Source: a virus (lineage: Duplodnaviria; Caudoviricetes). Taken from it: DNA of 64,000 bases. A model generated the notes under the pieces. The model made no database searches, was not told the origin of the DNA, and was given only the letters and a program-made list of their open reading frames with translations. This document shows positions 1-64,000 of the stretch, piece after piece. Numbering within the stretch: the stretch's first letter is position 1; each line of letters starts with the position of its first letter. Where the stretch lies: the IMG/VR virus record IMGVR_UViG_3300032280_000320, positions 32,001 through 96,000 of that record; one strand, given 5' to 3'. The position numbers and the translations under genes were made by a program.

Positions 1-212
1 ATTGCTCCACTAAATGCCATGTACCAATATCTTGGGCATGTTCCATGGCCGTATCCTAAAGAGCTAGGGCTAAATGATTTCTTTGTCATCTCTCCATCAG
101 CACGTTTAGTATTACGGTATGACTCATCAAGCAGCTGGGCAAATAATTCTGGATCAAAGTGTTTGCCAGTATGCTTTTTAAACTTTAAATTTTTTACAAT
201 GTCTCTTGCCAT
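1..212 (-). CDS. Cas4-like / PD-(D/E)XK exonuclease, N-terminal part (runs off window)
   Basis: Manual translation from ATG at 212: MARDIVKNLKFKKH...KSFSPSSLGYGHGTCPRYWYMAFSGA. The S-x-S-x-L...CPR pattern is typical of Cas4-like phage exonucleases. Abuts the stop of the upstream gene. Not in the ORF track. Confidence 0.6.
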   Translation of the reverse strand, partial: MARDIVKNLKFKKHTGKHFDPELFAQLLDESYRNTKRADGEMTKKSFSPSSLGYGHGTCPRYWYMAFSGA

Positions 213-551
213 TTATGAATTGTACCTAACGACATACTTAAGTGCATCTACAAGTTTGTCTATGGACTCCTTTACTGAATAATAAATATTCTTTTTATTG
301 TTGTTTGCTGTTCCAGCCTTGTCTTTTGCAATAGTAGAATATACTGAAGCAAGTACGGCAAACTTAGTTGACATAGCCTGCAGCTCCATAATTAAATGTG
401 GAGCTTTAGCAGATGGTACGTCTGGGTTCATTAATAATTTTACCACAATAGCCAGAGCTTTATCTAAATGCTCATCCTTCATAAACTCATGCAGGTCATT
501 GAACTCTGTGATATCGCTTATCAACTCAAGTGTATTTTTATCTTCTGCCAT
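213..551 (-). CDS. hypothetical phage protein (112 aa)
   Basis: ORF tightly packed in the minus-strand operon; no family recognised. Confidence 0.7.
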   Translation of the reverse strand: MAEDKNTLELISDITEFNDLHEFMKDEHLDKALAIVVKLLMNPDVPSAKAPHLIMELQAMSTKFAVLASVYSTIAKDKAGTANNNKKNIYYSVKESIDKLVDALKYVVRYNS

Positions 552-642
552 CTTTTTCCCTCTTGTCTAATTTGTCAATAAATAAACCAAGGCCGTAACC
601 AATAATAAATCCAATTGCCGCCCCACAAATAAAAGAAATCAC
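538..642 (-). CDS. small single-pass membrane protein (34 aa)
   Basis: Manual translation from GTG: MISFICGAAIGFIIGYGLGLFIDKLDKREKDGRR*. Start overlaps the SSB stop (TAGTG) and it fills the gap exactly; hydrophobic GxxxG helix plus basic tail. Confidence 0.55.
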   Translation of the reverse strand: MISFICGAAIGFIIGYGLGLFIDKLDKREKDGRR

Positions 643-1028
643 TAGAATGGAACCTCTGCGTTCATGTCCCAGCTTGCGCTAGACGAAGCCTTCTCACGTG
701 AAACAGACCATGGAGTCAAGCCAATGCTAGTGGCTTTAATTTCATAACTATTTTTGGTTTGTCCCGTTTCTTTGTCTTTCCATGTCTCTTCATAGATTAC
801 TCCAGAGATAGTAACCTCTTGTCCTTTTTTAAGGACATCTTTAGCTTGCTCTGCAAGTCTATTCCAAACTTTAACTGTCCACCAAGAAGTTGGACCGTCT
901 TTCCATTCTCCAGTGGAGTCATCTCTAATACGGTCATTGGTTGCAACTCTTAGCCTTAATCCGCCATTGCCTAAAGCAACTGGATCCTGCCCAATCTTTC
1001 CAACAAAACTAACATCTGGATTACTCAT
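642..1028 (-). CDS. ssb: single-stranded DNA-binding protein (OB fold, actinobacterial-like)
   Basis: LRVATNDR...GEWKDGPTSWWTVKVWNRLAE...LKKGQEVTISG; C-terminal EVPF tail. Confidence 0.9.
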   Translation of the reverse strand: MSNPDVSFVGKIGQDPVALGNGGLRLRVATNDRIRDDSTGEWKDGPTSWWTVKVWNRLAEQAKDVLKKGQEVTISGVIYEETWKDKETGQTKNSYEIKATSIGLTPWSVSREKASSSASWDMNAEVPF

Positions 1029-1326
1029 GATTTTCCTCCCAAAACGATATCAGTTCTTCTAATACCGTCCATTCAATGATTCCAAGACGAACCTTAGAAT
1101 CAGTTCCTATAATTATTTTTAACGCTGGGTGCATATCTCTACTTACTTTAAATGTATCAGTGCATATCTTAGACCACACTGGTTTGTTTAAAGTAAAAGA
1201 AGAAGATGCCTCCTTGTAATCAACAAGGAATTGATTCCATTTGGCATCACCCTTTTGATAATCTCCACGCCCACTATTCTTTTGTGCTTTTGCGCCATCT
1301 CTTTTAACTTCTGATCTTTCTGACAT
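1021..1326 (-). CDS. Holliday junction resolvase-like PD-(D/E)XK nuclease
   Basis: SE...NSGRG...KGDA...FLVDYKE motif arrangement; lies next to recA and ssb. Confidence 0.6.
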   Translation of the reverse strand: MSERSEVKRDGAKAQKNSGRGDYQKGDAKWNQFLVDYKEASSSFTLNKPVWSKICTDTFKVSRDMHPALKIIIGTDSKVRLGIIEWTVLEELISFWEENHE

Positions 1327-1520
1327 TAGCCCACCTGATGCTTTGTTTCATGTCCATTAGAGCATGTCCATTGCATAGTTAAACTTTCTGGATCCCACAA
1401 CCCACCATCCACATCAAGCTCACATTTAGAACAAGGTCTAATACCTTCAAGGCTTTCCAATGTGGAACGAAGAGCCTCTTTCTGCTCTTTGTTGTTTAAA
1501 AATTCATTAAGATCTGGCAT
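1326..1520 (-). CDS. small zinc-ribbon protein
   Basis: CSKC...WTCSNGH; overlaps both neighbours. Confidence 0.65.
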   Translation of the reverse strand: MPDLNEFLNNKEQKEALRSTLESLEGIRPCSKCELDVDGGLWDPESLTMQWTCSNGHETKHQVG

Positions 1521-2511
1521 TTATTTTATCAGCCAATTCTATAACTACTTCTGGATTTTCTTTTAAGTAAGCAACTGCTTTTGCACGTCCCTGAAGTCTC
1601 TCTCCGTTTACTGTATACCAAGCTCCACCCTTTTCTACTGCACCAACCATCTCTGCAACATCTAGCGTTTCTCCGACTGCATCTACTCCTAAGATTTCTC
1701 CTTGATAGTAGAAGTCGTATTGTCCTGAAAGATTAGGGGGGCCGAGTTTGTTGTAATCAATAATCCAATTGACTGGTCTGCCAACTCTTTGCTCAATGAT
1801 TTTGTCACCAACTTTAATGCCCGCTTTAATCGCATTAGCCTCAGCTTCCGAAGACCATAACTTAATGACCGTGGAAGAGAAGAACTTAACTGCCATTCCT
1901 CCTGTCGGAATATGGGAGGCATGCATAGATCCAAATTGATTTCTTTGCTGTGAGATGAGTACCAATAGTGTATTTTTGTTTGCATAATTTAACATCTTGA
2001 CTGCATGAGTCATATCCTTTGCTTCTGCTCCGATTTGCTTAGTGTCTTGCAAATCTTTCATTTCATTTCCATCTTTTTCAAAATAAATTGCTGGCAATAA
2101 TGCTGAGATTGAGTCTACAACAATGATATCAACACCAGCATCCATTAGCTTTGTAGCAACATCTACCATATCGTTTACAGTTTTTGCTGGGGAATAGATA
2201 AGGGAAGCCGAATCTACTCCAAGCATCTCTGCCCACGACTGATCATATGAGGCCTCAGCATCAATCCAAGCGCAAGTCTTTCCTTCTTTTTGTGCCATAC
2301 CAATCATCTGCAAACAAAAAGAAGACTTACCAGCAGACTTATTTCCCCAGACTAATACCTGTCTTCCGTATCCAAGCCCGCCCTTTAATGCCATGTTTAA
2401 ACCAATGCTAGGTGTCAATTGCTTTTCAACTTTTACGTCTTGTGCAGACTGAACTCTTGCTCTAGTTTTTGGATCTAACTTTGCTAATATATCATTTATT
2501 TGTATAGTCAT
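1507..2511 (-). CDS. recA: RecA/UvsX-like recombinase
   Basis: GGLGYGR, Walker A GNKSAGKSS, WIDAE, Walker B IIVVDS, GGMAVKFFSS, KGGAWY...QGR. Confidence 0.95.
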   Translation of the reverse strand: MTIQINDILAKLDPKTRARVQSAQDVKVEKQLTPSIGLNMALKGGLGYGRQVLVWGNKSAGKSSFCLQMIGMAQKEGKTCAWIDAEASYDQSWAEMLGVDSASLIYSPAKTVNDMVDVATKLMDAGVDIIVVDSISALLPAIYFEKDGNEMKDLQDTKQIGAEAKDMTHAVKMLNYANKNTLLVLISQQRNQFGSMHASHIPTGGMAVKFFSSTVIKLWSSEAEANAIKAGIKVGDKIIEQRVGRPVNWIIDYNKLGPPNLSGQYDFYYQGEILGVDAVGETLDVAEMVGAVEKGGAWYTVNGERLQGRAKAVAYLKENPEVVIELADKINARS

Positions 2512-2531
2512 ATAAACCTTTTCTTTGTATT

Positions 2532-2540
2532 AGTATAGCA
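2532..2540 (-). promoter_or_regulatory. extended -10 promoter (TGC-TATACT) upstream of recA
   Basis: TGnTAnnnT in the only intergenic gap; the motif recurs across the window. Confidence 0.5.
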
Positions 2541-2882
2541 TTAAAACAAATTCCCGTGAAGCCTTTGTCTCTCTTTATTTTTATTTATCTTATTGTCCAT
2601 TACTTCATCCAAAGAATGTTCAACAAATCCTTCGTTCATCATTGCAGCATAAAGATCAAGCAGTCTAATTATTACATCAGCCATTTCTTCTACAATTTCT
2701 TCAGAGCCTTTATCTTTACGAATAGCCTCCAGGACTTCAGTTACTTCTGAATGCACAAGAGCAAGCTTATTTCCAATCTTGTCATATGTAATCTCTCCAT
2801 CCCAGAAACCCTTTTCTAAAGCTGACTCATGCAGTAGCGCTGCAAATGCATCTAGCCCATAATCAGTGCTCAACGTTGTCAT
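2541..2882 (-). CDS. MazG-like nucleotide pyrophosphohydrolase
   Basis: KLALVHSEVTEVLEAIRK...EEMADVIIRLLD...KINKNKER. Confidence 0.85.
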   Translation of the reverse strand: MTTLSTDYGLDAFAALLHESALEKGFWDGEITYDKIGNKLALVHSEVTEVLEAIRKDKGSEEIVEEMADVIIRLLDLYAAMMNEGFVEHSLDEVMDNKINKNKERQRLHGNLF

Positions 2883-3075
2883 CTTTTACCTTTAACTTAA
2901 ATACAAATGTCTGATTATCTGCATCGTAGTCAACCTGTAGTTCCTTGTCTTCATTTAAAGCTTCAATTAAAACACTGGTGGGAACCATTAGTTCTTTATG
3001 TGATTCTAATATTGCTACTAATATCTTTGTAACATTTAGTTCTGCAAAGATATCCTCTGGTGCTTCTTCTGTCAT
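2863..3075 (-). CDS. hypothetical acidic protein (70 aa)
   Basis: Overlaps the dnaE stop and the MazG-like start. Confidence 0.65.
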   Translation of the reverse strand: MTEEAPEDIFAELNVTKILVAILESHKELMVPTSVLIEALNEDKELQVDYDADNQTFVFKLKVKDDNVEH

Positions 3076-6000
3076 AGTATTTCCTTTATATTTAATGTGC
3101 CGTCATCTAATTTAGATAGCACAACCTTACATTTCATTCCCTCTCGCATCTTGGCAAGAGACATCTTATACATTGTTGGAAAAGCAATAACTCTAGTTAA
3201 TTCTTTATCCTTGTTAGACAATACAATATGGCTCATTTGCTTTCCAGCTTTGGTTGTATATGGGGTAAAGTTAACTACAATATACTCATCTTCTTCTAGA
3301 TCATATTCTTTTCTATATAGATAGTCAACAAACAAATCATCTGACTTAGGATCAATATCACTTACCTTAATATATCTGGCAATACGATTATCTCCAACTA
3401 AAATAAAATACATTTGATTTGTTTCAATTTGTGTCTGCTCTGTATGGAATAAACCAATAGAACCAGTTTCATCTACCAGTTCAACTCTTGCCCAGCCACT
3501 TCCACGCTTAATTGATTTAACCATTCCAAACATTACAAATGAACCTAGGTCATCGAAGTCTTGAATTGGTCTTGCCTGTGCTTTAATGCGTGGCGGAATT
3601 CCAGCTAAATTAAATGTTGGTATTCCTAGGTATTCGTAGTAGTTGTCTTTCTCGTTACCTTGTCTTGGATTATCGTCAAAAGCCGCACCACCGATGGAAT
3701 TAAGAGCAGTGATAGCCCTGCTATTAATGCCGCTACCTTTTTTCGACGCTTTATCAATGAAATCAACATAGTCTTTGTATGGTCTCTTTTCTATGATCTT
3801 GTTTGCAATACTGTCTGAGATAAACTTTACCTCAGCTAAACCAAATCTAATAGACTCTCCTTGTAAAGAGAAGTAAATATCAGACTCGTTAATGTGTGGA
3901 AGCTTGATACTCAAGCCAAGTCTTTTTGCTTCAATTAAATATTCTGTTCTTGCGTCCTTGTCATTTTCGTTTTTAAGAATTGAAAACATGAACTCAAGAG
4001 GATAATAGGACTTAAGCCAAGCAGTATAATAACTAAGCATAGAGTAAGCAACAGCATGGGAACGGTTGAAAGAATAACCAGCATGCGCTTCAAAGTCGTG
4101 CCAAAGCGCCTCTGCTTTTTTCTTAGTAATGTGTTCTGAAGCCCCAGTAACAAACTTATCCTTGAATTGGTCAAACTCTTTTGCATCTTTCTTCTTTCCA
4201 ATAATCTTGCGGACCTTATCAGCCTCTGCCCAAGTCATACCTCCCAAGTGTACGCATGCCTGCATAACTTGCTCTTGATATATAATAACACCATATGTGT
4301 TTTCTGTAAAAGGCTTAAGAATGGTGTGCGTATACTCTACCGCTTCACGACCATGCTTACGATTAATATAAGATGCACCAACTGTATTCATCGCACCAGG
4401 GCGAACTAGGGCATTTGATGCAGCAAGATCTTCAAATTTGTCTACACCCATTTTCATTAAAAGGTTTGTGTATGGGGTTGCTTCTGCCTGAAACACTCCC
4501 TTTGTATAACCTTCTGAAAGCATCTGATAAACCTTTGGGTCATCCATAGATAGCCCAGAAAGATTAATATCCTTCTTGTGTCTTTTCTTAATTGATCCAA
4601 GAGTGTCTGAGATTACAGATAAAGTTTTAAGACCTAGCGCATCTAGCTTAATGAGACCAATGTCTGCAACGGTATCCATATCATATGCTACAACAGGAAT
4701 TCTTCCTGAAACTTTGTCCTGTGAGTCTTCACGAGATTCAACTGGGGCAAACTTTCGTAGATCATCTTTTGCTACCACAACTCCAGCAGCATGAACTCCA
4801 ACTGACCTGATTCTTCCACGAAGTCTGTCTGCAAGCCAAACTACTTCTGGGTAGCGCAATCTAAATTCTTTTGTGTTTGGTGAGTCAATAAAATCTTCAA
4901 ATGTATCTACAGACTTAAGTGCACGATTAACCTCTTGAAGTGGAACCATAAATACACGAGCAGCATCTCTAACAACTCCCTTATCCTTAAAGTAGGTATA
5001 GGTTGAAATAGAAGCAACATGCTTAAATCTTTTCTTTAAATAATCTTTAACCTCTTTGCGACGACGGTCTTCAAAGTCAGTATCAATATCTGGAAAGTCA
5101 TTTCGTTCTGGGTTAATAAAACGGAAGAACAGCAAATCATATTCAATTGGATCTACATCTGTAATTCCAAGAGCATAGCAAACTAATGATCCAGCTGCTG
5201 AACCACGGCCAGGACCAACACGAATATCATTTTCCTTGGCCCAGTTAATCATGTCTGCAACCACTAGGAAATAGGAGGCAAAATTCTTTGAAGCAATAAT
5301 GTCTAACTCTTCCCTTAGCCTGTCCCTATAAATAGGGTCTGAAGCCTTCTGAAGGCTCTCTAAGCCCTTTTCAGACAACTCTAGTAGTCTTTCATCGGCA
5401 TCAGTCTTTGGGACTGGCAGAAGGTCTAGGCCCTGATAGAAATCATACTCCTCAATCTTATTTGCAATCTCCATAGTATTTTCGTATATGTCTGTTCGAT
5501 TAATTCCAGCCTTATTAAAGTCTGCCTCAATTTCTGAGCGTGACTGAATAAATAGGTTATAGTCTTGGAATGATATTCTTCTATCTGGATAAAGATAATT
5601 AAATCTATCAAGCATGTCTTTAATATTTCTAGACATGTCAAAATCTGTATCCTTGTCTGCCTTTGGTGATGTGGATAGAATAAGTAATGCTTCTTCTAAT
5701 ATTCTGTCTTCTTCTTTAGCAAAGTGAGCATCTCCTGTTGCCACCGCTTTAATTTTAAGTTCATCTGCTAACTCAAGAAGCTTTGAATTTATTTCTTGGG
5801 GATTGTGAGACTGCACTTCAATATAGAAATCCTCAGCAAAATTTTTCTTAAAATCTTGTAGGATAATCTTTGCTTCTTTGAACTCACCCTTTTCAATGCA
5901 CTTCGAAATAAGACCATTAAGACATCCAGAAAGAACGATAATACCTTCTTTGTATTCATTTAAAACCTCTCTATCAATGCGTGGCTTATGGTAAAAGCCT

Positions 6001-6347
6001 TCATTCCACGCAAGCTCTTGAAGCGTGTTAATATTTTCTAGCCCCTTCTTATTTTTTGCAAGAAGGATAATATGGTTGTAAGCCTGAATAGACTTATCTG
6101 TTTTAGATGATCTATCAAATCTATCTGTGGGGGAGATGTATGCCTCTACACCAAGGATTGGTTTAATTCCTAATTCTTTTGCAGCAATCTGCATGTCTCG
6201 GTGTGATGAAAGTGTTCCATGATCTGTAATTGCAATTGCTGTTTGCCCAGCATCTAGTGCAGCCTGACATAATTCTTTAGGTGAATTTAATCCATCCATT
6301 AATGAATAATATGAATGGACGTGTAGGTGTGTGAATTGATTACTCAA
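3072..6347 (-). CDS. dnaE: DNA polymerase III alpha subunit (C-family polymerase)
   Basis: PHP domain HLHVHSYYSLMDG / TDHG; GPGRGSAAGSLV; PDIDTDF; HAAGVV; YSFNRSHAVAY. No intein evident (1091 aa). Confidence 0.97.
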   Translation of the reverse strand: MSNQFTHLHVHSYYSLMDGLNSPKELCQAALDAGQTAIAITDHGTLSSHRDMQIAAKELGIKPILGVEAYISPTDRFDRSSKTDKSIQAYNHIILLAKNKKGLENINTLQELAWNEGFYHKPRIDREVLNEYKEGIIVLSGCLNGLISKCIEKGEFKEAKIILQDFKKNFAEDFYIEVQSHNPQEINSKLLELADELKIKAVATGDAHFAKEEDRILEEALLILSTSPKADKDTDFDMSRNIKDMLDRFNYLYPDRRISFQDYNLFIQSRSEIEADFNKAGINRTDIYENTMEIANKIEEYDFYQGLDLLPVPKTDADERLLELSEKGLESLQKASDPIYRDRLREELDIIASKNFASYFLVVADMINWAKENDIRVGPGRGSAAGSLVCYALGITDVDPIEYDLLFFRFINPERNDFPDIDTDFEDRRRKEVKDYLKKRFKHVASISTYTYFKDKGVVRDAARVFMVPLQEVNRALKSVDTFEDFIDSPNTKEFRLRYPEVVWLADRLRGRIRSVGVHAAGVVVAKDDLRKFAPVESREDSQDKVSGRIPVVAYDMDTVADIGLIKLDALGLKTLSVISDTLGSIKKRHKKDINLSGLSMDDPKVYQMLSEGYTKGVFQAEATPYTNLLMKMGVDKFEDLAASNALVRPGAMNTVGASYINRKHGREAVEYTHTILKPFTENTYGVIIYQEQVMQACVHLGGMTWAEADKVRKIIGKKKDAKEFDQFKDKFVTGASEHITKKKAEALWHDFEAHAGYSFNRSHAVAYSMLSYYTAWLKSYYPLEFMFSILKNENDKDARTEYLIEAKRLGLSIKLPHINESDIYFSLQGESIRFGLAEVKFISDSIANKIIEKRPYKDYVDFIDKASKKGSGINSRAITALNSIGGAAFDDNPRQGNEKDNYYEYLGIPTFNLAGIPPRIKAQARPIQDFDDLGSFVMFGMVKSIKRGSGWARVELVDETGSIGLFHTEQTQIETNQMYFILVGDNRIARYIKVSDIDPKSDDLFVDYLYRKEYDLEEDEYIVVNFTPYTTKAGKQMSHIVLSNKDKELTRVIAFPTMYKMSLAKMREGMKCKVVLSKLDDGTLNIKEIL

Positions 6348-6480
6348 AGTCTACCTGATTTTCAAAATACTGTAATGGGATTGTTTGTTTATCATCATCC
6401 ATTGCTCCGCACTTAACGCATGTAACCTGTCCATCTAAATCTAATTCAAAGTTGCATCCATACTTATTGCATATGCTCAT
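6340..6480 (-). CDS. small Cys-rich protein (46 aa)
   Basis: Manual translation MSICNKYGCNFELDLDGQVTCVKCGAMDDDKQTIPLQYFENQVDFE*; coupled to neighbours on both sides; not in the ORF track. Confidence 0.55.
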   Translation of the reverse strand: MSICNKYGCNFELDLDGQVTCVKCGAMDDDKQTIPLQYFENQVDFE

Positions 6481-6686
6481 TAGTATCCGCCCAAGCATTC
6501 ATTTCTAGTATGATAAAGTCTAATCTTTGTCATAGTTTTTTTAGTAGGTGCAAACAGCTCTTCCTTGCAGCAACTACAATTAGTGTGCCACTCTCTTGCA
6601 AAGAAGTCATACTGCATACCTTTATAGTTTGCATACTTCTTTGCTACAAATGTAGCAAATGGATCTGGTATTTCTAGGTTAATCAT
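6480..6686 (-). CDS. small hypothetical Cys/His protein (68 aa)
   Basis: CSCC...HTRNEC possible metal site; follows the tRNA. Confidence 0.6.
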   Translation of the reverse strand: MINLEIPDPFATFVAKKYANYKGMQYDFFAREWHTNCSCCKEELFAPTKKTMTKIRLYHTRNECLGGY

Positions 6687-6706
6687 TTCCGCCGTTTTCT
6701 ATTATG

Positions 6707-6779
6707 TACCAAAGGTGGGATTCGAACCCACGCTGTATAGATTTTAAGTCTACCGCCTCTACCGCTGGGCTACTCTGGC
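6707..6779 (-). tRNA. tRNA-Leu(UAA), short variable loop, no encoded CCA
   Basis: Reverse complement folds: acceptor GCCAGAG/CTTTGGT plus discriminator A, D-arm with GG, anticodon arm GTAGA-CTTAAAA-TCTAT, T-arm GTGGG-TTCGAAT-CCCAC. Confidence 0.9.
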
Positions 6780-6782
6780 AGA

Positions 6783-6804
6783 GTGGGGCGGTAACCCGCC
6801 CCAC
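6783..6804. terminator. GC-rich hairpin between the SSB-like gene stop and the tRNA
   Basis: GTGGGGCGG-TAAC-CCGCCCCAC perfect 9-bp stem. No U-run on the minus strand, so it may be a processing/stability hairpin rather than a terminator. Confidence 0.5.
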
Positions 6805-6809
6805 CTTTA

Positions 6810-7484
6810 CTACCAGTCTAAGCTGCTGCTTGTCGAAGAGTTTGTCTCTTCTGCTTGTCCGCCTTCGCCAGCAAAGAATGACTCTTGATCAGTGTATGGT
6901 AAATCACGCACTGCAGTAGTCTCTAGGTCATACAAATCTACTGTAGATAAATCAAATGCTGTTTCATCTTTTGCTAGTGGAATAATTGTATAACTTGTAT
7001 CTGTTTTTGTACCTGAACGCTTGATGCGCCACATAAGGTTTGTAATTGAGCCCATCTCTCCTGCGTATTCAATTAGTGTAGGTGTAATTGTTTTTCCGCT
7101 TGAGCCCTGTGAAAGAATTGCTACGTATGGATCTTCCTTACCATCATCGATAAGAACATTAATGTAAAGCCGTGAACGACCCTTCCATCCTGCCTTATAA
7201 TCTTTACGATGTTGTTCACAACCATAGCATTTGCCTTGGTCATCCATTGTGCAAAGTGCCTTACGGCGATAGTCCTTTGGATTTGTGTGTTCAACTGCAA
7301 TAAATCCAAGTCCAGCTTTTTCATTGTATGTTGGTGAGTCTGGGTCAAGCTCTTGTAGAAAACGAATCTTAACGCTTTCTGCATCCTCTAGCTTTGCCCA
7401 ACGTGCCTTTGTGCTATCTCCTTCTGAATATGAAGGCTTGTCCATTACTTGATTTAGTCCCTTAAGACCTTTTACTATACCCAT
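6810..7484 (-). CDS. phage ssDNA-binding protein (T4 gp32-like)
   Basis: KIRFL...EH...C...CYGC zinc ligands, IKRSGTKTDTSYTIIP, acidic C-terminal tail; located between primase and dnaE. Confidence 0.7.
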   Translation of the reverse strand: MGIVKGLKGLNQVMDKPSYSEGDSTKARWAKLEDAESVKIRFLQELDPDSPTYNEKAGLGFIAVEHTNPKDYRRKALCTMDDQGKCYGCEQHRKDYKAGWKGRSRLYINVLIDDGKEDPYVAILSQGSSGKTITPTLIEYAGEMGSITNLMWRIKRSGTKTDTSYTIIPLAKDETAFDLSTVDLYDLETTAVRDLPYTDQESFFAGEGGQAEETNSSTSSSLDW

Positions 7485-7535
7485 TTTATCTCCTTTTATA
7501 ATTGATGGTGTAAATCCATCTGTTCTTTTATTGTA

Positions 7536-8534
7536 TCACGGGTTCCAAGATTGATATTCAATATTGGATACTGCGTTCTTAATACAGGCTTTAATCTCTT
7601 CTTGGGTCATATCGCCTACATCTTTTGCATCATGTGGGTATATCTTACCATATTCGTAAGAAGCCCACAAGAGGTCTTTATTCCTTAGCCTGCTGGCTAT
7701 GTTGTTACCAAGCTCTCTTCCAGCCTGGTCTGCGTCTGTCATTATAATTATTCTATTAAAATATTTATTTAATAAAGATATATTCTCTGATGATATGTGA
7801 CCACCTAATGTTGCTACTACATTTGGGAAGCCAGCCTGATGAACTAGGACTGCATCAAAGTTAGATTCAACAATGATTACAATTCCACCTTCTTTTTTTG
7901 CTCTATGAATATTAAACATTGTTTTGCTTCTTGGAAGATTTGTGCTGTTCTTAAATCTCTTGTCTGATATAGATCTGCCAACTAAGCCCACTGGAATTCC
8001 ATCTGGGCTATGTACTGGGGTAATAACCATGCCATTTGCATTTGAGTATCCAAGACCAAAGTATTTCATTGACTCTTCATTGATTCCTCTAGACTCCAAA
8101 TAATCTCTAGGCTCTTTATTGCCAAATAGATCTGCATGTAATCTGTCTAAAACTTCTTGTGAAAATTCTTCAAACTCTGGTTTGTCTTCCATAACAGAGC
8201 TTAGCATCTCATCAAAGTTATCGAGAACAATATTTTCTTTTGAGAACACATATCTCATTGCTTGAAAATCATTCTTATGCAATACTCTTTTAACAAGATC
8301 AATTACTGATCCTGACTCTCCGCATGATGGATTAAAGCAAAGCCATGCGCCAGTTGTTTTACTTATACTACAACTAGCACTGTGTCTATTAGAATGAAAT
8401 GGGCAGTAGAAAGCTATCTCAACATCAGTTTCACCAGTACAGTCTAGGCCTATTCCTTTTACTATAGCCTTGATGTGGTCTGGGGCATACTGCGTGGAAT
8501 CAACTTTCCTTGCGTAATTCCCTCTGACTGCCAT
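7536..8534 (-). CDS. dnaG: DNA primase (CHC2 zinc finger + TOPRIM)
   Basis: CPFH...WLCFNPSC; YLESRGI; IIVESNFDA; TDADQAG. Start moved to MAVRGN (ATG at 8534). Confidence 0.9.
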   Translation of the reverse strand: MAVRGNYARKVDSTQYAPDHIKAIVKGIGLDCTGETDVEIAFYCPFHSNRHSASCSISKTTGAWLCFNPSCGESGSVIDLVKRVLHKNDFQAMRYVFSKENIVLDNFDEMLSSVMEDKPEFEEFSQEVLDRLHADLFGNKEPRDYLESRGINEESMKYFGLGYSNANGMVITPVHSPDGIPVGLVGRSISDKRFKNSTNLPRSKTMFNIHRAKKEGGIVIIVESNFDAVLVHQAGFPNVVATLGGHISSENISLLNKYFNRIIIMTDADQAGRELGNNIASRLRNKDLLWASYEYGKIYPHDAKDVGDMTQEEIKACIKNAVSNIEYQSWNP

Positions 8535-8761
8535 GCTTTCTTCTTTCCAACATATATCCCATAGAGTGTCATTAAGAACACCCATGTTTGTCCGTCAAAT
8601 TCTACCGAAAAGGCTGGGTTTATGTCAAGTACTCTTGCATACCCTTTGCCTTTCATGTCTTGTGTTAGAAGGCTTTCGTACTGCGCTCTAACTCTGATCA
8701 TATCGGAATCGTCTTTAAACTCAACCTTTACTTGAAATCTTTTTATCTGTTTGTGATTCAT
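8462..8761 (-). CDS. hypothetical protein between helicase and primase
   Basis: ORF overlapping both neighbours; probable start MNHKQIK. Confidence 0.55.
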   Translation of the reverse strand: MNHKQIKRFQVKVEFKDDSDMIRVRAQYESLLTQDMKGKGYARVLDINPAFSVEFDGQTWVFLMTLYGIYVGKKKAWQSEGITQGKLIPRSMPQTTSRL

Positions 8762-9989
8762 CTTTTTGGAAAGGATTCTCATAAATTTCTTTGACGATAC
8801 CACGGTTGATATCCCAATCTAAATACAGGCCAAACTCATGACCATGTCTATTCTTTCTTGAAACTATCTCAATCATATTAGTTCCTGGATATCTGTGAAC
8901 TGCCATAGCCATGTCAGCATCATACTCAATAGCCTTTGACCACGCAACCTGAGACATCATTGGAGGATTATCTTGATCAGATACATCGTCCGCAGTTGCT
9001 GCAGTGATATCAATAATTGGAATATTGTTTGATACCGCAAGCATTTTAAACTCACGAGAAACATTTCGGTTTCTTTCTACTTCAGAGTTACTTCGTTTAT
9101 TATCATTAAACAGCTGGTGATAATCAAGGATAACTAGGTCTGGCTTGTGCTGGTCAATCTTGCCTTGAATAGTTGCTGGTGTTACTTCTGTGTTTCCTTC
9201 GTTTGAAATAAGAATAAAGCTATTCTTATCCGCAAACTTTTTTGTAGACCATGAACGAAAGTCATCAATATTAATATTGCCTTTTGAAAAATCTGAGGCT
9301 TTAAATAGACCAGAGCCTAGCATTGTATAGATACGGTCACGCATATTCTCTGGAGACATTTCAAGAGAAACAATCATTGGCTTAAAGCCTTGCTCCCAAG
9401 CCTTACATGCCAAGTAGGAAGTAAACCACGTCTTACCACGTCCAGGCCATCCAATAGCCACGATTAAGTGTCCAGGAGCCATTCCTGTTGGATATGCTAA
9501 ATCAATGGCCTCAAAACCAGTTTTAATTCCTGGTGATCCACCCATCTCTGCAGAACGCACACGAAGTAATTCCATATGTCTAATTGCAGCATCTGCATCT
9601 GTGATATCTAAGTCTCTAACGTTATTTGTAAATCTACTTAGGTTTGCAAGCTGGCTTTGCATCTGCTCTAGAACTCTTGAGGCAGCATCTTCTTTTAATG
9701 CAGAGCCACTCTTTAGAATAATATTCTTCAGTCTATTAGACAGGAACTCATTCTTTAATGTATCAAGATAGTATCCAGTCTCTGCCTTTGTTTCTACTGG
9801 CTCAAAGTCTTTAAACTTTTCCTGCAGGATTCCCACTTCTGGGACCGCCTTGAATTTATAGTAGTATGACTTTAGGCCTTCCCAAATGTCTTTGTGCGAA
9901 GTAAATAGTTCATCCACATTGTCTGCCAGCAGTGTGCTAATGTCTTTATTCTTACATACTGCTGAGATAAGTGTTGCTTCTGTGTTCAC
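8721..9989 (-). CDS. dnaB: DnaB-like replicative helicase
   Basis: IKTGF, Walker A GWPGRGKT, SLEMS, LVILDY, SKAIEYDAD, KNRHG. Confidence 0.93.
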   Translation of the reverse strand: MNTEATLISAVCKNKDISTLLADNVDELFTSHKDIWEGLKSYYYKFKAVPEVGILQEKFKDFEPVETKAETGYYLDTLKNEFLSNRLKNIILKSGSALKEDAASRVLEQMQSQLANLSRFTNNVRDLDITDADAAIRHMELLRVRSAEMGGSPGIKTGFEAIDLAYPTGMAPGHLIVAIGWPGRGKTWFTSYLACKAWEQGFKPMIVSLEMSPENMRDRIYTMLGSGLFKASDFSKGNINIDDFRSWSTKKFADKNSFILISNEGNTEVTPATIQGKIDQHKPDLVILDYHQLFNDNKRSNSEVERNRNVSREFKMLAVSNNIPIIDITAATADDVSDQDNPPMMSQVAWSKAIEYDADMAMAVHRYPGTNMIEIVSRKNRHGHEFGLYLDWDINRGIVKEIYENPFQKDESQTDKKISSKG

Positions 9990-10309
9990 TCTATTCCGCC
10001 CTGCTCTACCATCTTCTTCGTTTCTTCAAGTAACAAACGACGCTTTTCTTTATCTTTTTCTATCTCAATCTTTAGGGCATCCATCTTATCAAAGTTATAA
10101 AAGAAGAACTGAAGTGGGTGTCCATTCTTTGTTAGAGAGAAATAGTATATCAGAAGTTCTTTTGCACGATCAAAGCCTACACTATCAATAACATCTTGCA
10201 TAGCCCACTTCTCACGGAACTTATTCATTGTTGGAACTCTGCCGTACTTTTCTTTATAAAGACTTTGATATAGCCCAATTAAAATGTATGGCTGCTTCTC
10301 ACTTGCCAC
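9986..10309 (-). CDS. hypothetical protein upstream of helicase (possible loader/replication factor)
   Basis: Coupled to dnaB; function inferred from position only. Confidence 0.6.
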   Translation of the reverse strand: MASEKQPYILIGLYQSLYKEKYGRVPTMNKFREKWAMQDVIDSVGFDRAKELLIYYFSLTKNGHPLQFFFYNFDKMDALKIEIEKDKEKRRLLLEETKKMVEQGGIE

Positions 10310-10502
10310 TCTTAAGCTCTTCTTCTACCTCTTGAGTCTTTTGAATTAGCTTGTCTTCAACAAACTTGTATACACGTTCTGTTGCTGCATCGACATGCTC
10401 ACCCTGCCGAACATCATCTTCTACTCCAATACCAATCTTGATACTTTCATAGTTTCCAAGGTTACGTGTAAACGATAGGTCTACTTTAACTCTAGTTGTC
10501 AT
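10299..10502 (-). CDS. small hypothetical phage protein
   Basis: MTTRVKVDLSFTRNLGNYESIKIGIG; GGAG Shine-Dalgarno before ATG at 10502. Confidence 0.65.
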   Translation of the reverse strand: MTTRVKVDLSFTRNLGNYESIKIGIGVEDDVRQGEHVDAATERVYKFVEDKLIQKTQEVEEELKSGK

Positions 10503-10987
10503 TACTCCGCCTTCCATACAGGTACGAACTTTCCATCTTCTGTCTTAGTATACAATATTAAGTTGTGTTTGAGAAGCCCCAGTAATTCTGCCTTTGTCGG
10601 TACATCTGAAGAATGTCCTGAATCTAATATATGCTGGTGCATGTCCAAAATGTCTGATTCGCTAAACATATACTTAGACCAATTAGGATTCTCTGGGTCT
10701 CCTATAGGATAAATTTTTTGTGGAGTAATTACTTTACCATCCAAGATATAATCTTGAATAGTAACCCTATGCCTATTAAGCATTGCCGCCACTTGCTTTA
10801 CGCTATAGGCAGTCTCCATGTATTTTTTAACTTGTGAATACGAATAAAGCATTCTCTTTTTATCTGGATAGCACCAGGCAACCAATTCATCTTTTGATCT
10901 TGATGATCTTATAACCTTGTGTATCTTTTGATTTAAGAAGAAATACCGTAGTTCTTTTGATTTAAGTTTTCTATTTGATCTAGCCAT
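10502..10987 (-). CDS. helix-turn-helix DNA-binding protein (MerR/excisionase-like HTH)
   Basis: AYSVKQVAAMLNRHRVTIQDYILDGKV. Confidence 0.7.
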   Translation of the reverse strand: MARSNRKLKSKELRYFFLNQKIHKVIRSSRSKDELVAWCYPDKKRMLYSYSQVKKYMETAYSVKQVAAMLNRHRVTIQDYILDGKVITPQKIYPIGDPENPNWSKYMFSESDILDMHQHILDSGHSSDVPTKAELLGLLKHNLILYTKTEDGKFVPVWKAE

Positions 10988-11118
10988 TTACCGAAAGCAC
11001 TCGTTTCTTTATTAATCATCCAGCGTTTTCCACACATCACACAGAACATTTCCATGTGTAGCTTTTGAGAAAATACTCTGTCTACAAAAACTCTTCCTCT
11101 ACATTTAGAGCAAAACAT
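10933..11118 (-). CDS. small zinc-ribbon protein
   Basis: CSKC...CVMCGKRW. Confidence 0.7.
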   Translation of the reverse strand: MFCSKCRGRVFVDRVFSQKLHMEMFCVMCGKRWMINKETSAFGKWLDQIENLNQKNYGISS

Positions 11119-11918
11119 TATAAGGTAAACACCTTTCCGTCAACTACGCAAGAATAGTCTGGCGCAACGTGAATCATGTTTATGTGAGGATAATCATTTA
11201 CAATATGTGCAATAGCAAATCCTTTTTGCCAGTCATGGTGCTGCATGTATTTCATTCCAGGACCTTTTTCATCACACATATGGCCTAGCTCGTAACCACG
11301 AAGGGTTTCGCCTTCTCCGCCGTTTCGTAATTCATAAGTAACTAGATGAGATGCAATTCTATGAGAGTGACCTCTAATTAAAGATACTTGAAGGTCTTCC
11401 ATGTCTTTTCTGACTGAGCCTGTTGCTGCAATTGAAAGTCCATGGTGTACGTGGATATCTCCAAAGCGGAGCTTAGGTAGTTCGTTATAGTGAATATATT
11501 CATAGCCTAAAGAGTCTAATCCCCAAAGAGCTTCTGGAGTAACCTCATTAATATATTCAGGAAGTTTTGCATCTACATAATTAAATACTCTTATATCATG
11601 ATTTCCAAGTGCTGAGAATAGCTGAGCATCTGGTAGCATCTCTCTTGTCTTTGCATAAAAATCTCTTGCGCCCTTTGCTTCATGACGCATCATAGGAACA
11701 ATGAGATCTCCACTTTCAGTCTTGTGATAGTTTAAGAACTCTGCTGAGCGTCCCTCTGTGTACTTACTATAGCAAGCCTGATCATCTGTGTCTCCTAAAT
11801 AGTCAACCACATCTGGCTTAAACCATTTCATTACCTTAAACCATAGAGCAATCATCTTATCGTCTTGATAAGGGAACTGCTGGTCAGAGGATATCATCCA
11901 TTTTAAATCGTTACTCAT
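11118..11918 (-). CDS. calcineurin-like metallophosphoesterase
   Basis: SDQQFP, LGDTDD, LGNHD, HHG and GHSHR motifs. Confidence 0.85.
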   Translation of the reverse strand: MSNDLKWMISSDQQFPYQDDKMIALWFKVMKWFKPDVVDYLGDTDDQACYSKYTEGRSAEFLNYHKTESGDLIVPMMRHEAKGARDFYAKTREMLPDAQLFSALGNHDIRVFNYVDAKLPEYINEVTPEALWGLDSLGYEYIHYNELPKLRFGDIHVHHGLSIAATGSVRKDMEDLQVSLIRGHSHRIASHLVTYELRNGGEGETLRGYELGHMCDEKGPGMKYMQHHDWQKGFAIAHIVNDYPHINMIHVAPDYSCVVDGKVFTL

Positions 11919-11934
11919 TGTTTACCTTTATACG

Positions 11935-11959
11935 AAAAAAGTCACGGGTACGTGACTTT
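11935..11959 (-). terminator. intrinsic terminator-like hairpin
   Basis: Minus strand AAAGTCACG-TACC-CGTGACTTTTTT. Confidence 0.6.
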
Positions 11960-11960
11960 G

Positions 11961-12001
11961 ATGTTACACCGTAAGTGTAACATATTTTATGCGGTTGTCA
12001 A
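11961..12001 (-). promoter_or_regulatory. sigma70/SigA-type promoter for the replication operon with an overlapping palindrome
   Basis: TTGACA (12001-11996), 16-nt spacer, TGT-TACACT (-10 at 11979-11974). Inverted repeat ATGTTACAC-N5-GTGTAACAT (11961-11983) covers the -10 and predicted +1. Confidence 0.65.
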
Positions 12002-12003
12002 TA

Positions 12004-12453
12004 CTAGCTAAGCGTTTTGAATTGAACTGCTTGCCATGATATAAATCCATTATCAATCTTTGTATCAGAATATATATATATCTTTGGATCATCTTTAAGT
12101 GTGTTTACTGAAACTGTAATATTTTTACCCTTTGATCCTTCTGCGCCAATGTTTCCATGGTATATTGCTGTAACGTATGGAAGGGTAACTTCTCCACTAA
12201 GATCAAATAGTTGTGCGCCTAGCCAGTTTATTGGAAATCCCTTTACCTTACCAGCTACTACACCACTTACAGGTATTCTTCCAGCATCAATAATAGGAAC
12301 TCTGTTAATAGACTTCTGTCCTACTGTAGCATTTTGCAATGAAGCGTTTTGCTTAAAAACGCTTGTTATGTTTTGCTGAAGCATGTTTAATTTATTAGGG
12401 TCTAGGGGTTCACCCTCCATAAAATTTACTGGTGTAAGTGTATATTCTGCCAT
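12004..12453 (-). CDS. putative minor tail/virion protein
   Basis: Last gene of the tail cluster; GEPLDPNKLN N-terminus resembles fibre-associated small proteins. Confidence 0.55.
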   Translation of the reverse strand: MAEYTLTPVNFMEGEPLDPNKLNMLQQNITSVFKQNASLQNATVGQKSINRVPIIDAGRIPVSGVVAGKVKGFPINWLGAQLFDLSGEVTLPYVTAIYHGNIGAEGSKGKNITVSVNTLKDDPKIYIYSDTKIDNGFISWQAVQFKTLS

Positions 12454-12454
12454 G

Positions 12455-12604
12455 TTATTCTCCTACTTGACTATTATCTTCTTCAGAAGTGTTTGTCAGA
12501 TTAGTTATTTCAGCACGTAGGATTGCTATATGCGTCTCATAATTTGAGACAAGCTCTCCAATGCGTTGCTGTAGTGCCTGTACTACTAGTTCTGCTTTAT
12601 CCAT
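12455..12604 (-). CDS. small coiled-coil protein (49 aa)
   Basis: Manual translation MDKAELVVQALQQRIGELVSNYETHIAILRAEITNLTNTSEEDNSQVGE*; AAGGA upstream; fills the gap; not in the ORF track. Confidence 0.6.
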   Translation of the reverse strand: MDKAELVVQALQQRIGELVSNYETHIAILRAEITNLTNTSEEDNSQVGE

Positions 12605-12637
12605 TATATTCCTTTTCTACTTATCATAAGGATACCA

Positions 12638-15600
12638 TTATCCTTCTAGGGCGTCAAGTCTTGCTTGAAGAGTATCTATTTTATTAGCCATCTCTTTAAA
12701 TGCACCTACAAGGTACATTGGTATTTTTTCATATCCAACCGAATCAGGCAAACCATTTTTATATATAACAAGATCATTATTCGGCTGTATCTCATGAACA
12801 TCTTCTGCAATTAAACCTAAGTGCACCTGTTCTGGTAAATCAGAAAATTCTGGCTTATAGTTAAATGTCACAGGACTGAGATTTTTTATCAAATCATATA
12901 TTGGCTCTGTGTTTTTGTATTCAATGTTTTCTTTATAATTTCGGCTAGATGCGGATGAGTATACTCTTAAGTATCCGTCTGCTGCTTGAACTAGGGTTAC
13001 ACCTGAACCTGGTGTTCTTGTAGTTGTGCCAAGTGTATTTGCAAATATTCTACCGTCACCAAAGATTCTTGTTATTGGTCTACCAGCAATATCTGGATTT
13101 GGGGTATCACTGCTTCCATTTCCACCAATCATAATGCTACCAGTTAGTCTTAAATTTCTCCACCTATAAGTACTGTAAGTAACTGAGGACTGTGCGCTTG
13201 ACTGATTGATTCCTAAATCTGAGCCTCCATCATAGTATGGGTAGCATGAGCTTTGCCACCCTCCACTATTTACAGATATAAAACCAATTGAGTTAACTCC
13301 TAAACTAGGGATTCCGTTTCTTTGATATACTGTTGAGAAAGCGTTTGTAACAGTACTGATTATAACCGTTGGGTTTCCGTCTGGATCATTACCTACGGCT
13401 CCAGAGCCTCCGTCTACGTTAATAGATCCGCCAGTAATTAATGCACCGCTGATTGATGTATTTGCTGCTACAGCATTTGCTGTAATGTTTCCAGTTATTA
13501 TTGCGCTTTTTGCAGTTAATATACCACTTGAGCTAACGCTAAAGTTTGTTGAGCTATTTGATATTGAACCGTTAGAATTAATTGTTAATGTGTTTGTTCC
13601 GTCTGTTGCAGTAATTGTAGATGCTGATATTGCACCACTAAATGTTCCAGATGCTGCGGACAGGGATCCCTTAAAGAAAGCATTTCCAGATGCGTCAATT
13701 ACAAACTGCTTAGATATAATAGATCCTTGGTTATCTAAAACAATACTCATTCCATTTTGAGAAAATGGAGTTGTATTTGGTGATCCTCCAGGTGCTGTAT
13801 ATGTTGCTGACTGAATTACTCCAGTTCTAATCTTGCCGCCTGAAATTGTTGTTGTATTGCTGTTAACGTCTGCTGCTGCTCCGCCTGCGCCAAGTTTAGT
13901 AGCTAGACCTGTTGTCAGGTCTGTAGTCGATGCCTTGGTGGCTAGACCCGTTGTAAGAGCTGTAGTAGATGCCTTTGCAGCCAAGCTTGTGTTTATGTCA
14001 GTTATTGTTGGTCCTGTGATTGTTGCAGCTTTCATAACCACTGTTCCGTCTGCTTGAACATAGAAATTTGCTGCTGTTGAACGTGCTCCGCCTGCCCAAA
14101 ATACAATATCAGATGGAGAGTTTGTATTTGGTGTAGCAATACCTGCTGTATAGCTTGTGCTAGTTGCTGTTATCTGTGCGGTGGCTGAGTTAAGTGTGAG
14201 TGTGCCAGATGTGCTTGTTTTTGATATAGCGCTTGATGTTACATCCCAGTTACCAATAGAAGCAGATGCTGTTGTAAGCTTTCCTGTTGTGCCATTGATT
14301 GTTGTTATGCCATTTGTTCCTGCTGAGTTAAATGTGAGTCCAGTTGAATTTAATATGTATCCTGCACCTGAAAGGTTACCTCCAACAATTGCTCCAGAAT
14401 ATAATGAGCCACCGCTTGCAATATTAACGTTACCAGTAAATGATCCGCTAGCTGCATTTATATTTCCAGTAAGGTATAAGTTTGTTCCATTAAAATACAT
14501 GAACTGTGTGTCTGTTCCCACACGTAATTGTCCTGTTGTTAGCCAGTAGTTGTTTTTATTTCCAGTCTTATTTAAAAGTATTCCATGGTATCCGCCAAGA
14601 GGAGAAGGTGAGTTTGACGGAATAGTTGTTATGGAAGTGTTAATTGAATCAGGTATTCCTGTTCCAAACTTAAATAGGTCTCCTGTTGCTCCACCAATTG
14701 CTAATATTGATTTTAATCTTGCTGCAGCATTTACTGCGGTTGCAGCAGCGTCAGCTGCTGTAAATGTTTGGGTTGTGCTATATGTTTGTGTATTGTTATA
14801 CTGATCTACCGATGCAACTTGATAGTAATATGTTACATTTGGAATAAGCCCAGATGCAGTAAACGAAGTAGCATTTGTAAATCCATATTCCCAATTTGGA
14901 TTTGGCACTGTTGCTGGGTTATCTGGTGACCAGCGAAGCCTATACCCTCTTGTAGAAGTATCTGTTGATGCCGTCCAAGAAATTCTTGAAGATAAGCTAA
15001 ATCCAGTTTGGTCGTAAGTATCAACTGTTGCAACAGCACCTATTCCTGTTGGATTTGTTGGTGGAATTAAATCTGCAACAACAACTGATTTAGGAGTAAC
15101 AGATACTGCTGCTCCATATTGGCCAGCACTTCCATTGTTTGCAATAAACCTTGCTCTAACCCAACGCTTATTCTGGTTACTTCTTGTTAGCGATACTGGA
15201 TTTGATAGACCATAAAAACATGTTTCATATCCAGATGCTGGATCTGTTGCAGATGTAGATTCTACTTCTTGTATTTCAATTCCTGCAAATGTTTTATCTG
15301 TTGGCGTTGTATATGATACAGTGTAGCCTTCTACTGCTTCAGCAACATTTATTGTTGGTGCTGGCAAATTATTTACATACACGTGTGCTGCAAATGTAAC
15401 TGGTGTGCCTTGATTACCGTATATGTCTACTGTTGAAACTGAGCCAGAAAACGAAGTCTGTGGTACACCAAAGGATGCTCTATTTGCTTCTAAGCTTAAT
15501 GCAAATTTTTGCGAGGAGCCTGCTACTGGCCTTAATGTAAAGTCTGCTGCGGTGCCATCTGTTGCTATTAGTTTTATTAAATAAAATGACAAATAGCTGT

Positions 15601-16180
15601 TTGCTGGTGCAGAGGGGTCAGAATTAAACCCTACGGTAAAATCTGTACCAGACCATGCTGGGACAATTACTGTTGGTAAGCCTGGTGCATCAGCTTTTGC
15701 TGTTACATTTACAACTTGATTGAATCCAGAAAATGCTCCTGTTTTTGACACTGATCTAAGCTTTACATTATAATCGCCTGGCAATACTGGTATGTTTAAT
15801 GAGCCGCCTGTTGCTGGTATTGATCCCTTGCTTATATATAAGTTATCTGCGTCTGTCGCCCATTTAATATAAACTTCAATCTTATCTAGTGTTGATGGGT
15901 AGCTTCCTCCAACAGAATTTTTGCCGTCCCATTTAACAGTTATTATTCCTTGTGAGTATGTTACTATAGCTGGGGATGGCGGTAGTGGTGTTGATTCTGC
16001 TGGTGCGGTTATAGACTTTACTGCAGACCAATCTTCTCCAAATGTTCCATCCTTATACTTCCATCTAAACTCTAATGGATAAATAGTTCCTGGTATCAGG
16101 CCTGGTATGGTTACAATAAAGTAATCGCCGTTGTCATATGACTGCGATGTGTCTTTAAGTAAATCCTGATACTCTGCCAT
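12638..16180 (-). CDS. tail fibre/spike with FN3-like domains and C-terminal peptidase S74 intramolecular chaperone
   Basis: FN3-like segments (PPTNPT...ISWTAS...GYRLRW...GLIPNVTYYYQVASVD), Gly/Ser/Thr-rich shaft, SSRNYKENI...LSPVTFNYK...LGLIAEDV plus terminal coiled coil. Confidence 0.85.
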   Translation of the reverse strand: MAEYQDLLKDTSQSYDNGDYFIVTIPGLIPGTIYPLEFRWKYKDGTFGEDWSAVKSITAPAESTPLPPSPAIVTYSQGIITVKWDGKNSVGGSYPSTLDKIEVYIKWATDADNLYISKGSIPATGGSLNIPVLPGDYNVKLRSVSKTGAFSGFNQVVNVTAKADAPGLPTVIVPAWSGTDFTVGFNSDPSAPANSYLSFYLIKLIATDGTAADFTLRPVAGSSQKFALSLEANRASFGVPQTSFSGSVSTVDIYGNQGTPVTFAAHVYVNNLPAPTINVAEAVEGYTVSYTTPTDKTFAGIEIQEVESTSATDPASGYETCFYGLSNPVSLTRSNQNKRWVRARFIANNGSAGQYGAAVSVTPKSVVVADLIPPTNPTGIGAVATVDTYDQTGFSLSSRISWTASTDTSTRGYRLRWSPDNPATVPNPNWEYGFTNATSFTASGLIPNVTYYYQVASVDQYNNTQTYSTTQTFTAADAAATAVNAAARLKSILAIGGATGDLFKFGTGIPDSINTSITTIPSNSPSPLGGYHGILLNKTGNKNNYWLTTGQLRVGTDTQFMYFNGTNLYLTGNINAASGSFTGNVNIASGGSLYSGAIVGGNLSGAGYILNSTGLTFNSAGTNGITTINGTTGKLTTASASIGNWDVTSSAISKTSTSGTLTLNSATAQITATSTSYTAGIATPNTNSPSDIVFWAGGARSTAANFYVQADGTVVMKAATITGPTITDINTSLAAKASTTALTTGLATKASTTDLTTGLATKLGAGGAAADVNSNTTTISGGKIRTGVIQSATYTAPGGSPNTTPFSQNGMSIVLDNQGSIISKQFVIDASGNAFFKGSLSAASGTFSGAISASTITATDGTNTLTINSNGSISNSSTNFSVSSSGILTAKSAIITGNITANAVAANTSISGALITGGSINVDGGSGAVGNDPDGNPTVIISTVTNAFSTVYQRNGIPSLGVNSIGFISVNSGGWQSSCYPYYDGGSDLGINQSSAQSSVTYSTYRWRNLRLTGSIMIGGNGSSDTPNPDIAGRPITRIFGDGRIFANTLGTTTRTPGSGVTLVQAADGYLRVYSSASSRNYKENIEYKNTEPIYDLIKNLSPVTFNYKPEFSDLPEQVHLGLIAEDVHEIQPNNDLVIYKNGLPDSVGYEKIPMYLVGAFKEMANKIDTLQARLDALEG

Positions 16181-16181
16181 T

Positions 16182-17114
16182 TTATAGGTTTAGATCCAAT
16201 CTGTATTCTACGTCTACTGTTCTTCCCGTTGTTTTATATAGAGGTGAAGAAAGTATTGATCTACTTATAATACCAAAGTTTGGATCAAATGTATCCTCAT
16301 CATTTATTCTGAGTCCGTCTGCGCCAATAGATGTTTGTTGTCCAGTAACTGGTGTTATAACTATACCAATTCTATTAATGCTTGATATGTTTGGTCCATT
16401 TACTGCTCCCGCAAATAGTTCCTCTAGGTATATTTCGTCTGCTACCTTATACCCTACTCCTCCTGCAGGTGTTATTTGTACCTGATAATACTTATTAACA
16501 TCGCTATAAAATCTTATTTTAATGTTTGAAAGGTTTACATCGTTTTGATAATAAACAAAAGACAAGGAGTCTAGCTTTGAATATCCAGATAAATCAATTG
16601 GGATTACTGATGTAACATATTCTTTTGATGATCCCGTTCCTGAATACATCTCAAGTGTGGTCTCTCCAATTTTTCCATTGACATAGCTTAGTGATGGGTT
16701 GCCTCCTGCCAACTCTTCCCAGTCTAGGGGACTTGAAAACTCTGAAAGAAACTTACTATCATAGTTATTTGAAGATGTTCTTGTTGATGGATAAATTCCA
16801 ATTTCTGAAATTACACCAGAAACATCTTGTGGCAATGTTGCTTTATACACTACAGCATATGTGGTTCCATCTGTATCAGTCTGTATATCTGTGCTATAAA
16901 TTCCTACTGGCAGTCTATAAAACTCAAACTCTAATCTTGTGTCGTCCGCCGTTGCTGCGGTTGATCCTATACCAAATGCCATATCTCTGTCGGCTGTTTC
17001 TACCTTGCCAGCAAGAAGATTAGTTAAATATCTTTTACCAAACTTTGTTATAATATTTTTTGAACGGCCTATCTCTTTGCCGTCTTCATAATATATGTAT
17101 GTACCTTTTATCAT
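16182..17114 (-). CDS. minor tail/baseplate protein
   Basis: KNIITKFGKRYL...FGIGSTAATADDTRLEFEFYR...ISEIGIY; probable start MIKGTY at 17114. Confidence 0.65.
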   Translation of the reverse strand: MIKGTYIYYEDGKEIGRSKNIITKFGKRYLTNLLAGKVETADRDMAFGIGSTAATADDTRLEFEFYRLPVGIYSTDIQTDTDGTTYAVVYKATLPQDVSGVISEIGIYPSTRTSSNNYDSKFLSEFSSPLDWEELAGGNPSLSYVNGKIGETTLEMYSGTGSSKEYVTSVIPIDLSGYSKLDSLSFVYYQNDVNLSNIKIRFYSDVNKYYQVQITPAGGVGYKVADEIYLEELFAGAVNGPNISSINRIGIVITPVTGQQTSIGADGLRINDEDTFDPNFGIISRSILSSPLYKTTGRTVDVEYRLDLNL

Positions 17115-17124
17115 ATTATCTCCA

Positions 17125-17907
17125 TTACTTTGGCGTAGAATACTGTGAGTAGTATGTCTTTCCATTTGTTCCAACTACAACTGCTCTTACACGAAGCCAC
17201 CTTGGGCTGGCGGTAGCACTTGTATCTCCTTCAGATGAGCTTACTCTATATGTTCTATTCTTGCCGCTATCTCCAATTGATTTTGAAGCAGAGGCAACAA
17301 AATCTTTAGTTCCGTTATCTAGTGCCGTTGCATTCTTTCCAGAAGATGTACTTATAATCCATTCATAGCTTACTGAATCATATGACCCTAGGCCTGTTGA
17401 GTTATTCCATCCCCAAGCAAGAGATCTTTCATTTGATCCATATCTACTAAATGTTACCGCTGGTACAGTTGGTGCAGGCGTAATAAATTTCTTTGGATCC
17501 CCTTCTGGTGTTTTATTATCATTTCTAGGTGCGGCGGCATCAAATATTCTCGCATCTACCCCAGCAATGTTTTCTTTATTGTCACTTGAGTTTCTAATCT
17601 TAATGAAAGCTGTCATAGTTGTTAGTTTAGTAGCAGGGTCATAGTCTTCTTGAAATGTAATGCTTTCAATGTCACTAAGGTCTGGGACATCCTTTTTAAC
17701 TACTGGTGGTTTGCCTGGTCTCTCTGGTTTTTTTGGATCTTTTGGTCCTGGTGGATTTGTACCACCATCATCAAATGCAGAATCTGATCCTACATAGGCA
17801 GCCTGAGATTCTTTGCTAGTAACAAGAAATTTATTTTTATTTAGAAATAACAAATAGTCTATATCATTTTCTGATACGACTGGCTGCCTTGAATCATTTC
17901 TTGTCAT
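17125..17907 (-). CDS. putative virion protein with C-terminal FN3-like domain; apparently leaderless
   Basis: Position in the tail module; Pro/Lys linker; ATG 6 nt after TGG-TATAAT. Confidence 0.55.
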   Translation of the reverse strand: MTRNDSRQPVVSENDIDYLLFLNKNKFLVTSKESQAAYVGSDSAFDDGGTNPPGPKDPKKPERPGKPPVVKKDVPDLSDIESITFQEDYDPATKLTTMTAFIKIRNSSDNKENIAGVDARIFDAAAPRNDNKTPEGDPKKFITPAPTVPAVTFSRYGSNERSLAWGWNNSTGLGSYDSVSYEWIISTSSGKNATALDNGTKDFVASASKSIGDSGKNRTYRVSSSEGDTSATASPRWLRVRAVVVGTNGKTYYSQYSTPK

Positions 17908-17913
17908 TTTATT

Positions 17914-17922
17914 ATTATACCA
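17914..17922 (-). promoter_or_regulatory. extended -10 promoter (TGG-TATAAT), leaderless configuration
   Basis: TATAAT-aataaa-ATG with no Shine-Dalgarno. Confidence 0.6.
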
Positions 17923-17923
17923 T

Positions 17924-19900
17924 TTATGTTCCTAATGACCTACAGGTGATTTCTGTAGTTAGGCCTTCCTTGTATGTGTGATAAACTCCAGTAATAATAA
18001 ACTTCTCTGTTCCGTCAAGCCCTTGATAAGTATACTTTACGCTTACAATATCTCCAGGAGATAGTAGAGGGTTTCCAAAAACTTCTGCAACCAATATCTT
18101 GCCCCTATTAACTACTACATCTTTAATCCAATAAGCAATTGACTCTACATCATTTTCATTTTGTAGCCACATTGACTGGAATACTATTGGCTCGTCGCTC
18201 TTATAATCATTTTCCTTTACTGTAGAAAACTCTTGATCTGGGGTTTTGTTTATCTGATTACCGAAAACAAATAGGCTATTAGTCTTTGAATCTTCTAGTG
18301 GGACTGTAGTGGAAGAGTTATTTAAAACAAATACATCTGTTCCATATGCCGATGTTTTATTGCCCAGTATCTTTGCTGATTTATTTAAAGATAAAGATAT
18401 GTCAATTGGTTTAGCTGGGCGTTCATCAAATTTGGTACTTAGTCTATAGATCTCTCTCACTGTTGATCCAAACTCTTCCACCGCCCCTGGCTTTTTTTCA
18501 ATTGCATCATCTTCGCTAACAGCGTTATATATAAAATCTCCAAATGATAGGTCTAATATATCATTTGAAAATTGTCCTGAATAAAAGTTTGGAGAATACT
18601 CTGCTTTTTTATACTGCTCTTCAGTTATTGTGTCTGCGTACACATAGTCAAAAAACGCTTTACCAATTGTTGAAAATAAGGCAACACCCTTTTTAGGGCT
18701 TATTGTTCCTGGGAATCTTTTATCATTGCTTACTTTGTCTGTAGCAACAATTCTTTGTCCATTAATAAAACATATTATGGTTGTTTGGGCTGATGTATAT
18801 TTTACCTTTAAATCAATAGAGTATGTTGTACCAGAAATCACTCCTGCAAACATAGAGTTTCTGGTTATCTGTGAGTCATTTAAAACTCTTTGCTCTGATC
18901 CGTCTACCTTTATTATCCTAAATGGTTTTTTATTTGCATCTGATGCATTTGCTTCTGTACTAAGCTGAATGAAGTATCCAGTGCCTCCATTATTGGATAC
19001 AAAAAATCCTAGCCCTGCCGAGTTTCTTCCATTTGAGTTAATCTCTGGATCAAAGTAAATGGTTGTTCCAAAAGAATAGTATCCACTTTGCGGTGTTCCC
19101 ACAACTTCATCTCTGCCGTATGTTGTGACTGGGGGAATTACTGAGTCAAAATCTTTGTATACTATAGAGCTTTCACCTTTTATTTCATTAAAAATTTCTA
19201 AATATGATTTACCAGATGTTTGATTTGCTAAAGATGCAGGTGATATTTTGTCTCTTGCAATTGGAGAATAGTATGAAGTTTTATATTTATTTACCTTCTC
19301 TGCAGGGCCTCTATTGGCAAGTAGTGTTGGGTTTCCCTTATAAGGTATGATGTTAAAGTCATAGTATCTTCCAGAATTTATTCCAGTTATAATTATATCT
19401 TGTATAGCTTTGCCTGTTGTAGCTCTTTCTGTTATAGGAGTTATTCCAGTACCATCAAAAGAAAATGTATCTGCTGTTACTGCTATTACTTTCTTTTTTG
19501 ACACATTAAATCTTTGATATGTATTAGTTATAGTTACATAATCTCCTACTGCAAAATTATGTGCAGTAGCAGTAAATGTAATTAAATTATTTGCACATAC
19601 TAGTTTTGTTACAGCATGTTTATAAAAGATTAATCTTCTAGTTTGGCTTCCTGGCCAAAACTCTGATATGGGCCCGTCTGGAGATGTGCCGTCTGATGAA
19701 AACATTTGATGAGTTACTATATAGCCGTCTGGGTCTATGCCTAGATCAATTTCTTTTACAGAAATATTTATATTTATATTTGAGTTCTCTGCTATTCCAA
19801 GATCTTTATTTGATATCTCGTGTATTGATGATGCATACAATATATCCATACCAATAGCGGTTCCACCGCTTCCATTAATATATGCTTCTGTTAGTCTCAT
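17924..19900 (-). CDS. minor tail protein (tail-tip/hub, C-terminal-type part)
   Basis: Follows TMP/Dit; terminal GNPLLSPGDIVSVKY...FIITGV is typical of tail-tip hub proteins; lectin-like middle region. Confidence 0.65.
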   Translation of the reverse strand: MRLTEAYINGSGGTAIGMDILYASSIHEISNKDLGIAENSNININISVKEIDLGIDPDGYIVTHQMFSSDGTSPDGPISEFWPGSQTRRLIFYKHAVTKLVCANNLITFTATAHNFAVGDYVTITNTYQRFNVSKKKVIAVTADTFSFDGTGITPITERATTGKAIQDIIITGINSGRYYDFNIIPYKGNPTLLANRGPAEKVNKYKTSYYSPIARDKISPASLANQTSGKSYLEIFNEIKGESSIVYKDFDSVIPPVTTYGRDEVVGTPQSGYYSFGTTIYFDPEINSNGRNSAGLGFFVSNNGGTGYFIQLSTEANASDANKKPFRIIKVDGSEQRVLNDSQITRNSMFAGVISGTTYSIDLKVKYTSAQTTIICFINGQRIVATDKVSNDKRFPGTISPKKGVALFSTIGKAFFDYVYADTITEEQYKKAEYSPNFYSGQFSNDILDLSFGDFIYNAVSEDDAIEKKPGAVEEFGSTVREIYRLSTKFDERPAKPIDISLSLNKSAKILGNKTSAYGTDVFVLNNSSTTVPLEDSKTNSLFVFGNQINKTPDQEFSTVKENDYKSDEPIVFQSMWLQNENDVESIAYWIKDVVVNRGKILVAEVFGNPLLSPGDIVSVKYTYQGLDGTEKFIITGVYHTYKEGLTTEITCRSLGT

Positions 19901-22164
19901 ACCCAGGCCACCCTCTTTTGTATCCAGCCTCCAGATTCTATTACATCCATTGGAGTGGCTTTATGGTCTGCTGCTGCTGTTCCAAGTGCGCCACGTGTTT
20001 TAACACGATATCTTCCTGTTGGCTTAAAGTATGCTGTTCCTAAAATGTTATTGATATCAACAAACCCTGGCTTTGACAGGGATACATATTTGTTTACATC
20101 GTTTTGTGATGCTATCCAAACAATATTTTCATCATCATTAAAGTCAATAAATTGATACTCTAATGCATCAAATTCAATTACCTCTGAGTCAATAAGGAAG
20201 TATCCACTGAATGCAAATCCACTTTGATATTGGCTATAAGAATCTCCAACAGTATTATTATTTATTACCAATACGGTATTATCTGCTGGCGTGTCCTTTG
20301 ATATGTCTAGCTTTAGTCCGCCTGCGCTTAAAAATGTTGTTGGTGCTTGGGCAAGCTTTGTCGCATCTCCAGTATATTGTGTTGGCACAATTGAATTCCA
20401 TATAACCTTTACGTTATTTCCAGAAGCAATTTCTTCCTGGCTTAAAGAAATAATGTTTGGCAAAACTGATCCTTCTGGCTTTTCGTAAAAATTCCATACA
20501 GGCGTTGTTTGTGAATATATCTTGTCTCTTGTATAAAACTGCAAAACATTGTTCTGATCAAAAAATGCATTCATCTGTATGTCTCTGCATAGATCTTGAA
20601 GGTGTTCCCAAACTGTTTTTGAATCTGTAGTCCACCAATATCCTATTGTAGGGATTGAAGTATCTTTAATTATTATAGCACCTTTTGCGGATGTTTCTGT
20701 TACCATGTTTATATTATAGTTTGTAAATCCAACTGAGTCTAGGAGTCTTCTAATTATTGCAGTTGCTGAATATGTCTCGCAAAGCATGTCTGGTGCAATT
20801 GATTCCATTAAATACTTTGCGCCATCTAGCGCAACTATGTCTGTCTCGCCAAAATTATTGATTGTCCAGCTATCCATATAATAAGATCCCTGTGGAATTT
20901 TATATTCTGTTGCGCCATCATATATTTTAAAGTGTGGTCTTAGTTCTGCATTTTTAAATGTGTATAAGAAATCAAAATCAGAAGGGCCACCTACAATACT
21001 TGTCCATGGCTTTTCTCTGTTATATGATCTAATCATAACTTGGCTTTGGTTGTAGTTTGCCAGAGACAGAGAAAGTACGTTTGCCGAAAGCTTTCCTACT
21101 GGTAAGATATCACTCGAAGATGAGTTTGATGATTCTTGTGACAAGCTAACTGCTGAGACTAGTGGGCTTATTTCCTTTACCCATCTTGCAGAAATTTCTA
21201 TTAACCCCATAACACTTGTTCCGCCAGGATTTTTTGCAGTTAATGCAATTGATTTTATATACTTTGGGGCTCTGTAAATATTGTCAGTAAAATGAATCCA
21301 GTTTGTATCTGCTTCAGTGGGATATAAGGATACTTCTCCTGATGGGAAATTTGTGCTGAAGTTAGGCATTGTTCCTGACTTTACTGTTCCATCTTTATAG
21401 GTTATGCTAACTGTAACTTCGGATGGTAGTGCATGATTCTTATCAAATCTAATTAATATCTTATTTGCAATTGCTGCTTTTGTTTCTGGTATGGTGGCTA
21501 CTCCAGCAGATGTTAGATAGCCAATCTTACCTATGTTCTTTTCTATAATAAATGAAGTACTTGATGGCACCTCTATAATTTTGCCGTTTGTGTTATATGC
21601 TGTGTCTGACATGCCAGTTATTGTTATTGTATTGCCAGTTACAAATCCATGTGGCACCGTGGTTGTATATTTAACCTTATATCGTGTACCAGTATTTGAT
21701 GCCTCCGCCTTTACAATAGGAACTGTAGTCTGTGAATACTTAATTGTTATTGTTGAGTCTTTGCCTTCTGGTGACAACCAATACTTGTAAAATGTTGAGG
21801 GGCCTGGGTAGTAAACTCTAGGTGTAGATAGATTATAGTATATAGCTTTTGGATCCTTGTATATAAAATTAGTTCCATCCGTTGGTATAACAAAATACTT
21901 AACCCCAGAATTTAATGGGCGGAATGGCTTGATGATAGAATCTACTGGGAAAAGCTTTTTATAGGGGTTAATTGATCCTTGCTTAAATCCATTTATGCCA
22001 GCAGTATATTCTGCATCTGTGTTTGAAGAATAGACTGATATGTTATCTATCATTGTATTCATATTGTATTCTACTTCACAGCCAACTGATATATTGATTG
22101 ATGATCTATTTTTTAATATTCCTGTTACGGCATCTGTTTGTGCCTGTGTTGCAAGAGAAATCAT
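19897..22164 (-). CDS. minor tail protein (tail-tip/hub, N-terminal-type part)
   Basis: Position after the Dit-like gene; TVWEHLQDLCRDIQMNAFFDQNNVLQF hub-like motif. Confidence 0.65.
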   Translation of the reverse strand: MISLATQAQTDAVTGILKNRSSINISVGCEVEYNMNTMIDNISVYSSNTDAEYTAGINGFKQGSINPYKKLFPVDSIIKPFRPLNSGVKYFVIPTDGTNFIYKDPKAIYYNLSTPRVYYPGPSTFYKYWLSPEGKDSTITIKYSQTTVPIVKAEASNTGTRYKVKYTTTVPHGFVTGNTITITGMSDTAYNTNGKIIEVPSSTSFIIEKNIGKIGYLTSAGVATIPETKAAIANKILIRFDKNHALPSEVTVSITYKDGTVKSGTMPNFSTNFPSGEVSLYPTEADTNWIHFTDNIYRAPKYIKSIALTAKNPGGTSVMGLIEISARWVKEISPLVSAVSLSQESSNSSSSDILPVGKLSANVLSLSLANYNQSQVMIRSYNREKPWTSIVGGPSDFDFLYTFKNAELRPHFKIYDGATEYKIPQGSYYMDSWTINNFGETDIVALDGAKYLMESIAPDMLCETYSATAIIRRLLDSVGFTNYNINMVTETSAKGAIIIKDTSIPTIGYWWTTDSKTVWEHLQDLCRDIQMNAFFDQNNVLQFYTRDKIYSQTTPVWNFYEKPEGSVLPNIISLSQEEIASGNNVKVIWNSIVPTQYTGDATKLAQAPTTFLSAGGLKLDISKDTPADNTVLVINNNTVGDSYSQYQSGFAFSGYFLIDSEVIEFDALEYQFIDFNDDENIVWIASQNDVNKYVSLSKPGFVDINNILGTAYFKPTGRYRVKTRGALGTAAADHKATPMDVIESGGWIQKRVAWV

Positions 22165-22640
22165 TATACTTCCTCCAGCGTCATTGATATTGTCCAGAAA
22201 GAATGTAATCCACGCTTTTGTAAGACTGCGGAAAATTCTGTAAACGAGACTGTATATACTTCTCCTGTTAAAGCTGTGTCTTCTGCGGCACCAGACTTTG
22301 CAAAATTTAATAGTATTCTAAATGTGCCCTTGCCTTCTTCGCTTGCATAAAATCTTCTTAGGTCTTCTGCACCAAGGTTTCCGTCTGCCGTATGTGTTCT
22401 TGTTGTGGGTAGCATATTCCAAGACATGCTAAATGTTTTTTTGTCAGCAATAAAAAATTTTCTAAGGGTTCCGTTAGCCATTCTTTGAGTTTGTTGGATT
22501 CTATTTGAGCCTACAGTTATTTCTGATCTATTGTGATCAGATATTTTTAGCCAAGTTAAAGTGGTGCCTGGGACAGTAGCAAGAACATCCTTGCCTTCTA
22601 TTTGTAACCCTACACCTTTAGGTAATTTTGTATAACCCAT
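22164..22640 (-). CDS. distal tail (Dit-like) protein
   Basis: Immediately after the TMP; QRMANGTLRKFFIADKKTFSMSW...ISMTLEEV. Confidence 0.6.
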   Translation of the reverse strand: MGYTKLPKGVGLQIEGKDVLATVPGTTLTWLKISDHNRSEITVGSNRIQQTQRMANGTLRKFFIADKKTFSMSWNMLPTTRTHTADGNLGAEDLRRFYASEEGKGTFRILLNFAKSGAAEDTALTGEVYTVSFTEFSAVLQKRGLHSFWTISMTLEEV

Positions 22641-25600
22641 TATGCTTTAACCTCCAATCCACTTCCTAGTGATCTACTTTCTCCCATAGATTTAACTGAT
22701 ATCTTGCTCATTGTCTTTATAGACTCAACTGTTTTTCTTGTAACCATGTCAGACAGTGCATTTATGTCACCATCATATCCATTAATATTATTTGTAATAT
22801 TATATACGCCTCCACCCATTGTAGCATTATTAGCGTTTGGATTAAAGGGGTTCATATTAGCAGGAACTACTGCTTCATTCTTATGAAGCATGGCAAGCAT
22901 GTTTGCTGGGACGTTATTTATACCAGTTTCAAATCTAGGGATATTGAATTTGCCTCCACTTAAGTATCCCCCAGTTGCACCAGTAATTCTTTTACTTTGA
23001 AGACCCGCAATTTGGGCAAGCTTTGCATCCATTTCTGTACCAGATATAAATCCTCTAGCATATTGATTTATAATAAACTCCTGCATTGCTTTAAGGTCAC
23101 TTGGATTTGGGTAAGTCTTTCCGCTTTCATATTTACCAAAACGTGTCCACATTAAAAGTGCATCTAAAGCTTTTGTTGCTGTGGTGGTTCCAGTATTGGG
23201 AGTACCTACTGAAGTTTTATATTCATTTAAAAGATATGTAAACGGATTGCTTCCAGATCCTTTTGCCAGCATATCTAAGTCACCACTGTTATGGCCTCCA
23301 TCAAATCTTACTCCAAGCTTAGAGGCTACTTCTTGAATTACATCTTGATTTAAAGAATGATGCTCACCGCCGACAGCGTATAAGTATGGCTGATCTATTC
23401 CAATTTGTTTTTTTGCTTTATCTATTGCTATTATCTGTAGGGCTCTTTGGGCACTCATAGGAGTATCAACCTCATAAGAACTTCTTGCTGGCATGTAGAG
23501 ATCTTGATTGCCAAACACTCTTTCATGATTTGGCCTAGCCCTCATAGCGTCGTCTACTTGTGCGGCAGGTCTTAAATTACTATTTTCGTTAATTTCTTTT
23601 AATATTTGATCAAGCTCTGACTGGGAATATTTTTCTTTTGCTAAGTAAAATATTTCTTTTGTTGAAGGGTTTTCTGCCATTATTGGCAGCGGGTCTCCTT
23701 GTTTATATAACCCAAGCTCTGTTAATCTTTTAATATAGGCTGATTCTTCTAAAGGAAATACTGAACTGAGCTGCCCTTCTTTTTTACTATACTTAAATGG
23801 TTTCCCAAATTTTTGTAAGAAAAAGCTGTCGATTGAATGAAGCTGTTCTGGCTTACCGTTATATTTCATTAAATTAGAAAGTGTACTTACTATAAACGGC
23901 TTGTCTGGCTTCCAAGATCCCTGAAAATGAGATTGAACTGCATCATAAATTCCAAAGTGCCTTGATGTTCTAGCAACAGCATAATCAGCAGCTTTATCAG
24001 TTCCAGCAACAGAGCCTTTGGGTCCTACAAACCTATCAAATATTTTAAATCCTGCAGCAGTTTCTAGAAGGTCTCCGCTGGCATCTGCTGTTGGGAACTC
24101 TTCATTAAACACTCTTATCATTGGAATATCGTCTGGTGTTGGTGGAGCATAGGGGTCCATTCCTCTTGCTCTGTAAGCTGCAATCTCTGCTCTAGTTAGA
24201 GGAACTTCTCCACGGAATCCATGGAAACCTCCCTTTACTCCACCAGCACGTTCTGTGGCTGCTGCAATTAATGCGGCTTGCTCTTTGGCATTCTCTGCAT
24301 ATTCTTTTGCTGATCTGGCAAGTATCGGTGACATTGCTTTTGTTTTAGTTCTAATAGCAATATCGTCTTTTGCGCTACCAAGAGTTGCAGAAATCAATTG
24401 AGTAAGTCCTGCTGAATCTAGAGAGGTTGCAAGCTCTGGCATTCTTAGATCTTGGCCCAGCATGCTGATAGGGAGTAGGTCTGTATCTATTTTCCTTAAA
24501 TTTATGCTTCCTGCCGCTAGCATGTTCATTAAAAATTCTCTTACCTGTTTGTCATCCCACTTGTTATTATTCATCTTGTCTAACAAAATTTGAGCTTTTT
24601 TATTTTTTGGATCTTTTTTCAAAATATAAGAAAGTATTCCTTCGGGTGTTGTTGGTATAATATCAGAAACCTGATGATTTGTTAATAGGGAGCCAAGGTT
24701 TTCATTTGTGCCTTGGAAAACAACGGCATCGTTACCAAAAGGCCCTCCTGAATGTAATGGTACTTTATTTCCTTCATGAACTACAAATGGCGGATAATTA
24801 TTATTTGGTTTCATCTGCTCTGCAGTTGCAGTTATTTTTGGTTTTTGAATTACTGAAGCTACTCTATTTTCAACAAATGGCCTTGCTGCACCGATTACTG
24901 CAGCAGTTGCTGCATTTGTTGCAATCTTTGATCCAGATGCTCCAAGGAATGGTATCGAACCCTTTGGCAATAAGTGGCCAAGGTTTGGAATTCCTTTTGC
25001 TGCGCCAAATCCCTCAACTATAGATCTCATAAGTGCATTTCCGTTTGCCCCGCCAACCCTAGCTAAGGCAACATTTATTGCTGCGGTTAGGTATTCTCCT
25101 TTAGCCCAATCCCTGCCATCTTGGTAACGCTGAGCTCCTCCTGCTCCGACAAGGGCGGTGAGTAGAATATTTTGCATTTCGGTATGTATCGGACCACCAG
25201 GATTATTTCCCCCAATGGCTGCTGTCCAGTTTTTACTTGTTGTAAATGTTTCCCATAGAGATGGAGGGTTTTTTACCCATTCACCATTTTCATTTTTATA
25301 ATAGTTGCCATCCTTCTCATAAAATTTGTCGGTTGCTTTAGAGTTTGCTGCAGCTCTTGCTGGACTTAATGCACTCATGCTTGGACCTGAATAAGGTGCT
25401 TTGTAACTGCTTGCCATATGCCCTGGACTCAAATGCTTATGTCCTACTAGTCCGCCTTTATGGAAACCTAGCCCAGATTTAATTTTCTTAAATAGCTTAC
25501 TCCAATTAACAACTGAATGCATGGATCCACCAGATACCATTGTTCCCTGATTGCCAACAATTTCTCCGCCGCCAACCAGCATGCCTCTACTCCAAGAGTA

Positions 25601-28600
25601 TTCATGGTTTTCAGGAATATAATCTGGATAAATTGTTTTATATTTATCTGGTAGGAACAGCTCCGCTCTTCTATTTTTAGCTTTGTTTTCAGAAGTTGTA
25701 TTTGGAACAAGAGGTCTATATTCGCCATATCCTACTGGAGTGAATGCTGTGCCAGGAACAAACTTTGACATATATTCTGCAATAGCATTTGCTCTATTTT
25801 GTGAAAGGATCTTGTTGTCTTTTTCTTTACCTACAGAGTCTGTGTGTCCTTGAACAACTATTGATGCTAGCTTATGCTTAATAAGATCTTTAGCAATTTT
25901 TTGAAGCTCTAGTCTTTGCTCTTTATTTAATGTGTAAGAATTTGTATCAAAATTAGCTGTGATAGGCGGAACTTCAATTTTAACAACCTGCTTATTGGCA
26001 TCTTGCCATGCTTCTATTGGGCCCATTAGTTTTCCGCCTTGTTCGACTCCCTCAGTTGTCGATCCATGCCTATGTCCTACAGGCCCGCCTTTATGTAGCC
26101 TTTGAGCATTTAATTTATCAAAAAAATTAACTCCATATTGCTTTACAGCTTTTTCTTTAATTACATATTCACCATTTGAAAGCATGGCTGGAATAGAATC
26201 AGATGTTCCAGTTCCTGGACCAGATACTTTTCCTCCTGGCTCAAAATACTTTACCTTACCGCCCTTATTATATGAAACTACTTTTTTATCCCAAGGATTG
26301 CTAGCGTAATTTTCGCTTGCCCATCTACCAATTATTTTTCCATTTTTATCGGTTACTCTACCATCTGCTGTGTAGGTATATCCAGTTTTTGGATCAATAT
26401 AATCTTTAAATTTATTACGACCATCTTCTTCTCTGATAGTAGTTCCACGTTTAGTTGGATCTGGGTGCTTAAATGATTTATACTGGGCTCCTCCTGGAGT
26501 ATCCTCTGCAGGTTTAGGCATAAAGAATCTTTCACTTTCTTTATAAACTTTACCAGATGAATCTATGTACTGTCCAGTTTTCTTATCAAAAGTTAATTTT
26601 ATTGGTGCTCCCTTTGCATTAGCAAAGGCATTAGCTTCTCCTACTTCTGGTAATCCTAGTAGCTTTTTGACATACATTCCAAATGAATCTACGTGTTCTC
26701 CAAAGCCATCAAAATATTTTTCTGCATATTCTACAGCTGAGTTACTTGCTCCACCAGGATCATTAGTTATCTTTTTTAGATATGTGAGCCAATCAGCTGA
26801 ACCAGGCTGCTGGAAACTTAATCCCTTTGGACCAGTAACTGTTTTTCCTGCTGTTATTGGAACACCAGCTGTAACTGTTTTTGCTGCAGCCGCACCTTCT
26901 GAATTTATTGCAGCTAACGCTGCTACGTCTGATTGTAGTGCTTTTGCCAAGGTGCCTAGAACACCCTCATCTGTTGTCATTCCAGCTTTTGATATAGTAG
27001 TTGCAATACTTTGCTGTAGGGCCTGTATTGATGCATATTCTTTTTGCTTAATGTTAGCAATTTCTTGTAGCTTGTTTGCTTTCTCTTGAAGCTTAATAAG
27101 TCTCTCTTGAACTGCAGCTTTTGCTTCTTCAAGCTTTTTAACTTCTGCATCTCTTTTATCTTGGATTGCATCTATTGATAATGTTTTTTGTCTTTCGTTT
27201 GTTAGACTTTGTATATTAAGCTGTGACTGCGCTGCACGTGACATATCTCCAGCTAACAATGCTTGCTGGTAATTTAGTTGCTCTTTTTGTACCTCTGTTA
27301 AATAATCTTGCTTTTCTGCTTGATCTTCAATAGCACGTATTCTTGCATCTGCTTCTTCGTTGATTTTTTCTATCTTTTTGTCGAGAGCCTTTATCTCTGC
27401 ATCTGCATTCTTTTGAGCATTCTTTGTTGCATCGTCTGAGGCTTTCTTTGCTTTATCGTATGCAAGTTTTGCTGCTGTTCCATAATCTGCAATTGCATCA
27501 ATTGGGTTATTTAATAAGTTAGCATTTGTAGTCATTTCAGATGCAGCTTGTGAAATTGCTGTCACTACCTGTAGCAAATCTTGTGCTTCTTGTCCGCTTA
27601 ACCCTGATAGATTAGCAGTTACGCCATTTGTATAAAGCTGTATTTTTGCCCATGCATCAACCATACTGTCATTTGAATTAAGTATATCTTTGTATAAAGG
27701 ATTTTCTTTTACAAGAAGATTTAATATGTCATCGCCAATATCTTTTTGATTATTCTTATTTGCATTCATTTGCTCTATTGTGTCATTTAGAGCTTCTGTC
27801 TGTGTCTTTGCTTTTCCAGTCTCATCTTTTATTCCAACTAGGCTTTGGTAGTATAGCTGTATTGCATCTAGCCCGCCGCTAAATGAGGCTGCTATTTCTT
27901 TTTTGTCTACGTCTGCGCCTTCAATTGATTTAACAAATGTCTCTATTGCTACTCTTGCTGCGGATGCTCTGTCTACTACTCTTAAAAATTCTGATGAGGA
28001 TACAGCTGCCGTTGCCTGAGCAGCTTTATTTGAAACAGATATAATGCTGTAAATTTCTTTTGCAGCTTCTTGTGCTGATTTTCCTGCTGCAACTAGCTGA
28101 ACCTTGAGTGCTGTTGCTGCTTTTGTAACGTCATTTTCATCAAGGTTATTAAACATCTGTACGATGTCACCTTGTGTTTCTTTAGCTTTCTTTTGTAGAG
28201 CATTAAGTTCTTTTACAGACATATTGATTCCGCCGCCTATAGCGGTAGATCCAGCAGCCTTAATCTTTGCTAACTCTCCCTGTGCCTTTGCAGCTTCTGT
28301 TGCTTTTTTAATTTTGTCTGTCAGGCTTGTGTATGTTATGCCAAGTTGTTTTGCTTGTATTTCATTTACATCTAATGCTTCTTGAGAAGCAAGTCTTGCT
28401 TTTCTTGCATTCTCCCATGCTCCATAAGAGACTGTTGCAAGTGTTGTTAATGCAAATATTGCAACCTTACCCCAACCAGGAATTGCTTTGCCAGCAGCAT
28501 TAAGCTTTCCTAAAGTTTGACCAAACTTGCCAACGTTTCTTTCTGCTGCAACAGCTGCCGTTGCTTCTCCTACAGCACCTCCTGCTTTGGCGGCTTTAGC

Positions 28601-31600
28601 AGTTTTTATACCTTTGTAAATTGATCCAGCAGTCATTACTGCAAATATTCCATTTAGAATAAGGTTTGATTTTTCGCTGGCGATTCCCAACTTCTCTAAA
28701 GCTTTTGGCAATAGCATAAATGCAGCTAGTGGTAAAGCTTGCTGTGCAACAACACCTGCAACTGGACCTAGTGCTCCATAATTATATTTTCCACTTTTAA
28801 TCATTCCTCCCAATGCATGGTTAGGAACAATACCTCCACTGTTCATAGGAACAAATAGTTCTGGTCCCTTTTCTCCAACTATGTAAGGTGTGCCACCAGA
28901 TACAGGTCCGCCTTTTTCTCTAGCCTCTAAGCCAAATATTAATTTCTTTAACTCTTCTGTTAATGGAGTATCTTTTCTTGATTCCCAGTTTGTATATCTT
29001 CTTTTAAGTATATCTCTGTCTATTGCAGACAATACCTTTCTTCCTTCTGGTGCGGAAATTGTAGAAGATGCAGCTGATCTAATAACTGAGTCCATAATAT
29101 CTGGCTCTAGTGCTTTTAGTAATTGTCCTTGTGCATTTTTAGAATAGCCATAAGGCATTTCTTTTGCAAGTGCTTCTGCAAACTTGTCATAAAGAATTCT
29201 TTGTGCTCTCTTTGTTAATCCGCTAGAAGCAAATAGCTTTTCTGCCATTCCTATTTCTAGTGATGTTACTCCCCATCCGCCAGTTGTATTCTTTCCAAAT
29301 CCCGCTCCAATTCTACGCATAGCAAGAGATTTAATAACATTGATTAATCCACCACCATTAAATCCATTAGCATCAGATTTAAATTCCATATCACTTAAGC
29401 TTACAGCGTGGCCCTTTTGTCTTGCTCTTAATGCTGCAGCTTCTTCTAATTTAGCAAGTGCTGCTGGCGTCAATGATTTTGGAGCACTTGGCTTAACTGC
29501 TGCATGTATGCCGTGAAGTTCTTTCCAGTTTACATGCCTTGCATCTTCAAGCCTTCTTATCATTGCAGCATAAACTTCTTCTTCTCTTGGAGTTAGACCT
29601 TTAAAGCCAGCAATTGTTTCTTTTAGTCTAGGAAGGACCTCATCAATTTCATTAAGCATTGATTGCTGATATTGCTGAGGAGTCATTCCTCTTGGAATGT
29701 CTACTGTTGATTCTGCAAAGAATCTTTTTGCTCCGCCCTTTACGCCAAGTAAATTAATTCTTGCTTGTTCTCCAACTGATGGCATATCGTCTGCGTATGA
29801 TCTCAGACCAGAAGCTGTTTTAAATACACCCATAGTTCCGCCATCTGCAACAAAACTTCCACCAATGTTACCAGGTGATAAATCTTTGTCTCCTCTTAAT
29901 GCTGATGCGAGTAGCTGTTGGAAGTACTCTTGCTCTGACATTTCTTTTGGCAAGCTTGCAAATCTTGGGTCATAAGGTGATTCAAGAACAAGGAGTTTTC
30001 TTTTGCCTGCTGGATCTGTTGGGTCTATCATTACCCTTATTTCCTGCTGAGGTGTTGTTAATCTATGTGCTCCTTGGTGTATTGCATTATATCTTTGCTC
30101 AGCAAGTGCAGCAGTTTCATCAAGGACTGGCTTAACAAATACTCTTGTTCCGTCTGGCTTTGTGTATACTCCGCCCACTCCTTCGACTGGGAAGCTGTGA
30201 CCTTTTGTATCTTCTTCTTTCTTTCCAAAGTTAGTTGGTTCTTCTTTTGCAAAACGACTCTTGTTTACTGCTTCTGTCGTCTGCTCCATAACCTCTCTAC
30301 GTTTTCTTTGCTCTTGAACCTGCTTAATTGATTTAGGCATTCCAAGAAACAGTCTGCCGTAGTTTCTTTTCTTCTTTAAAATAGGTCCGCCCATTGCAAA
30401 TTCTTCAAATTCATCAAGCTGCATATGGGCAAAAGCTCCACGCTCACCATTAACTGTCATTCCTTTAGGATTGTATGATTCATAAGAACCCATGAAGTCT
30501 GTTCCGAATTCATCATTCTTTGCAATTAATTCATCTACGCTTGTTGTGCCATAAGGATTTATTCCTGTGGCAGCTTTAAATCCAGATTTAGTATCTCCTG
30601 GTTTACGGAATGCTCTTCTTTGTCCAGGTATACCTAAAGACCTAATATATTTCTTTCTTAAACCTAATCTCTTTGCTATCTCTAGATATACATCGTGTTG
30701 TGCTTTTGCAAATAATTTTTCTCCAATTAATGTATCACCATGTGCTTGGAAGTTCCCTACAATTTTATCTCTTGCTTCTAAAACTAATGAGTCTGCCATA
30801 TCGTCATCTATTTTATTTACCTTTAAGAATCTTCTTAGTGCTGGTAGCGCTTCTGAAGGAGGGAGTGACATTATGTCATCTATTATTTCTTGTGGCTTGG
30901 CTGTACTACTATTTATTTTTGAGTTTGTTGTTTTTCTAGTATTGAGTCCCCAGTTACCAACAAAGAAATATCCAAATGGATTTTTAAGTGTGCGTTTTAC
31001 TGGTGCTGCTGCTCCTAGTGTTTCATCAACAAATTTTTGAGCATTAGATCCAGAAGTTGCAACTCTCTTACCCATCTTCATTATTGGAGACAAAAGATCT
31101 TCTGCTGCATCTGTAACAGCCTTTGGCAACTTAACTCTTCCATAATTGTGCTTACCAGAAACAATTGGTCCACCTAAAATTCCGCCTGCATTTCTAAATT
31201 GAATTCTTTGTCCGTTATTTGCCGCCTCTAATATAGGCAACATCTCTTGTGTTTGTTCTGGTGTAAATACTGTCTCATATGGAGTCAGCATTGCATCAAT
31301 CATTCCGCCACGATTATATGGCTTAGTCTTTTTTGCATATTCAACTAGCTGTGGATTATTTCTTGTTGCATCTTGATTTAATACAAAACCACCAACTGGT
31401 ATTTTTGCCATTGTATTGTCATAGTTTACACTCTTGTCACCAGGTACAACTGGGCCATCTTCTAATGTGTATACATATCCACCATCATTAAACCCTCTAG
31501 ATGGACCTCTTTTTGGAAGAATAATTCTTGGCTTAGTGGTTTCTATACTATAGCCTCCGCCTGACGTTCTAACTCCTAAGCCTCTTGCAACATCATCAAC

Positions 31601-34237
31601 AAGTGCTGCGGTTTCTGGCTTATGGAACATTTCTTTCATGTTTGATTTACCAGTTACTGGATCAACTACTGGCTGGCTAGTAAATGGTACTGTTGTTAAA
31701 TTAATACTTCTTCCCATACCTGCTGCAACTTGTGCCGCAGTCTCTGCCATCATTATTTCAATTGTTGCATTAAGTGAAATTATTCTTGCTCTAGCTTGCT
31801 CTACAGTTATTACACCTTGCTGTAGCTGTCTTACAATCATTGCTCCTTCATCAGCCGCCAATGAAGTAAGTTGTTGCATTTGTGGAAGCATCTGTTGATA
31901 AACTGAGGATAACTCATGTGTTACTGTTCCAGTTGCTGCTACTTCCGTTTTTAATAATGTAAGTTCTGCTTGAGACTGGGTTGCAATAGCTGCTGTCATT
32001 GCATGCCATTTAGCTGCTTCTGTTGCGACTATACCAGTTGACACTCCGCTAATAGATGTAACTCCAGGAATTCTTGGTAAATCCTCATTCATATACATCT
32101 GTGGGTTATTGCTTACTCTAACATTTACTGGACCTGGGTTTGGAACAACACCAAATATTGTTCCTGGTTGTTCTATTGCTGTAGGAATAGTGTGTGCAAA
32201 CTGTCTGCTAAATGGGGCACCTATAAACCTGCTATCTTTATCTGCCATTCTGTCTGCATTTGCTGCAGCTCCTGCTGGAGATAGGATTGTTGATCCGCCC
32301 ATTGTACTTATGCTTGAGCTTGTTGCAACTGCTGAATTTAATGCACTTGCCTTTAATCTATCAAATGATGCAGCAAGATTATTAACTGCTGTTTCTAATG
32401 CTATTGCAGCCTGTGCATCACTAAAGAAAGATTTTTCTACAACCTTACCAGCTTCTGCAGCTGCCATCATTTCTGGTGTTAATAATTTAAATCCTGATCC
32501 ACCCTTAAATAATTGCTTTAGATGGAATACGCCCTTGATAATATATCCAAGGAAGTTTCCAAGAACACCAGTAAGCATGATAAGTGGTCCTGCAAATGCT
32601 GTTAATCCACCAAGGAATGTTAACAGTGACTTAATTGGCCCTGGTAGATTTTCTACAAACTTAATAATTCCGCTGATTGTTTTTAATACAAATGTGCTTA
32701 TCTTTAAGAACTGATCACCAACACCTGCAAGTTCTGCCTTAATTGTTTCAAGTGCTCTTTTATATTGTCCAGATGCAGACTCTGTCATAGCCTTTAATTC
32801 TCGGTCTGCAATTCCTGCTAGCTCTTCAGTGCTTGCCTTCATCAAATCTAATACTTGTAAAGTCTGTGACCCTTCTTTACCAAGGTTATTAAATAGAGCT
32901 CCCATACGAGCAAACTGGAACTTTCCAAAAAGCTGTTCAATTGCCTGAGCCTTTTGTAGTGGATCTAGCTTATCTAGTGATGCTTGAAGTGCTAATATTG
33001 TTGCAGTTATATCTCCAGCATTATTCTTTACAATTGATCCAAGATCAATTCCAAATCCCATAAACATTTCTCTTGCAACTTTAGTTGGGTTAATAAGTGA
33101 TGCGAGAGATGACTTAATAGCGTTAGCACCTTCTGATGCATTTACTCCGCCTTCTTTCATTGCAGTTAAATAAAGAGCAAGATCTTGAACGTCTCCGCCA
33201 AGTGATTGGATTACTGGTCCTGCTTTTGGAATTGCTTCAACCAAATCTGCAAGCGATGTTGATGTCTGGTTTTCAACTGCGTTTAGGAAGTTAATTGATC
33301 CTGCTAGCTCTTCGTTGCTTTGCTTAAATGCATTTTGAATAGCAAGTGTTGCTTTCATTGCATCTTGTCTATCTACTTCACCAAGAATAGAAAGTCTTGT
33401 TGTTTCTTGTGTTGATACAAGAAGATCATTTCCTTGCTTACCAGTTGCTGCAATATCCGCTGCTAATGCGATTGTTTCTTTATATGATGCACCGTAGATA
33501 GATGCTAATTCTTTCGCTGTCTCTTCGACATCTTTTCTAACTTGCTTTAGCTCTGCAGAAGATGTTTCTGCTAGACCGCCATAAACCTTTGTTAATCTAA
33601 CTAGCTGTTGGTCTGCTTCTAAGAATGCTTTTTGTGCTGCTGCACCAAATGCCATCATTGGGACTGTTAGTCCAACTGTTAGCTGACGTCCTGCCCACTG
33701 TGTATTTTTACCCCAGTTAATAAGCTGGTTAGATCCATCAAGCATTACCTTGTTAAGAATTGATGCTTCTTGTCTTAATAAAGCAGTTCTATTCTTTAAA
33801 ACATCTAGTCCATTTGCTACGTGGACATTGTATTGCATTTGCCCCTGGGCATTTCTTCCCAGGGGTTGCATTACGGCTTGTTCCATTAATACTTGCTGCT
33901 TAGCAAGATCTTTAATTAATGTGCTTGTTTTTCTTGTGTGTCCTTGCCAGACTCCGAAGTACTCGCCAAGTTTCATTCGGCCAGTATCTAGCCTCTTTCC
34001 AAACTTCTGTACATCAGATTCAAGTGTTACAAAGTGTGAAGAAAACTGTCCAGTTGCTCGCATTGTGTCGGCAAATGAACGATTCATTCGGCCTACTTCA
34101 TTTGATAGATTTCTATCTAATCCAATGGTTGTGGCTTGTAGTTTAATTAACTCGGCGGTTACGGCTCTTAACTGCGCTGTTAAACTTGTAAAGTTTGCCG
34201 TCGCAGTTATGTTCGTATTAATATTTTGTTCAGCCAA
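22640..34237 (-). CDS. tape measure protein (3865 aa) with embedded kinase-like, OmpA-like and unknown domains
   Basis: TP901-type minor-tail core (AVENQTSTSLADLVEAIPKAGP...EGANAIKS), coiled coils, GPGTGTSDSIPAMLSNGEYV motif; follows the chaperone pair; AAGGAG Shine-Dalgarno before TTG. Confidence 0.92.
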   Translation of the reverse strand: MAEQNINTNITATANFTSLTAQLRAVTAELIKLQATTIGLDRNLSNEVGRMNRSFADTMRATGQFSSHFVTLESDVQKFGKRLDTGRMKLGEYFGVWQGHTRKTSTLIKDLAKQQVLMEQAVMQPLGRNAQGQMQYNVHVANGLDVLKNRTALLRQEASILNKVMLDGSNQLINWGKNTQWAGRQLTVGLTVPMMAFGAAAQKAFLEADQQLVRLTKVYGGLAETSSAELKQVRKDVEETAKELASIYGASYKETIALAADIAATGKQGNDLLVSTQETTRLSILGEVDRQDAMKATLAIQNAFKQSNEELAGSINFLNAVENQTSTSLADLVEAIPKAGPVIQSLGGDVQDLALYLTAMKEGGVNASEGANAIKSSLASLINPTKVAREMFMGFGIDLGSIVKNNAGDITATILALQASLDKLDPLQKAQAIEQLFGKFQFARMGALFNNLGKEGSQTLQVLDLMKASTEELAGIADRELKAMTESASGQYKRALETIKAELAGVGDQFLKISTFVLKTISGIIKFVENLPGPIKSLLTFLGGLTAFAGPLIMLTGVLGNFLGYIIKGVFHLKQLFKGGSGFKLLTPEMMAAAEAGKVVEKSFFSDAQAAIALETAVNNLAASFDRLKASALNSAVATSSSISTMGGSTILSPAGAAANADRMADKDSRFIGAPFSRQFAHTIPTAIEQPGTIFGVVPNPGPVNVRVSNNPQMYMNEDLPRIPGVTSISGVSTGIVATEAAKWHAMTAAIATQSQAELTLLKTEVAATGTVTHELSSVYQQMLPQMQQLTSLAADEGAMIVRQLQQGVITVEQARARIISLNATIEIMMAETAAQVAAGMGRSINLTTVPFTSQPVVDPVTGKSNMKEMFHKPETAALVDDVARGLGVRTSGGGYSIETTKPRIILPKRGPSRGFNDGGYVYTLEDGPVVPGDKSVNYDNTMAKIPVGGFVLNQDATRNNPQLVEYAKKTKPYNRGGMIDAMLTPYETVFTPEQTQEMLPILEAANNGQRIQFRNAGGILGGPIVSGKHNYGRVKLPKAVTDAAEDLLSPIMKMGKRVATSGSNAQKFVDETLGAAAPVKRTLKNPFGYFFVGNWGLNTRKTTNSKINSSTAKPQEIIDDIMSLPPSEALPALRRFLKVNKIDDDMADSLVLEARDKIVGNFQAHGDTLIGEKLFAKAQHDVYLEIAKRLGLRKKYIRSLGIPGQRRAFRKPGDTKSGFKAATGINPYGTTSVDELIAKNDEFGTDFMGSYESYNPKGMTVNGERGAFAHMQLDEFEEFAMGGPILKKKRNYGRLFLGMPKSIKQVQEQRKRREVMEQTTEAVNKSRFAKEEPTNFGKKEEDTKGHSFPVEGVGGVYTKPDGTRVFVKPVLDETAALAEQRYNAIHQGAHRLTTPQQEIRVMIDPTDPAGKRKLLVLESPYDPRFASLPKEMSEQEYFQQLLASALRGDKDLSPGNIGGSFVADGGTMGVFKTASGLRSYADDMPSVGEQARINLLGVKGGAKRFFAESTVDIPRGMTPQQYQQSMLNEIDEVLPRLKETIAGFKGLTPREEEVYAAMIRRLEDARHVNWKELHGIHAAVKPSAPKSLTPAALAKLEEAAALRARQKGHAVSLSDMEFKSDANGFNGGGLINVIKSLAMRRIGAGFGKNTTGGWGVTSLEIGMAEKLFASSGLTKRAQRILYDKFAEALAKEMPYGYSKNAQGQLLKALEPDIMDSVIRSAASSTISAPEGRKVLSAIDRDILKRRYTNWESRKDTPLTEELKKLIFGLEAREKGGPVSGGTPYIVGEKGPELFVPMNSGGIVPNHALGGMIKSGKYNYGALGPVAGVVAQQALPLAAFMLLPKALEKLGIASEKSNLILNGIFAVMTAGSIYKGIKTAKAAKAGGAVGEATAAVAAERNVGKFGQTLGKLNAAGKAIPGWGKVAIFALTTLATVSYGAWENARKARLASQEALDVNEIQAKQLGITYTSLTDKIKKATEAAKAQGELAKIKAAGSTAIGGGINMSVKELNALQKKAKETQGDIVQMFNNLDENDVTKAATALKVQLVAAGKSAQEAAKEIYSIISVSNKAAQATAAVSSSEFLRVVDRASAARVAIETFVKSIEGADVDKKEIAASFSGGLDAIQLYYQSLVGIKDETGKAKTQTEALNDTIEQMNANKNNQKDIGDDILNLLVKENPLYKDILNSNDSMVDAWAKIQLYTNGVTANLSGLSGQEAQDLLQVVTAISQAASEMTTNANLLNNPIDAIADYGTAAKLAYDKAKKASDDATKNAQKNADAEIKALDKKIEKINEEADARIRAIEDQAEKQDYLTEVQKEQLNYQQALLAGDMSRAAQSQLNIQSLTNERQKTLSIDAIQDKRDAEVKKLEEAKAAVQERLIKLQEKANKLQEIANIKQKEYASIQALQQSIATTISKAGMTTDEGVLGTLAKALQSDVAALAAINSEGAAAAKTVTAGVPITAGKTVTGPKGLSFQQPGSADWLTYLKKITNDPGGASNSAVEYAEKYFDGFGEHVDSFGMYVKKLLGLPEVGEANAFANAKGAPIKLTFDKKTGQYIDSSGKVYKESERFFMPKPAEDTPGGAQYKSFKHPDPTKRGTTIREEDGRNKFKDYIDPKTGYTYTADGRVTDKNGKIIGRWASENYASNPWDKKVVSYNKGGKVKYFEPGGKVSGPGTGTSDSIPAMLSNGEYVIKEKAVKQYGVNFFDKLNAQRLHKGGPVGHRHGSTTEGVEQGGKLMGPIEAWQDANKQVVKIEVPPITANFDTNSYTLNKEQRLELQKIAKDLIKHKLASIVVQGHTDSVGKEKDNKILSQNRANAIAEYMSKFVPGTAFTPVGYGEYRPLVPNTTSENKAKNRRAELFLPDKYKTIYPDYIPENHEYSWSRGMLVGGGEIVGNQGTMVSGGSMHSVVNWSKLFKKIKSGLGFHKGGLVGHKHLSPGHMASSYKAPYSGPSMSALSPARAAANSKATDKFYEKDGNYYKNENGEWVKNPPSLWETFTTSKNWTAAIGGNNPGGPIHTEMQNILLTALVGAGGAQRYQDGRDWAKGEYLTAAINVALARVGGANGNALMRSIVEGFGAAKGIPNLGHLLPKGSIPFLGASGSKIATNAATAAVIGAARPFVENRVASVIQKPKITATAEQMKPNNNYPPFVVHEGNKVPLHSGGPFGNDAVVFQGTNENLGSLLTNHQVSDIIPTTPEGILSYILKKDPKNKKAQILLDKMNNNKWDDKQVREFLMNMLAAGSINLRKIDTDLLPISMLGQDLRMPELATSLDSAGLTQLISATLGSAKDDIAIRTKTKAMSPILARSAKEYAENAKEQAALIAAATERAGGVKGGFHGFRGEVPLTRAEIAAYRARGMDPYAPPTPDDIPMIRVFNEEFPTADASGDLLETAAGFKIFDRFVGPKGSVAGTDKAADYAVARTSRHFGIYDAVQSHFQGSWKPDKPFIVSTLSNLMKYNGKPEQLHSIDSFFLQKFGKPFKYSKKEGQLSSVFPLEESAYIKRLTELGLYKQGDPLPIMAENPSTKEIFYLAKEKYSQSELDQILKEINENSNLRPAAQVDDAMRARPNHERVFGNQDLYMPARSSYEVDTPMSAQRALQIIAIDKAKKQIGIDQPYLYAVGGEHHSLNQDVIQEVASKLGVRFDGGHNSGDLDMLAKGSGSNPFTYLLNEYKTSVGTPNTGTTTATKALDALLMWTRFGKYESGKTYPNPSDLKAMQEFIINQYARGFISGTEMDAKLAQIAGLQSKRITGATGGYLSGGKFNIPRFETGINNVPANMLAMLHKNEAVVPANMNPFNPNANNATMGGGVYNITNNINGYDGDINALSDMVTRKTVESIKTMSKISVKSMGESRSLGSGLEVKA

Positions 34238-34242
34238 GTAAT

Positions 34243-34614
34243 CTACTCCTTTGAGTATCCTAACCCTGCTCCAATACCAAAGCCAGCATCTGCTGCAAAT
34301 GAGCCTTGTAATGAAACCACATCATCTCCTGATGTTTCTATTCCAAGTGCCCTTCTTTGTATATCTTCAAAGGTAGGACCTTTGTTTTCTTCTTCTTCAC
34401 CATCTAACTCAATACCTTGAATTGCTGCTAAGAACTTTCTTTTCTCTGATTCGCTCTTTTGCATTGACTTAAATGTTTGAACAAGTTCTGGCATTGAGAG
34501 GCTTTCTTCTAGCTCTTCGTAATTTTTCCAATTACCTAAAAGAAAAACCTCTCCTAATAAAGCGGCTAAATCTAGTTCTGCCCAGCCAGAACCGCTGCCG
34601 CTAGAAGGTTTGGG
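34243..34614 (-). CDS. tail assembly chaperone, -1 frameshift extension (gpGT-like C-terminal part)
   Basis: The -1 frame is open from the slippery site (PKPSSGSGSGWAELDLAALLGEVFLLGNWKNYEELEESLSMPELV...) into ORF 34243..34494. Confidence 0.75.
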   Translation of the reverse strand, partial: PKPSSGSGSGWAELDLAALLGEVFLLGNWKNYEELEESLSMPELVQTFKSMQKSESEKRKFLAAIQGIELDGEEEENKGPTFEDIQRRALGIETSGDDVVSLQGSFAADAGFGIGAGLGYSKE

Positions 34615-34904
34615 TCGTCCATCTTAATTCCACCACATACTTCTAGAATGCGGTTAATTGTTGGAACATCTAGAACATCTTCAAAAGCATCTACATCTTT
34701 TACCAAGTCTGGTAACTGCTTTTCTAGTGCTACTGCACATGCTTCAATAAGGATTGTTAATGTTTCGTCTTCTGTAGTTACATCTGCTGTCTTCTGGATA
34801 ACAACCATAAACTTTCTAAGCTCTTTAATTGTTAAAGGCTTTAACTTTACGGTTACGCCATTTTGTAGAGTAATTTCTTCTACGCTATATACTGTTGTTG
34901 CCAA
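34572..34904 (-). CDS. tail assembly chaperone (gpG-like)
   Basis: Between major tail and TMP; AGGAGG Shine-Dalgarno; ends DDPNLLAAAVLAGQN. Confidence 0.8.
   Translation of the reverse strand: MATTVYSVEEITLQNGVTVKLKPLTIKELRKFMVVIQKTADVTTEDETLTILIEACAVALEKQLPDLVKDVDAFEDVLDVPTINRILEVCGGIKMDDPNLLAAAVLAGQN
34608..34614 (-). other. programmed -1 ribosomal frameshift slippery site C CCA AAC
   Basis: XXXYYYZ heptamer in the correct phase (GAC CCA AAC) near the end of the chaperone gene. Confidence 0.75.
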
Positions 34905-34965
34905 TTTGAATCCTCCTAGGATCTAGTCTTAATTATTGTATCATATAGATTTTATCAGCACAAAC

Positions 34966-34997
34966 AGTAAATCCCCCCATTTCTGGAGGGATTTACT
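34966..34997 (-). terminator. hairpin terminator after the major tail gene
   Basis: AGTAAATCCCCCCA-TTTC-TGGAGGGATTTACT; followed by extended -10 TGA-TACAAT at 34943-34935. Confidence 0.65.
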
Positions 34998-35017
34998 ATA
35001 ATTAAATTAATTAATTA

Positions 35018-35701
35018 CTATGACCAAGAACGGTCAATAATCTTACCGTATTCCTGACCAGCGTATGCTGCTTCTCCTGATGGGAGAAGACGGAATGTCA
35101 CTGGGAAAGTTGTTGCAGCATTACGTGCAAGTGAGAACTGTGACTGTTGTACTGAAAGTACGCGACGTGCATAATATACACGCTCTGTCTTTGATGAAGC
35201 CTGTGTAGTTGGTGCTTGACCAACTGCAATTAGCTGACGCTCAGTTGGCTGTACACCAAGAGCTCCTGCCTCAAGACCAATGTTAGCGCCTTCTGTAGAA
35301 CGAAGATTCTTATCCTTTGTTGATGCTCCTTGGCCAAATACTACTAGAGTATTCTGAAGTGTTCCTTCTGCCATTTCTGTTGCAATCATAACTTCCATTG
35401 ACTCCTTGAATAGCTTTGCTGTATCAAGAAGCTGATCTACTGTTACTGAACCGTATGATGGGTTGTAAGTAATCTGAAGACCATTGTTTGTGTAACCTAC
35501 GTTACGGTACTTATCTGTTGATGATGTGATATCAATAGCATTAAGTGTATCTGTGTAAGACGCTGTTGCGCTATATGCACCTGCAGCTGTGCTGCCTGGT
35601 TCTGCATTTTCTACCATTCCTGATGTTGAATCAAGATTTGAAATAAATAGTGGTGATGCACCAACTAGAATATTTCTAGCATTTCCTGTGGACTGTGCCA
35701 T
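35018..35701 (-). CDS. major tail protein
   Basis: NILVGASPLF...NVGYTNNGLQITYNP...VDQLLD...FPVTFRLLP; GGAGG Shine-Dalgarno; precedes the chaperones. Confidence 0.85.
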   Translation of the reverse strand: MAQSTGNARNILVGASPLFISNLDSTSGMVENAEPGSTAAGAYSATASYTDTLNAIDITSSTDKYRNVGYTNNGLQITYNPSYGSVTVDQLLDTAKLFKESMEVMIATEMAEGTLQNTLVVFGQGASTKDKNLRSTEGANIGLEAGALGVQPTERQLIAVGQAPTTQASSKTERVYYARRVLSVQQSQFSLARNAATTFPVTFRLLPSGEAAYAGQEYGKIIDRSWS

Positions 35702-35813
35702 GTTTACTACCTCCTGTTAAATAAATATATATATTGATTTATAAAAATCAAAAGTGCTGGCTAGGCTCTTTTCCTCTAGGACAATTCTAGAGTATAATAC
35801 CCCCAAATGCAAC

Positions 35814-36320
35814 CTAAATAAATCTTCCGTCTGGACCAGTGACCCTTGAGTATTTAACCTCTATAATAACATCTGCTGAAAAGAAGCCCTGTATCTCTTC
35901 TGACGGGGCTGTGGCTGAGGCCTCAAGGATCATGATATTATGAAATATTAAATTGTTCTCTGATTTGAACTCATTTACATCTTTAGCAGAATCGTCCATT
36001 CTTCTAAATACGTCTAGCATTAGGTTCCTGACCTCATTTATATCGGCTACGTCAATTGCATATATTGTAAATATAATCTTCTCGCAAGAGAGTAGCCAGA
36101 TGTCTTCATATGTTAAGCCTATCTTATCGTAGACTATATGCTTCTTCCCGCTTAAAAATTGATTCATTTCTGGCTGTTGCTGGACTGGGATAATTGGAAT
36201 TATTTCCTGGCCTAGGTTATCGCTATAGTAATCATTGGCATCAAATACGCCAGAGTCAGTTAACTCTTTCCAAAGGTATTTTCTTATTTCGTATATTGAG
36301 TCTACTTTATATTTTGTCAT
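35814..36320 (-). CDS. tail terminator/completion protein (putative)
   Basis: Size and synteny (immediately upstream of major tail). Confidence 0.55.
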   Translation of the reverse strand: MTKYKVDSIYEIRKYLWKELTDSGVFDANDYYSDNLGQEIIPIIPVQQQPEMNQFLSGKKHIVYDKIGLTYEDIWLLSCEKIIFTIYAIDVADINEVRNLMLDVFRRMDDSAKDVNEFKSENNLIFHNIMILEASATAPSEEIQGFFSADVIIEVKYSRVTGPDGRFI

Positions 36321-37111
36321 AGCACCCCTCCAAATGATTGTGTTAATGCCATATCTGCCTGCCGCCTTACAGCGTTTGGGGAAAAAGAATATTGCACCTT
36401 TTTAATATTGAGTGGTACCGCTAATGCTCTTGTAATCTTAGATCCAAATATTTGTTGAAAGCCAGAATTTTTAATTGATTCATTAACAAGTTGTCCGCTA
36501 AAGAATATACTGTAAGCAAGTTTGAACTGGTTTGTAGAAGCCCTTCCTCCAGGGCTCTTGACGGTCACTGAGGCCCCTTTAGGCATAAAGACTACTTCAC
36601 CATCAATCTCAAAGACAAGCCTCTCAGCGGACCTTGGGCGGATTATGACGGGCATACCCTCTTCCATAACAGAAGCCTTATTTTCAAAGATATATTTCTT
36701 CTTTTGCTTTACATTGTTTGATGGAACAGAAGTCTTAGATAATTTAAAATCAAAATCTATTTTAAAGGAAAGTCCTGTTGTGTCAATTGTTCTTAATTTA
36801 AAAAGTCTGGCTGCTGGCTTTCCGCCTTTACCCCATTCATAAACATGGTGAAATGCCTTTGGTTTTGTTCTAGATAGTGCATCTATATATTGTCCAAAGT
36901 CTTTATCTATCTGCTTAAACAATGTATGTTTAAACAAAGCTTTAAATGCTTCATTTGCTTCTAGTTCTGCCATTACATTTGCTTGGTAATATAAGAATGC
37001 AGATATCTGTGCGACATTGCTATCTCTAATTGCCCCTTTTGTTGGAGTGCCAACCATGAGTCTTTCTAAACCGCTGGCTGCTTGTAGTAGTGCTACGTTA
37101 CTAGATGCCAA
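36317..37111 (-). CDS. neck / tail-completion protein (putative)
   Basis: Synteny; probable TTG start at 37111 with GGAG upstream. Confidence 0.55.
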   Translation of the reverse strand: MASSNVALLQAASGLERLMVGTPTKGAIRDSNVAQISAFLYYQANVMAELEANEAFKALFKHTLFKQIDKDFGQYIDALSRTKPKAFHHVYEWGKGGKPAARLFKLRTIDTTGLSFKIDFDFKLSKTSVPSNNVKQKKKYIFENKASVMEEGMPVIIRPRSAERLVFEIDGEVVFMPKGASVTVKSPGGRASTNQFKLAYSIFFSGQLVNESIKNSGFQQIFGSKITRALAVPLNIKKVQYSFSPNAVRRQADMALTQSFGGVL

Positions 37112-37529
37112 TTTGTTGATTCTCCGACCTTGATAATGTAGTGTTATATCCAACAACATTTCCAAAAGGATCAGTAATTGGAGTTGATCCAACAACCTCA
37201 AAAACCGTTGGGGTCTCTGTTGGGAAATCTATTTCTGTCCAGATTGATTTGTTTTTTGCATCACGAATATTAGTAGCCTTTTCTCTATAGGTTATTCTTT
37301 CTGATGTTCTGACCTGGATCATTTGCTGGTTTGTGTATTTGTTTCCAAATACCTGCCTGTCATTCGTGCTACTTGATGAAGAGTTGCTAATGATTCCTTT
37401 TGCGTGGCAATCTAATGTTTTATAAAAATTCCAAGATTTTAATATTGCCCCAGTGTTTGGGTCTTGTGAATCAGACTGTCTATATAGATCCAATCTCATT
37501 ACCAATATTGAGTCTATAAGGTCTAACAT
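37101..37529 (-). CDS. head-tail stopper/adaptor (putative)
   Basis: Beta-rich 142 aa (QDPNTGAILKSW...FEVVGSTPITDPFG); synteny. Confidence 0.6.
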   Translation of the reverse strand: MLDLIDSILVMRLDLYRQSDSQDPNTGAILKSWNFYKTLDCHAKGIISNSSSSSTNDRQVFGNKYTNQQMIQVRTSERITYREKATNIRDAKNKSIWTEIDFPTETPTVFEVVGSTPITDPFGNVVGYNTTLSRSENQQIGI

Positions 37530-38515
37530 TATATAACAACCATGCTGCTTATGACATATGGGTAGAGTAGCTGGTCTGCGTATGCATTACCAGTTCCTCT
37601 GTAAGCATCTGATGCATATTCAAACTGCCAATCAAATGTTTTAATATTCTTTAGGTACTTATTTGTCCAAACTCTATCCTTAGAGAAATAGTCTCCTATT
37701 AATTGGATAGCTGCCTGCTCAACATTGTCTGGTACTTCCGCCCAGCCAAATTTTCCTTGAATACGATACTTAACATCTTTCTGGAAAGCTCCGTGGTATG
37801 TGTCATTAATTGATGGCGGAATTAATCCATTTGCACTGTATGTTATGTTGTCAAGAGTATTAGTTCTATCTATTCTTAATCCAAAGCCTGTCTCAGAAAT
37901 TATTGGATTGAATACCCAATTTGTTTCTTCATTTATATTGTCTATAAGCTTTATATCATTTCCATATAACTCATGCAATGCATTAATTTTAAATGGCAGT
38001 GGCAAAACATCAGAACCTGATCCGTATATAGATTCAGTGCTATCGTACAAATAGAATCTTTGTCCTGTATAGCTTTCAATTACTTTACGGGCAAATTTTT
38101 CTGCCATAACTAATTCATGATAGCTTTTATACATTGGGTCGGATGGATCTGTTCCAAGACCAAGATCTTCAATAACTTCAGCAAGAGAAGCATATGGAGT
38201 TACAACATTCACAAATGTTTCATGCTGTATGCTAGTTGAATTCATCTGGTACTTCCAGACAAGCTTTAAGCTCTTGTCTCTGTTGGTTATTGAATATGGA
38301 ATATTAATTTGATATGATCCATAATCAACCTCAGATTTTGACGCCAATATGTTTGTAAGTATTGGTGTTGCTGGGTTAACAGATGGTAATATTCCTGGGT
38401 CTTCAGTTATGTCATATATGTCTACACGTACATCACTTTCGGCATCAACAATAGCGCCACCCCAAAAAATTTTAGTAGACGCTGGTGCGTTGCTGTTTTT
38501 ATATACTTCTGCCAT
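37529..38515 (-). CDS. head-tail connector/adaptor protein
   Basis: PYASLAEV...ARKVIESYTGQRF...GKFGWAEVPDNVEQAAIQL, a gp6/gp15-like pattern. Confidence 0.7.
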   Translation of the reverse strand: MAEVYKNSNAPASTKIFWGGAIVDAESDVRVDIYDITEDPGILPSVNPATPILTNILASKSEVDYGSYQINIPYSITNRDKSLKLVWKYQMNSTSIQHETFVNVVTPYASLAEVIEDLGLGTDPSDPMYKSYHELVMAEKFARKVIESYTGQRFYLYDSTESIYGSGSDVLPLPFKINALHELYGNDIKLIDNINEETNWVFNPIISETGFGLRIDRTNTLDNITYSANGLIPPSINDTYHGAFQKDVKYRIQGKFGWAEVPDNVEQAAIQLIGDYFSKDRVWTNKYLKNIKTFDWQFEYASDAYRGTGNAYADQLLYPYVISSMVVI

Positions 38516-38529
38516 ATATAACGTTTCGT

Positions 38530-38922
38530 TTAGTTATAGAAGTCTTGAACTTCCTTTGGTGTGGCTAAACGAAAACCCTCCTCTGTGTCAAAGATTTTTT
38601 GAGCATCTTCTTCAGACATTGCTACGAATGGATGATCATTTGTAAATGTATGTCCATGAATATCATATCTAAAGTTTGCTCTTGTCATGCGTACCAAGAC
38701 TGAATCTTCTAGCTGTGCTTTTGGATCAAACTTTGGCAAAATTTCAATTTCTTCTGCTGCTTCCTCTAGTGTCTGCAATGTCTTTGCATACACTGAATAG
38801 GTAACTCCTTCTTCTGCAAGTGCAGCTATGATATCCTTTTTATTTTTAAGGCCATCTGTGTCTACCGCAAAATCTTCTGCTATTGTTTTTAATTCGGCTA
38901 CTTTTAATGTGTCAAACGACAT
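38530..38922 (-). CDS. protein with N-terminal Rho-N/HeH-like helix-extension-helix
   Basis: LKVAELKTIAEDFAVDTDGLKNKKDIIAAL. Confidence 0.6.
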   Translation of the reverse strand: MSFDTLKVAELKTIAEDFAVDTDGLKNKKDIIAALAEEGVTYSVYAKTLQTLEEAAEEIEILPKFDPKAQLEDSVLVRMTRANFRYDIHGHTFTNDHPFVAMSEEDAQKIFDTEEGFRLATPKEVQDFYN

Positions 38923-38975
38923 ATTTATTTCTCCTTCTTGTAGGTCATTTAATTATAGCATTAGTCAATTAAAAT

Positions 38976-39007
38976 GAAAAGCCCCCAAAATTAATTGGGG
39001 GCCTTTC
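38976..39007 (-). terminator. intrinsic terminator after the major capsid gene
   Basis: GCCCCCAA/TTGGGGGC stem followed by TTTTCATTTT on the minus strand; extended -10 TGC-TATAAT follows at 38960-38952. Confidence 0.75.
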
Positions 39008-39029
39008 TTGGGATTAATTCTTAAATTAA

Positions 39030-40100
39030 TTAAGAAGCAACCTTTACGTTCTTTACAACGACCCAAGCATCTGCTTGTTCGATTTGAACGCCAACGCGAG
39101 TATACATTGTGTACTCAATTGAGTCCTTACGTGGCCAGAAGAAGCGGTAAACTGTAACGTCACGCTTGATACCAATAACTACGTTATTTGGGAATGTCAA
39201 GTGGATGTCACCGTGTGAACCAGATGCTCCTGAGTATGAACCTGTCTGAACTTCTGGAAGAAGTGGAACTTCAACGATTGGAATACCAAATGCGTATGGA
39301 GCTACATATCCTGCAGGACCAGAAACTGGTGCAACCTCACCACGGATGATGCCTGAAGCAATATCTTGTGGGTTAACGTTCTGGATGTTCTGTGATGTTG
39401 AGTATAAGTAATCCTGGATCAAGTTTGAACCTGATAGGAAGCGAAGGTCTGTACGACGCTGCTTGTACTTACGTGGAAGAGCCTTAAGTGCTGAGTTGAA
39501 AACTGCACGAGAAATTCCCGCACCAGCTGCATCAACGACATGACCGTGAGCCTTTGCCTTCTTAACTGCACCGTCAAATGACTTATAAAGTGCATCTGAT
39601 GATAGTGCTGTATCGCCATTAAGAACTAGGTCTTCAATGTCGTTACCTGCCTGTGTTGCCATCATTCTGGCAATGTGATCTTCGAGATCAGCACCTTCAA
39701 TGTTGTCTTCTAGTGACTCAGTTGAAAGCTCCCAATCTAAACGAAGCTTCTTTGTTGTTAGAGAGATCTTTGAGAATGTCACTGGTGCGTTAACGCCTGT
39801 GTTTTCTCCTTCGGTTGCTAGCTTAACAAGCTTCTCACCGATTGACATGCGGTCAATCTCTGTTGTGTCAGACTTCATTCGGACCGTACGTGCAACCTTA
39901 CCAATTACGGTAGCGTCGAACATATAATCTAAAAATCTTGCTGACTGCTCTGGGTTTAGAACACCACCGTTGCCATTTTCTGACGCAACGTGATCTCCTG
40001 AACCACCTGTTGCAGATGCGAAAGTACCTCCGACGGCCTGTGGGCCACCAGCGATTGTTGTACCAGCTGCTGCTGCTTTTTCTAATAATTCATTACTCAT
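39030..40100 (-). CDS. major capsid protein (HK97 fold)
   Basis: GGVLNPEQSARFLDYM...ELSTESLEDNIEG...GNDIEDLVLNGD; follows protease/scaffold; followed by a terminator. Confidence 0.9.
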   Translation of the reverse strand: MSNELLEKAAAAGTTIAGGPQAVGGTFASATGGSGDHVASENGNGGVLNPEQSARFLDYMFDATVIGKVARTVRMKSDTTEIDRMSIGEKLVKLATEGENTGVNAPVTFSKISLTTKKLRLDWELSTESLEDNIEGADLEDHIARMMATQAGNDIEDLVLNGDTALSSDALYKSFDGAVKKAKAHGHVVDAAGAGISRAVFNSALKALPRKYKQRRTDLRFLSGSNLIQDYLYSTSQNIQNVNPQDIASGIIRGEVAPVSGPAGYVAPYAFGIPIVEVPLLPEVQTGSYSGASGSHGDIHLTFPNNVVIGIKRDVTVYRFFWPRKDSIEYTMYTRVGVQIEQADAWVVVKNVKVAS

Positions 40101-40117
40101 TTATTTCACCTACCTTT

Positions 40118-41431
40118 TTAGTTAAAGATTTCATTTACGGAACCGAGGAAAGAACCGTTCCATTTTGATTTAGATTTTGTTACTACTTCAGACCCGCCGA
40201 GGTCTGAAGACTTCTTAATTGCTGTTTCGCCTTCTACGGCATCAACACGCTTCTGAACACCGTCAATAGTGCCCTTGATTTCTGTTACTGCTGCGCTTAG
40301 TGCGCTGTGCTTCTCTGCTAACTCTGAAATTCTAACATCGACATTCTTGCTGAATGCTTCAACAGATTCTTTGATCTGTGAAACTTGTGCAGCATTTGCC
40401 TCTGTAGCCTTTGAAAGTGTGTCCGAGAAAAAGCCTTTTAGGTCGCCCAACATTTTTGCAAAATCAGGTGTATCAACCTCTGCTGTGGCTGCTTCTTCAA
40501 CGGAGTCGGCAGGAGCGTCTACTACTGCAGCTTCTGCTACAGGAGCATCTTCTACAATAGTTTCTACAACAGCTTCAACAGCTGGTGCTTCTTCTAGTAC
40601 GTCTACAGATTTTTCAATTACTGTCTCATTTTGTACGTCTGACACTTCATTACCTCCTTCTACGTTTGCCTGTTTTGCTATTTGTGTATCAGGCAACGCT
40701 AATCTTGTCTTCTTGAATGAAGCAAGAATCTTATCTATTTCTTTTGACTTGTTTATATCTGATGATTCAACCCAGCCAATTAGTGTCGCTGGCTTTCCAG
40801 ATATTGGTGAGTCAAATGTTTTTTCTGTTGATATAAATACAGAATCACTTTCTTCGCAATAAAAAATATTTTCAGCAACTACTTCTGTTGCTATACCTTT
40901 GTAAACCATCTTTCCACCAACTTTTTCAATAGAGAAAATATTGCATAGCTCATTTGCTGGTGAGTCTACAATTGATAGCTCAACAAGATCATAATCCTTA
41001 ATGAATCTTACTGCTTCTCCTGTTGCCTTGTTAACTTCATTGTCTGACTCATTAATCTTTCCGCCGATTGAAAAACCAGAAAGAGTGCCATCAAGAATTT
41101 TTTCCCAAGTATCTTGTGCACCCTTTGAAATGTATGAAGTTACATAAACTCCATTATAAAATGTCTGTGACTTTTGATCGTAGTATGTCTCTGGCTTAAA
41201 TCCAATAACTTTGCCTACTGCAATTGCTTGATGCATCTCTCTAAGATTTCCACGGAAATTTTCAAATGCCTTCATGCTTGCTTCTGCTGTAACAACGTCG
41301 CCTGTTTGGTCAACATTGTCTAATGTTGCAAATCCTGATACAGTTCTCTGCTCACGGTTTACTTTTGTAAATGGGACTGAGAGATGGAGCTTTTCTCCAT
41401 CACTAGACCAGTTAGACTTTTCGATAATCAT
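40118..41431 (-). CDS. prohead protease fused to acidic/coiled-coil scaffold
   Basis: RTVSGFATLDNVDQTGDVV...REMH...GTLSGFSIGG...ELSIVDSPAN; Glu/Ala-rich linker plus coiled coil. Probable start MIIEKS at 41431, 7 nt after TAAAAT. Confidence 0.85.
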   Translation of the reverse strand: MIIEKSNWSSDGEKLHLSVPFTKVNREQRTVSGFATLDNVDQTGDVVTAEASMKAFENFRGNLREMHQAIAVGKVIGFKPETYYDQKSQTFYNGVYVTSYISKGAQDTWEKILDGTLSGFSIGGKINESDNEVNKATGEAVRFIKDYDLVELSIVDSPANELCNIFSIEKVGGKMVYKGIATEVVAENIFYCEESDSVFISTEKTFDSPISGKPATLIGWVESSDINKSKEIDKILASFKKTRLALPDTQIAKQANVEGGNEVSDVQNETVIEKSVDVLEEAPAVEAVVETIVEDAPVAEAAVVDAPADSVEEAATAEVDTPDFAKMLGDLKGFFSDTLSKATEANAAQVSQIKESVEAFSKNVDVRISELAEKHSALSAAVTEIKGTIDGVQKRVDAVEGETAIKKSSDLGGSEVVTKSKSKWNGSFLGSVNEIFN

Positions 41432-41484
41432 ATGCTTAATTTTATAGGTATATATATCAAAAGGCAAATAGTAGTTGAGTAAAG

Positions 41485-43071
41485 TTATTTGACTTTTGGA
41501 CCGTCGCCCTTTGCATTCCTGCCTTCCCCGTTTTTGTCTGGGGCATTCTTGGCACGTTCTTGGTCTCTAGTTTTATTGCCAGTCGATTTAGCTTTTTGAT
41601 CAGCCTCTTGCTGTGGCTTTAATTCTATGACTTCGTCTCCTCCGTCTAAAGGAATCATGCCCTTTCTAATTCTAACTTCATTAGGAGTAAGAACCTGCAT
41701 GCGTAGATAAATCTCATCAATTTGGCTCTGAGAAATCTCATCAGTTAGGCTTAGCTCATTAAATTTAATAACTAGAGCGTCTGTCTTTTCTTCAATAATT
41801 GCATTGATTTTCTTCTCAAGTCTCATCTGTGCTGGACGGCAGACCTGCTCTTTAAATGTCTTGTCTGCATCACGAGCAACTGCTAAATTTACTCCTGGTG
41901 GGGTACCAATTTTATTAATTGGTACACGATGAGCCATAAGAATTTCGTCTCTATTTGTTTCACGGTATACGTTAAATGAAGACTCTTGTGCGCCTGCCTC
42001 AATAGGCTCCATCTTAAATTCTGTCTTTGAGTCTGGTGTGTCTGCTGGCAAAGGAATATAAAGGGATCTGTGATTCTTGCCCTTAAGACCTACCTGAAAA
42101 AACTCAAGTAACTTTCTTTCTGACTCTGGTGAAAGCTTTGCGCCCTTTACTGTAATAATATATCTTGGCACTGCTTTATTTTCAAAGTAGTCAAGGTTGT
42201 ATCTTCCAGAAAATTCATTTCCAGTTAATGCCATTTGTGCTGCAATAATGTCTGGGATTCCGTAGTAATTATTCATTGGTGTGTATTTCTTTAAATGAAT
42301 AATCTCGTTAGGTCTATCCTCTGCACCTGCTATCGGATTGGGTGTTTCTGTATCTCCGAAGTTTCTAAAAAATACAGCCTTTCCATATAGAAGCTGCATG
42401 AATCCATCACGTAGTCTGCGTACACGCATAGTCTTTGATGGTATGTGTCCAATATATCCAATGTTACCAGCTGTGGTTCTACCTATTTCAATGTAGCCAT
42501 TTCCAGTTGCTTCAAGGTCTGTATAAGCTTTGATTAGTGTTTCTGTAAAAGTATCTTCATCATTTGTAGAGTCAAGCCAATCTTGTAGATCCTGCTTTAA
42601 TTTATTGATCTTTCTTCTTGCTCTTTCAAGCTGCTTGTCGTCTGTTATTTCATCAATAGCGTCGTTGGTTTTTCTTGTCTCCATAAAATTGTATCCAAGC
42701 CCAACAATATTTGCAACTTTAGCATTTACTGCAGCATAGTTATATGTTGATATTTCGTATACCTGAGACAAGTATTCTAAATTATATTGTGGCTGAATAA
42801 GGTCAAACATAGCATATCCGCTAATTGCTTGAGCCATTAAGTTCTGCTGTGTAGCCGCCCCGTCTTGACCACTAAATGATTTAGAAAAATCTCTATTTAT
42901 TTTTCTTTTAAAGTTAGTTCCAAGACCTCTTACCTTTTTTAAATCATCGATGCCTATTGCAAATGGATCAAAGTGCTCTTTTTCTTTTTTAAATGAAAAC
43001 CAGTCAGCAGTATTTGATATGTTGATTGTTGAAGAGTTGTCTTCGCCATCTTCAATAAATTGTGCTGTCAT
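41485..43071 (-). CDS. portal protein
   Basis: DLEATGNGYIEI...EIIHLK...YYGIPD...YFENKAVPRYII...AHRVP...LTPNEVR. Confidence 0.92.
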   Translation of the reverse strand: MTAQFIEDGEDNSSTINISNTADWFSFKKEKEHFDPFAIGIDDLKKVRGLGTNFKRKINRDFSKSFSGQDGAATQQNLMAQAISGYAMFDLIQPQYNLEYLSQVYEISTYNYAAVNAKVANIVGLGYNFMETRKTNDAIDEITDDKQLERARRKINKLKQDLQDWLDSTNDEDTFTETLIKAYTDLEATGNGYIEIGRTTAGNIGYIGHIPSKTMRVRRLRDGFMQLLYGKAVFFRNFGDTETPNPIAGAEDRPNEIIHLKKYTPMNNYYGIPDIIAAQMALTGNEFSGRYNLDYFENKAVPRYIITVKGAKLSPESERKLLEFFQVGLKGKNHRSLYIPLPADTPDSKTEFKMEPIEAGAQESSFNVYRETNRDEILMAHRVPINKIGTPPGVNLAVARDADKTFKEQVCRPAQMRLEKKINAIIEEKTDALVIKFNELSLTDEISQSQIDEIYLRMQVLTPNEVRIRKGMIPLDGGDEVIELKPQQEADQKAKSTGNKTRDQERAKNAPDKNGEGRNAKGDGPKVK

Positions 43072-43406
43072 TGTACTTTACCATTCCTTAAGGCACCATC
43101 TTTGTAGTTACCAATGTCTAGTGGATCTGGTAGAAGACCCCACTGAAGTCTTTGTGACTGATGTTCAAATTCTTCATCATCAATTTTTCTACGACCCGCT
43201 AAAAACTTTGGCTGCCCTACATCAATACCGTATGAGCGCACTTCTCTTGCAAGCTGGTCCATCTTTGACTTGTTGCCCTTCATGGATGTGACTGAAAGGA
43301 AGTTGCCGTCATCGTCACCAATCCATCTGCCATCTGGCATTTCCCATACGTATATGCCAAGTCGTGTTTCTTCTACAATTGATGATTTTTGATTTAAGAT
43401 GTCCAT
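43068..43406 (-). CDS. hypothetical protein upstream of portal
   Basis: Coupled to portal; probable start MDILNQ, 8 nt after TGG-TAAAAT (43423-43415). Confidence 0.65.
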   Translation of the reverse strand: MDILNQKSSIVEETRLGIYVWEMPDGRWIGDDDGNFLSVTSMKGNKSKMDQLAREVRSYGIDVGQPKFLAGRRKIDDEEFEHQSQRLQWGLLPDPLDIGNYKDGALRNGKVQ

Positions 43407-43468
43407 AGTAATTAATTTTACCATTACTTAGTGCCAAAGTCCAGATTTTGTCAAGACTTTGTACAAAA

Positions 43469-45283
43469 TTATGAGTTCTGGAGAACCACCCAGTCATTAT
43501 CGTAGTACTCGACAGAGCTTTCGGTCATTCCGATGCCAGAATCATATACTATTGCAGTTGCTCTGCCTATATACAATGAATAATTATATAAACATTCAGA
43601 TACATTAAACTGCTTTTCATACAGGGTTATATTTTGATACAAAGACTTTGGGCCAGACCCATTAAACTCTATATCTCCAGATATTGGGGTTCTTAGTACG
43701 ACTAGAATATGATACATATTGCCAGGCTCAAAAACCGTTGATATATTTGAATCAAATATCTTACTTACTCCATTGACATAGAATCTCAAAATGTTACTTC
43801 CTATGCTTATTTGACCTGAGCTATTCCATGAAATTCCGTCAACAATGGATCCCGCAATTCTGGAGTTTGGGGTATAAAACATTTCTATTGTATTTATTTG
43901 GCTGGAGGTGTTAATGAAGAATCCTGAACCAGCCTCTACATTTACTCCGCTTCTTGAGTCTCTAGTCATAATAGGATATCTTCTATTACCAATTCCAATA
44001 TTGTTATCTCCTGGATATAGGTAGTCTTGAGAATTGTTTGAATACTCTTTATTGTCGGCATACATTTTAACTATGAGATACTCTAAAGATGGTATATATC
44101 TAGATGTATCTTCAGATGTAAATACTATTTTAATGTAAAGCTTTCTTGATTCACTAAAGTCTGTTGAGGTATATTGAGGTATTACTGAGTTGTTTTCACA
44201 CGGCTCAAATGCTATTCCGTCTGTACTTGAAAATACTGTTATTCCATTATCTCCTGCCCATTCTATTTTTGAAGAAGTTGGAGAAAGAGAGTATGGAATA
44301 TATATCATGTCTGTTATTTCAACAATAGAATCTTCTGCGGTATCTGTTTTAGATATAGAAAGTGTTTTTTTAGATGTGTTGTGATCAAGACCATCTACTA
44401 ATATATCTGACCAATCTTTATCTACTGGGTATCTAAAAACAAAATCTGTCATATAGTTGCTGTCATTGATTTCAAAAGCTTTTCCATTTAATGGACCATA
44501 GACATCTAAAGGCCTTGTTGATACTGCATTTAAATAATGATTTTTAATTTTAACATCTGTTAGTGCGTATCTGTATATTGCTAGGCCGTTTACTAAAAAG
44601 TAGTTGCTGCTATTTTCAGTTGGCCCGCATAGCAAAGATAAGCTAGAATTTGTAAATTTAAAGTTTTCAATGTCTATCGATGAAACCAATTCTCCATCTA
44701 CATAAAGCATTGCGGAGTCTTTGTTGTACACTGCAGCCAGATAGTAGGCCTTCTTTTTGTATGGCAAAGTATACTCAATAGTATTTGTATTTAGCTTAAA
44801 AAGAATATTGCCTTTATGATAGAACAGACCTACGCTATTTAATGAATCTCCAATTAGTGGTATTGGATCAGACTCTAAAGCATTGATTGATGGGTATATA
44901 AAAATTTCAAAAGAAAATGTATTATCAGAGAATGTATCTTTTGCAAATCCGCCTTTAACAATTTCTCCGTTGTATCCTCTTGCATTATTTATATTAATAG
45001 ATGCAGCGCTATCTATTTTTATTGCATATGGGTCACCGTATACTAAAGGGATAATATCTGACTTTACTTCTCCTGAATAGAATCCGTTATTTTGGCAACC
45101 AGAAATATCAACAACTGCATTTCCAGAGTCTAATGAGTAGTTCGCAAATGCAGCTTTAAATTCCTCATATGTATTATAATCATTCAATACATCTTGGTAA
45201 GACGGAATGCTAAATGATTCTGTTATTGCACCGCTATAATATACTATTGGGTTGTCTGATAAGACAGAGTATTTATATGACAT
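43469..45283 (-). CDS. LamG/concanavalin-A-like domain virion protein
   Basis: MSYKYSVLSDNPIVYY...FSFEIFI...YYLAAVY...LYVDGELV...LAIYRYALT...IKNHY. Confidence 0.7.
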   Translation of the reverse strand: MSYKYSVLSDNPIVYYSGAITESFSIPSYQDVLNDYNTYEEFKAAFANYSLDSGNAVVDISGCQNNGFYSGEVKSDIIPLVYGDPYAIKIDSAASININNARGYNGEIVKGGFAKDTFSDNTFSFEIFIYPSINALESDPIPLIGDSLNSVGLFYHKGNILFKLNTNTIEYTLPYKKKAYYLAAVYNKDSAMLYVDGELVSSIDIENFKFTNSSLSLLCGPTENSSNYFLVNGLAIYRYALTDVKIKNHYLNAVSTRPLDVYGPLNGKAFEINDSNYMTDFVFRYPVDKDWSDILVDGLDHNTSKKTLSISKTDTAEDSIVEITDMIYIPYSLSPTSSKIEWAGDNGITVFSSTDGIAFEPCENNSVIPQYTSTDFSESRKLYIKIVFTSEDTSRYIPSLEYLIVKMYADNKEYSNNSQDYLYPGDNNIGIGNRRYPIMTRDSRSGVNVEAGSGFFINTSSQINTIEMFYTPNSRIAGSIVDGISWNSSGQISIGSNILRFYVNGVSKIFDSNISTVFEPGNMYHILVVLRTPISGDIEFNGSGPKSLYQNITLYEKQFNVSECLYNYSLYIGRATAIVYDSGIGMTESSVEYYDNDWVVLQNS

Positions 45284-45285
45284 AA

Positions 45286-46266
45286 TTACCCCTGTTCTAG
45301 TTGTGCAACTCTTGTAGATAATTCCTGTACGGCTTTGATAAGTGGAGCAATAAACTGCTCATATCTTAATGCTTGGCTTTGATCTTCTTTCAGAATCCAT
45401 CCGCCAAAATCTTCTGCCCCAGATCCATCTACTGCTGCTTTTACTTCTTGAGCTATTAATCCATAATGAACTCTTTCGCCAGCAACTGGTGTTTCAATCT
45501 GATTGCCTTCTGGGTCAAAGGTGGTTACGGTATCGCCAACTATGTATTTATATTTTACTGGGTTTAGAGAATTAATAAAGTTTAGCCCTAAATCAGAAGA
45601 CTCTATCTCTGTTTTTAAATTTAAGTCTGAAGGTGTAATTAAAGATGCAGCATATACTGAGCCTTGGAAAAATCCTCTTTTCCAATTCTTTGCAACTGGT
45701 ATTCCAGAAAATGCATCAACTTCTTGGCCTAAATCAAAAAAGTTATTTGATGACGGGTACCAGTTTGAGTTAACTCCATATGCAGAAGATGTTGCTAAGT
45801 TTAAACTTATTCTATTATCTAGCGGATCAATGTTTGCATTTTGTCCTGCTGGACCTTGAGGTCCTGCTGCTCCTGTTGCTCCGTCTGCACCTCTTGGAAT
45901 AGTAAAATTTAATTTTACATCAGATATTGTTCCAGAGTTTGTAACAGATGCATTTGTTCCAGCTGCGCCTGTTGATGTTGATTGAACTGTTATTGTTGCA
46001 GCAGCGTCGCCTTTATCGCCTTCTGGACCTACGGGGCCCTGAACACCCTGCACACCTTGTGAGCCAGTTGCGCCAGTCAATCCCTGCGGACCCTGCGGTC
46101 CTTGCGCTCCTGTGGCTCCTGTGGGTCCTGCGGGCCCTACAGGGCCTGGGTGTGAGTCTAGGTACTGGTCAATGTCCAAAGCAAGCTGAGAGATATCCCT
46201 AGGTACGTCAGGGGTATCTGTATAGTCTGGGTAACTAAAGTTCTTGTCATTTGGTACAGTAGCCAT
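45286..46266 (-). CDS. collagen-repeat fibre protein with C-terminal peptidase S74 chaperone
   Basis: Gly-X-Y runs ([22 protein letters not shown]...), then SDLNLKTEI...LNPVKY...HYGLIAQEV...[17 protein letters not shown]; ATG 6 nt after TGG-TATAAT. Confidence 0.85.
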
Positions 46267-46287
46267 TTTTTAATTATACCACCTAAA

Positions 46288-46890
46288 TTACCAAAGCCAA
46301 AAACCTGGGCACATATACTTTGTGCCAGATATTAACTTTTTAGATTGGTGCAGATATGGCTCTGAAGATGGGAATATGACTATGCTTCCAGCTTGAGGCT
46401 TTATAGTAACATTTTGATTTGGAAATGCTAACTCTCCACCTTCATAATCATCGTTTAAATATGAAACAATAGAGTATCTTAATCTTGAATTTCCGTCATT
46501 TTGATCAGCATGTGGACCCATTTCTGTTCCAACATTATACTTTTTAATAGCTGAGTCGGTATCAATTTTTACATCGCCTTCTACATTATTATACTGTTTA
46601 TATAATGAAGCGCAGAATTTCATATTTGCAATAACGCTATTAATTATATAAAGCTCTTTTGAAGAAGGCTCTTTACCAATTTTTTCATAATTAGCATCAA
46701 TCATTTTTGCATAGCCGTATACTGTATCTGAATCGTTGCTTGCTGTCCAAGGCTTCCATTTAGATATAAATGCAGTATCAATTGAATCGTCATTCTCTGA
46801 CTGCTCTATAAGATCTATTAATCTGCTAGGCTCAGAAATTGAATTAGTAAAATAAAATATGTTTGGTGCTAATTGGTGAAACTCGTACAT
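46288..46890 (-). CDS. prolyl-4-hydroxylase-like 2OG-Fe(II) oxygenase
   Basis: HAD...YLNDDYEGGEL...PYLH...GTKY. Confidence 0.88.
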   Translation of the reverse strand: MYEFHQLAPNIFYFTNSISEPSRLIDLIEQSENDDSIDTAFISKWKPWTASNDSDTVYGYAKMIDANYEKIGKEPSSKELYIINSVIANMKFCASLYKQYNNVEGDVKIDTDSAIKKYNVGTEMGPHADQNDGNSRLRYSIVSYLNDDYEGGELAFPNQNVTIKPQAGSIVIFPSSEPYLHQSKKLISGTKYMCPGFWLW

Positions 46891-46891
46891 T

Positions 46892-47608
46892 TCAATCTCC
46901 TATAAACTCGGTTCCAGTAAACCAAAATGATGGACACATGTATTTGTGTCCACTTTTAACTAAATGTGCTGTGTGACTGTATGGTGATGATGAAGGGAAT
47001 AATATTGCACTTCCCGCCTTTGGTTTTACAGAAACTGTTATCTTGTTTGCATTTTCTTTTGCAAGGAAGTCTGGGTGAGGCTTTTCTTCATGGCCAACAA
47101 TTCCATCTTGTATTGTAAATGAAATTTCTCCACCCTCGTAATCATCGTTAAGATATAATACTACAGAATATCTTAATCTTGTATCTCCTTCTTGCTGATC
47201 AAAATGTCCTCCCATAAAAGTTCCAACATCGTACTTATTGATTCCGACATCTTGGTACATATTAAGAGGGTCTTCTATTTTATAAAAATCTCTATATGCT
47301 TCAAATGAATTTTTGAATGCTGAGTTTATTGTGCCAAATATATAAGAAAACTTATCTAATGTATCTTCGTCAACAACTTTTGCTAGATCACCAGATTTGT
47401 AGCTTTTCCAATGATCTGAGTTTATGTTTTTATTTGTGCCATAAACATACATTTCTCCACTGCAGGCTTCCCATGATTTCCATTTTGGAATTAATGTAGT
47501 AATCTTTTCGTTATCTTCTGTTTTTTCAATTGCAGAAATTAACTCCTCATGGTTGTCAATTAAACCTGTTATATAAAGTATGCCATTGTTTATCTCTGTT
47601 ACATTCAT
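46892..47608 (-). CDS. prolyl-4-hydroxylase-like 2OG-Fe(II) oxygenase
   Basis: HFD...YLNDDYEGGEI...PYSH...GHKY. Confidence 0.88.
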   Translation of the reverse strand: MNVTEINNGILYITGLIDNHEELISAIEKTEDNEKITTLIPKWKSWEACSGEMYVYGTNKNINSDHWKSYKSGDLAKVVDEDTLDKFSYIFGTINSAFKNSFEAYRDFYKIEDPLNMYQDVGINKYDVGTFMGGHFDQQEGDTRLRYSVVLYLNDDYEGGEISFTIQDGIVGHEEKPHPDFLAKENANKITVSVKPKAGSAILFPSSSPYSHTAHLVKSGHKYMCPSFWFTGTEFIGD

Positions 47609-47617
47609 AGTGTCTCC

Positions 47618-48205
47618 TTAGTGAACTATTGTTCCATTTCTCCAAAAATGCGGTATAAATATTTTTCTGCCAGAAGTTAACTTTAAAGAGCCATGTAAAT
47701 ATGGCTCTTTTGAAGGAAACAAAATAATACTACCAGCTTTTGGCTTTAGTGTTATATTCTGCTTGCTAAAGTATATCTCTCCTCCTTCATAATTATCATT
47801 TAGATATATTACAAAAGAATATTCAAGCATTTTTTGATCTTCGTTCCAATCAGTATGCTGACCCATTTCTTGTCCCTCAGCATATTTATTTAAAACAAAA
47901 TCTTTAGCTATTCCAGGCTCATCTTCTATATCATATAGTTTAGCATATTCTTTAGCACAAGCGTACATGGCATCAATTATTTCCATTGTAAGTTTGCCTG
48001 AATCTGACTCCCGCTGTGAAGAATCTTTTATTGATATAAATTTTCTTTCTCCATAGACATATGTTGTTTCTGCATTTGCTTCCCAGCTTACCCAATCTGA
48101 AATAACATCATCACTGATTGAATCAACTTTTTCAACCCATTTTTCTGGGTTTGATATTGCGTCTTCAAAATAAACTATTTTATCATATAGAACTTGAGAT
48201 TTCAT
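47618..48205 (-). CDS. prolyl-4-hydroxylase-like 2OG-Fe(II) oxygenase
   Basis: HTD...YLNDNYEGGEI...PYLH...GRK. Confidence 0.88.
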   Translation of the reverse strand: MKSQVLYDKIVYFEDAISNPEKWVEKVDSISDDVISDWVSWEANAETTYVYGERKFISIKDSSQRESDSGKLTMEIIDAMYACAKEYAKLYDIEDEPGIAKDFVLNKYAEGQEMGQHTDWNEDQKMLEYSFVIYLNDNYEGGEIYFSKQNITLKPKAGSIILFPSKEPYLHGSLKLTSGRKIFIPHFWRNGTIVH

Positions 48206-48206
48206 A

Positions 48207-48950
48207 TTAAAGACCCTTTGCTGGCCTACTAGAAACTCCTGGTCCTGGTAAAAGCCTTTCTCCTCGTTCTCTCATCTCAGCCCATTCTTCAGCATCTTTT
48301 GCTTGCTGTAGTCTTGCTTCTGCGATTTCCGTTTCCCATCTAGCTCTTGTTTCATCAGTATATTCTATTTCTTCAAAATCCCAAAACGATCCAACTGTAT
48401 ATCTTGTGCCATCTTCTATTGGTAGGACTTCGTGTATATTGTGATGTCCGCCCTCAAATGCTGCAAGCAGTCCTTTTCTTGGCTTTATTGTTATCTCGTG
48501 ATCTCTAAAGTTAAGCTCTCCACCTTCAAAGTCATCGTTAAGATAAAGGAATGTTGCCATTTTACTTCTTTCAAATGCATTATACTCTGGGCTATCTAAT
48601 GGAGTATTGTCTGAATGGAATCCAGCAAATGCTCCTTTTATCCATTTTTGTGAATGATAGCTAACTTTTCTAAGTGGTCCACCTCTTGTATCTTCGGTGG
48701 CAGCTTTAATTCCAGCCTCTAAATCTGTAAAGAAGTTTGCTGGTAGCCCAAACTGAAGCATGTCGTCATCTTCTGGTAAGTTTGAAGAGAATGATTCGTA
48801 GAAAGAAATTGGTCCCCAAATAAGAGTACCCTTTTCTGTTGAGTGTTCCCAATACTTTAATATAGCATCACAGTGTTCTGGCGATATGAAGTTTTCGTAT
48901 AAAACTACATCGCTTTTTAAAACCTTCTTGCCATCAAGATTATATATCAT
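48207..48950 (-). CDS. prolyl-4-hydroxylase-like 2OG-Fe(II) oxygenase
   Basis: HSD...YLNDDFEGGEL...NIHEV...GTRY. Confidence 0.88.
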   Translation of the reverse strand: MIYNLDGKKVLKSDVVLYENFISPEHCDAILKYWEHSTEKGTLIWGPISFYESFSSNLPEDDDMLQFGLPANFFTDLEAGIKAATEDTRGGPLRKVSYHSQKWIKGAFAGFHSDNTPLDSPEYNAFERSKMATFLYLNDDFEGGELNFRDHEITIKPRKGLLAAFEGGHHNIHEVLPIEDGTRYTVGSFWDFEEIEYTDETRARWETEIAEARLQQAKDAEEWAEMRERGERLLPGPGVSSRPAKGL

Positions 48951-49788
48951 TTAGTCTTCTCGCTTTCGATACGTCTTGTCGATTTATCTGTTGATAAACT
49001 CCGTTTGCCCTGTCTCTTTTCCATCTTTCTCTTTCCATCTCTGCCCATATTTCTTCTCCATAAAGCTGCTGGTTTTTTATCCATTCTTCAGTGCCTTCAT
49101 GAAATCTAAGCATATTGTTTCTGATAAAGTACTTTGGCTTACCCGTAATTTTTCTAACTCCATGATGGTATAACTCATCACCATCTGTTAAGAAATTAGG
49201 ATCTCCTGCTGGGAAAACAATTACATCTCCAGCTTTTGGCTTATAGTAAAATAGCTTATCATTTATATAAAAATCAACTCCGCCGCCTTCGTAGTCATCA
49301 TTTAAATACATAGTTACGGTTACAGCAAAATTATATCCTCTAGCGTCTCTTTTTTCTACTTGGTAGTCTGTGTGATAGTGCATTGCAAGATCTAGTGCTA
49401 CTTCTGCTTCTTCATTATACTTGCATATAGAAGGACCCATTTTTATCCATTTGTTTTTTGATTTACCATCAACTTCATCAAGAAACGATTCAAATGAATA
49501 TTCAACATTATTTTTCTTAAAATAGTCATCAACTACTGTGAAAAATACTCCTTCTATTTCTGCTAAAGCTTCTCTTTCTTTTATGACCCTTGGAGTGTCT
49601 TCTGCATCACGAATAAAATTATCTGCTTCTAGACCAAACGTATACCAATCTTCCCAAGGATGAATCATTGACCCTTCAGGATTTACCTCTGACTCTATTA
49701 TTGTATTTAAAAGTGAGTCTAGGTCTCTGAATGTGTTAGAATAAACAAAAATCTTTGGATAAATTTCTCTGTACTGAAGTTCACTCAC
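48940..49788 (-). CDS. prolyl-4-hydroxylase-like 2OG-Fe(II) oxygenase
   Basis: HTD...YLNDDYEGGGV...YHHGV...KPKY. Confidence 0.88.
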   Translation of the reverse strand: MSELQYREIYPKIFVYSNTFRDLDSLLNTIIESEVNPEGSMIHPWEDWYTFGLEADNFIRDAEDTPRVIKEREALAEIEGVFFTVVDDYFKKNNVEYSFESFLDEVDGKSKNKWIKMGPSICKYNEEAEVALDLAMHYHTDYQVEKRDARGYNFAVTVTMYLNDDYEGGGVDFYINDKLFYYKPKAGDVIVFPAGDPNFLTDGDELYHHGVRKITGKPKYFIRNNMLRFHEGTEEWIKNQQLYGEEIWAEMERERWKRDRANGVYQQINRQDVSKARRLNDI

Positions 49789-50474
49789 GGCTGCTTTTCT
49801 CCTGTATGTTTTAATATATTCCAGAAAAATGGTGAGGTATATCTATTACCAGATAATACTGGTCTTACTCCATGAACATAATTTCTATCTCCTGGGAAGA
49901 AGTAAGCTGATCCAGCATTTGGCTTAAATTCAATTCCTTGTATTGGAAAAAATAGTTCTCCGCCTTCGTAGTCATCGTTAAAATAAAATATTGATGCAAT
50001 GTCGTAATGTGGGAAATCGTTAGGTGTTCCAGCATCTGGGCCTTCATGAAGTTCTTTGTCTGCATGAGGATCTTGTCTAGTTCCAACTGGCCATCTTACA
50101 ATAGCTGGTCCTGTTGCCTGTACATCTACATCAAAAAATTTATCTACTTCTTTTTTAAGTCTGACAATTAATCCTTCAACAACAGCTACAATTGAAGGGT
50201 CATGTGATATATCCATTGATTTTCTTGTGCATACTCTGTCTGCCCAGACGTTTGCATCATATATAACTGTCCCGTTTTCATTAAAATGTGACTCTGTTAT
50301 ATCCCATGTCTTGTTGCTAAATGCAAAATCAGTTAATCTTTGCTTTTCTGATTCAGTTAAGAAGTTTTTTAACTCAACAATATTATCTGTTGAATCACCA
50401 AAAAAACCAGAAGGTGTAATTGATGTAAGCTCTTTGTAATTATGCTCTTTGTTTGTATTTACTTGCTTTTGCAT
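49785..50474 (-). CDS. prolyl-4-hydroxylase-like 2OG-Fe(II) oxygenase
   Basis: HAD...YFNDDYEGGEL...YVHGV...GNRY; probable start MQKQ at 50474 (GGAG Shine-Dalgarno). Confidence 0.88.
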   Translation of the reverse strand: MQKQVNTNKEHNYKELTSITPSGFFGDSTDNIVELKNFLTESEKQRLTDFAFSNKTWDITESHFNENGTVIYDANVWADRVCTRKSMDISHDPSIVAVVEGLIVRLKKEVDKFFDVDVQATGPAIVRWPVGTRQDPHADKELHEGPDAGTPNDFPHYDIASIFYFNDDYEGGELFFPIQGIEFKPNAGSAYFFPGDRNYVHGVRPVLSGNRYTSPFFWNILKHTGEKQP

Positions 50475-50482
50475 TTTTTCTC

Positions 50483-51232
50483 CTATTGGTATTTTCTTTT
50501 TGACCAAAACTTCTTTTTATAGACTCCACCATCTGGTGTTCTAAATGTATTAGCTGTCTCCATATGCTTTTGTAAAATCTCTTCTGCCGTCCTAAAAACC
50601 AAGTCTGATTCCCAGTCTTCTCTTTTGAAAGGAATTATTTGCATATACGGTGTGCCTGCTGGCACTACGCCTGTAAAACCTTTTTGCAAGAAAAACGGGA
50701 TAAGACCTGAGTTAGTTACCTTATCACTATCTATTATACCAGCCACTGTTAAAAATGGTAAATCAAATCTATTAACTGGCGATAGGTATATTGCACTATA
50801 TCCTTCTGGAAGTACTGGTGCCCAATTTGCATACCAATGAAAATGATCATCGTCATACCCTGCTGGGGTTACAAATCCTTCCATGACTGTTCTTTCTCCA
50901 ACAAAATCTTCAAAACCAATATCTGTCTTGACTTTTGTTCTCCCACGCTTTTCATAAAACTCAATATCGCATGGAGTAAGTAGGGCATATCCTGTTGTAA
51001 ATATATCAAGTATTGCTGGGCAGGACTTATACGACATGACCTTTGATACCCCATCTTGGTTTACGTAAGGTACGCCATTTGGATCTTTAATATAAATGCT
51101 TGCATCTTGCCACCATTTTGCAATTGATTTACTCATAGGAGATGGGGAATGAGTGCCATCTTTTTTATTATAAGTTTTATTAGAATGAAATGTTATTTTA
51201 TTTGTCACTGCAGGCCACTGGCTTTCCGTCAT
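50483..51232 (-). CDS. DUF6065-like protein (oxygenase-cluster associated)
   Basis: YKSCPAILDIFTTGYALLTPCDI...GIIDSD...AGTPYMQIIPFKR; recognised by eye, start uncertain. Confidence 0.55.
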   Translation of the reverse strand: MTESQWPAVTNKITFHSNKTYNKKDGTHSPSPMSKSIAKWWQDASIYIKDPNGVPYVNQDGVSKVMSYKSCPAILDIFTTGYALLTPCDIEFYEKRGRTKVKTDIGFEDFVGERTVMEGFVTPAGYDDDHFHWYANWAPVLPEGYSAIYLSPVNRFDLPFLTVAGIIDSDKVTNSGLIPFFLQKGFTGVVPAGTPYMQIIPFKREDWESDLVFRTAEEILQKHMETANTFRTPDGGVYKKKFWSKRKYQ

Positions 51233-51920
51233 TAACCTTTAATCTTAAAGCTTTTATTTCATGATCACCTATTTTATTACCATAATGATCTACGCCATCT
51301 CTATAGAAATTTGTCCATTTGCCAGCCTTATTTATTTCATAAACAATATCTCCATATTTATCATCTGGGAAAAACCCTGGAGGCAATTCAAACATATCAC
51401 GAACTACCGCTTCTGAGTTGTTTAGTTCTTGTAATGATATTGGCATTATGGATATTACTGGTGTGCCAGCCTTAATAGTAATTACTGTATCTGGTCTAGT
51501 AATTCTCCATGCTACTGGAAATTCACCTTTAAAGAATGAAGTTGATATAACTCCAGTAAATGGGTGTGCTCCGTCTATAAATTGATTAGGGACGGGCATT
51601 CCCATTATACTGAGGTTCTCTTCAGTTCTAAAAAGCAAACCAGTATTAAAGCTTATAGTTGCATTTCCTCTTGTGTTATGTGCGTACTTTTCTCCTGAAA
51701 GGATCTTTACGTGATCTGATTCTGAATTAGAAATGCCATCCCATATAAAGCTAATATCCTCTGGGAAAGATATCCCCCAACCAAGAGCATTTGAAAGACT
51801 TACTGGAAAGCATTTATATGCATGCGCCTCATAAGTTTCGTCCATCCAGGATCTTTTTATTCCCAGTGGCTCAAGCTTTCCATAGTTTGCTCTTGTTTGG
51901 TAGACATCAAATTTGTGCAT
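51198..51920 (-). CDS. DUF6065-family protein
   Basis: RSWMDET...HAYKCFPVSLSNALGWGI...IWDG...GVIST...WRITRP...AGTP. Confidence 0.65.
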   Translation of the reverse strand: MHKFDVYQTRANYGKLEPLGIKRSWMDETYEAHAYKCFPVSLSNALGWGISFPEDISFIWDGISNSESDHVKILSGEKYAHNTRGNATISFNTGLLFRTEENLSIMGMPVPNQFIDGAHPFTGVISTSFFKGEFPVAWRITRPDTVITIKAGTPVISIMPISLQELNNSEAVVRDMFELPPGFFPDDKYGDIVYEINKAGKWTNFYRDGVDHYGNKIGDHEIKALRLKVNDGKPVACSDK

Positions 51921-52597
51921 TAGTACTCACTATCTTTTAATGAAAGATTCGTAGCATGTTGTTTATAAAATTCTGGCGAATGTGCAGAATCATTATAGTC
52001 AGTCATTGTTACTAAGGAATATTTTGTTCCAGTTAGAACTGGCATTGCTCTATGTGAAAATAAATACGTTGATGGAAAAATAAATAAGTCTCCAGCATTT
52101 GGTTTTACCTCAATCCCAAGTTTTCCAAAGCTTAATCCGCCACCCTCGTAATCATCATTTAGGTATCCAACCATTGAAACTGTAGCAATATATGACCAGC
52201 CGTGGTCAGCATGCTCAGCAAAGTGTTGCCCTGGACCATACTTAATAAAATTCATTGCTTCCCAATACTTCATATCAATATTGTAAAACTTTGAGTAGTC
52301 ATCTAGTGCAACCTTTTGAGCGTCATAAAGATCTTGCCATACTCTATCAAATTCAAGCATGTACTCATCTTTGCCTGGGTAGTCCATCTTTTTTAATTTA
52401 AAATCGTAGCAATCACGATATTCTGGAATTTTTTCTCTATAGCCTACAGTGGCTTCTTTCCAGTTATGCAGTCCATTACTTGCCTTTAGAGTATTTTCAA
52501 CTCTTTCAATGGCATTGATTTCTGGCTTTAATACGTCACGGTATAGCCATAATCCAGGAAACAGCTCTTCTTTTGAAGAGTATCCAATATTTGACAT
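51920..52597 (-). CDS. prolyl-4-hydroxylase-like 2OG-Fe(II) oxygenase
   Basis: KYGPGQHFAEHADH...YLNDDYEGGGL...FSHRAMPVLTGTKY. Confidence 0.9.
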   Translation of the reverse strand: MSNIGYSSKEELFPGLWLYRDVLKPEINAIERVENTLKASNGLHNWKEATVGYREKIPEYRDCYDFKLKKMDYPGKDEYMLEFDRVWQDLYDAQKVALDDYSKFYNIDMKYWEAMNFIKYGPGQHFAEHADHGWSYIATVSMVGYLNDDYEGGGLSFGKLGIEVKPNAGDLFIFPSTYLFSHRAMPVLTGTKYSLVTMTDYNDSAHSPEFYKQHATNLSLKDSEY

Positions 52598-52642
52598 TAA
52601 TTACTTCTTTCTATTATTATCTAAATTAATAAAAAAATTAAT

Positions 52643-53035
52643 TTAGCTCCAAGCACTTCCAGTTTCTGGTAGGGTTTCAGAAGTTACTGGGTAAACTGAT
52701 ATACCTTCAGCTGCAGCCTTTATAAATGCCTGTACTGTTCCTGTACTTACATACATAACTCTTTTTATATAAAATATTTTATTGTCAGAGATAAAAGCAA
52801 ATCTGTGCTGTCCTTCTACAATGTGTGCTGGTTCACTGTCATCATGAGTAAAAGATGTTCCATCCCATGTTGAGCCAATTCTTGCCTCTTCATTATCTGT
52901 TATATCAATAATGCCAGTTGTATTATCAAATCCCGCTTTTTTTCTAGGATATGAAGGAGCTTCTGGATCTAATGTTACTGTTCCTAGAACAATATTATCT
53001 GAAACAAAAACGTATGAATTTTCTATAATTGCCAT
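52643..53035 (-). CDS. small two-repeat protein, possible fibre assembly chaperone
   Basis: Internal duplication (YVFVSDNIV...IGSTWDG / FAFISDNKI...TGSAWS); directly downstream of a PPxF gene. Confidence 0.55.
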   Translation of the reverse strand: MAIIENSYVFVSDNIVLGTVTLDPEAPSYPRKKAGFDNTTGIIDITDNEEARIGSTWDGTSFTHDDSEPAHIVEGQHRFAFISDNKIFYIKRVMYVSTGTVQAFIKAAAEGISVYPVTSETLPETGSAWS

Positions 53036-53054
53036 TTTTTTTCTCCTGTCAATA

Positions 53055-53063
53055 ATTATATCA
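53055..53063 (-). promoter_or_regulatory. extended -10 promoter (TGA-TATAAT) heading the oxygenase cluster
   Basis: Followed by AGGAG Shine-Dalgarno and ATG at 53035. Confidence 0.6.
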
Positions 53064-53095
53064 TTTAAGTGGGGCTGTTGCCAGCCCCACTTAAA
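53064..53095. terminator. 14-bp perfect hairpin after the PPxF gene
   Basis: TTTAAGTGGGGCTG-TTGC-CAGCCCCACTTAAA. Confidence 0.65.
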
Positions 53096-53101
53096 CTTAA
53101 T

Positions 53102-54067
53102 TTAGTATCTGAATCCGAACCGTGGTGGTGCGAAGTACGGTGGGAAGTATGGTGGTGAGAATCCGAAGTACGGATATCCTCCAAAGTAAGGTGGGAAGTA
53201 TGGTGGTGAGAACCCGAAGTACGGTGGGAAGAATGGTGGGAAGTGTGGTGGGAAGAATGGTGGGAAGTGTGGTGGGAAGAACGGTGGGAAGAATGGTGGG
53301 AAGTGTGGTGGGAAGAATGGTGGGAAGTATGGTGGGAAGAACGGTGGGAAGAATGGTGGGAAGTACGGTGGGAAGAATGGTGGGAAGTGTGGTGGGAAGA
53401 ACGGTGGGAAGAACGGCGGGAAGTGAGGTGGGAAGAACGGTGGGAAGAACGGCGGGAAGTGAGGTGGTGTAAAGGTTGTAACCTGATTAGTACCCACTCC
53501 TGCTGATGTTCCGTTTGCGTTTAATGCATAAACTGTATAACTTTGTGTTGTATTACCTGTCTCTGATATGTCTTTTGGAGATACAGAGTTTACGTAAGAT
53601 GGGCCGTCTGAAGAAACTATAGTATAACTTGATACTGCTTTTCCTCCATCTGATGTCGGTGCGTCCCATGTAACTCGGTCAGTGTTATTAGCAGGAGTTG
53701 TTGCAACTGCGTTTCTTGGTGCTGAAGGAACTGTGGTTGCTGTTACTGCAGCAGATGCAGCAGATGCAGCAGAAGTTCCAGCAGCATTTGTTGCAGTTAC
53801 TGTAAATGTTACAGATGCTGCTGACGCAATACCTTCAACAAGAAGTGGAGAAGATGCTCCAGTTTTTGTTTGTCCAGTACTTGCTGTTACTGTATATGAT
53901 GTAGCGGCAGGAGAGAGTGCTGGTAGGGAAAAAGCTACAGATACTGCAGCATTATTAAATGCTCTACCCGTTCCAACATCTGTTCCTGTGACACCTATCG
54001 GTGCTAAAGGCTCTAAGAAGTCATTTGACGCCTGAGACTTTTTACCTATTTTCTTACCTGATGCCAT
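53102..54067 (-). CDS. FN3-domain virion protein with C-terminal (PPxF)n repeat tail
   Basis: Two FN3-like domains ([13 protein letters not shown]; VPSAPRN...[11 protein letters not shown]...[12 protein letters not shown]), then 26 PP[F/H/Y/R]F units ending PPRFGFRY. Confidence 0.85.
53105..53468 (-). repeat. 12-bp coding tandem repeat (PPxF)
   Basis: + strand GGTGGGAAG(AAC/AAT/TGT/TAC/TAT/TGA) units; 21 contiguous units plus interrupted ones. Confidence 0.95.
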
Positions 54068-54099
54068 TTTTATCTCCTAATTTCTTACTGAATTTTTTA

Positions 54100-56133
54100 T
54101 TACGCTGTCAAGTCGCCGAAGACAACCCATGTATTTTGTGCTCTCTTGAATAGAGTTGCAGATGACCATTGGGTTCTCAACTTTAATCCTGGTGTTGCAT
54201 TTACTGTTACTCCTGCACCTGCGGCTACTGTTACTTGACCTGCTCCAGTTTGAAGAATATCAATTGAAGTTCCAATTGGATAATCAACTGCTGATGCTGG
54301 TGGAATTGTTAGAGTTAGTGCTGATCCTGAACCCATTTCAATTAGGTCATCTCTTTCAGTTAGTGATGAAAGTGTGTATGATGCTGTCTTCTGTGAAATT
54401 GGTGTTAAAGAGTCTACCTTTAATCCAAGGCTAGTTGTTACTGTTGCTGCAAAGTTTGCATCATCACCAAGGGCTGCAGCAAGCTCATCAAGTGTGTTAA
54501 GGGCTGCTGGAGCACCTGTTAGTAGTGCGTTAACCTGTGATGTAGCATCTGCGATTGCTTCTGCTTTTGCAGTTGCGATTGCTGAAGCTTGTGCTGTAGA
54601 TACTGGCTTTGCTGTATCTGCTGTGTTATTAACATTACCAAGACCTAAGCTTGTTGCTGTAACTGCTGCAACTTCTGACTTAAGAGCAAGAAGTGATGTG
54701 TCTGCAATGCCATGTACTGCTGTTGTATCTAATGTATGTGTTGAAACTGCTGAATCTGCATAAGCTTTTGTTGCAAGATCTGCGGTGTTTGCAATTCCGT
54801 GAACATTTGTTTCATCTGCTGCGTGGGTTGTTAGATCTCCTGCATTTGCTTTTAAGTCTAATGCTGTCTGTGTAGCAGTTGAAATTGGCTTTGCTGCATC
54901 TGCTGTATCATCTACGTTAGAAAGACCAACCATGCCCTTAGTTATTCCGCCAACTGTACCAGTAAATACTGGTGAAGCTAGTGGTGCTTTTTCATCTAAC
55001 TGAGTCTGTACGTTAGATGTAACATTGTTTAGGTATCCAATTTCAGTGTTTGAAACATCACCGATTGATGTTGTTGCTGGAAGTGTTACTGATCCTGTAA
55101 ATACAGGGCCTGCTGAAGGAGCTTTGCTATCTAACTGAACTTGTATGGCAGATGTTACTCCGTTGACATATCCAATTTCAGTGTTTGAAACATCACCGAT
55201 TGATGTTGTTGCTGGAAGTGTTACTGATCCTGTAAATACAGGGCCTGCTGAAGGAGCTTTAGCATCTAGCTGTACTTGTAGGTTTGATGTTACTCCATCT
55301 ACATATCCAATTTCAGTTGCTGAAACGTTTCCAATTGTTGTTGTTGAAGGAAGAACAACTCCTCCAGTAAATGTTGGTGAATTTAGTGGAGCTTTAGTAT
55401 CTATTGCTGTTAGTGCTCCCTGTACAACAGAAGCGTCAGCCTTTGCTGTTAATGCTGTTGTTACTGTAGATGCAAAGTTAGCATCATCGCCAAGGGCATC
55501 TGCAAGTTCGCTTAATGTATTTAAAACTGCTGGTGCTGCACCAACAAGTTGAGCAAATGCTTGATCTGTGTATGACTCTGCATACATCTTTGTTGCCATA
55601 ACTGATGTGTCGGCTGATACTGTAATTGTGTTAGCTACATCGTCGTATGACTTTGTTACACCAGTTCCAGCAATCATTGCTGTATTAACTGCGTCTTGAG
55701 CAGATTCTGCTAATTCAGATTTTACTGCAATCACGCTAGTATCTACGCTTACAGTAATAGTATTAGCTGCATCGTCGTATGACTTTGTGATTCCAGTTCC
55801 AGCGGTAATTGCTGTATTAACTGCATCTTGTGATAACTCTGTTATATCTAATTGAGATGCTGGCACTTTACCTGAACTGTTAAGTGATGCTACACCATTA
55901 GCCTGACCAAGTAGATTATCTTCAAGATAAGCTCCTACTCTATTCTCTAAATCAGACAATGGTTCATTTGCATAAGGAAGGGCATTCCATGCCACGCTTC
56001 CAGTTCCAAATTTAAAATAATTTGTGTCGGACTCTAGTCCAACTTCTCCTGCTGCTAGAATTGGGTTAACTTGAGCCCATTGAGCTTCTGTTCCTCTTCT
56101 TACTTGAATTCTTACTGTTGACATATTTGCCAC
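54100..56133 (-). CDS. fibre protein with Mtd-N-like N-terminus and internal repeats
   Basis: RIQVRRGTEAQWAQVNPILAAGEVGLESDT...KFGTG...WNALPY; two AP.xLNTLxELAxALGDDANFA modules; KAP..xP.FTG repeats; terminal LRTQWSSATL...WVVFGDL. Confidence 0.8.
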   Translation of the reverse strand: MANMSTVRIQVRRGTEAQWAQVNPILAAGEVGLESDTNYFKFGTGSVAWNALPYANEPLSDLENRVGAYLEDNLLGQANGVASLNSSGKVPASQLDITELSQDAVNTAITAGTGITKSYDDAANTITVSVDTSVIAVKSELAESAQDAVNTAMIAGTGVTKSYDDVANTITVSADTSVMATKMYAESYTDQAFAQLVGAAPAVLNTLSELADALGDDANFASTVTTALTAKADASVVQGALTAIDTKAPLNSPTFTGGVVLPSTTTIGNVSATEIGYVDGVTSNLQVQLDAKAPSAGPVFTGSVTLPATTSIGDVSNTEIGYVNGVTSAIQVQLDSKAPSAGPVFTGSVTLPATTSIGDVSNTEIGYLNNVTSNVQTQLDEKAPLASPVFTGTVGGITKGMVGLSNVDDTADAAKPISTATQTALDLKANAGDLTTHAADETNVHGIANTADLATKAYADSAVSTHTLDTTAVHGIADTSLLALKSEVAAVTATSLGLGNVNNTADTAKPVSTAQASAIATAKAEAIADATSQVNALLTGAPAALNTLDELAAALGDDANFAATVTTSLGLKVDSLTPISQKTASYTLSSLTERDDLIEMGSGSALTLTIPPASAVDYPIGTSIDILQTGAGQVTVAAGAGVTVNATPGLKLRTQWSSATLFKRAQNTWVVFGDLTA
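55034..55260. repeat. exact 92-bp direct repeat (period 135 bp = 45 aa) inside the fibre gene
   Basis: 55034-55125 is identical to 55169-55260; more diverged copies flank them. Confidence 0.85.
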
Positions 56134-56156
56134 CCCTAATTTAGACTTATTTTGTA

Positions 56157-56165
56157 ATTATAGCA
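56157..56165 (-). promoter_or_regulatory. extended -10 promoter (TGC-TATAAT)
   Basis: Intergenic, upstream of the fibre gene start at 56133. Confidence 0.55.
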
Positions 56166-56185
56166 TCATAAAAATTCAAAAACAA

Positions 56186-56575
56186 TTAACCAATTGTTCC
56201 TGAATCAAAAGTCATACTATAGCTTGTTGTGCCTGTATCTCCACCGTCTGCAAACTTTGTAGCCGTACTATTGACTCCATTTGCATAAACTGTGTATATT
56301 GGCTGACCATCAAAATCTATGGCCAAACCAATGTCCATAAATGTTAGTGCTGTTGTATCTTCGACTGCATCTTCTAAAAGAGCTATCTCTTTCCATACTC
56401 CGCCAACTTGGATCTTTAGTCTTCCAGTCGTCGAATCATACGCTAGGGGTGTTGAATTTAATACAAGATTATCTACATTTACGGCAGAAGAAAATGTTGC
56501 TGCTCCTGCTATTGTTGCTGCTCCTGCGACATTCAAGCCATTCTTTACTCTAAAGTTTTTATCTACTGTTGCCAT
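56186..56575 (-). CDS. small virion protein with acidic DGG-type C-terminus
   Basis: MATVDKNFRVKNGL N-terminus shared with the upstream gene; FADGG / FDSG tail. Confidence 0.65.
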   Translation of the reverse strand: MATVDKNFRVKNGLNVAGAATIAGAATFSSAVNVDNLVLNSTPLAYDSTTGRLKIQVGGVWKEIALLEDAVEDTTALTFMDIGLAIDFDGQPIYTVYANGVNSTATKFADGGDTGTTSYSMTFDSGTIG

Positions 56576-56608
56576 TTAAGTTCACATATCCCCTAATTGT
56601 TTTATTGT

Positions 56609-56631
56609 GGGGGATTTTTAAGGAATCCCCC
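56609..56631. terminator. hairpin after the Ala-rich fibre gene
   Basis: GGGGGATT...AATCCCCC stem. Confidence 0.5.
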
Positions 56632-56646
56632 AAAACCTTTATTTAA

Positions 56647-57939
56647 TTATTTAAGTAGTGTTCCAGTTACTTTGATTGTTGAATCATTTACTGGATTTAC
56701 TCTTATCTGAACATTTGCTCCAGATACTATTGCTGTAATTGAACCTCTTGATCCATTAGTTCCAACAATTGCATATTCTGTAATTGCTACGTTATCTGAT
56801 GAATCTAGTGTTAATAGAATTTCTGATATCTCATTGTGTGTTCCATTGTCAATTTTAACAAGGAACTTTCCTGAACGGTAATCTGCTTTTGGCCACTCGT
56901 AAGCAGTTACTATAACTGATCCAAGTGATGTTGATGATGCTGCAATTTGCTTAGCCTGATCATTAACATTTAGAGCTGTAAAGGCTGTGGTTCCGTTTTG
57001 CTGTGCTGTATTAGCTGCTGCTGCTGTAGCTTCTGCTGCTGCTTGAGCGGCGTTGGCCTTAGTTGTAGCGTCTGTTGCTGCTGCAGAAATTGCTGCTGCT
57101 TGAGCGGCGTTAGCCTTAGTTGTAGCGTCTGTTGCTGCTGCAGAAATTGCTGCTGCTTGAGCGGCGTTGGCCTTAGTTGTAGCGTCTGATGCTGCAGTTG
57201 AAACGGCTGTTGCAATGTTTGTCGCAACATCTGATGAGTTAGCCTTTGTTGCCAAAGCTGTTGTAATAGTTGTTGTGTAATTAGCATCATCATTTATTGC
57301 TGCTGCTAATTCATTTAATGTATTAAGAAGTGCTGGTGCACCATCTACTAATGAGTCTACTGCAGTTGAAATTGCTGTATTACGATTTGTAACCTCTGTT
57401 GAGATTGCAGTTGAAAGTGCTGCTGCTGCTGTAGCTTCTGCTGCTGCTTGAGCGGCGTTAGCCTTAGTTGTAGCGTCTGTTGCTGCTGCAGAAATTGCTG
57501 CTGCTTGAGCGGCGTTGGCCTTAGTTGTAGCGTCTGATGCTGCTGTAGCAACTGAGGCTGCGTCGCCTGATACTCTAAGTGCTGCTTCTGCTGCTACCTT
57601 TGTTGTAGCATCTGTTGCTGCTGCAGTAATTGCTGCAGACTGTGCTGCATTAGCTTTTGATGTTGCGTCAGATGCTGCGGTTGCTTCTGCTGCAGACTGT
57701 GCTGCTGCTGCTGAACCTGCTGGATCAAATACGCCAGATTTTACGGAGAGTTTTCCTGCTCCATTTACTTCAAGTTGTGTAGCCTCTACGGACTTTACAA
57801 GAGTTGCTCCACCAACAAGATTCAGAATATAATTATCTGCACCTGTTTCTGTAAGTATATTTTGGCCATTAATTGTACCCGTTGTACCTTCTACAATTAA
57901 GCCTTGTTTAATTCTAAAGTTCTTATTTACTGTTGCCAT
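56647..57939 (-). CDS. Ala-rich coiled-coil virion fibre protein
   Basis: 20-aa repeats ATDATTKANAAQAAAISAAA (60-bp DNA period); GAPALLNTLNELAAAINDD; beta-rich C-terminal domain. Confidence 0.75.
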   Translation of the reverse strand: MATVNKNFRIKQGLIVEGTTGTINGQNILTETGADNYILNLVGGATLVKSVEATQLEVNGAGKLSVKSGVFDPAGSAAAAQSAAEATAASDATSKANAAQSAAITAAATDATTKVAAEAALRVSGDAASVATAASDATTKANAAQAAAISAAATDATTKANAAQAAAEATAAAALSTAISTEVTNRNTAISTAVDSLVDGAPALLNTLNELAAAINDDANYTTTITTALATKANSSDVATNIATAVSTAASDATTKANAAQAAAISAAATDATTKANAAQAAAISAAATDATTKANAAQAAAEATAAAANTAQQNGTTAFTALNVNDQAKQIAASSTSLGSVIVTAYEWPKADYRSGKFLVKIDNGTHNEISEILLTLDSSDNVAITEYAIVGTNGSRGSITAIVSGANVQIRVNPVNDSTIKVTGTLLK

Positions 57940-57953
57940 TTGCAACCCCCTTG

Positions 57954-58505
57954 TTAAGCTTTAAGCGCAGTTCTGTAATATCTAGCAGTTACGCTAGCGG
58001 CTACAGGAGTTACGCATAAACCAATTATACCTGAATTTTCTTCAAAAGTAACAGAAGCAAGCGTGTTATTTGTATTAGAAATAATGTTTGATTCTGCTAC
58101 GTTTATGTTTGTACCATCATTCAAAATCACTAGAGATGAAGAAACGTATTCATTACCTCTTGTAATCTGAAGTTCATATTTTACTGTTCTGTATACTGTT
58201 TTTGAAAAAGTATCAATTGTTGTTTTGTTTTCTATACCATTTATAACAACATCATTATTACCTTCAAGGCCGAAAAGAATATCTCCAGCGTCTGTGGTAT
58301 TTTGAAGTGTTGTAAGAGCAGTAGAAATCTCTGAGACCTTGTAGTCTAATGAGTCTGGATCTGTAGATCCATCTACACCAACCTTTGTCTGTATTGCTTC
58401 TAGAGCATCATTGATGTCTGTGTGAAGAGCTGCGTGACCAGATAAAGAGTCTGTTGCCGACGGATTATCTAGGTTATCTAAAGTTGTTGGAAAATCTGTT
58501 GCCAT
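57954..58505 (-). CDS. virion structural protein (putative)
   Basis: MATDFPTTLD...HTDINDALEAIQTKVG N-terminus; C-terminal domain (YRTVKYELQI...INVAESNII) resembles that of 56647..57939. Confidence 0.65.
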   Translation of the reverse strand: MATDFPTTLDNLDNPSATDSLSGHAALHTDINDALEAIQTKVGVDGSTDPDSLDYKVSEISTALTTLQNTTDAGDILFGLEGNNDVVINGIENKTTIDTFSKTVYRTVKYELQITRGNEYVSSSLVILNDGTNINVAESNIISNTNNTLASVTFEENSGIIGLCVTPVAASVTARYYRTALKA

Positions 58506-58558
58506 GTTGCCTCCATGCGGTGTAACCTTATCTAATTATATCGTATATTTTATTATGA

Positions 58559-58792
58559 TTACCACTTTTTTAGTGGACATTCCGCATATTTTATTTTTGT
58601 TTTAGCTTTCATTATACACCCACATTCTTTACATTGTGTTGTAAGACTTATGAATCTTGGGCATTCTTTGCATATAGATAGTTTTGATTCCGCTTCATCA
58701 TCAGATACATACTCAGTTCTAGGATTCAATAAATCCCACGGTCTTGTATCTCCAAGCTTTTCTTTATAGTTTTCCCATGCAGAAAGTGTCAT
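58559..58792 (-). CDS. small Cys-rich protein (DUF6171-like)
   Basis: ICKECP...QCKECGCIMKAKTK...CPLKKW; start overlaps the stop of the PPxF gene (TAATG). Confidence 0.7.
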   Translation of the reverse strand: MTLSAWENYKEKLGDTRPWDLLNPRTEYVSDDEAESKLSICKECPRFISLTTQCKECGCIMKAKTKIKYAECPLKKW

Positions 58793-61173
58793 TAGTATCT
58801 AAATCCAAAACGTGGTGGTGAAACAGCAAAGTGTGGTGGGAAGAACGGTGGGAAGTGTGGTGGTGTGAATGCAAAGTATGGGAATCCACTAAAGTACGGT
58901 GGGAAAAACGGTGGGAAGTGTGGTGGGAAGAACGGTGGGAAGTGAGGTGGGAAGAACGGTGGGAAGAACGGTGGGAAGTGTGGTGGGAAGAACGGTGGGA
59001 AGTGTGGTGGTGTAAATGCAAAGTATGGGAATCCGCCAAAGTACGGTGGGAAGAACGGTGGGAAGTGTGGTGGTGAAAACGCAACGGTTGCACAAGCTGC
59101 TTGTGCGGCAGCAGCGAGTGCTGCTGCATAGGTAGATCTATAAACTATTTTTTCTCTTGAATTAGATGCGCCAGTTAGTACATCTGCTGGCATTGATGAT
59201 GCAGTATAAGGACCAGCAGCAGAAGGGGCGGATATATATGCACCGCTGTTTGCATTACACCAGGAAGTTCCAATGTAATATTCTATTGCAATAGGTTCTA
59301 CATATCCGCAATCTGCTGAATTCCAAGTCCAATATACAGTTGCCTGATAAGTCTTATCTCCATATGTTGGTGATCCAGTACAGTCTCTATAAATTCCTTG
59401 AGCAACTCCATTTAAATAATATTGTTCTCTGTATCCATAAATTGGTCTGGACCAAGTCATTTTTGTTGTTCCAGTACAGTCATATCCATAATCAGTTCCG
59501 TTATTATACTGTGTACATGCACCCCAAGTTGCTACTGGTGCAGGTGCAGAAGGAACTCTAGAATTTGATGTTGCAGTTGCTGATCCTGCGCTATTGCTTG
59601 CTGTAACTATACATTTAATTGAAAATCCATCTAGGTATGATGGTGTTGTTATTGAAGATCCAGTTCCTATATTTATCCAAACTGATCCCTGGTCATTATA
59701 CTGCCACTGATAAGAGTAAGATGTTGGATTATTATTCCAAGTTCCAACACTTGATACTGACCAGTCTCTATTTGATCCAGATATAACTGGTGAGCCACCA
59801 GCCCATGTTGGCGCAATAACTGTTGGTGGTTTAACAACTGATTGAGCTGAGTTGCTGCTTGCCACTGGTGTAGTTAAAGTTAAATCGGTTAACAAAAGTT
59901 GTACGGTACATGATATTGCTTTGTTGTCATAAGCTGTTGTGTCATAAAGATTAATTGTATCTGATTCATATATAAATATATTATCTATTGGTGATCCGTC
60001 TGCAAACCATTCATATAAATATGAATATATTGATGAAGTGTTTGTCCATGTTCCAGTTGTTGCAGAAAATACTCTTCCATTAGATGTAGACACTGTAGGG
60101 GCTACTGTATTTACTGGTTTTGGTACCGCTGGGTAATTGATTGCAAGTCCAGGAGAAGAGCTCCAAGATGTCTCATCAAATCTTGGCGCAGTTCCATTTA
60201 TTGTTATTGTAAATGAGCCAAACGATGCGCCTCCTACTCCAACCTCTTGAATAGTATATGAGGTTACGTTAGGTCCTCCATTCATAAAGCTACCTGCGTA
60301 TGAAACCCCATTATTATATATAATCCAAGATGTTGGCTGTATTAAATTTAATGACCAGTTTAATGTTGCGCCAGACATGTTCGCCCCAGTCATTGTAGTT
60401 GTTACTGATGGCTTATTTGGCTTTAGGTCATTAACGGATCCATTTTTACCATAGCCCGTTACTGTCATTCCACTCACATTGGAAGTGTTTAAAGGATTAA
60501 TTAACAGGCCAATAGTCCCATCAGCATTACCAGTATCAAATGTATATGTGTTAACATCTCCAAGAGAAGGCACCTGGGTAAATGATACTTCAGGACCTTG
60601 ATATTGTAGATAGAAATCATTTGCTCCAATTGGCTTTACCCAATCAATCTTTACAACACCATTTTCTACAACTGTAACAGTTAAGTTTGTTAATTTTTGT
60701 GGGGCAATAATAGGTGTTGGTAAAGTATATACTGGCTCTCTGTTATCTCCATATTGATTGGTTGCAGTAACTTTGCATCTTACTACATATCCAACATATT
60801 TTAATGTTCTTGAAGAATTCCATTCATCTTCATTTAAGAATAACGAGTTCTCTGTTTTACCATTAATGTCAGACCAATTTAAAGATGATCCAGAATAAGG
60901 AGCTTTTTGCCATTGGTACCTATAAGATGTTGGAGAATTATCCCATGTTCCAGTTGAGACAGATATGGTTTCTTGTGCTCCATATAAATAATTATCTGGT
61001 TGTAAAGATATAATTGGCAATACTTTGTTTATTGGAGTAACTTCTGTTACTGGTTTCCAAGTTGTGCCGTCATAAATAAAAATGCGCTTAGCATCATTCC
61101 AGGTAATCCCGTCATGAAGTTTTATTTTTTTGAAGGGATTCCACGAAGAACCATTCCAAATATTTAGCGGCAT
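58792..61173 (-). CDS. Ig/FN3-repeat virion protein with Cys-containing region and C-terminal (PPxF)n tail
   Basis: N-terminal IWNGSSW / DGITW / DGTTW; three Ig-like GTW..xPTSY.YQW...C.VTA.N modules; 17 PPxF units ending PPRFGFRY. Confidence 0.85.
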   Translation of the reverse strand: MPLNIWNGSSWNPFKKIKLHDGITWNDAKRIFIYDGTTWKPVTEVTPINKVLPIISLQPDNYLYGAQETISVSTGTWDNSPTSYRYQWQKAPYSGSSLNWSDINGKTENSLFLNEDEWNSSRTLKYVGYVVRCKVTATNQYGDNREPVYTLPTPIIAPQKLTNLTVTVVENGVVKIDWVKPIGANDFYLQYQGPEVSFTQVPSLGDVNTYTFDTGNADGTIGLLINPLNTSNVSGMTVTGYGKNGSVNDLKPNKPSVTTTMTGANMSGATLNWSLNLIQPTSWIIYNNGVSYAGSFMNGGPNVTSYTIQEVGVGGASFGSFTITINGTAPRFDETSWSSSPGLAINYPAVPKPVNTVAPTVSTSNGRVFSATTGTWTNTSSIYSYLYEWFADGSPIDNIFIYESDTINLYDTTAYDNKAISCTVQLLLTDLTLTTPVASSNSAQSVVKPPTVIAPTWAGGSPVISGSNRDWSVSSVGTWNNNPTSYSYQWQYNDQGSVWINIGTGSSITTPSYLDGFSIKCIVTASNSAGSATATSNSRVPSAPAPVATWGACTQYNNGTDYGYDCTGTTKMTWSRPIYGYREQYYLNGVAQGIYRDCTGSPTYGDKTYQATVYWTWNSADCGYVEPIAIEYYIGTSWCNANSGAYISAPSAAGPYTASSMPADVLTGASNSREKIVYRSTYAAALAAAAQAACATVAFSPPHFPPFFPPYFGGFPYFAFTPPHFPPFFPPHFPPFFPPFFPPHFPPFFPPHFPPFFPPYFSGFPYFAFTPPHFPPFFPPHFAVSPPRFGFRY
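58795..59075 (-). repeat. 12-bp coding tandem repeat (PPxF), second copy
   Basis: Same GGTGGGAAG-NNN unit; blocks of 3, 10 and 3 units separated by [G/S]GFPYFAFT. Confidence 0.95.
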
Positions 61174-61184
61174 TTAATCTCCTA

Positions 61185-63128
61185 TCAGTATTGTATGTAA
61201 ATATCTCCAGCTACGGGGCTCACTATAGAAGGTGTCTCTGATGTTCCGTATGCAATTTTGTTCTGTACATTTGGTGTAGCAGGATTTGTATAGCCACCTA
61301 GTGTTATTGTTTCTCCCAAGTTTACTACGTTACCATTTATTCCAATATAGGCTGTTTCTATTTTGCTATTTGGAATTGATCCAGTTAATGCTGAACTTGC
61401 TATTGATGAATCTGCAAAAGTAACATTGGCATTAGCAAATGAAACTGTTCCTGCAAAAACTGGGCTAATTAGGGTTGCATATAGAGAAAGGTCAACCGAT
61501 GCCCATGATGCAGAGGATCCGTTTGTTGTTAAAAATTTACCATTATTATCTAATTGATTTGGTAATGTATTTATTCCAGTAACTGTTGCATTTGTAAAAT
61601 CTACAGTTCCAGAAAATGATGGTGATGCAAGTGGTGCTTTGAGCTCTAAATCAGATTGAGATCCTTTTAAATTTAAAGCAGATTGTGTTGCTGTTGAAAT
61701 AGGTTTGTCTAAATCGCTAGTATCATTAACATTTCCAAGGCCAACCATTGATTTTGTTATTCCAGAAACAGTTCCTGTAAATGTAGGATTTGCAATTGGT
61801 GCCTTTAATGCAACATTAGTAATTGTTTCATATGTTGTTGCCGCATCCGAAGAATTTAGCTTATTGCCAACTACTGTAGTCAAAGAATTAATTACATTAG
61901 CATCATCTCCAAGTGCTGCAGAAAGCTCAGCAATTGTATTTAATGCTGCAGGTGCAGTACCAACAAGTGCTGCAATTGCATTATCTGCGTATAGCTTTGT
62001 TGCGATTGTGTCTGGTATAACCGACTCTAGTATTTTGCTAGTTGAATCTAAACCTGCGTAACCATTTTGCTGGTTTCTTAATGAGTCAAGAACATAATCT
62101 CCAAGAGAGTTTTCAATATTTGTAACTTCTTGATTTGTATCAGCAATCATGTCCATTAAAGATGTTCTTAACTCATCATCTGCTGTTTGTAGTGCTGCTA
62201 CTCTTGAATTAATTGTTGGGGTTAATGCTGAAATTGCCCTAGGGTTTGTAAAATAAAGGTTTGTTCCTTCTGGTAGGTTGGTAGTAGAAGTTATTACGCT
62301 TCCTCCGCTTCCCACTGGTATTGCTGCTATTGCTGCAACAATATCTGGGGCAACCGCATCTTTAGCTCTTTGTGCTGTAAAGTAAAGTCTGCTGCCCTCT
62401 GCTACATCGGAAGTTGTAAGATCCATAATTTCAGCTTGTATTGCAATATTTCTATTTATAACTTCATTACCTATAGCTGTGCTTATTGCGGTATTTCTGT
62501 TACCAACTTCTTGTGTAATTGCTGTTGATACAGCAGTATTGATTGCAGATGTTGTATCAGTCAAAGCTTGATTAACTTTAGTTGTTGCATCGTTTGAAGC
62601 TGTGCTTATTGCTTCTGATTTTGCAGTTGCAATTTTTCCTTCAGCATTTGATATTGCTGTGGCCTGTGCTGTATTAGCTTTTGTTGTTGCATCTGTTGCG
62701 GCAGCAGCTATGGCAGCAGCTTGTGCTGCATTAGCTTTTGTTGTTGCATCTGCTGCGGCAGTTGTCGATATACCTGAAACAATTGAGGCATTTGCTGCAA
62801 TTGCTCTAGCATCAGTAAAGTATTTATTTGTTCCTTCAGTTAGGCTTGTTGTAGTTAATGCAGCTATGGCAGCTGCAATTTCTCCAGATACTGAGGTTTG
62901 GTTTGGCAGTTGGGATGTAGGAATTTTACCACTTGAATCAAGTGTTGCTATACCATTTGCTTCTCCTGGTTTAAATGCATAAGATGATACTGAATTCCAT
63001 CTTGATCCATTACCAATTTTAAATTTGTTAGTATCTGATTCTATTCCTATTTCTCCAGCAAGAAGAACTGGGTTGTTTAGTACCCAATTTGATGCTGTAT
63101 CTCTTCTAAGTTTTATTCTGACTGCCAT
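61185..63128 (-). CDS. fibre protein with Mtd-N-like N-terminus
   Basis: RIKLRRDTASNWVLNNPVLLAGEIGIESDTNKFKIGNG; three EG.xLYFT..RA repeats; APAALNTIAELSAALGDD; ends AGDIYIQY. Confidence 0.8.
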   Translation of the reverse strand: MAVRIKLRRDTASNWVLNNPVLLAGEIGIESDTNKFKIGNGSRWNSVSSYAFKPGEANGIATLDSSGKIPTSQLPNQTSVSGEIAAAIAALTTTSLTEGTNKYFTDARAIAANASIVSGISTTAAADATTKANAAQAAAIAAAATDATTKANTAQATAISNAEGKIATAKSEAISTASNDATTKVNQALTDTTSAINTAVSTAITQEVGNRNTAISTAIGNEVINRNIAIQAEIMDLTTSDVAEGSRLYFTAQRAKDAVAPDIVAAIAAIPVGSGGSVITSTTNLPEGTNLYFTNPRAISALTPTINSRVAALQTADDELRTSLMDMIADTNQEVTNIENSLGDYVLDSLRNQQNGYAGLDSTSKILESVIPDTIATKLYADNAIAALVGTAPAALNTIAELSAALGDDANVINSLTTVVGNKLNSSDAATTYETITNVALKAPIANPTFTGTVSGITKSMVGLGNVNDTSDLDKPISTATQSALNLKGSQSDLELKAPLASPSFSGTVDFTNATVTGINTLPNQLDNNGKFLTTNGSSASWASVDLSLYATLISPVFAGTVSFANANVTFADSSIASSALTGSIPNSKIETAYIGINGNVVNLGETITLGGYTNPATPNVQNKIAYGTSETPSIVSPVAGDIYIQY

Positions 63129-63580
63129 TATACTGATGCTCCTCCGTCAAGGATGTCTCCAACAAAATCTGTAGAGTCTCCTCCTATAATTAATGTGTCT
63201 TCTGGTGTTTCTTCTGGTTCTCCCCCATCAAATAATGTTAGATTATCCCAGCTTGGGTTTTCATTTGATAAAGAAGGTGTTCCGCCTTCTACTCCAACAA
63301 CTTCTGGGAGGATAACTGCGGGAGATGCAATTTCATTATACTCCAAGAAAGTGATTGGATTTTGAATATCAATTGTATGGACTTCTCCATCAAATGCGTG
63401 AGTATGTCTATAAAATGGAGTTGGGTCTGTACTTGGTGGAGTTAGCTCAATCCATGAATCACCATTGTGAATTCTTAAATTTTTGCTAATTACATTAAAG
63501 TAGACATCGCCTTCTTTTCCAGATGACGGATCTACTTCCATTGTAAGTAAGTTTAACGCAACTTTCATTTGTCTAGACAT
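63128..63580 (-). CDS. acidic virion protein with DGG-type motifs
   Basis: DPSSGKEGDVYFN...NGDSW; VEGG / FDGG / IIGG / ILDGG tail; coupled to the Mtd-N gene. Confidence 0.65.
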   Translation of the reverse strand: MSRQMKVALNLLTMEVDPSSGKEGDVYFNVISKNLRIHNGDSWIELTPPSTDPTPFYRHTHAFDGEVHTIDIQNPITFLEYNEIASPAVILPEVVGVEGGTPSLSNENPSWDNLTLFDGGEPEETPEDTLIIGGDSTDFVGDILDGGASV

Positions 63581-63581
63581 A

Positions 63582-64000
63582 TTAACCTACTACTACTACT
63601 TTAAACTCTCCAGCTGAAGGTGCGACTGCAAAATCAACTTTAACATTATTTTCATCATGCAACTTAATGTCTGCTTCTACAAGTGAGCCAGTTGCTGTAT
63701 CAAATACCTGTACTGTAACTTCTAAGGTTCCAAGTTTATGTTCTACTGTATATGATGTTTGTGATGTGCCAAGTGTTGTTACTGACTTTCTAGCAATTGA
63801 GTGATAGTCTACTCCATTGTTTGTTAGTGACCACTTGTCTGTTGCTTCATTCCATAAAATTTCAACATCTGCGTCTGAACCACGTTCTACCATTATTCCA
63901 GCATTTGTAGTTGCAGATCCAGTGGCATTGCTATTAAGCTTTACCTTGTTATCTTCAATGTTAATCTGTGTAGTGTTTACAGAGTTAACTGTTCCAATAA
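63582..64000 (-). CDS. virion structural protein, C-terminal part (starts beyond window)
   Basis: Frame open from the window edge: IGTVNSVNTTQINIEDNKVKLNSN...AGIMVERGSDAD...VEHKLGT..VTVQVFD. Confidence 0.7.
   Translation of the reverse strand, partial: IGTVNSVNTTQINIEDNKVKLNSNATGSATTNAGIMVERGSDADVEILWNEATDKWSLTNNGVDYHSIARKSVTTLGTSQTSYTVEHKLGTLEVTVQVFDTATGSLVEADIKLHDENNVKVDFAVAPSAGEFKVVVVG

What the first reader, a model, noticed from the sequence alone, without database searches (positions are those of the whole stretch)
45286..61173. Candidate new system: phage hydroxylase operon paired with (Pro-Pro-X-Phe)n-tailed virion proteins
Seen: seven divergent 2OG-Fe(II) oxygenases (46288-52597), each with an intact HxD...H...K/R set and a Y[L/F]ND.[Y/F]EGG motif, plus two DUF6065-like genes, form one tight cluster. 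Just upstream is an FN3 protein ending in 26 PP[F/H/Y/R]F units; a second, otherwise unrelated Ig-like protein 5 kb further up ends in 17 such units; a Gly-X-Y collagen fibre gene lies immediately downstream. Established: this motif set is the prolyl-4-hydroxylase-like branch of 2OG-Fe(II) oxygenases, whose classic substrates are Pro-rich repeats (collagen, plant extensins), and relatives hydroxylate other residues. Inference: the phage encodes substrates plus a multi-enzyme tailoring line that hydroxylates Pro and possibly His/Phe/Tyr in the PPxF tails. The product could be a modified adhesive or protective fibre tip, or a RiPP-like repeated core carried on a structural protein. Phage oxygenase clusters are known in general, but I know of no described link to a PPxF substrate.
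Basis: partly seen in the sequence, partly recalled or inferred. Interest (0 to 1): 0.92.

Follow-up and report, generated by a model that had tools for sequence, protein, structure and literature searches.

The report
Phage proline-phenylalanine tails beside hydroxylase array
An uncultured 114-kb phage puts long Pro-Pro-x-Phe repeat tails on two fibre-region proteins and encodes seven collagen-type proline-hydroxylase-like enzymes next to one of them; the pairing recurs in many phage fragments, so the tails are the likeliest target of these unexplained viral enzymes, but no chemistry has been shown.

Summary
Seven PF13640 oxygenases lie at 46288-52597, each with HxD...H, K/R at +10 and Y[LF]ND.[YF]EGG. 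With them are one DUF6065 gene and one distant relative of it. One FN3 protein ends in 26 PP.F units and one 793-aa protein in 17. A collagen-like fibre gene lies downstream.

The proposed link holds at the genomic level. Of 50 IMG/VR records carrying (PPxF)5, 45 hold PF13640, and 37 have five or more matches. In a collagen-pattern control only 9 of 46 do. The same DNA pattern in cellular genomes gives non-aromatic repeats, with an oxygenase in 2 of 120 loci.

In reverse, 34 of 37 oxygenase arrays with enough upstream DNA have a Pro/aromatic repeat gene. More distant relatives have neither feature (5 of 5 records).

The repeat sits on at least five unrelated carrier types that have oxygenases nearby. 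In relatives it is often capped by a self-cleaving Hint domain.

The enzymes' closest solved relatives are prolyl 4-hydroxylases. DUF6065 has a dUTPase-like fold, as described in 2010 for the cyanophage Syn9 dioxygenase array.

Hydroxylation, virion location and the role of the paralogues remain inferred.

This scan has reported the same module before on other DNA (93 notes, at least 70 genomes). My paper searches found nothing in print.

The parts
53102..54067 (-). Carrier 1: a 321-aa protein with a roughly 200-aa double-FN3 N-part and a C-terminal tail of 26 PP.F units ending in PPRFGFRY
   Evidence: ORF and translation. fn3 at 24.0 bits, just under the cut-off. Relatives hit fn3 in 7 of 7. 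Unit count. The N-part has relatives in 42 of 120 and 39 of 80 loci.
53105..53467 (-). Pro/aromatic repeat tract of carrier 1 (residues 201-321)
   Evidence: Tandem Repeats Finder reports periods of 12, 24, 36 and 60 nt at 53184-53467. Sequence, counts.
53064..53095 (.). 14-bp G+C-rich hairpin between the carrier gene and the enzyme block. A promoter-like site (CTGGCA-18-TATAAT, with TG) overlaps it on the minus strand at 53084-53055.
   Evidence: Promoter-like sites in the region are no more frequent than in shuffles (52 against 52.5), so this is only a hint.
52643..53035 (-). 130-aa ORF of unknown function; probably not a core part of the module
   Evidence: Only a weak phrog_14370 hit. Relatives in 3 of 120 and 4 of 80 loci.
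51920..52597 (-). Oxygenase 'ox9', the first enzyme after the carrier gene
   Evidence: PF13640, E 8.5e-13. The oxygenase lying within 300 nt of a repeat gene in other loci is of this type in 38 cases, of ox6 type in 24 and of ox3 type in 1.
51198..51920 (-). DUF6065 protein with a dUTPase-like beta-barrel fold and a nearly invariant Cys37
   Evidence: PF19541, E 1.8e-34. Alignment A2. Model pLDDT 87.7. Foldseek finds dUTPases at E 8e-5, TM 0.6-0.7 on the target.
50483..51232 (-). Distant DUF6065-like protein (phrog_7084)
   Evidence: Relatives in haloarchaeal tailed viruses lie next to thymidylate synthase.
46288..50507 (-). Six further divergent P4H-like oxygenases: 49785-50507, 48940-49788, 48207-48950, 47618-48205, 46892-47608 and 46288-46890
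   Evidence: PF13640 hits. 25-42% identity to one another with an invariant catalytic set.
45286..46266 (-). Collagen-like fibre with a C-terminal S74 intramolecular chaperone; a possible second substrate, not a general partner of such arrays
   Evidence: Relatives in 26 of 80 array loci.
58792..61173 (-). Carrier 2: a 793-aa protein with a lineage-specific N-part and a tail of 17 PP.F units ending in PPRFGFRY
   Evidence: The N-part has no relative in the 200 loci examined.
58795..59073 (-). Pro/aromatic repeat tract of carrier 2 (residues 701-793)
   Evidence: The tract is 78-86% identical at DNA level to the tract of carrier 1.
54100..56133 (-). Mtd_N-type fibre protein just upstream of carrier 1, conserved together with the module
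   Evidence: Mtd_N, E 3.8e-12. Relatives in 75 of 120 and 42 of 80 loci; part of this may come from common fibre repeats.

Best explanation
The block at 46288-52597 is a late-region battery of prolyl-4-hydroxylase-like Fe(II)/2-oxoglutarate enzymes. Its most likely substrates are the phage's own Pro-Pro-x-(Phe/Tyr/His) repeat tails on fibre-module proteins: 53102-54067, and probably 58792-61173.

**Shown:**
- the enzymes' family and their intact catalytic residues;
- the repeat tracts;
- a tight and specific genomic coupling of repeat and enzymes across unrelated carrier proteins and at least two capsid lineages.

**Inferred:**
- The unmodified tail is an extremely hydrophobic polyproline-II-type rod.
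- Several paralogues hydroxylate its prolines, and perhaps other positions. This would stiffen and solubilise the rod and give a modified appendage on a virion-associated protein.
- The tail's free C-terminus matters.

The role of the two dUTPase-fold DUF6065 proteins is unknown.
For: **Family.**
- All 7 enzymes hit PF13640 above the cut-off. HxD...H is invariant and K/R sits at +10.
- A profile of the seven finds B. anthracis P4H (3itq, 5hv0; E 4e-14), human P3H1 (2.4e-9), PBCV-1 P4H (5c5t; 3.4e-8) and Chlamydomonas P4H (2jig; 4.3e-6).

**From repeat to enzymes.**
- 45 of the 50 records searched hold PF13640, and 37 of those 50 have five or more matches.
- 87 of 120 loci hold an oxygenase and 64 of 120 a DUF6065-like gene.
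- Among carriers with at least 3 kb of DNA downstream, 49 of 57 have an oxygenase: 30 of 30 FN3-type and 16 of 19 small-type.
- The nearest oxygenase is on the same strand and downstream in 107 of 131 cases.

**Controls.**
- Collagen-pattern records: 9 of 46 with PF13640, at most 3 matches each. Collagen-pattern loci: 8 of 119 with an oxygenase and 1 of 119 with a Pro/aromatic window.
- The same (PPxF)5 pattern in cellular genomes: 2 of 120 loci with an oxygenase. Both are of the phage type, PP[FHY]F...PPSFK.

**From enzymes to repeat.**
- 50 of the 80 best oxygenase loci carry a Pro/aromatic tract. So do 34 of the 37 loci with about 8-10 kb of upstream DNA.

**Within the lineage.**
- All 6 close relatives with about 8-10 kb of upstream DNA have both features. 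All 6 distant relatives with the full 10-kb flank have neither.
- The five distant records searched have 0 of 5 with PF13640 and 0 of 5 with (PPxF)3.

**Independence of the cases.**
- The carriers' N-domains fall into 9 BLAST clusters.
- The window's capsid protein is found in only 10 of the 50 records. It is absent from a 155.9-kb record that is 98% complete and has 7 PF13640 matches.
Against: - No chemistry of any kind exists.
- The coupling is not absolute:
  - 5 of 50 repeat records lack PF13640; all are fragments of 11-31% completeness.
  - 8 of 57 carriers with room downstream have no oxygenase in the locus.
  - 3 of 37 arrays show no repeat upstream.
- The cyanomyovirus arrays examined, in Syn9 and S-SM1, have no Pro/aromatic repeat in a coding frame. 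Arrays of this kind can therefore work on something else.
- The DUF6065 partner has a nucleotide-enzyme fold. Relatives of the second copy sit next to thymidylate synthase in haloarchaeal viruses. A DUF6065-like gene persists in 4 relatives that lack both enzymes and repeat.
- A hairpin and a promoter-like site separate the carrier gene from the enzymes, so they may not be one transcript.
- Many contigs are related, so the counts are not counts of independent events.
Confidence: 0.55

Rival explanations
1. The array makes or modifies a small molecule or a nucleotide, as proposed for the cyanophage Syn9 array (secondary-metabolite synthesis). The repeat proteins merely share a mobile, variable fibre-region cassette with it.
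For: - Iyer et al. 2010 describe 10 tandem dioxygenases, a dUTPase-fold protein with a conserved Cys and 2 halogenases in Syn9, and read them as metabolite synthesis (passages read).
- Syn9 gp43 matches my DUF6065 model at E 6e-7, and Syn9 has no Pro/aromatic repeat there.
- DUF6065 has a dUTPase-like fold.
- The halovirus relative lies beside thymidylate synthase and DNA polymerase.
Against: - The closest solved relatives act on proline in peptides. The Tet_JBP hit is weak and below its cut-off (E 1.3e-3).
- This genome has no tryptophan halogenase.
- The both-or-neither pattern and the adjacency across unrelated carriers are hard to explain by shared location alone.
Confidence: 0.2
2. The enzymes hydroxylate other proteins, such as the collagen-like fibre at 45286-46266, the Mtd_N fibres or host proteins. 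The Pro/aromatic tail is not a substrate but a docking or scaffolding element, for instance one that recruits the enzymes.
For: - The collagen-like fibre lies directly after the array.
- B. anthracis P4H, the best structural relative, is known from recall to act on collagen-like peptides.
- In cyanophages the arrays follow tail-fibre genes and Gly-rich proteins.
- An Mtd_N fibre is co-conserved with the module.
Against: - Collagen-pattern phage loci rarely have oxygenases (8 of 119; 9 of 46 records).
- The window's collagen gene has relatives in only 26 of 80 array loci, against 50 of 80 (34 of 37 with enough flank) for the repeat.
- Small carriers, with an N-part of about 60-90 aa plus the repeat, have an oxygenase in the locus in 16 of 19 cases.
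Confidence: 0.15
3. RiPP-like precursor: the repeat is a string of core peptides. After oxidation these are cut out and released as small modified peptides, and the carrier domain serves as a leader.
For: - The units are repeated and nearly identical, and modifying enzymes lie next to them.
- In relatives a Hint domain provides one built-in cleavage at the end of the tract.
Against: - No protease, cyclase or exporter is seen in the module.
- The carriers are FN3 and fibre-type proteins in the structural region.
- A Hint domain cuts once, not between units.
Confidence: 0.07

Closest known systems
Chlorovirus PBCV-1 prolyl 4-hydroxylase and that virus's own proline-rich repeat proteins (Eriksson et al. 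1999)
   Same: A virus encodes both a P4H-type enzyme and proline-rich repeat proteins that can serve as its substrate. The PBCV-1 enzyme (5c5t) is found by the profile of the seven window enzymes at E 3.4e-8.
   Different: - PBCV-1 is a eukaryotic virus with one enzyme. Here it is a tailed phage with seven paralogues and two dUTPase-fold genes in one block.
- The repeat here is aromatic (PP[F/Y/H]F) and sits as a terminal tail.
- The PBCV-1 activity was measured; nothing has been measured here.
- I saw Eriksson et al. only as a citation and reference entry in PMC9301287. The PAPK detail is recalled.
Tandem dioxygenase array of Synechococcus phage Syn9, gp41-gp54 (Iyer, Abhiman, de Souza, Aravind 2010, PMC2938197)
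   Same: - A tandem array of divergent classical 2OG-Fe(II) dioxygenases plus a dUTPase-fold protein with a conserved cysteine (passages read).
- Syn9 gp43 matches my DUF6065 model.
- The array lies right after fibre genes.
- The nearest cultured relatives of the window's enzymes are cyanomyovirus oxygenases at 26-40% identity.
   Different: - Syn9 has two tryptophan halogenases and a JmjC member inside the array. This genome has no halogenase, and its three JmjC_2 genes lie elsewhere.
- Syn9 has no Pro/aromatic repeat gene there.
- The authors proposed secondary-metabolite synthesis, not modification of phage proteins.
- I could not see their supplementary data.
Bacillus anthracis prolyl 4-hydroxylase (PDB 3itq, 5hv0)
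   Same: The best solved relative, covering nearly the whole length (profile positions 15-196, E 4e-14), with the same HxD...H...K set.
   Different: It is a bacterial enzyme. Its collagen-like (Gly-Pro-Pro type) peptide substrates are recalled, not checked here. It is not part of a multi-paralogue array.
Bacterial intein-like (BIL/Hint) domains (PDB 2lwy)
   Same: In relatives the repeat is followed directly by a domain that starts with an invariant Cys and often ends in HN. The domain profile finds 2lwy at E 6.1e-9 and mini-inteins at about 1e-6.
   Different: The window's own two carriers lack this domain and end in PPRFGFRY. Single-sequence Pfam hits are all below the cut-offs. Self-cleavage has not been tested.

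Membership tests
P4H-like 2OG-Fe(II) oxygenases (Pfam PF13640) | Pfam model hit above the gathering score | tested here: met
   7 of 7 ORFs score 32.6-51.1 bits against a cut-off of 27.
P4H-like 2OG-Fe(II) oxygenases (Pfam PF13640) | Iron-binding HxD...H triad, plus a basic residue about 10 positions after the distal His to bind 2-oxoglutarate | tested here: met
   H127, D129 and H181 are invariant. K or R sits at +10 in all seven, read from the alignment.
P4H-like 2OG-Fe(II) oxygenases (Pfam PF13640) | Closest solved relatives are peptidyl-prolyl hydroxylases | tested here: met
   3itq and 5hv0 at 4e-14; 8k0e (P3H1) at 2.4e-9; 5c5t at 3.4e-8; 2jig at 4.3e-6. PKHD/PiuC hydroxylases also appear at about 2e-8.
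P4H-like 2OG-Fe(II) oxygenases (Pfam PF13640) | Prolyl hydroxylase activity on a peptide | not testable with these tools
   This needs an enzyme assay or mass spectrometry.
DUF6065 (Pfam PF19541) | Pfam model hit above the gathering score | tested here: met
   51198-51920 scores 119.8 bits against a cut-off of 26.6. The second gene, 50483-51232, does NOT meet this. It is linked only through phrog_7084 and a BLAST E of 0.03.
Trimeric dUTPase superfamily | dUTPase-type beta-barrel fold | tested here: met
   The model has pLDDT 87.7. Foldseek ranks dUTPases first in the PDB (E 8e-5, TM 0.6-0.7 on the target, 0.38 on the query, 10-17% identity). dUTPases are also common among the hits in the viral library.
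Trimeric dUTPase superfamily | Conserved dUTPase catalytic motifs and activity | tested here: inconclusive
   A profile search of PDB sequences finds no dUTPase. The family's invariant residues are W25, Y35, P39, G47 and N112, with C37 nearly invariant; I did not map them onto dUTPase motifs. Activity cannot be tested here.
Syn9-type tandem dioxygenase array (Iyer et al. 2010) | Several divergent classical 2OG-Fe(II) dioxygenases in tandem, with a dUTPase-fold protein carrying a conserved Cys | tested here: met
Syn9-type tandem dioxygenase array (Iyer et al. 2010) | Tryptophan halogenases and a JmjC (MINA-type) member inside the array | tested here: not met
   No PF04820 in the genome. The three JmjC_2 matches lie at genome positions 8801, 103042 and 104342, outside the array and outside the window.
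Collagen-like phage fibre with S74 intramolecular chaperone | Gly-X-Y repeats plus a C-terminal Peptidase_S74 domain | tested here: met
   45286-46266: Collagen at 40.5 bits and Peptidase_S74 at 43.1 bits, both above their cut-offs.
Hint / bacterial intein-like domain (in carriers of related phages) | N-terminal nucleophile Cys, Hint sequence blocks, C-terminal HN | tested here: met
   Cys1 is invariant in 17 of 17. The profile finds 2lwy at 6.1e-9. A terminal H-N is visible in 10 of the 17 sequences. The window's own carriers do not have this domain.
RiPP precursor with tailoring enzymes | Leader/core organisation with a dedicated protease or other releasing enzyme | tested here: not met
   No protease, cyclase or transporter family appears among the ORFs at 43469-63580. 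Release of peptides cannot be tested here.

The most novel reading that the evidence does not exclude
Lake phages build a previously unknown kind of protein polymer. An aromatic polyproline tract is ribosomally made on small fibre-associated carriers. A battery of five to eleven specialised hydroxylases then oxidises it at several positions, on proline and possibly on aromatic or histidine side chains, giving a stiff, hydrophilic, extensin-like rod. In many relatives a Hint domain at the end of the tract activates the new C-terminus as a thioester and ligates the rod covalently to another virion or host-surface component. This would be the real job of the very abundant, unexplained 'P4H' and '2OG-Fe(II) oxygenase' genes counted as auxiliary metabolic genes in aquatic viromes.
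Probability: 0.2. Interest if true: 0.9.

Novelty: new variant of a known kind. Interest (0 to 1): 0.75.

Why it matters
P4H-type and 2OG-Fe(II) oxygenase genes are among the most commonly reported 'auxiliary metabolic genes' of aquatic phages. A 2022 survey states that how viruses use prolyl 4-hydroxylase 'remains cryptic' (PMC9301287, passage read). The 2010 description of the Syn9 array could only suggest secondary metabolism.

A conserved, phage-encoded candidate substrate changes this. It makes the question directly testable with one co-expression experiment and a mass spectrometer.

If confirmed, three things would follow:
- Part of these genes would move from 'host metabolism' to 'virion protein maturation'.
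- It would be, as far as my searches show, the first report of hydroxyproline-type chemistry in tailed phages.
- It would define a new repeat class, (PP[F/Y/H]F)n and its PPxFF and PFF variants, with possible value as a material or as an adhesion module.

Tried and rejected
**Steps that gave nothing usable**
- Near-identity DNA search of the block against cultured phages: no match.
- tblastn of the FN3 carrier and of the DUF6065 gene against cultured phages: no match. The low-complexity filter hides the repeat, so this does not show absence.
- Single-sequence fold of DUF6065: pLDDT 30, unusable. It was repeated with a 42-row alignment.
- Complex prediction of oxygenase 51920-52597 (44-row alignment) with tail residues 195-250: no verdict (score 0.01, controls not run). 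It counts neither for nor against binding.
- Gp23 (PF07068) search in five large repeat records: nothing, and nothing in the control genomes either, so it is uninformative.
- I guessed that the 130-aa ORF 52643-53035 matches the gene before the S-SM1 array. This was rejected (BLAST E 1.7).
- Bacterial context of DUF6065: it occurs in 30 of 301 alphaproteobacterial genomes. With only 1.5-kb flanks, 1 of 29 loci showed an oxygenase. I did not take this further.
- Promoter scan: no excess over shuffles.

**Considered and rejected**
- That the PP.F frame is an artefact of repeat DNA. The frame is continuous with the FN3 and N-terminal domains. It is conserved in hundreds of contigs, with synonymous change at the shared C-terminus.
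- That collagen is the general partner of these arrays.

**Paper searches**
- 'DUF6065': 0 papers.
- 2OG-Fe / oxygenase / phage / proline-rich / hydroxyproline.
- Cyanophage / 2OG-Fe / tail fiber / hydroxylation.
- PPFF / FPPF / PPFFPP / FFPPFF, matched anywhere in a word.
- Bacteriophage / prolyl 4-hydroxylase / hydroxyproline / virion.
- None of the listings shown named a phage Pro-Phe repeat. The PPFF search returned Amanita cyclic peptides and PR-39-type antimicrobial peptides.
- These were listings only. I read passages only of PMC9301287 and PMC2938197.

Full report
**Setting.** The window is positions 32001-96000 of a 114,331-bp IMG/VR virus record rated 100% complete. Every gene of interest is on the minus strand. 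The phage is tailed, with:
- a portal (41485-43071), a head protease and an HK97-type capsid protein (39030-40100);
- a 3865-aa ORF upstream of minor-tail-type genes;
- a DnaE-type polymerase, a primase and a DnaB helicase.

The capsid protein is 61% identical to those of roughly 130-kb Streptomyces phages. That fits an actinobacterial host but does not prove one. No cultured phage matches the region at DNA level.

**Observation.**
- Seven ORFs between 46288 and 52597 hit PF13640 above the cut-off.
- They are only 25-42% identical to each other. They keep H127, D129, H181, the Y-x-N-D-x-x-E-G-G motif and a K/R ten residues after the distal His.
- ORF 51198-51920 is DUF6065 (E 1.8e-34).
- ORF 50483-51232 is only a remote relative: same PHROG, BLAST E 0.03.
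- The 321-aa protein 53102-54067 has 26 PP.F units, and the 793-aa protein 58792-61173 has 17.
- Both end in PPRFGFRY, encoded with three synonymous differences. The tracts themselves are 78-86% identical at DNA level.
- ORF 45286-46266 is a collagen-like fibre with an S74 chaperone.
- 'Ig-like' for the 793-aa protein is not confirmed by Pfam or PHROGs.
- The genome holds two more PF13640 genes and three JmjC_2 genes outside the window.

**What the enzymes are.** A profile of the seven finds mainly peptidyl-prolyl hydroxylases among solved structures:
- B. anthracis P4H (E 4e-14, nearly full length);
- human P3H1 (2.4e-9);
- PBCV-1 P4H (3.4e-8);
- Chlamydomonas P4H (4.3e-6).

PKHD/PiuC-type hydroxylases also appear (about 2e-8), with lysyl hydroxylases and PHD2 further down. 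The one Tet_JBP hit is weak and below its cut-off. The nearest cultured relatives are the unexplained 2OG-Fe(II) oxygenases of cyanomyoviruses, at 26-40% identity.

**Does the repeat go with the enzymes?** I scanned IMG/VR for a degenerate DNA pattern encoding five PPxF units.
- These loci hold 121 ORFs with at least four in-frame units. Most carry the repeat at the very C-terminus, very often ending in PPxFK.
Of these, 45 hold PF13640, and 37 have five or more matches.
- The five without PF13640 are fragments rated 11-31% complete.
- Inside the fetched loci, an HMM of the window's seven enzymes finds an oxygenase in 87 of 120, and my DUF6065 HMM finds a hit in 64 of 120.
- Where at least 3 kb lies downstream of the carrier gene, 49 of 57 loci have an oxygenase.
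- The nearest oxygenase is on the same strand and downstream in 107 of 131 cases. When it lies within 300 nt it is of the window's 51920-52597 type in 38 cases, of the 49785-50507 type in 24 and of the 47618-48205 type in 1.

**Controls.**
- *Collagen-pattern contigs.* Viral contigs picked by a Gly-Pro-x DNA pattern have PF13640 in 9 of 46 records searched, never more than three matches each; 4 of the 50 asked for were not held. Of their 119 loci, 8 have an oxygenase, 2 a DUF6065-like gene and 0 a PPxF run.
There x is V, P, R, S, L, G or A, in monotonous repeats. Only 2 of 120 loci have an oxygenase, and those two are exactly the phage type, with F/H/Y at x and ending in PPSFK.

The link is therefore specific to the aromatic, viral form.

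**Reverse direction.** I took the 80 best IMG/VR relatives of the first oxygenase, of at least 559 found.
- Only 15 have a strict run of four or more PPx[FYWH] units.
- A tighter composition test asks for a 24-aa window with at least 8 Pro and at least 8 Phe/Tyr/Trp. It finds a tract in 50 of 80 loci, and in 34 of the 37 loci where the match begins at least 8 kb into the locus.
- The same test finds a tract in 1 of 119 control loci.
- The extra cases are variants such as (A/S/G)PPGFF and PFF/PPFF mixtures. They sit on the same FN3 carrier, with the tract beginning near residue 200.
- The three exceptions are L171, L183 and L197.

**Within the lineage.** I used the LamG-type gene 43469-45283 as an anchor.
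- All six close relatives (81-98% identity) with about 8-10 kb of upstream DNA have both the array and the repeat carrier.
- All six distant relatives (36-39% identity) with the full 10-kb upstream flank have neither, though four of them keep one DUF6065-like gene.
- I searched five of the distant records whole, two of them 76-79 kb and 66-70% complete. None of the 5 has PF13640 and none has even three PPxF units.

**Independence of the cases.**
- The N-terminal parts of the carriers fall into nine BLAST clusters of 49, 36, 6, 3, 3 and four singletons.
- Oxygenases lie nearby for the FN3 type (30 of 30), the small type with a 60-90-aa N-part (16 of 19), and two minor types (2 of 2 and 1 of 1). 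They do not for a large fibre-type cluster (0 of 2) or three singletons (0 of 3).
- The window's capsid protein is detectable in only 10 of the 50 records. It is absent from a 155.9-kb record that is 98% complete and has seven PF13640 matches. At least two capsid lineages are therefore involved.
- Many contigs are nonetheless related, so these are counts of sequences, not of events.

**The end of the tail.** Of 163 Pro/aromatic ORFs in the two locus sets:
- 87 stop within 12 residues of the tract;
- 32 add a tail of 13-70 residues, Cys-rich in those I read;
- 44 add a domain of more than 70 residues.

Seventeen of the longer C-terminal domains were aligned.
- The domain starts with an invariant Cys directly after the tract, and 10 of the 17 end in H-N.
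- Its profile finds the solved 'bacterial intein-like domain' 2lwy at E 6.1e-9, and mini-inteins at about 1e-6.
- Single-sequence Pfam hits (Intein_splicing in 13 of 17, Hint_2 in 7 of 17) are all below the cut-offs.

So in many relatives the carrier probably cuts itself exactly at the end of the tract. The window's two carriers lack this domain and share an eight-residue cap instead, which is conserved at protein level.

**DUF6065.**
- With a 42-row alignment the model is confident (pLDDT 87.7, pTM 0.80).
- Foldseek ranks trimeric dUTPases first in the PDB (E 8e-5, TM 0.6-0.7 on the target, 0.38 on the query, 10-17% identity).
- In the viral library, uncharacterised phage proteins come first and dUTPases follow.
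- No solved protein is found by sequence.
- The family is very common in metagenomes (1268 proteins at E 1e-5 or better) and mostly viral in the ESM Atlas.
- Relatives of the second copy occur in haloarchaeal tailed viruses next to thymidylate synthase and DNA polymerase.
- This is the best argument for a nucleotide-linked rival. I cannot explain the role of these two genes.

**What is already in print.**
- Iyer et al. 2010 (PMC2938197; I read passages found by term search) describe Synechococcus phage Syn9. [quoted passage not shown] They suggest secondary-metabolite synthesis.
- I confirmed that Syn9 gp43 matches my DUF6065 model (E 6e-7). The array follows the tail-fibre genes. No Pro/aromatic tract lies in a coding frame there or in S-SM1.
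- A 2022 virome paper says the viral use of P4H 'remains cryptic' (PMC9301287, passage read). It cites Eriksson et al. 1999 on PBCV-1.
- Five further searches found no paper on a phage Pro-Phe repeat or on DUF6065.
- Supplements were closed, so the family lists of Iyer et al. were not seen.

**Earlier notes of this scan.** The same module has been reported many times on other DNA: 93 notes in at least 70 genomes, with look-alike stretches in five genomes. Those follow-ups reached similar readings and pointed me to the Iyer paper. They are not independent evidence, and everything counted above comes from my own calls.

**Verdict.**
- The most likely mechanism is hydroxylation of the tails of fibre-module proteins. 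I put it at about 0.55.
- The main rivals are a non-protein product, as proposed for Syn9, and other protein targets.
- Not shown: any chemistry, virion location, the reason for seven paralogues, and the function of DUF6065.
- I class it as a new variant of known kinds. The known kinds are a viral P4H with its own Pro-rich substrates, and the tandem phage dioxygenase array. What is new is a candidate substrate class not in print, as far as my searches reach.

Noticed in passing
L137-L209 and L013-L107, e.g. L159:4455-4946, L147:3317-3766, L203:4192-4650: In related phages the FN3 and Pro/Phe-repeat carrier ends in a Hint / bacterial-intein-like domain that starts with an invariant Cys right after the repeat. 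The profile finds PDB 2lwy at E 6.1e-9. This suggests self-cleavage, or ligation, at the end of the tract.
   Followed up: partly
window 50483-51232; L449 (Halorubrum tailed phage 7, gp38): The second DUF6065-like gene has relatives (26-28% identity, E about 1e-13) in 49 haloarchaeal tailed-virus records. In HRTV-7 the relative lies next to thymidylate synthase and a family-B DNA polymerase.
   Followed up: partly
genome positions 6957, 8801, 102254, 103042 and 104342 of the record (outside the window, which is 32001-96000): Two more PF13640 genes and three JmjC_2 (MINA-type) genes lie in two small groups away from the late array. The 114-kb genome therefore carries about 12 dioxygenase-fold genes.
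   Followed up: no
L484-L487, L489 (close relatives, 81-98% identical in the LamG gene): The open frame of the FN3 carrier (stop to stop) is 324, 300, 324, 310 and 316 codons long in these near-identical phages. The number of repeat units therefore seems to vary between close relatives.
   Followed up: no
L492, L493, L499, L500: Distant relatives that lack both the oxygenases and the Pro/Phe repeat still keep one DUF6065-like gene upstream of the LamG gene. DUF6065 is therefore not strictly tied to the array.
   Followed up: no
window 58764-59129 (minus strand): A 121-aa His/Ser/Thr/Arg-rich ORF is simply another frame of the repeat DNA of the 793-aa protein. It is almost certainly not a gene.
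   Followed up: no
window 22640-34237 (minus strand): A single 3865-aa ORF lies upstream of the minor-tail-type genes. Earlier notes of the scan read it as a tape-measure protein with extra domains.
   Followed up: no
L129 9717-10769 (S-SM1) and L501 about 9900-14300 (Syn9 gp35-gp39): In the two cyanomyoviruses the oxygenase arrays are preceded by glycine-rich fibre-region proteins rather than by Pro/Phe repeats. These could be the equivalent partners there.
   Followed up: no
L329-L448 (bacterial and archaeal genomes): Monotonous (PPVF)n, (PPPF)n, (PPRF)n and (PPSF)n frames are common in cellular genomes, for example in several filamentous cyanobacteria. Many look like short ORFs over simple DNA repeats, and they have no oxygenase nearby.
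   Followed up: no
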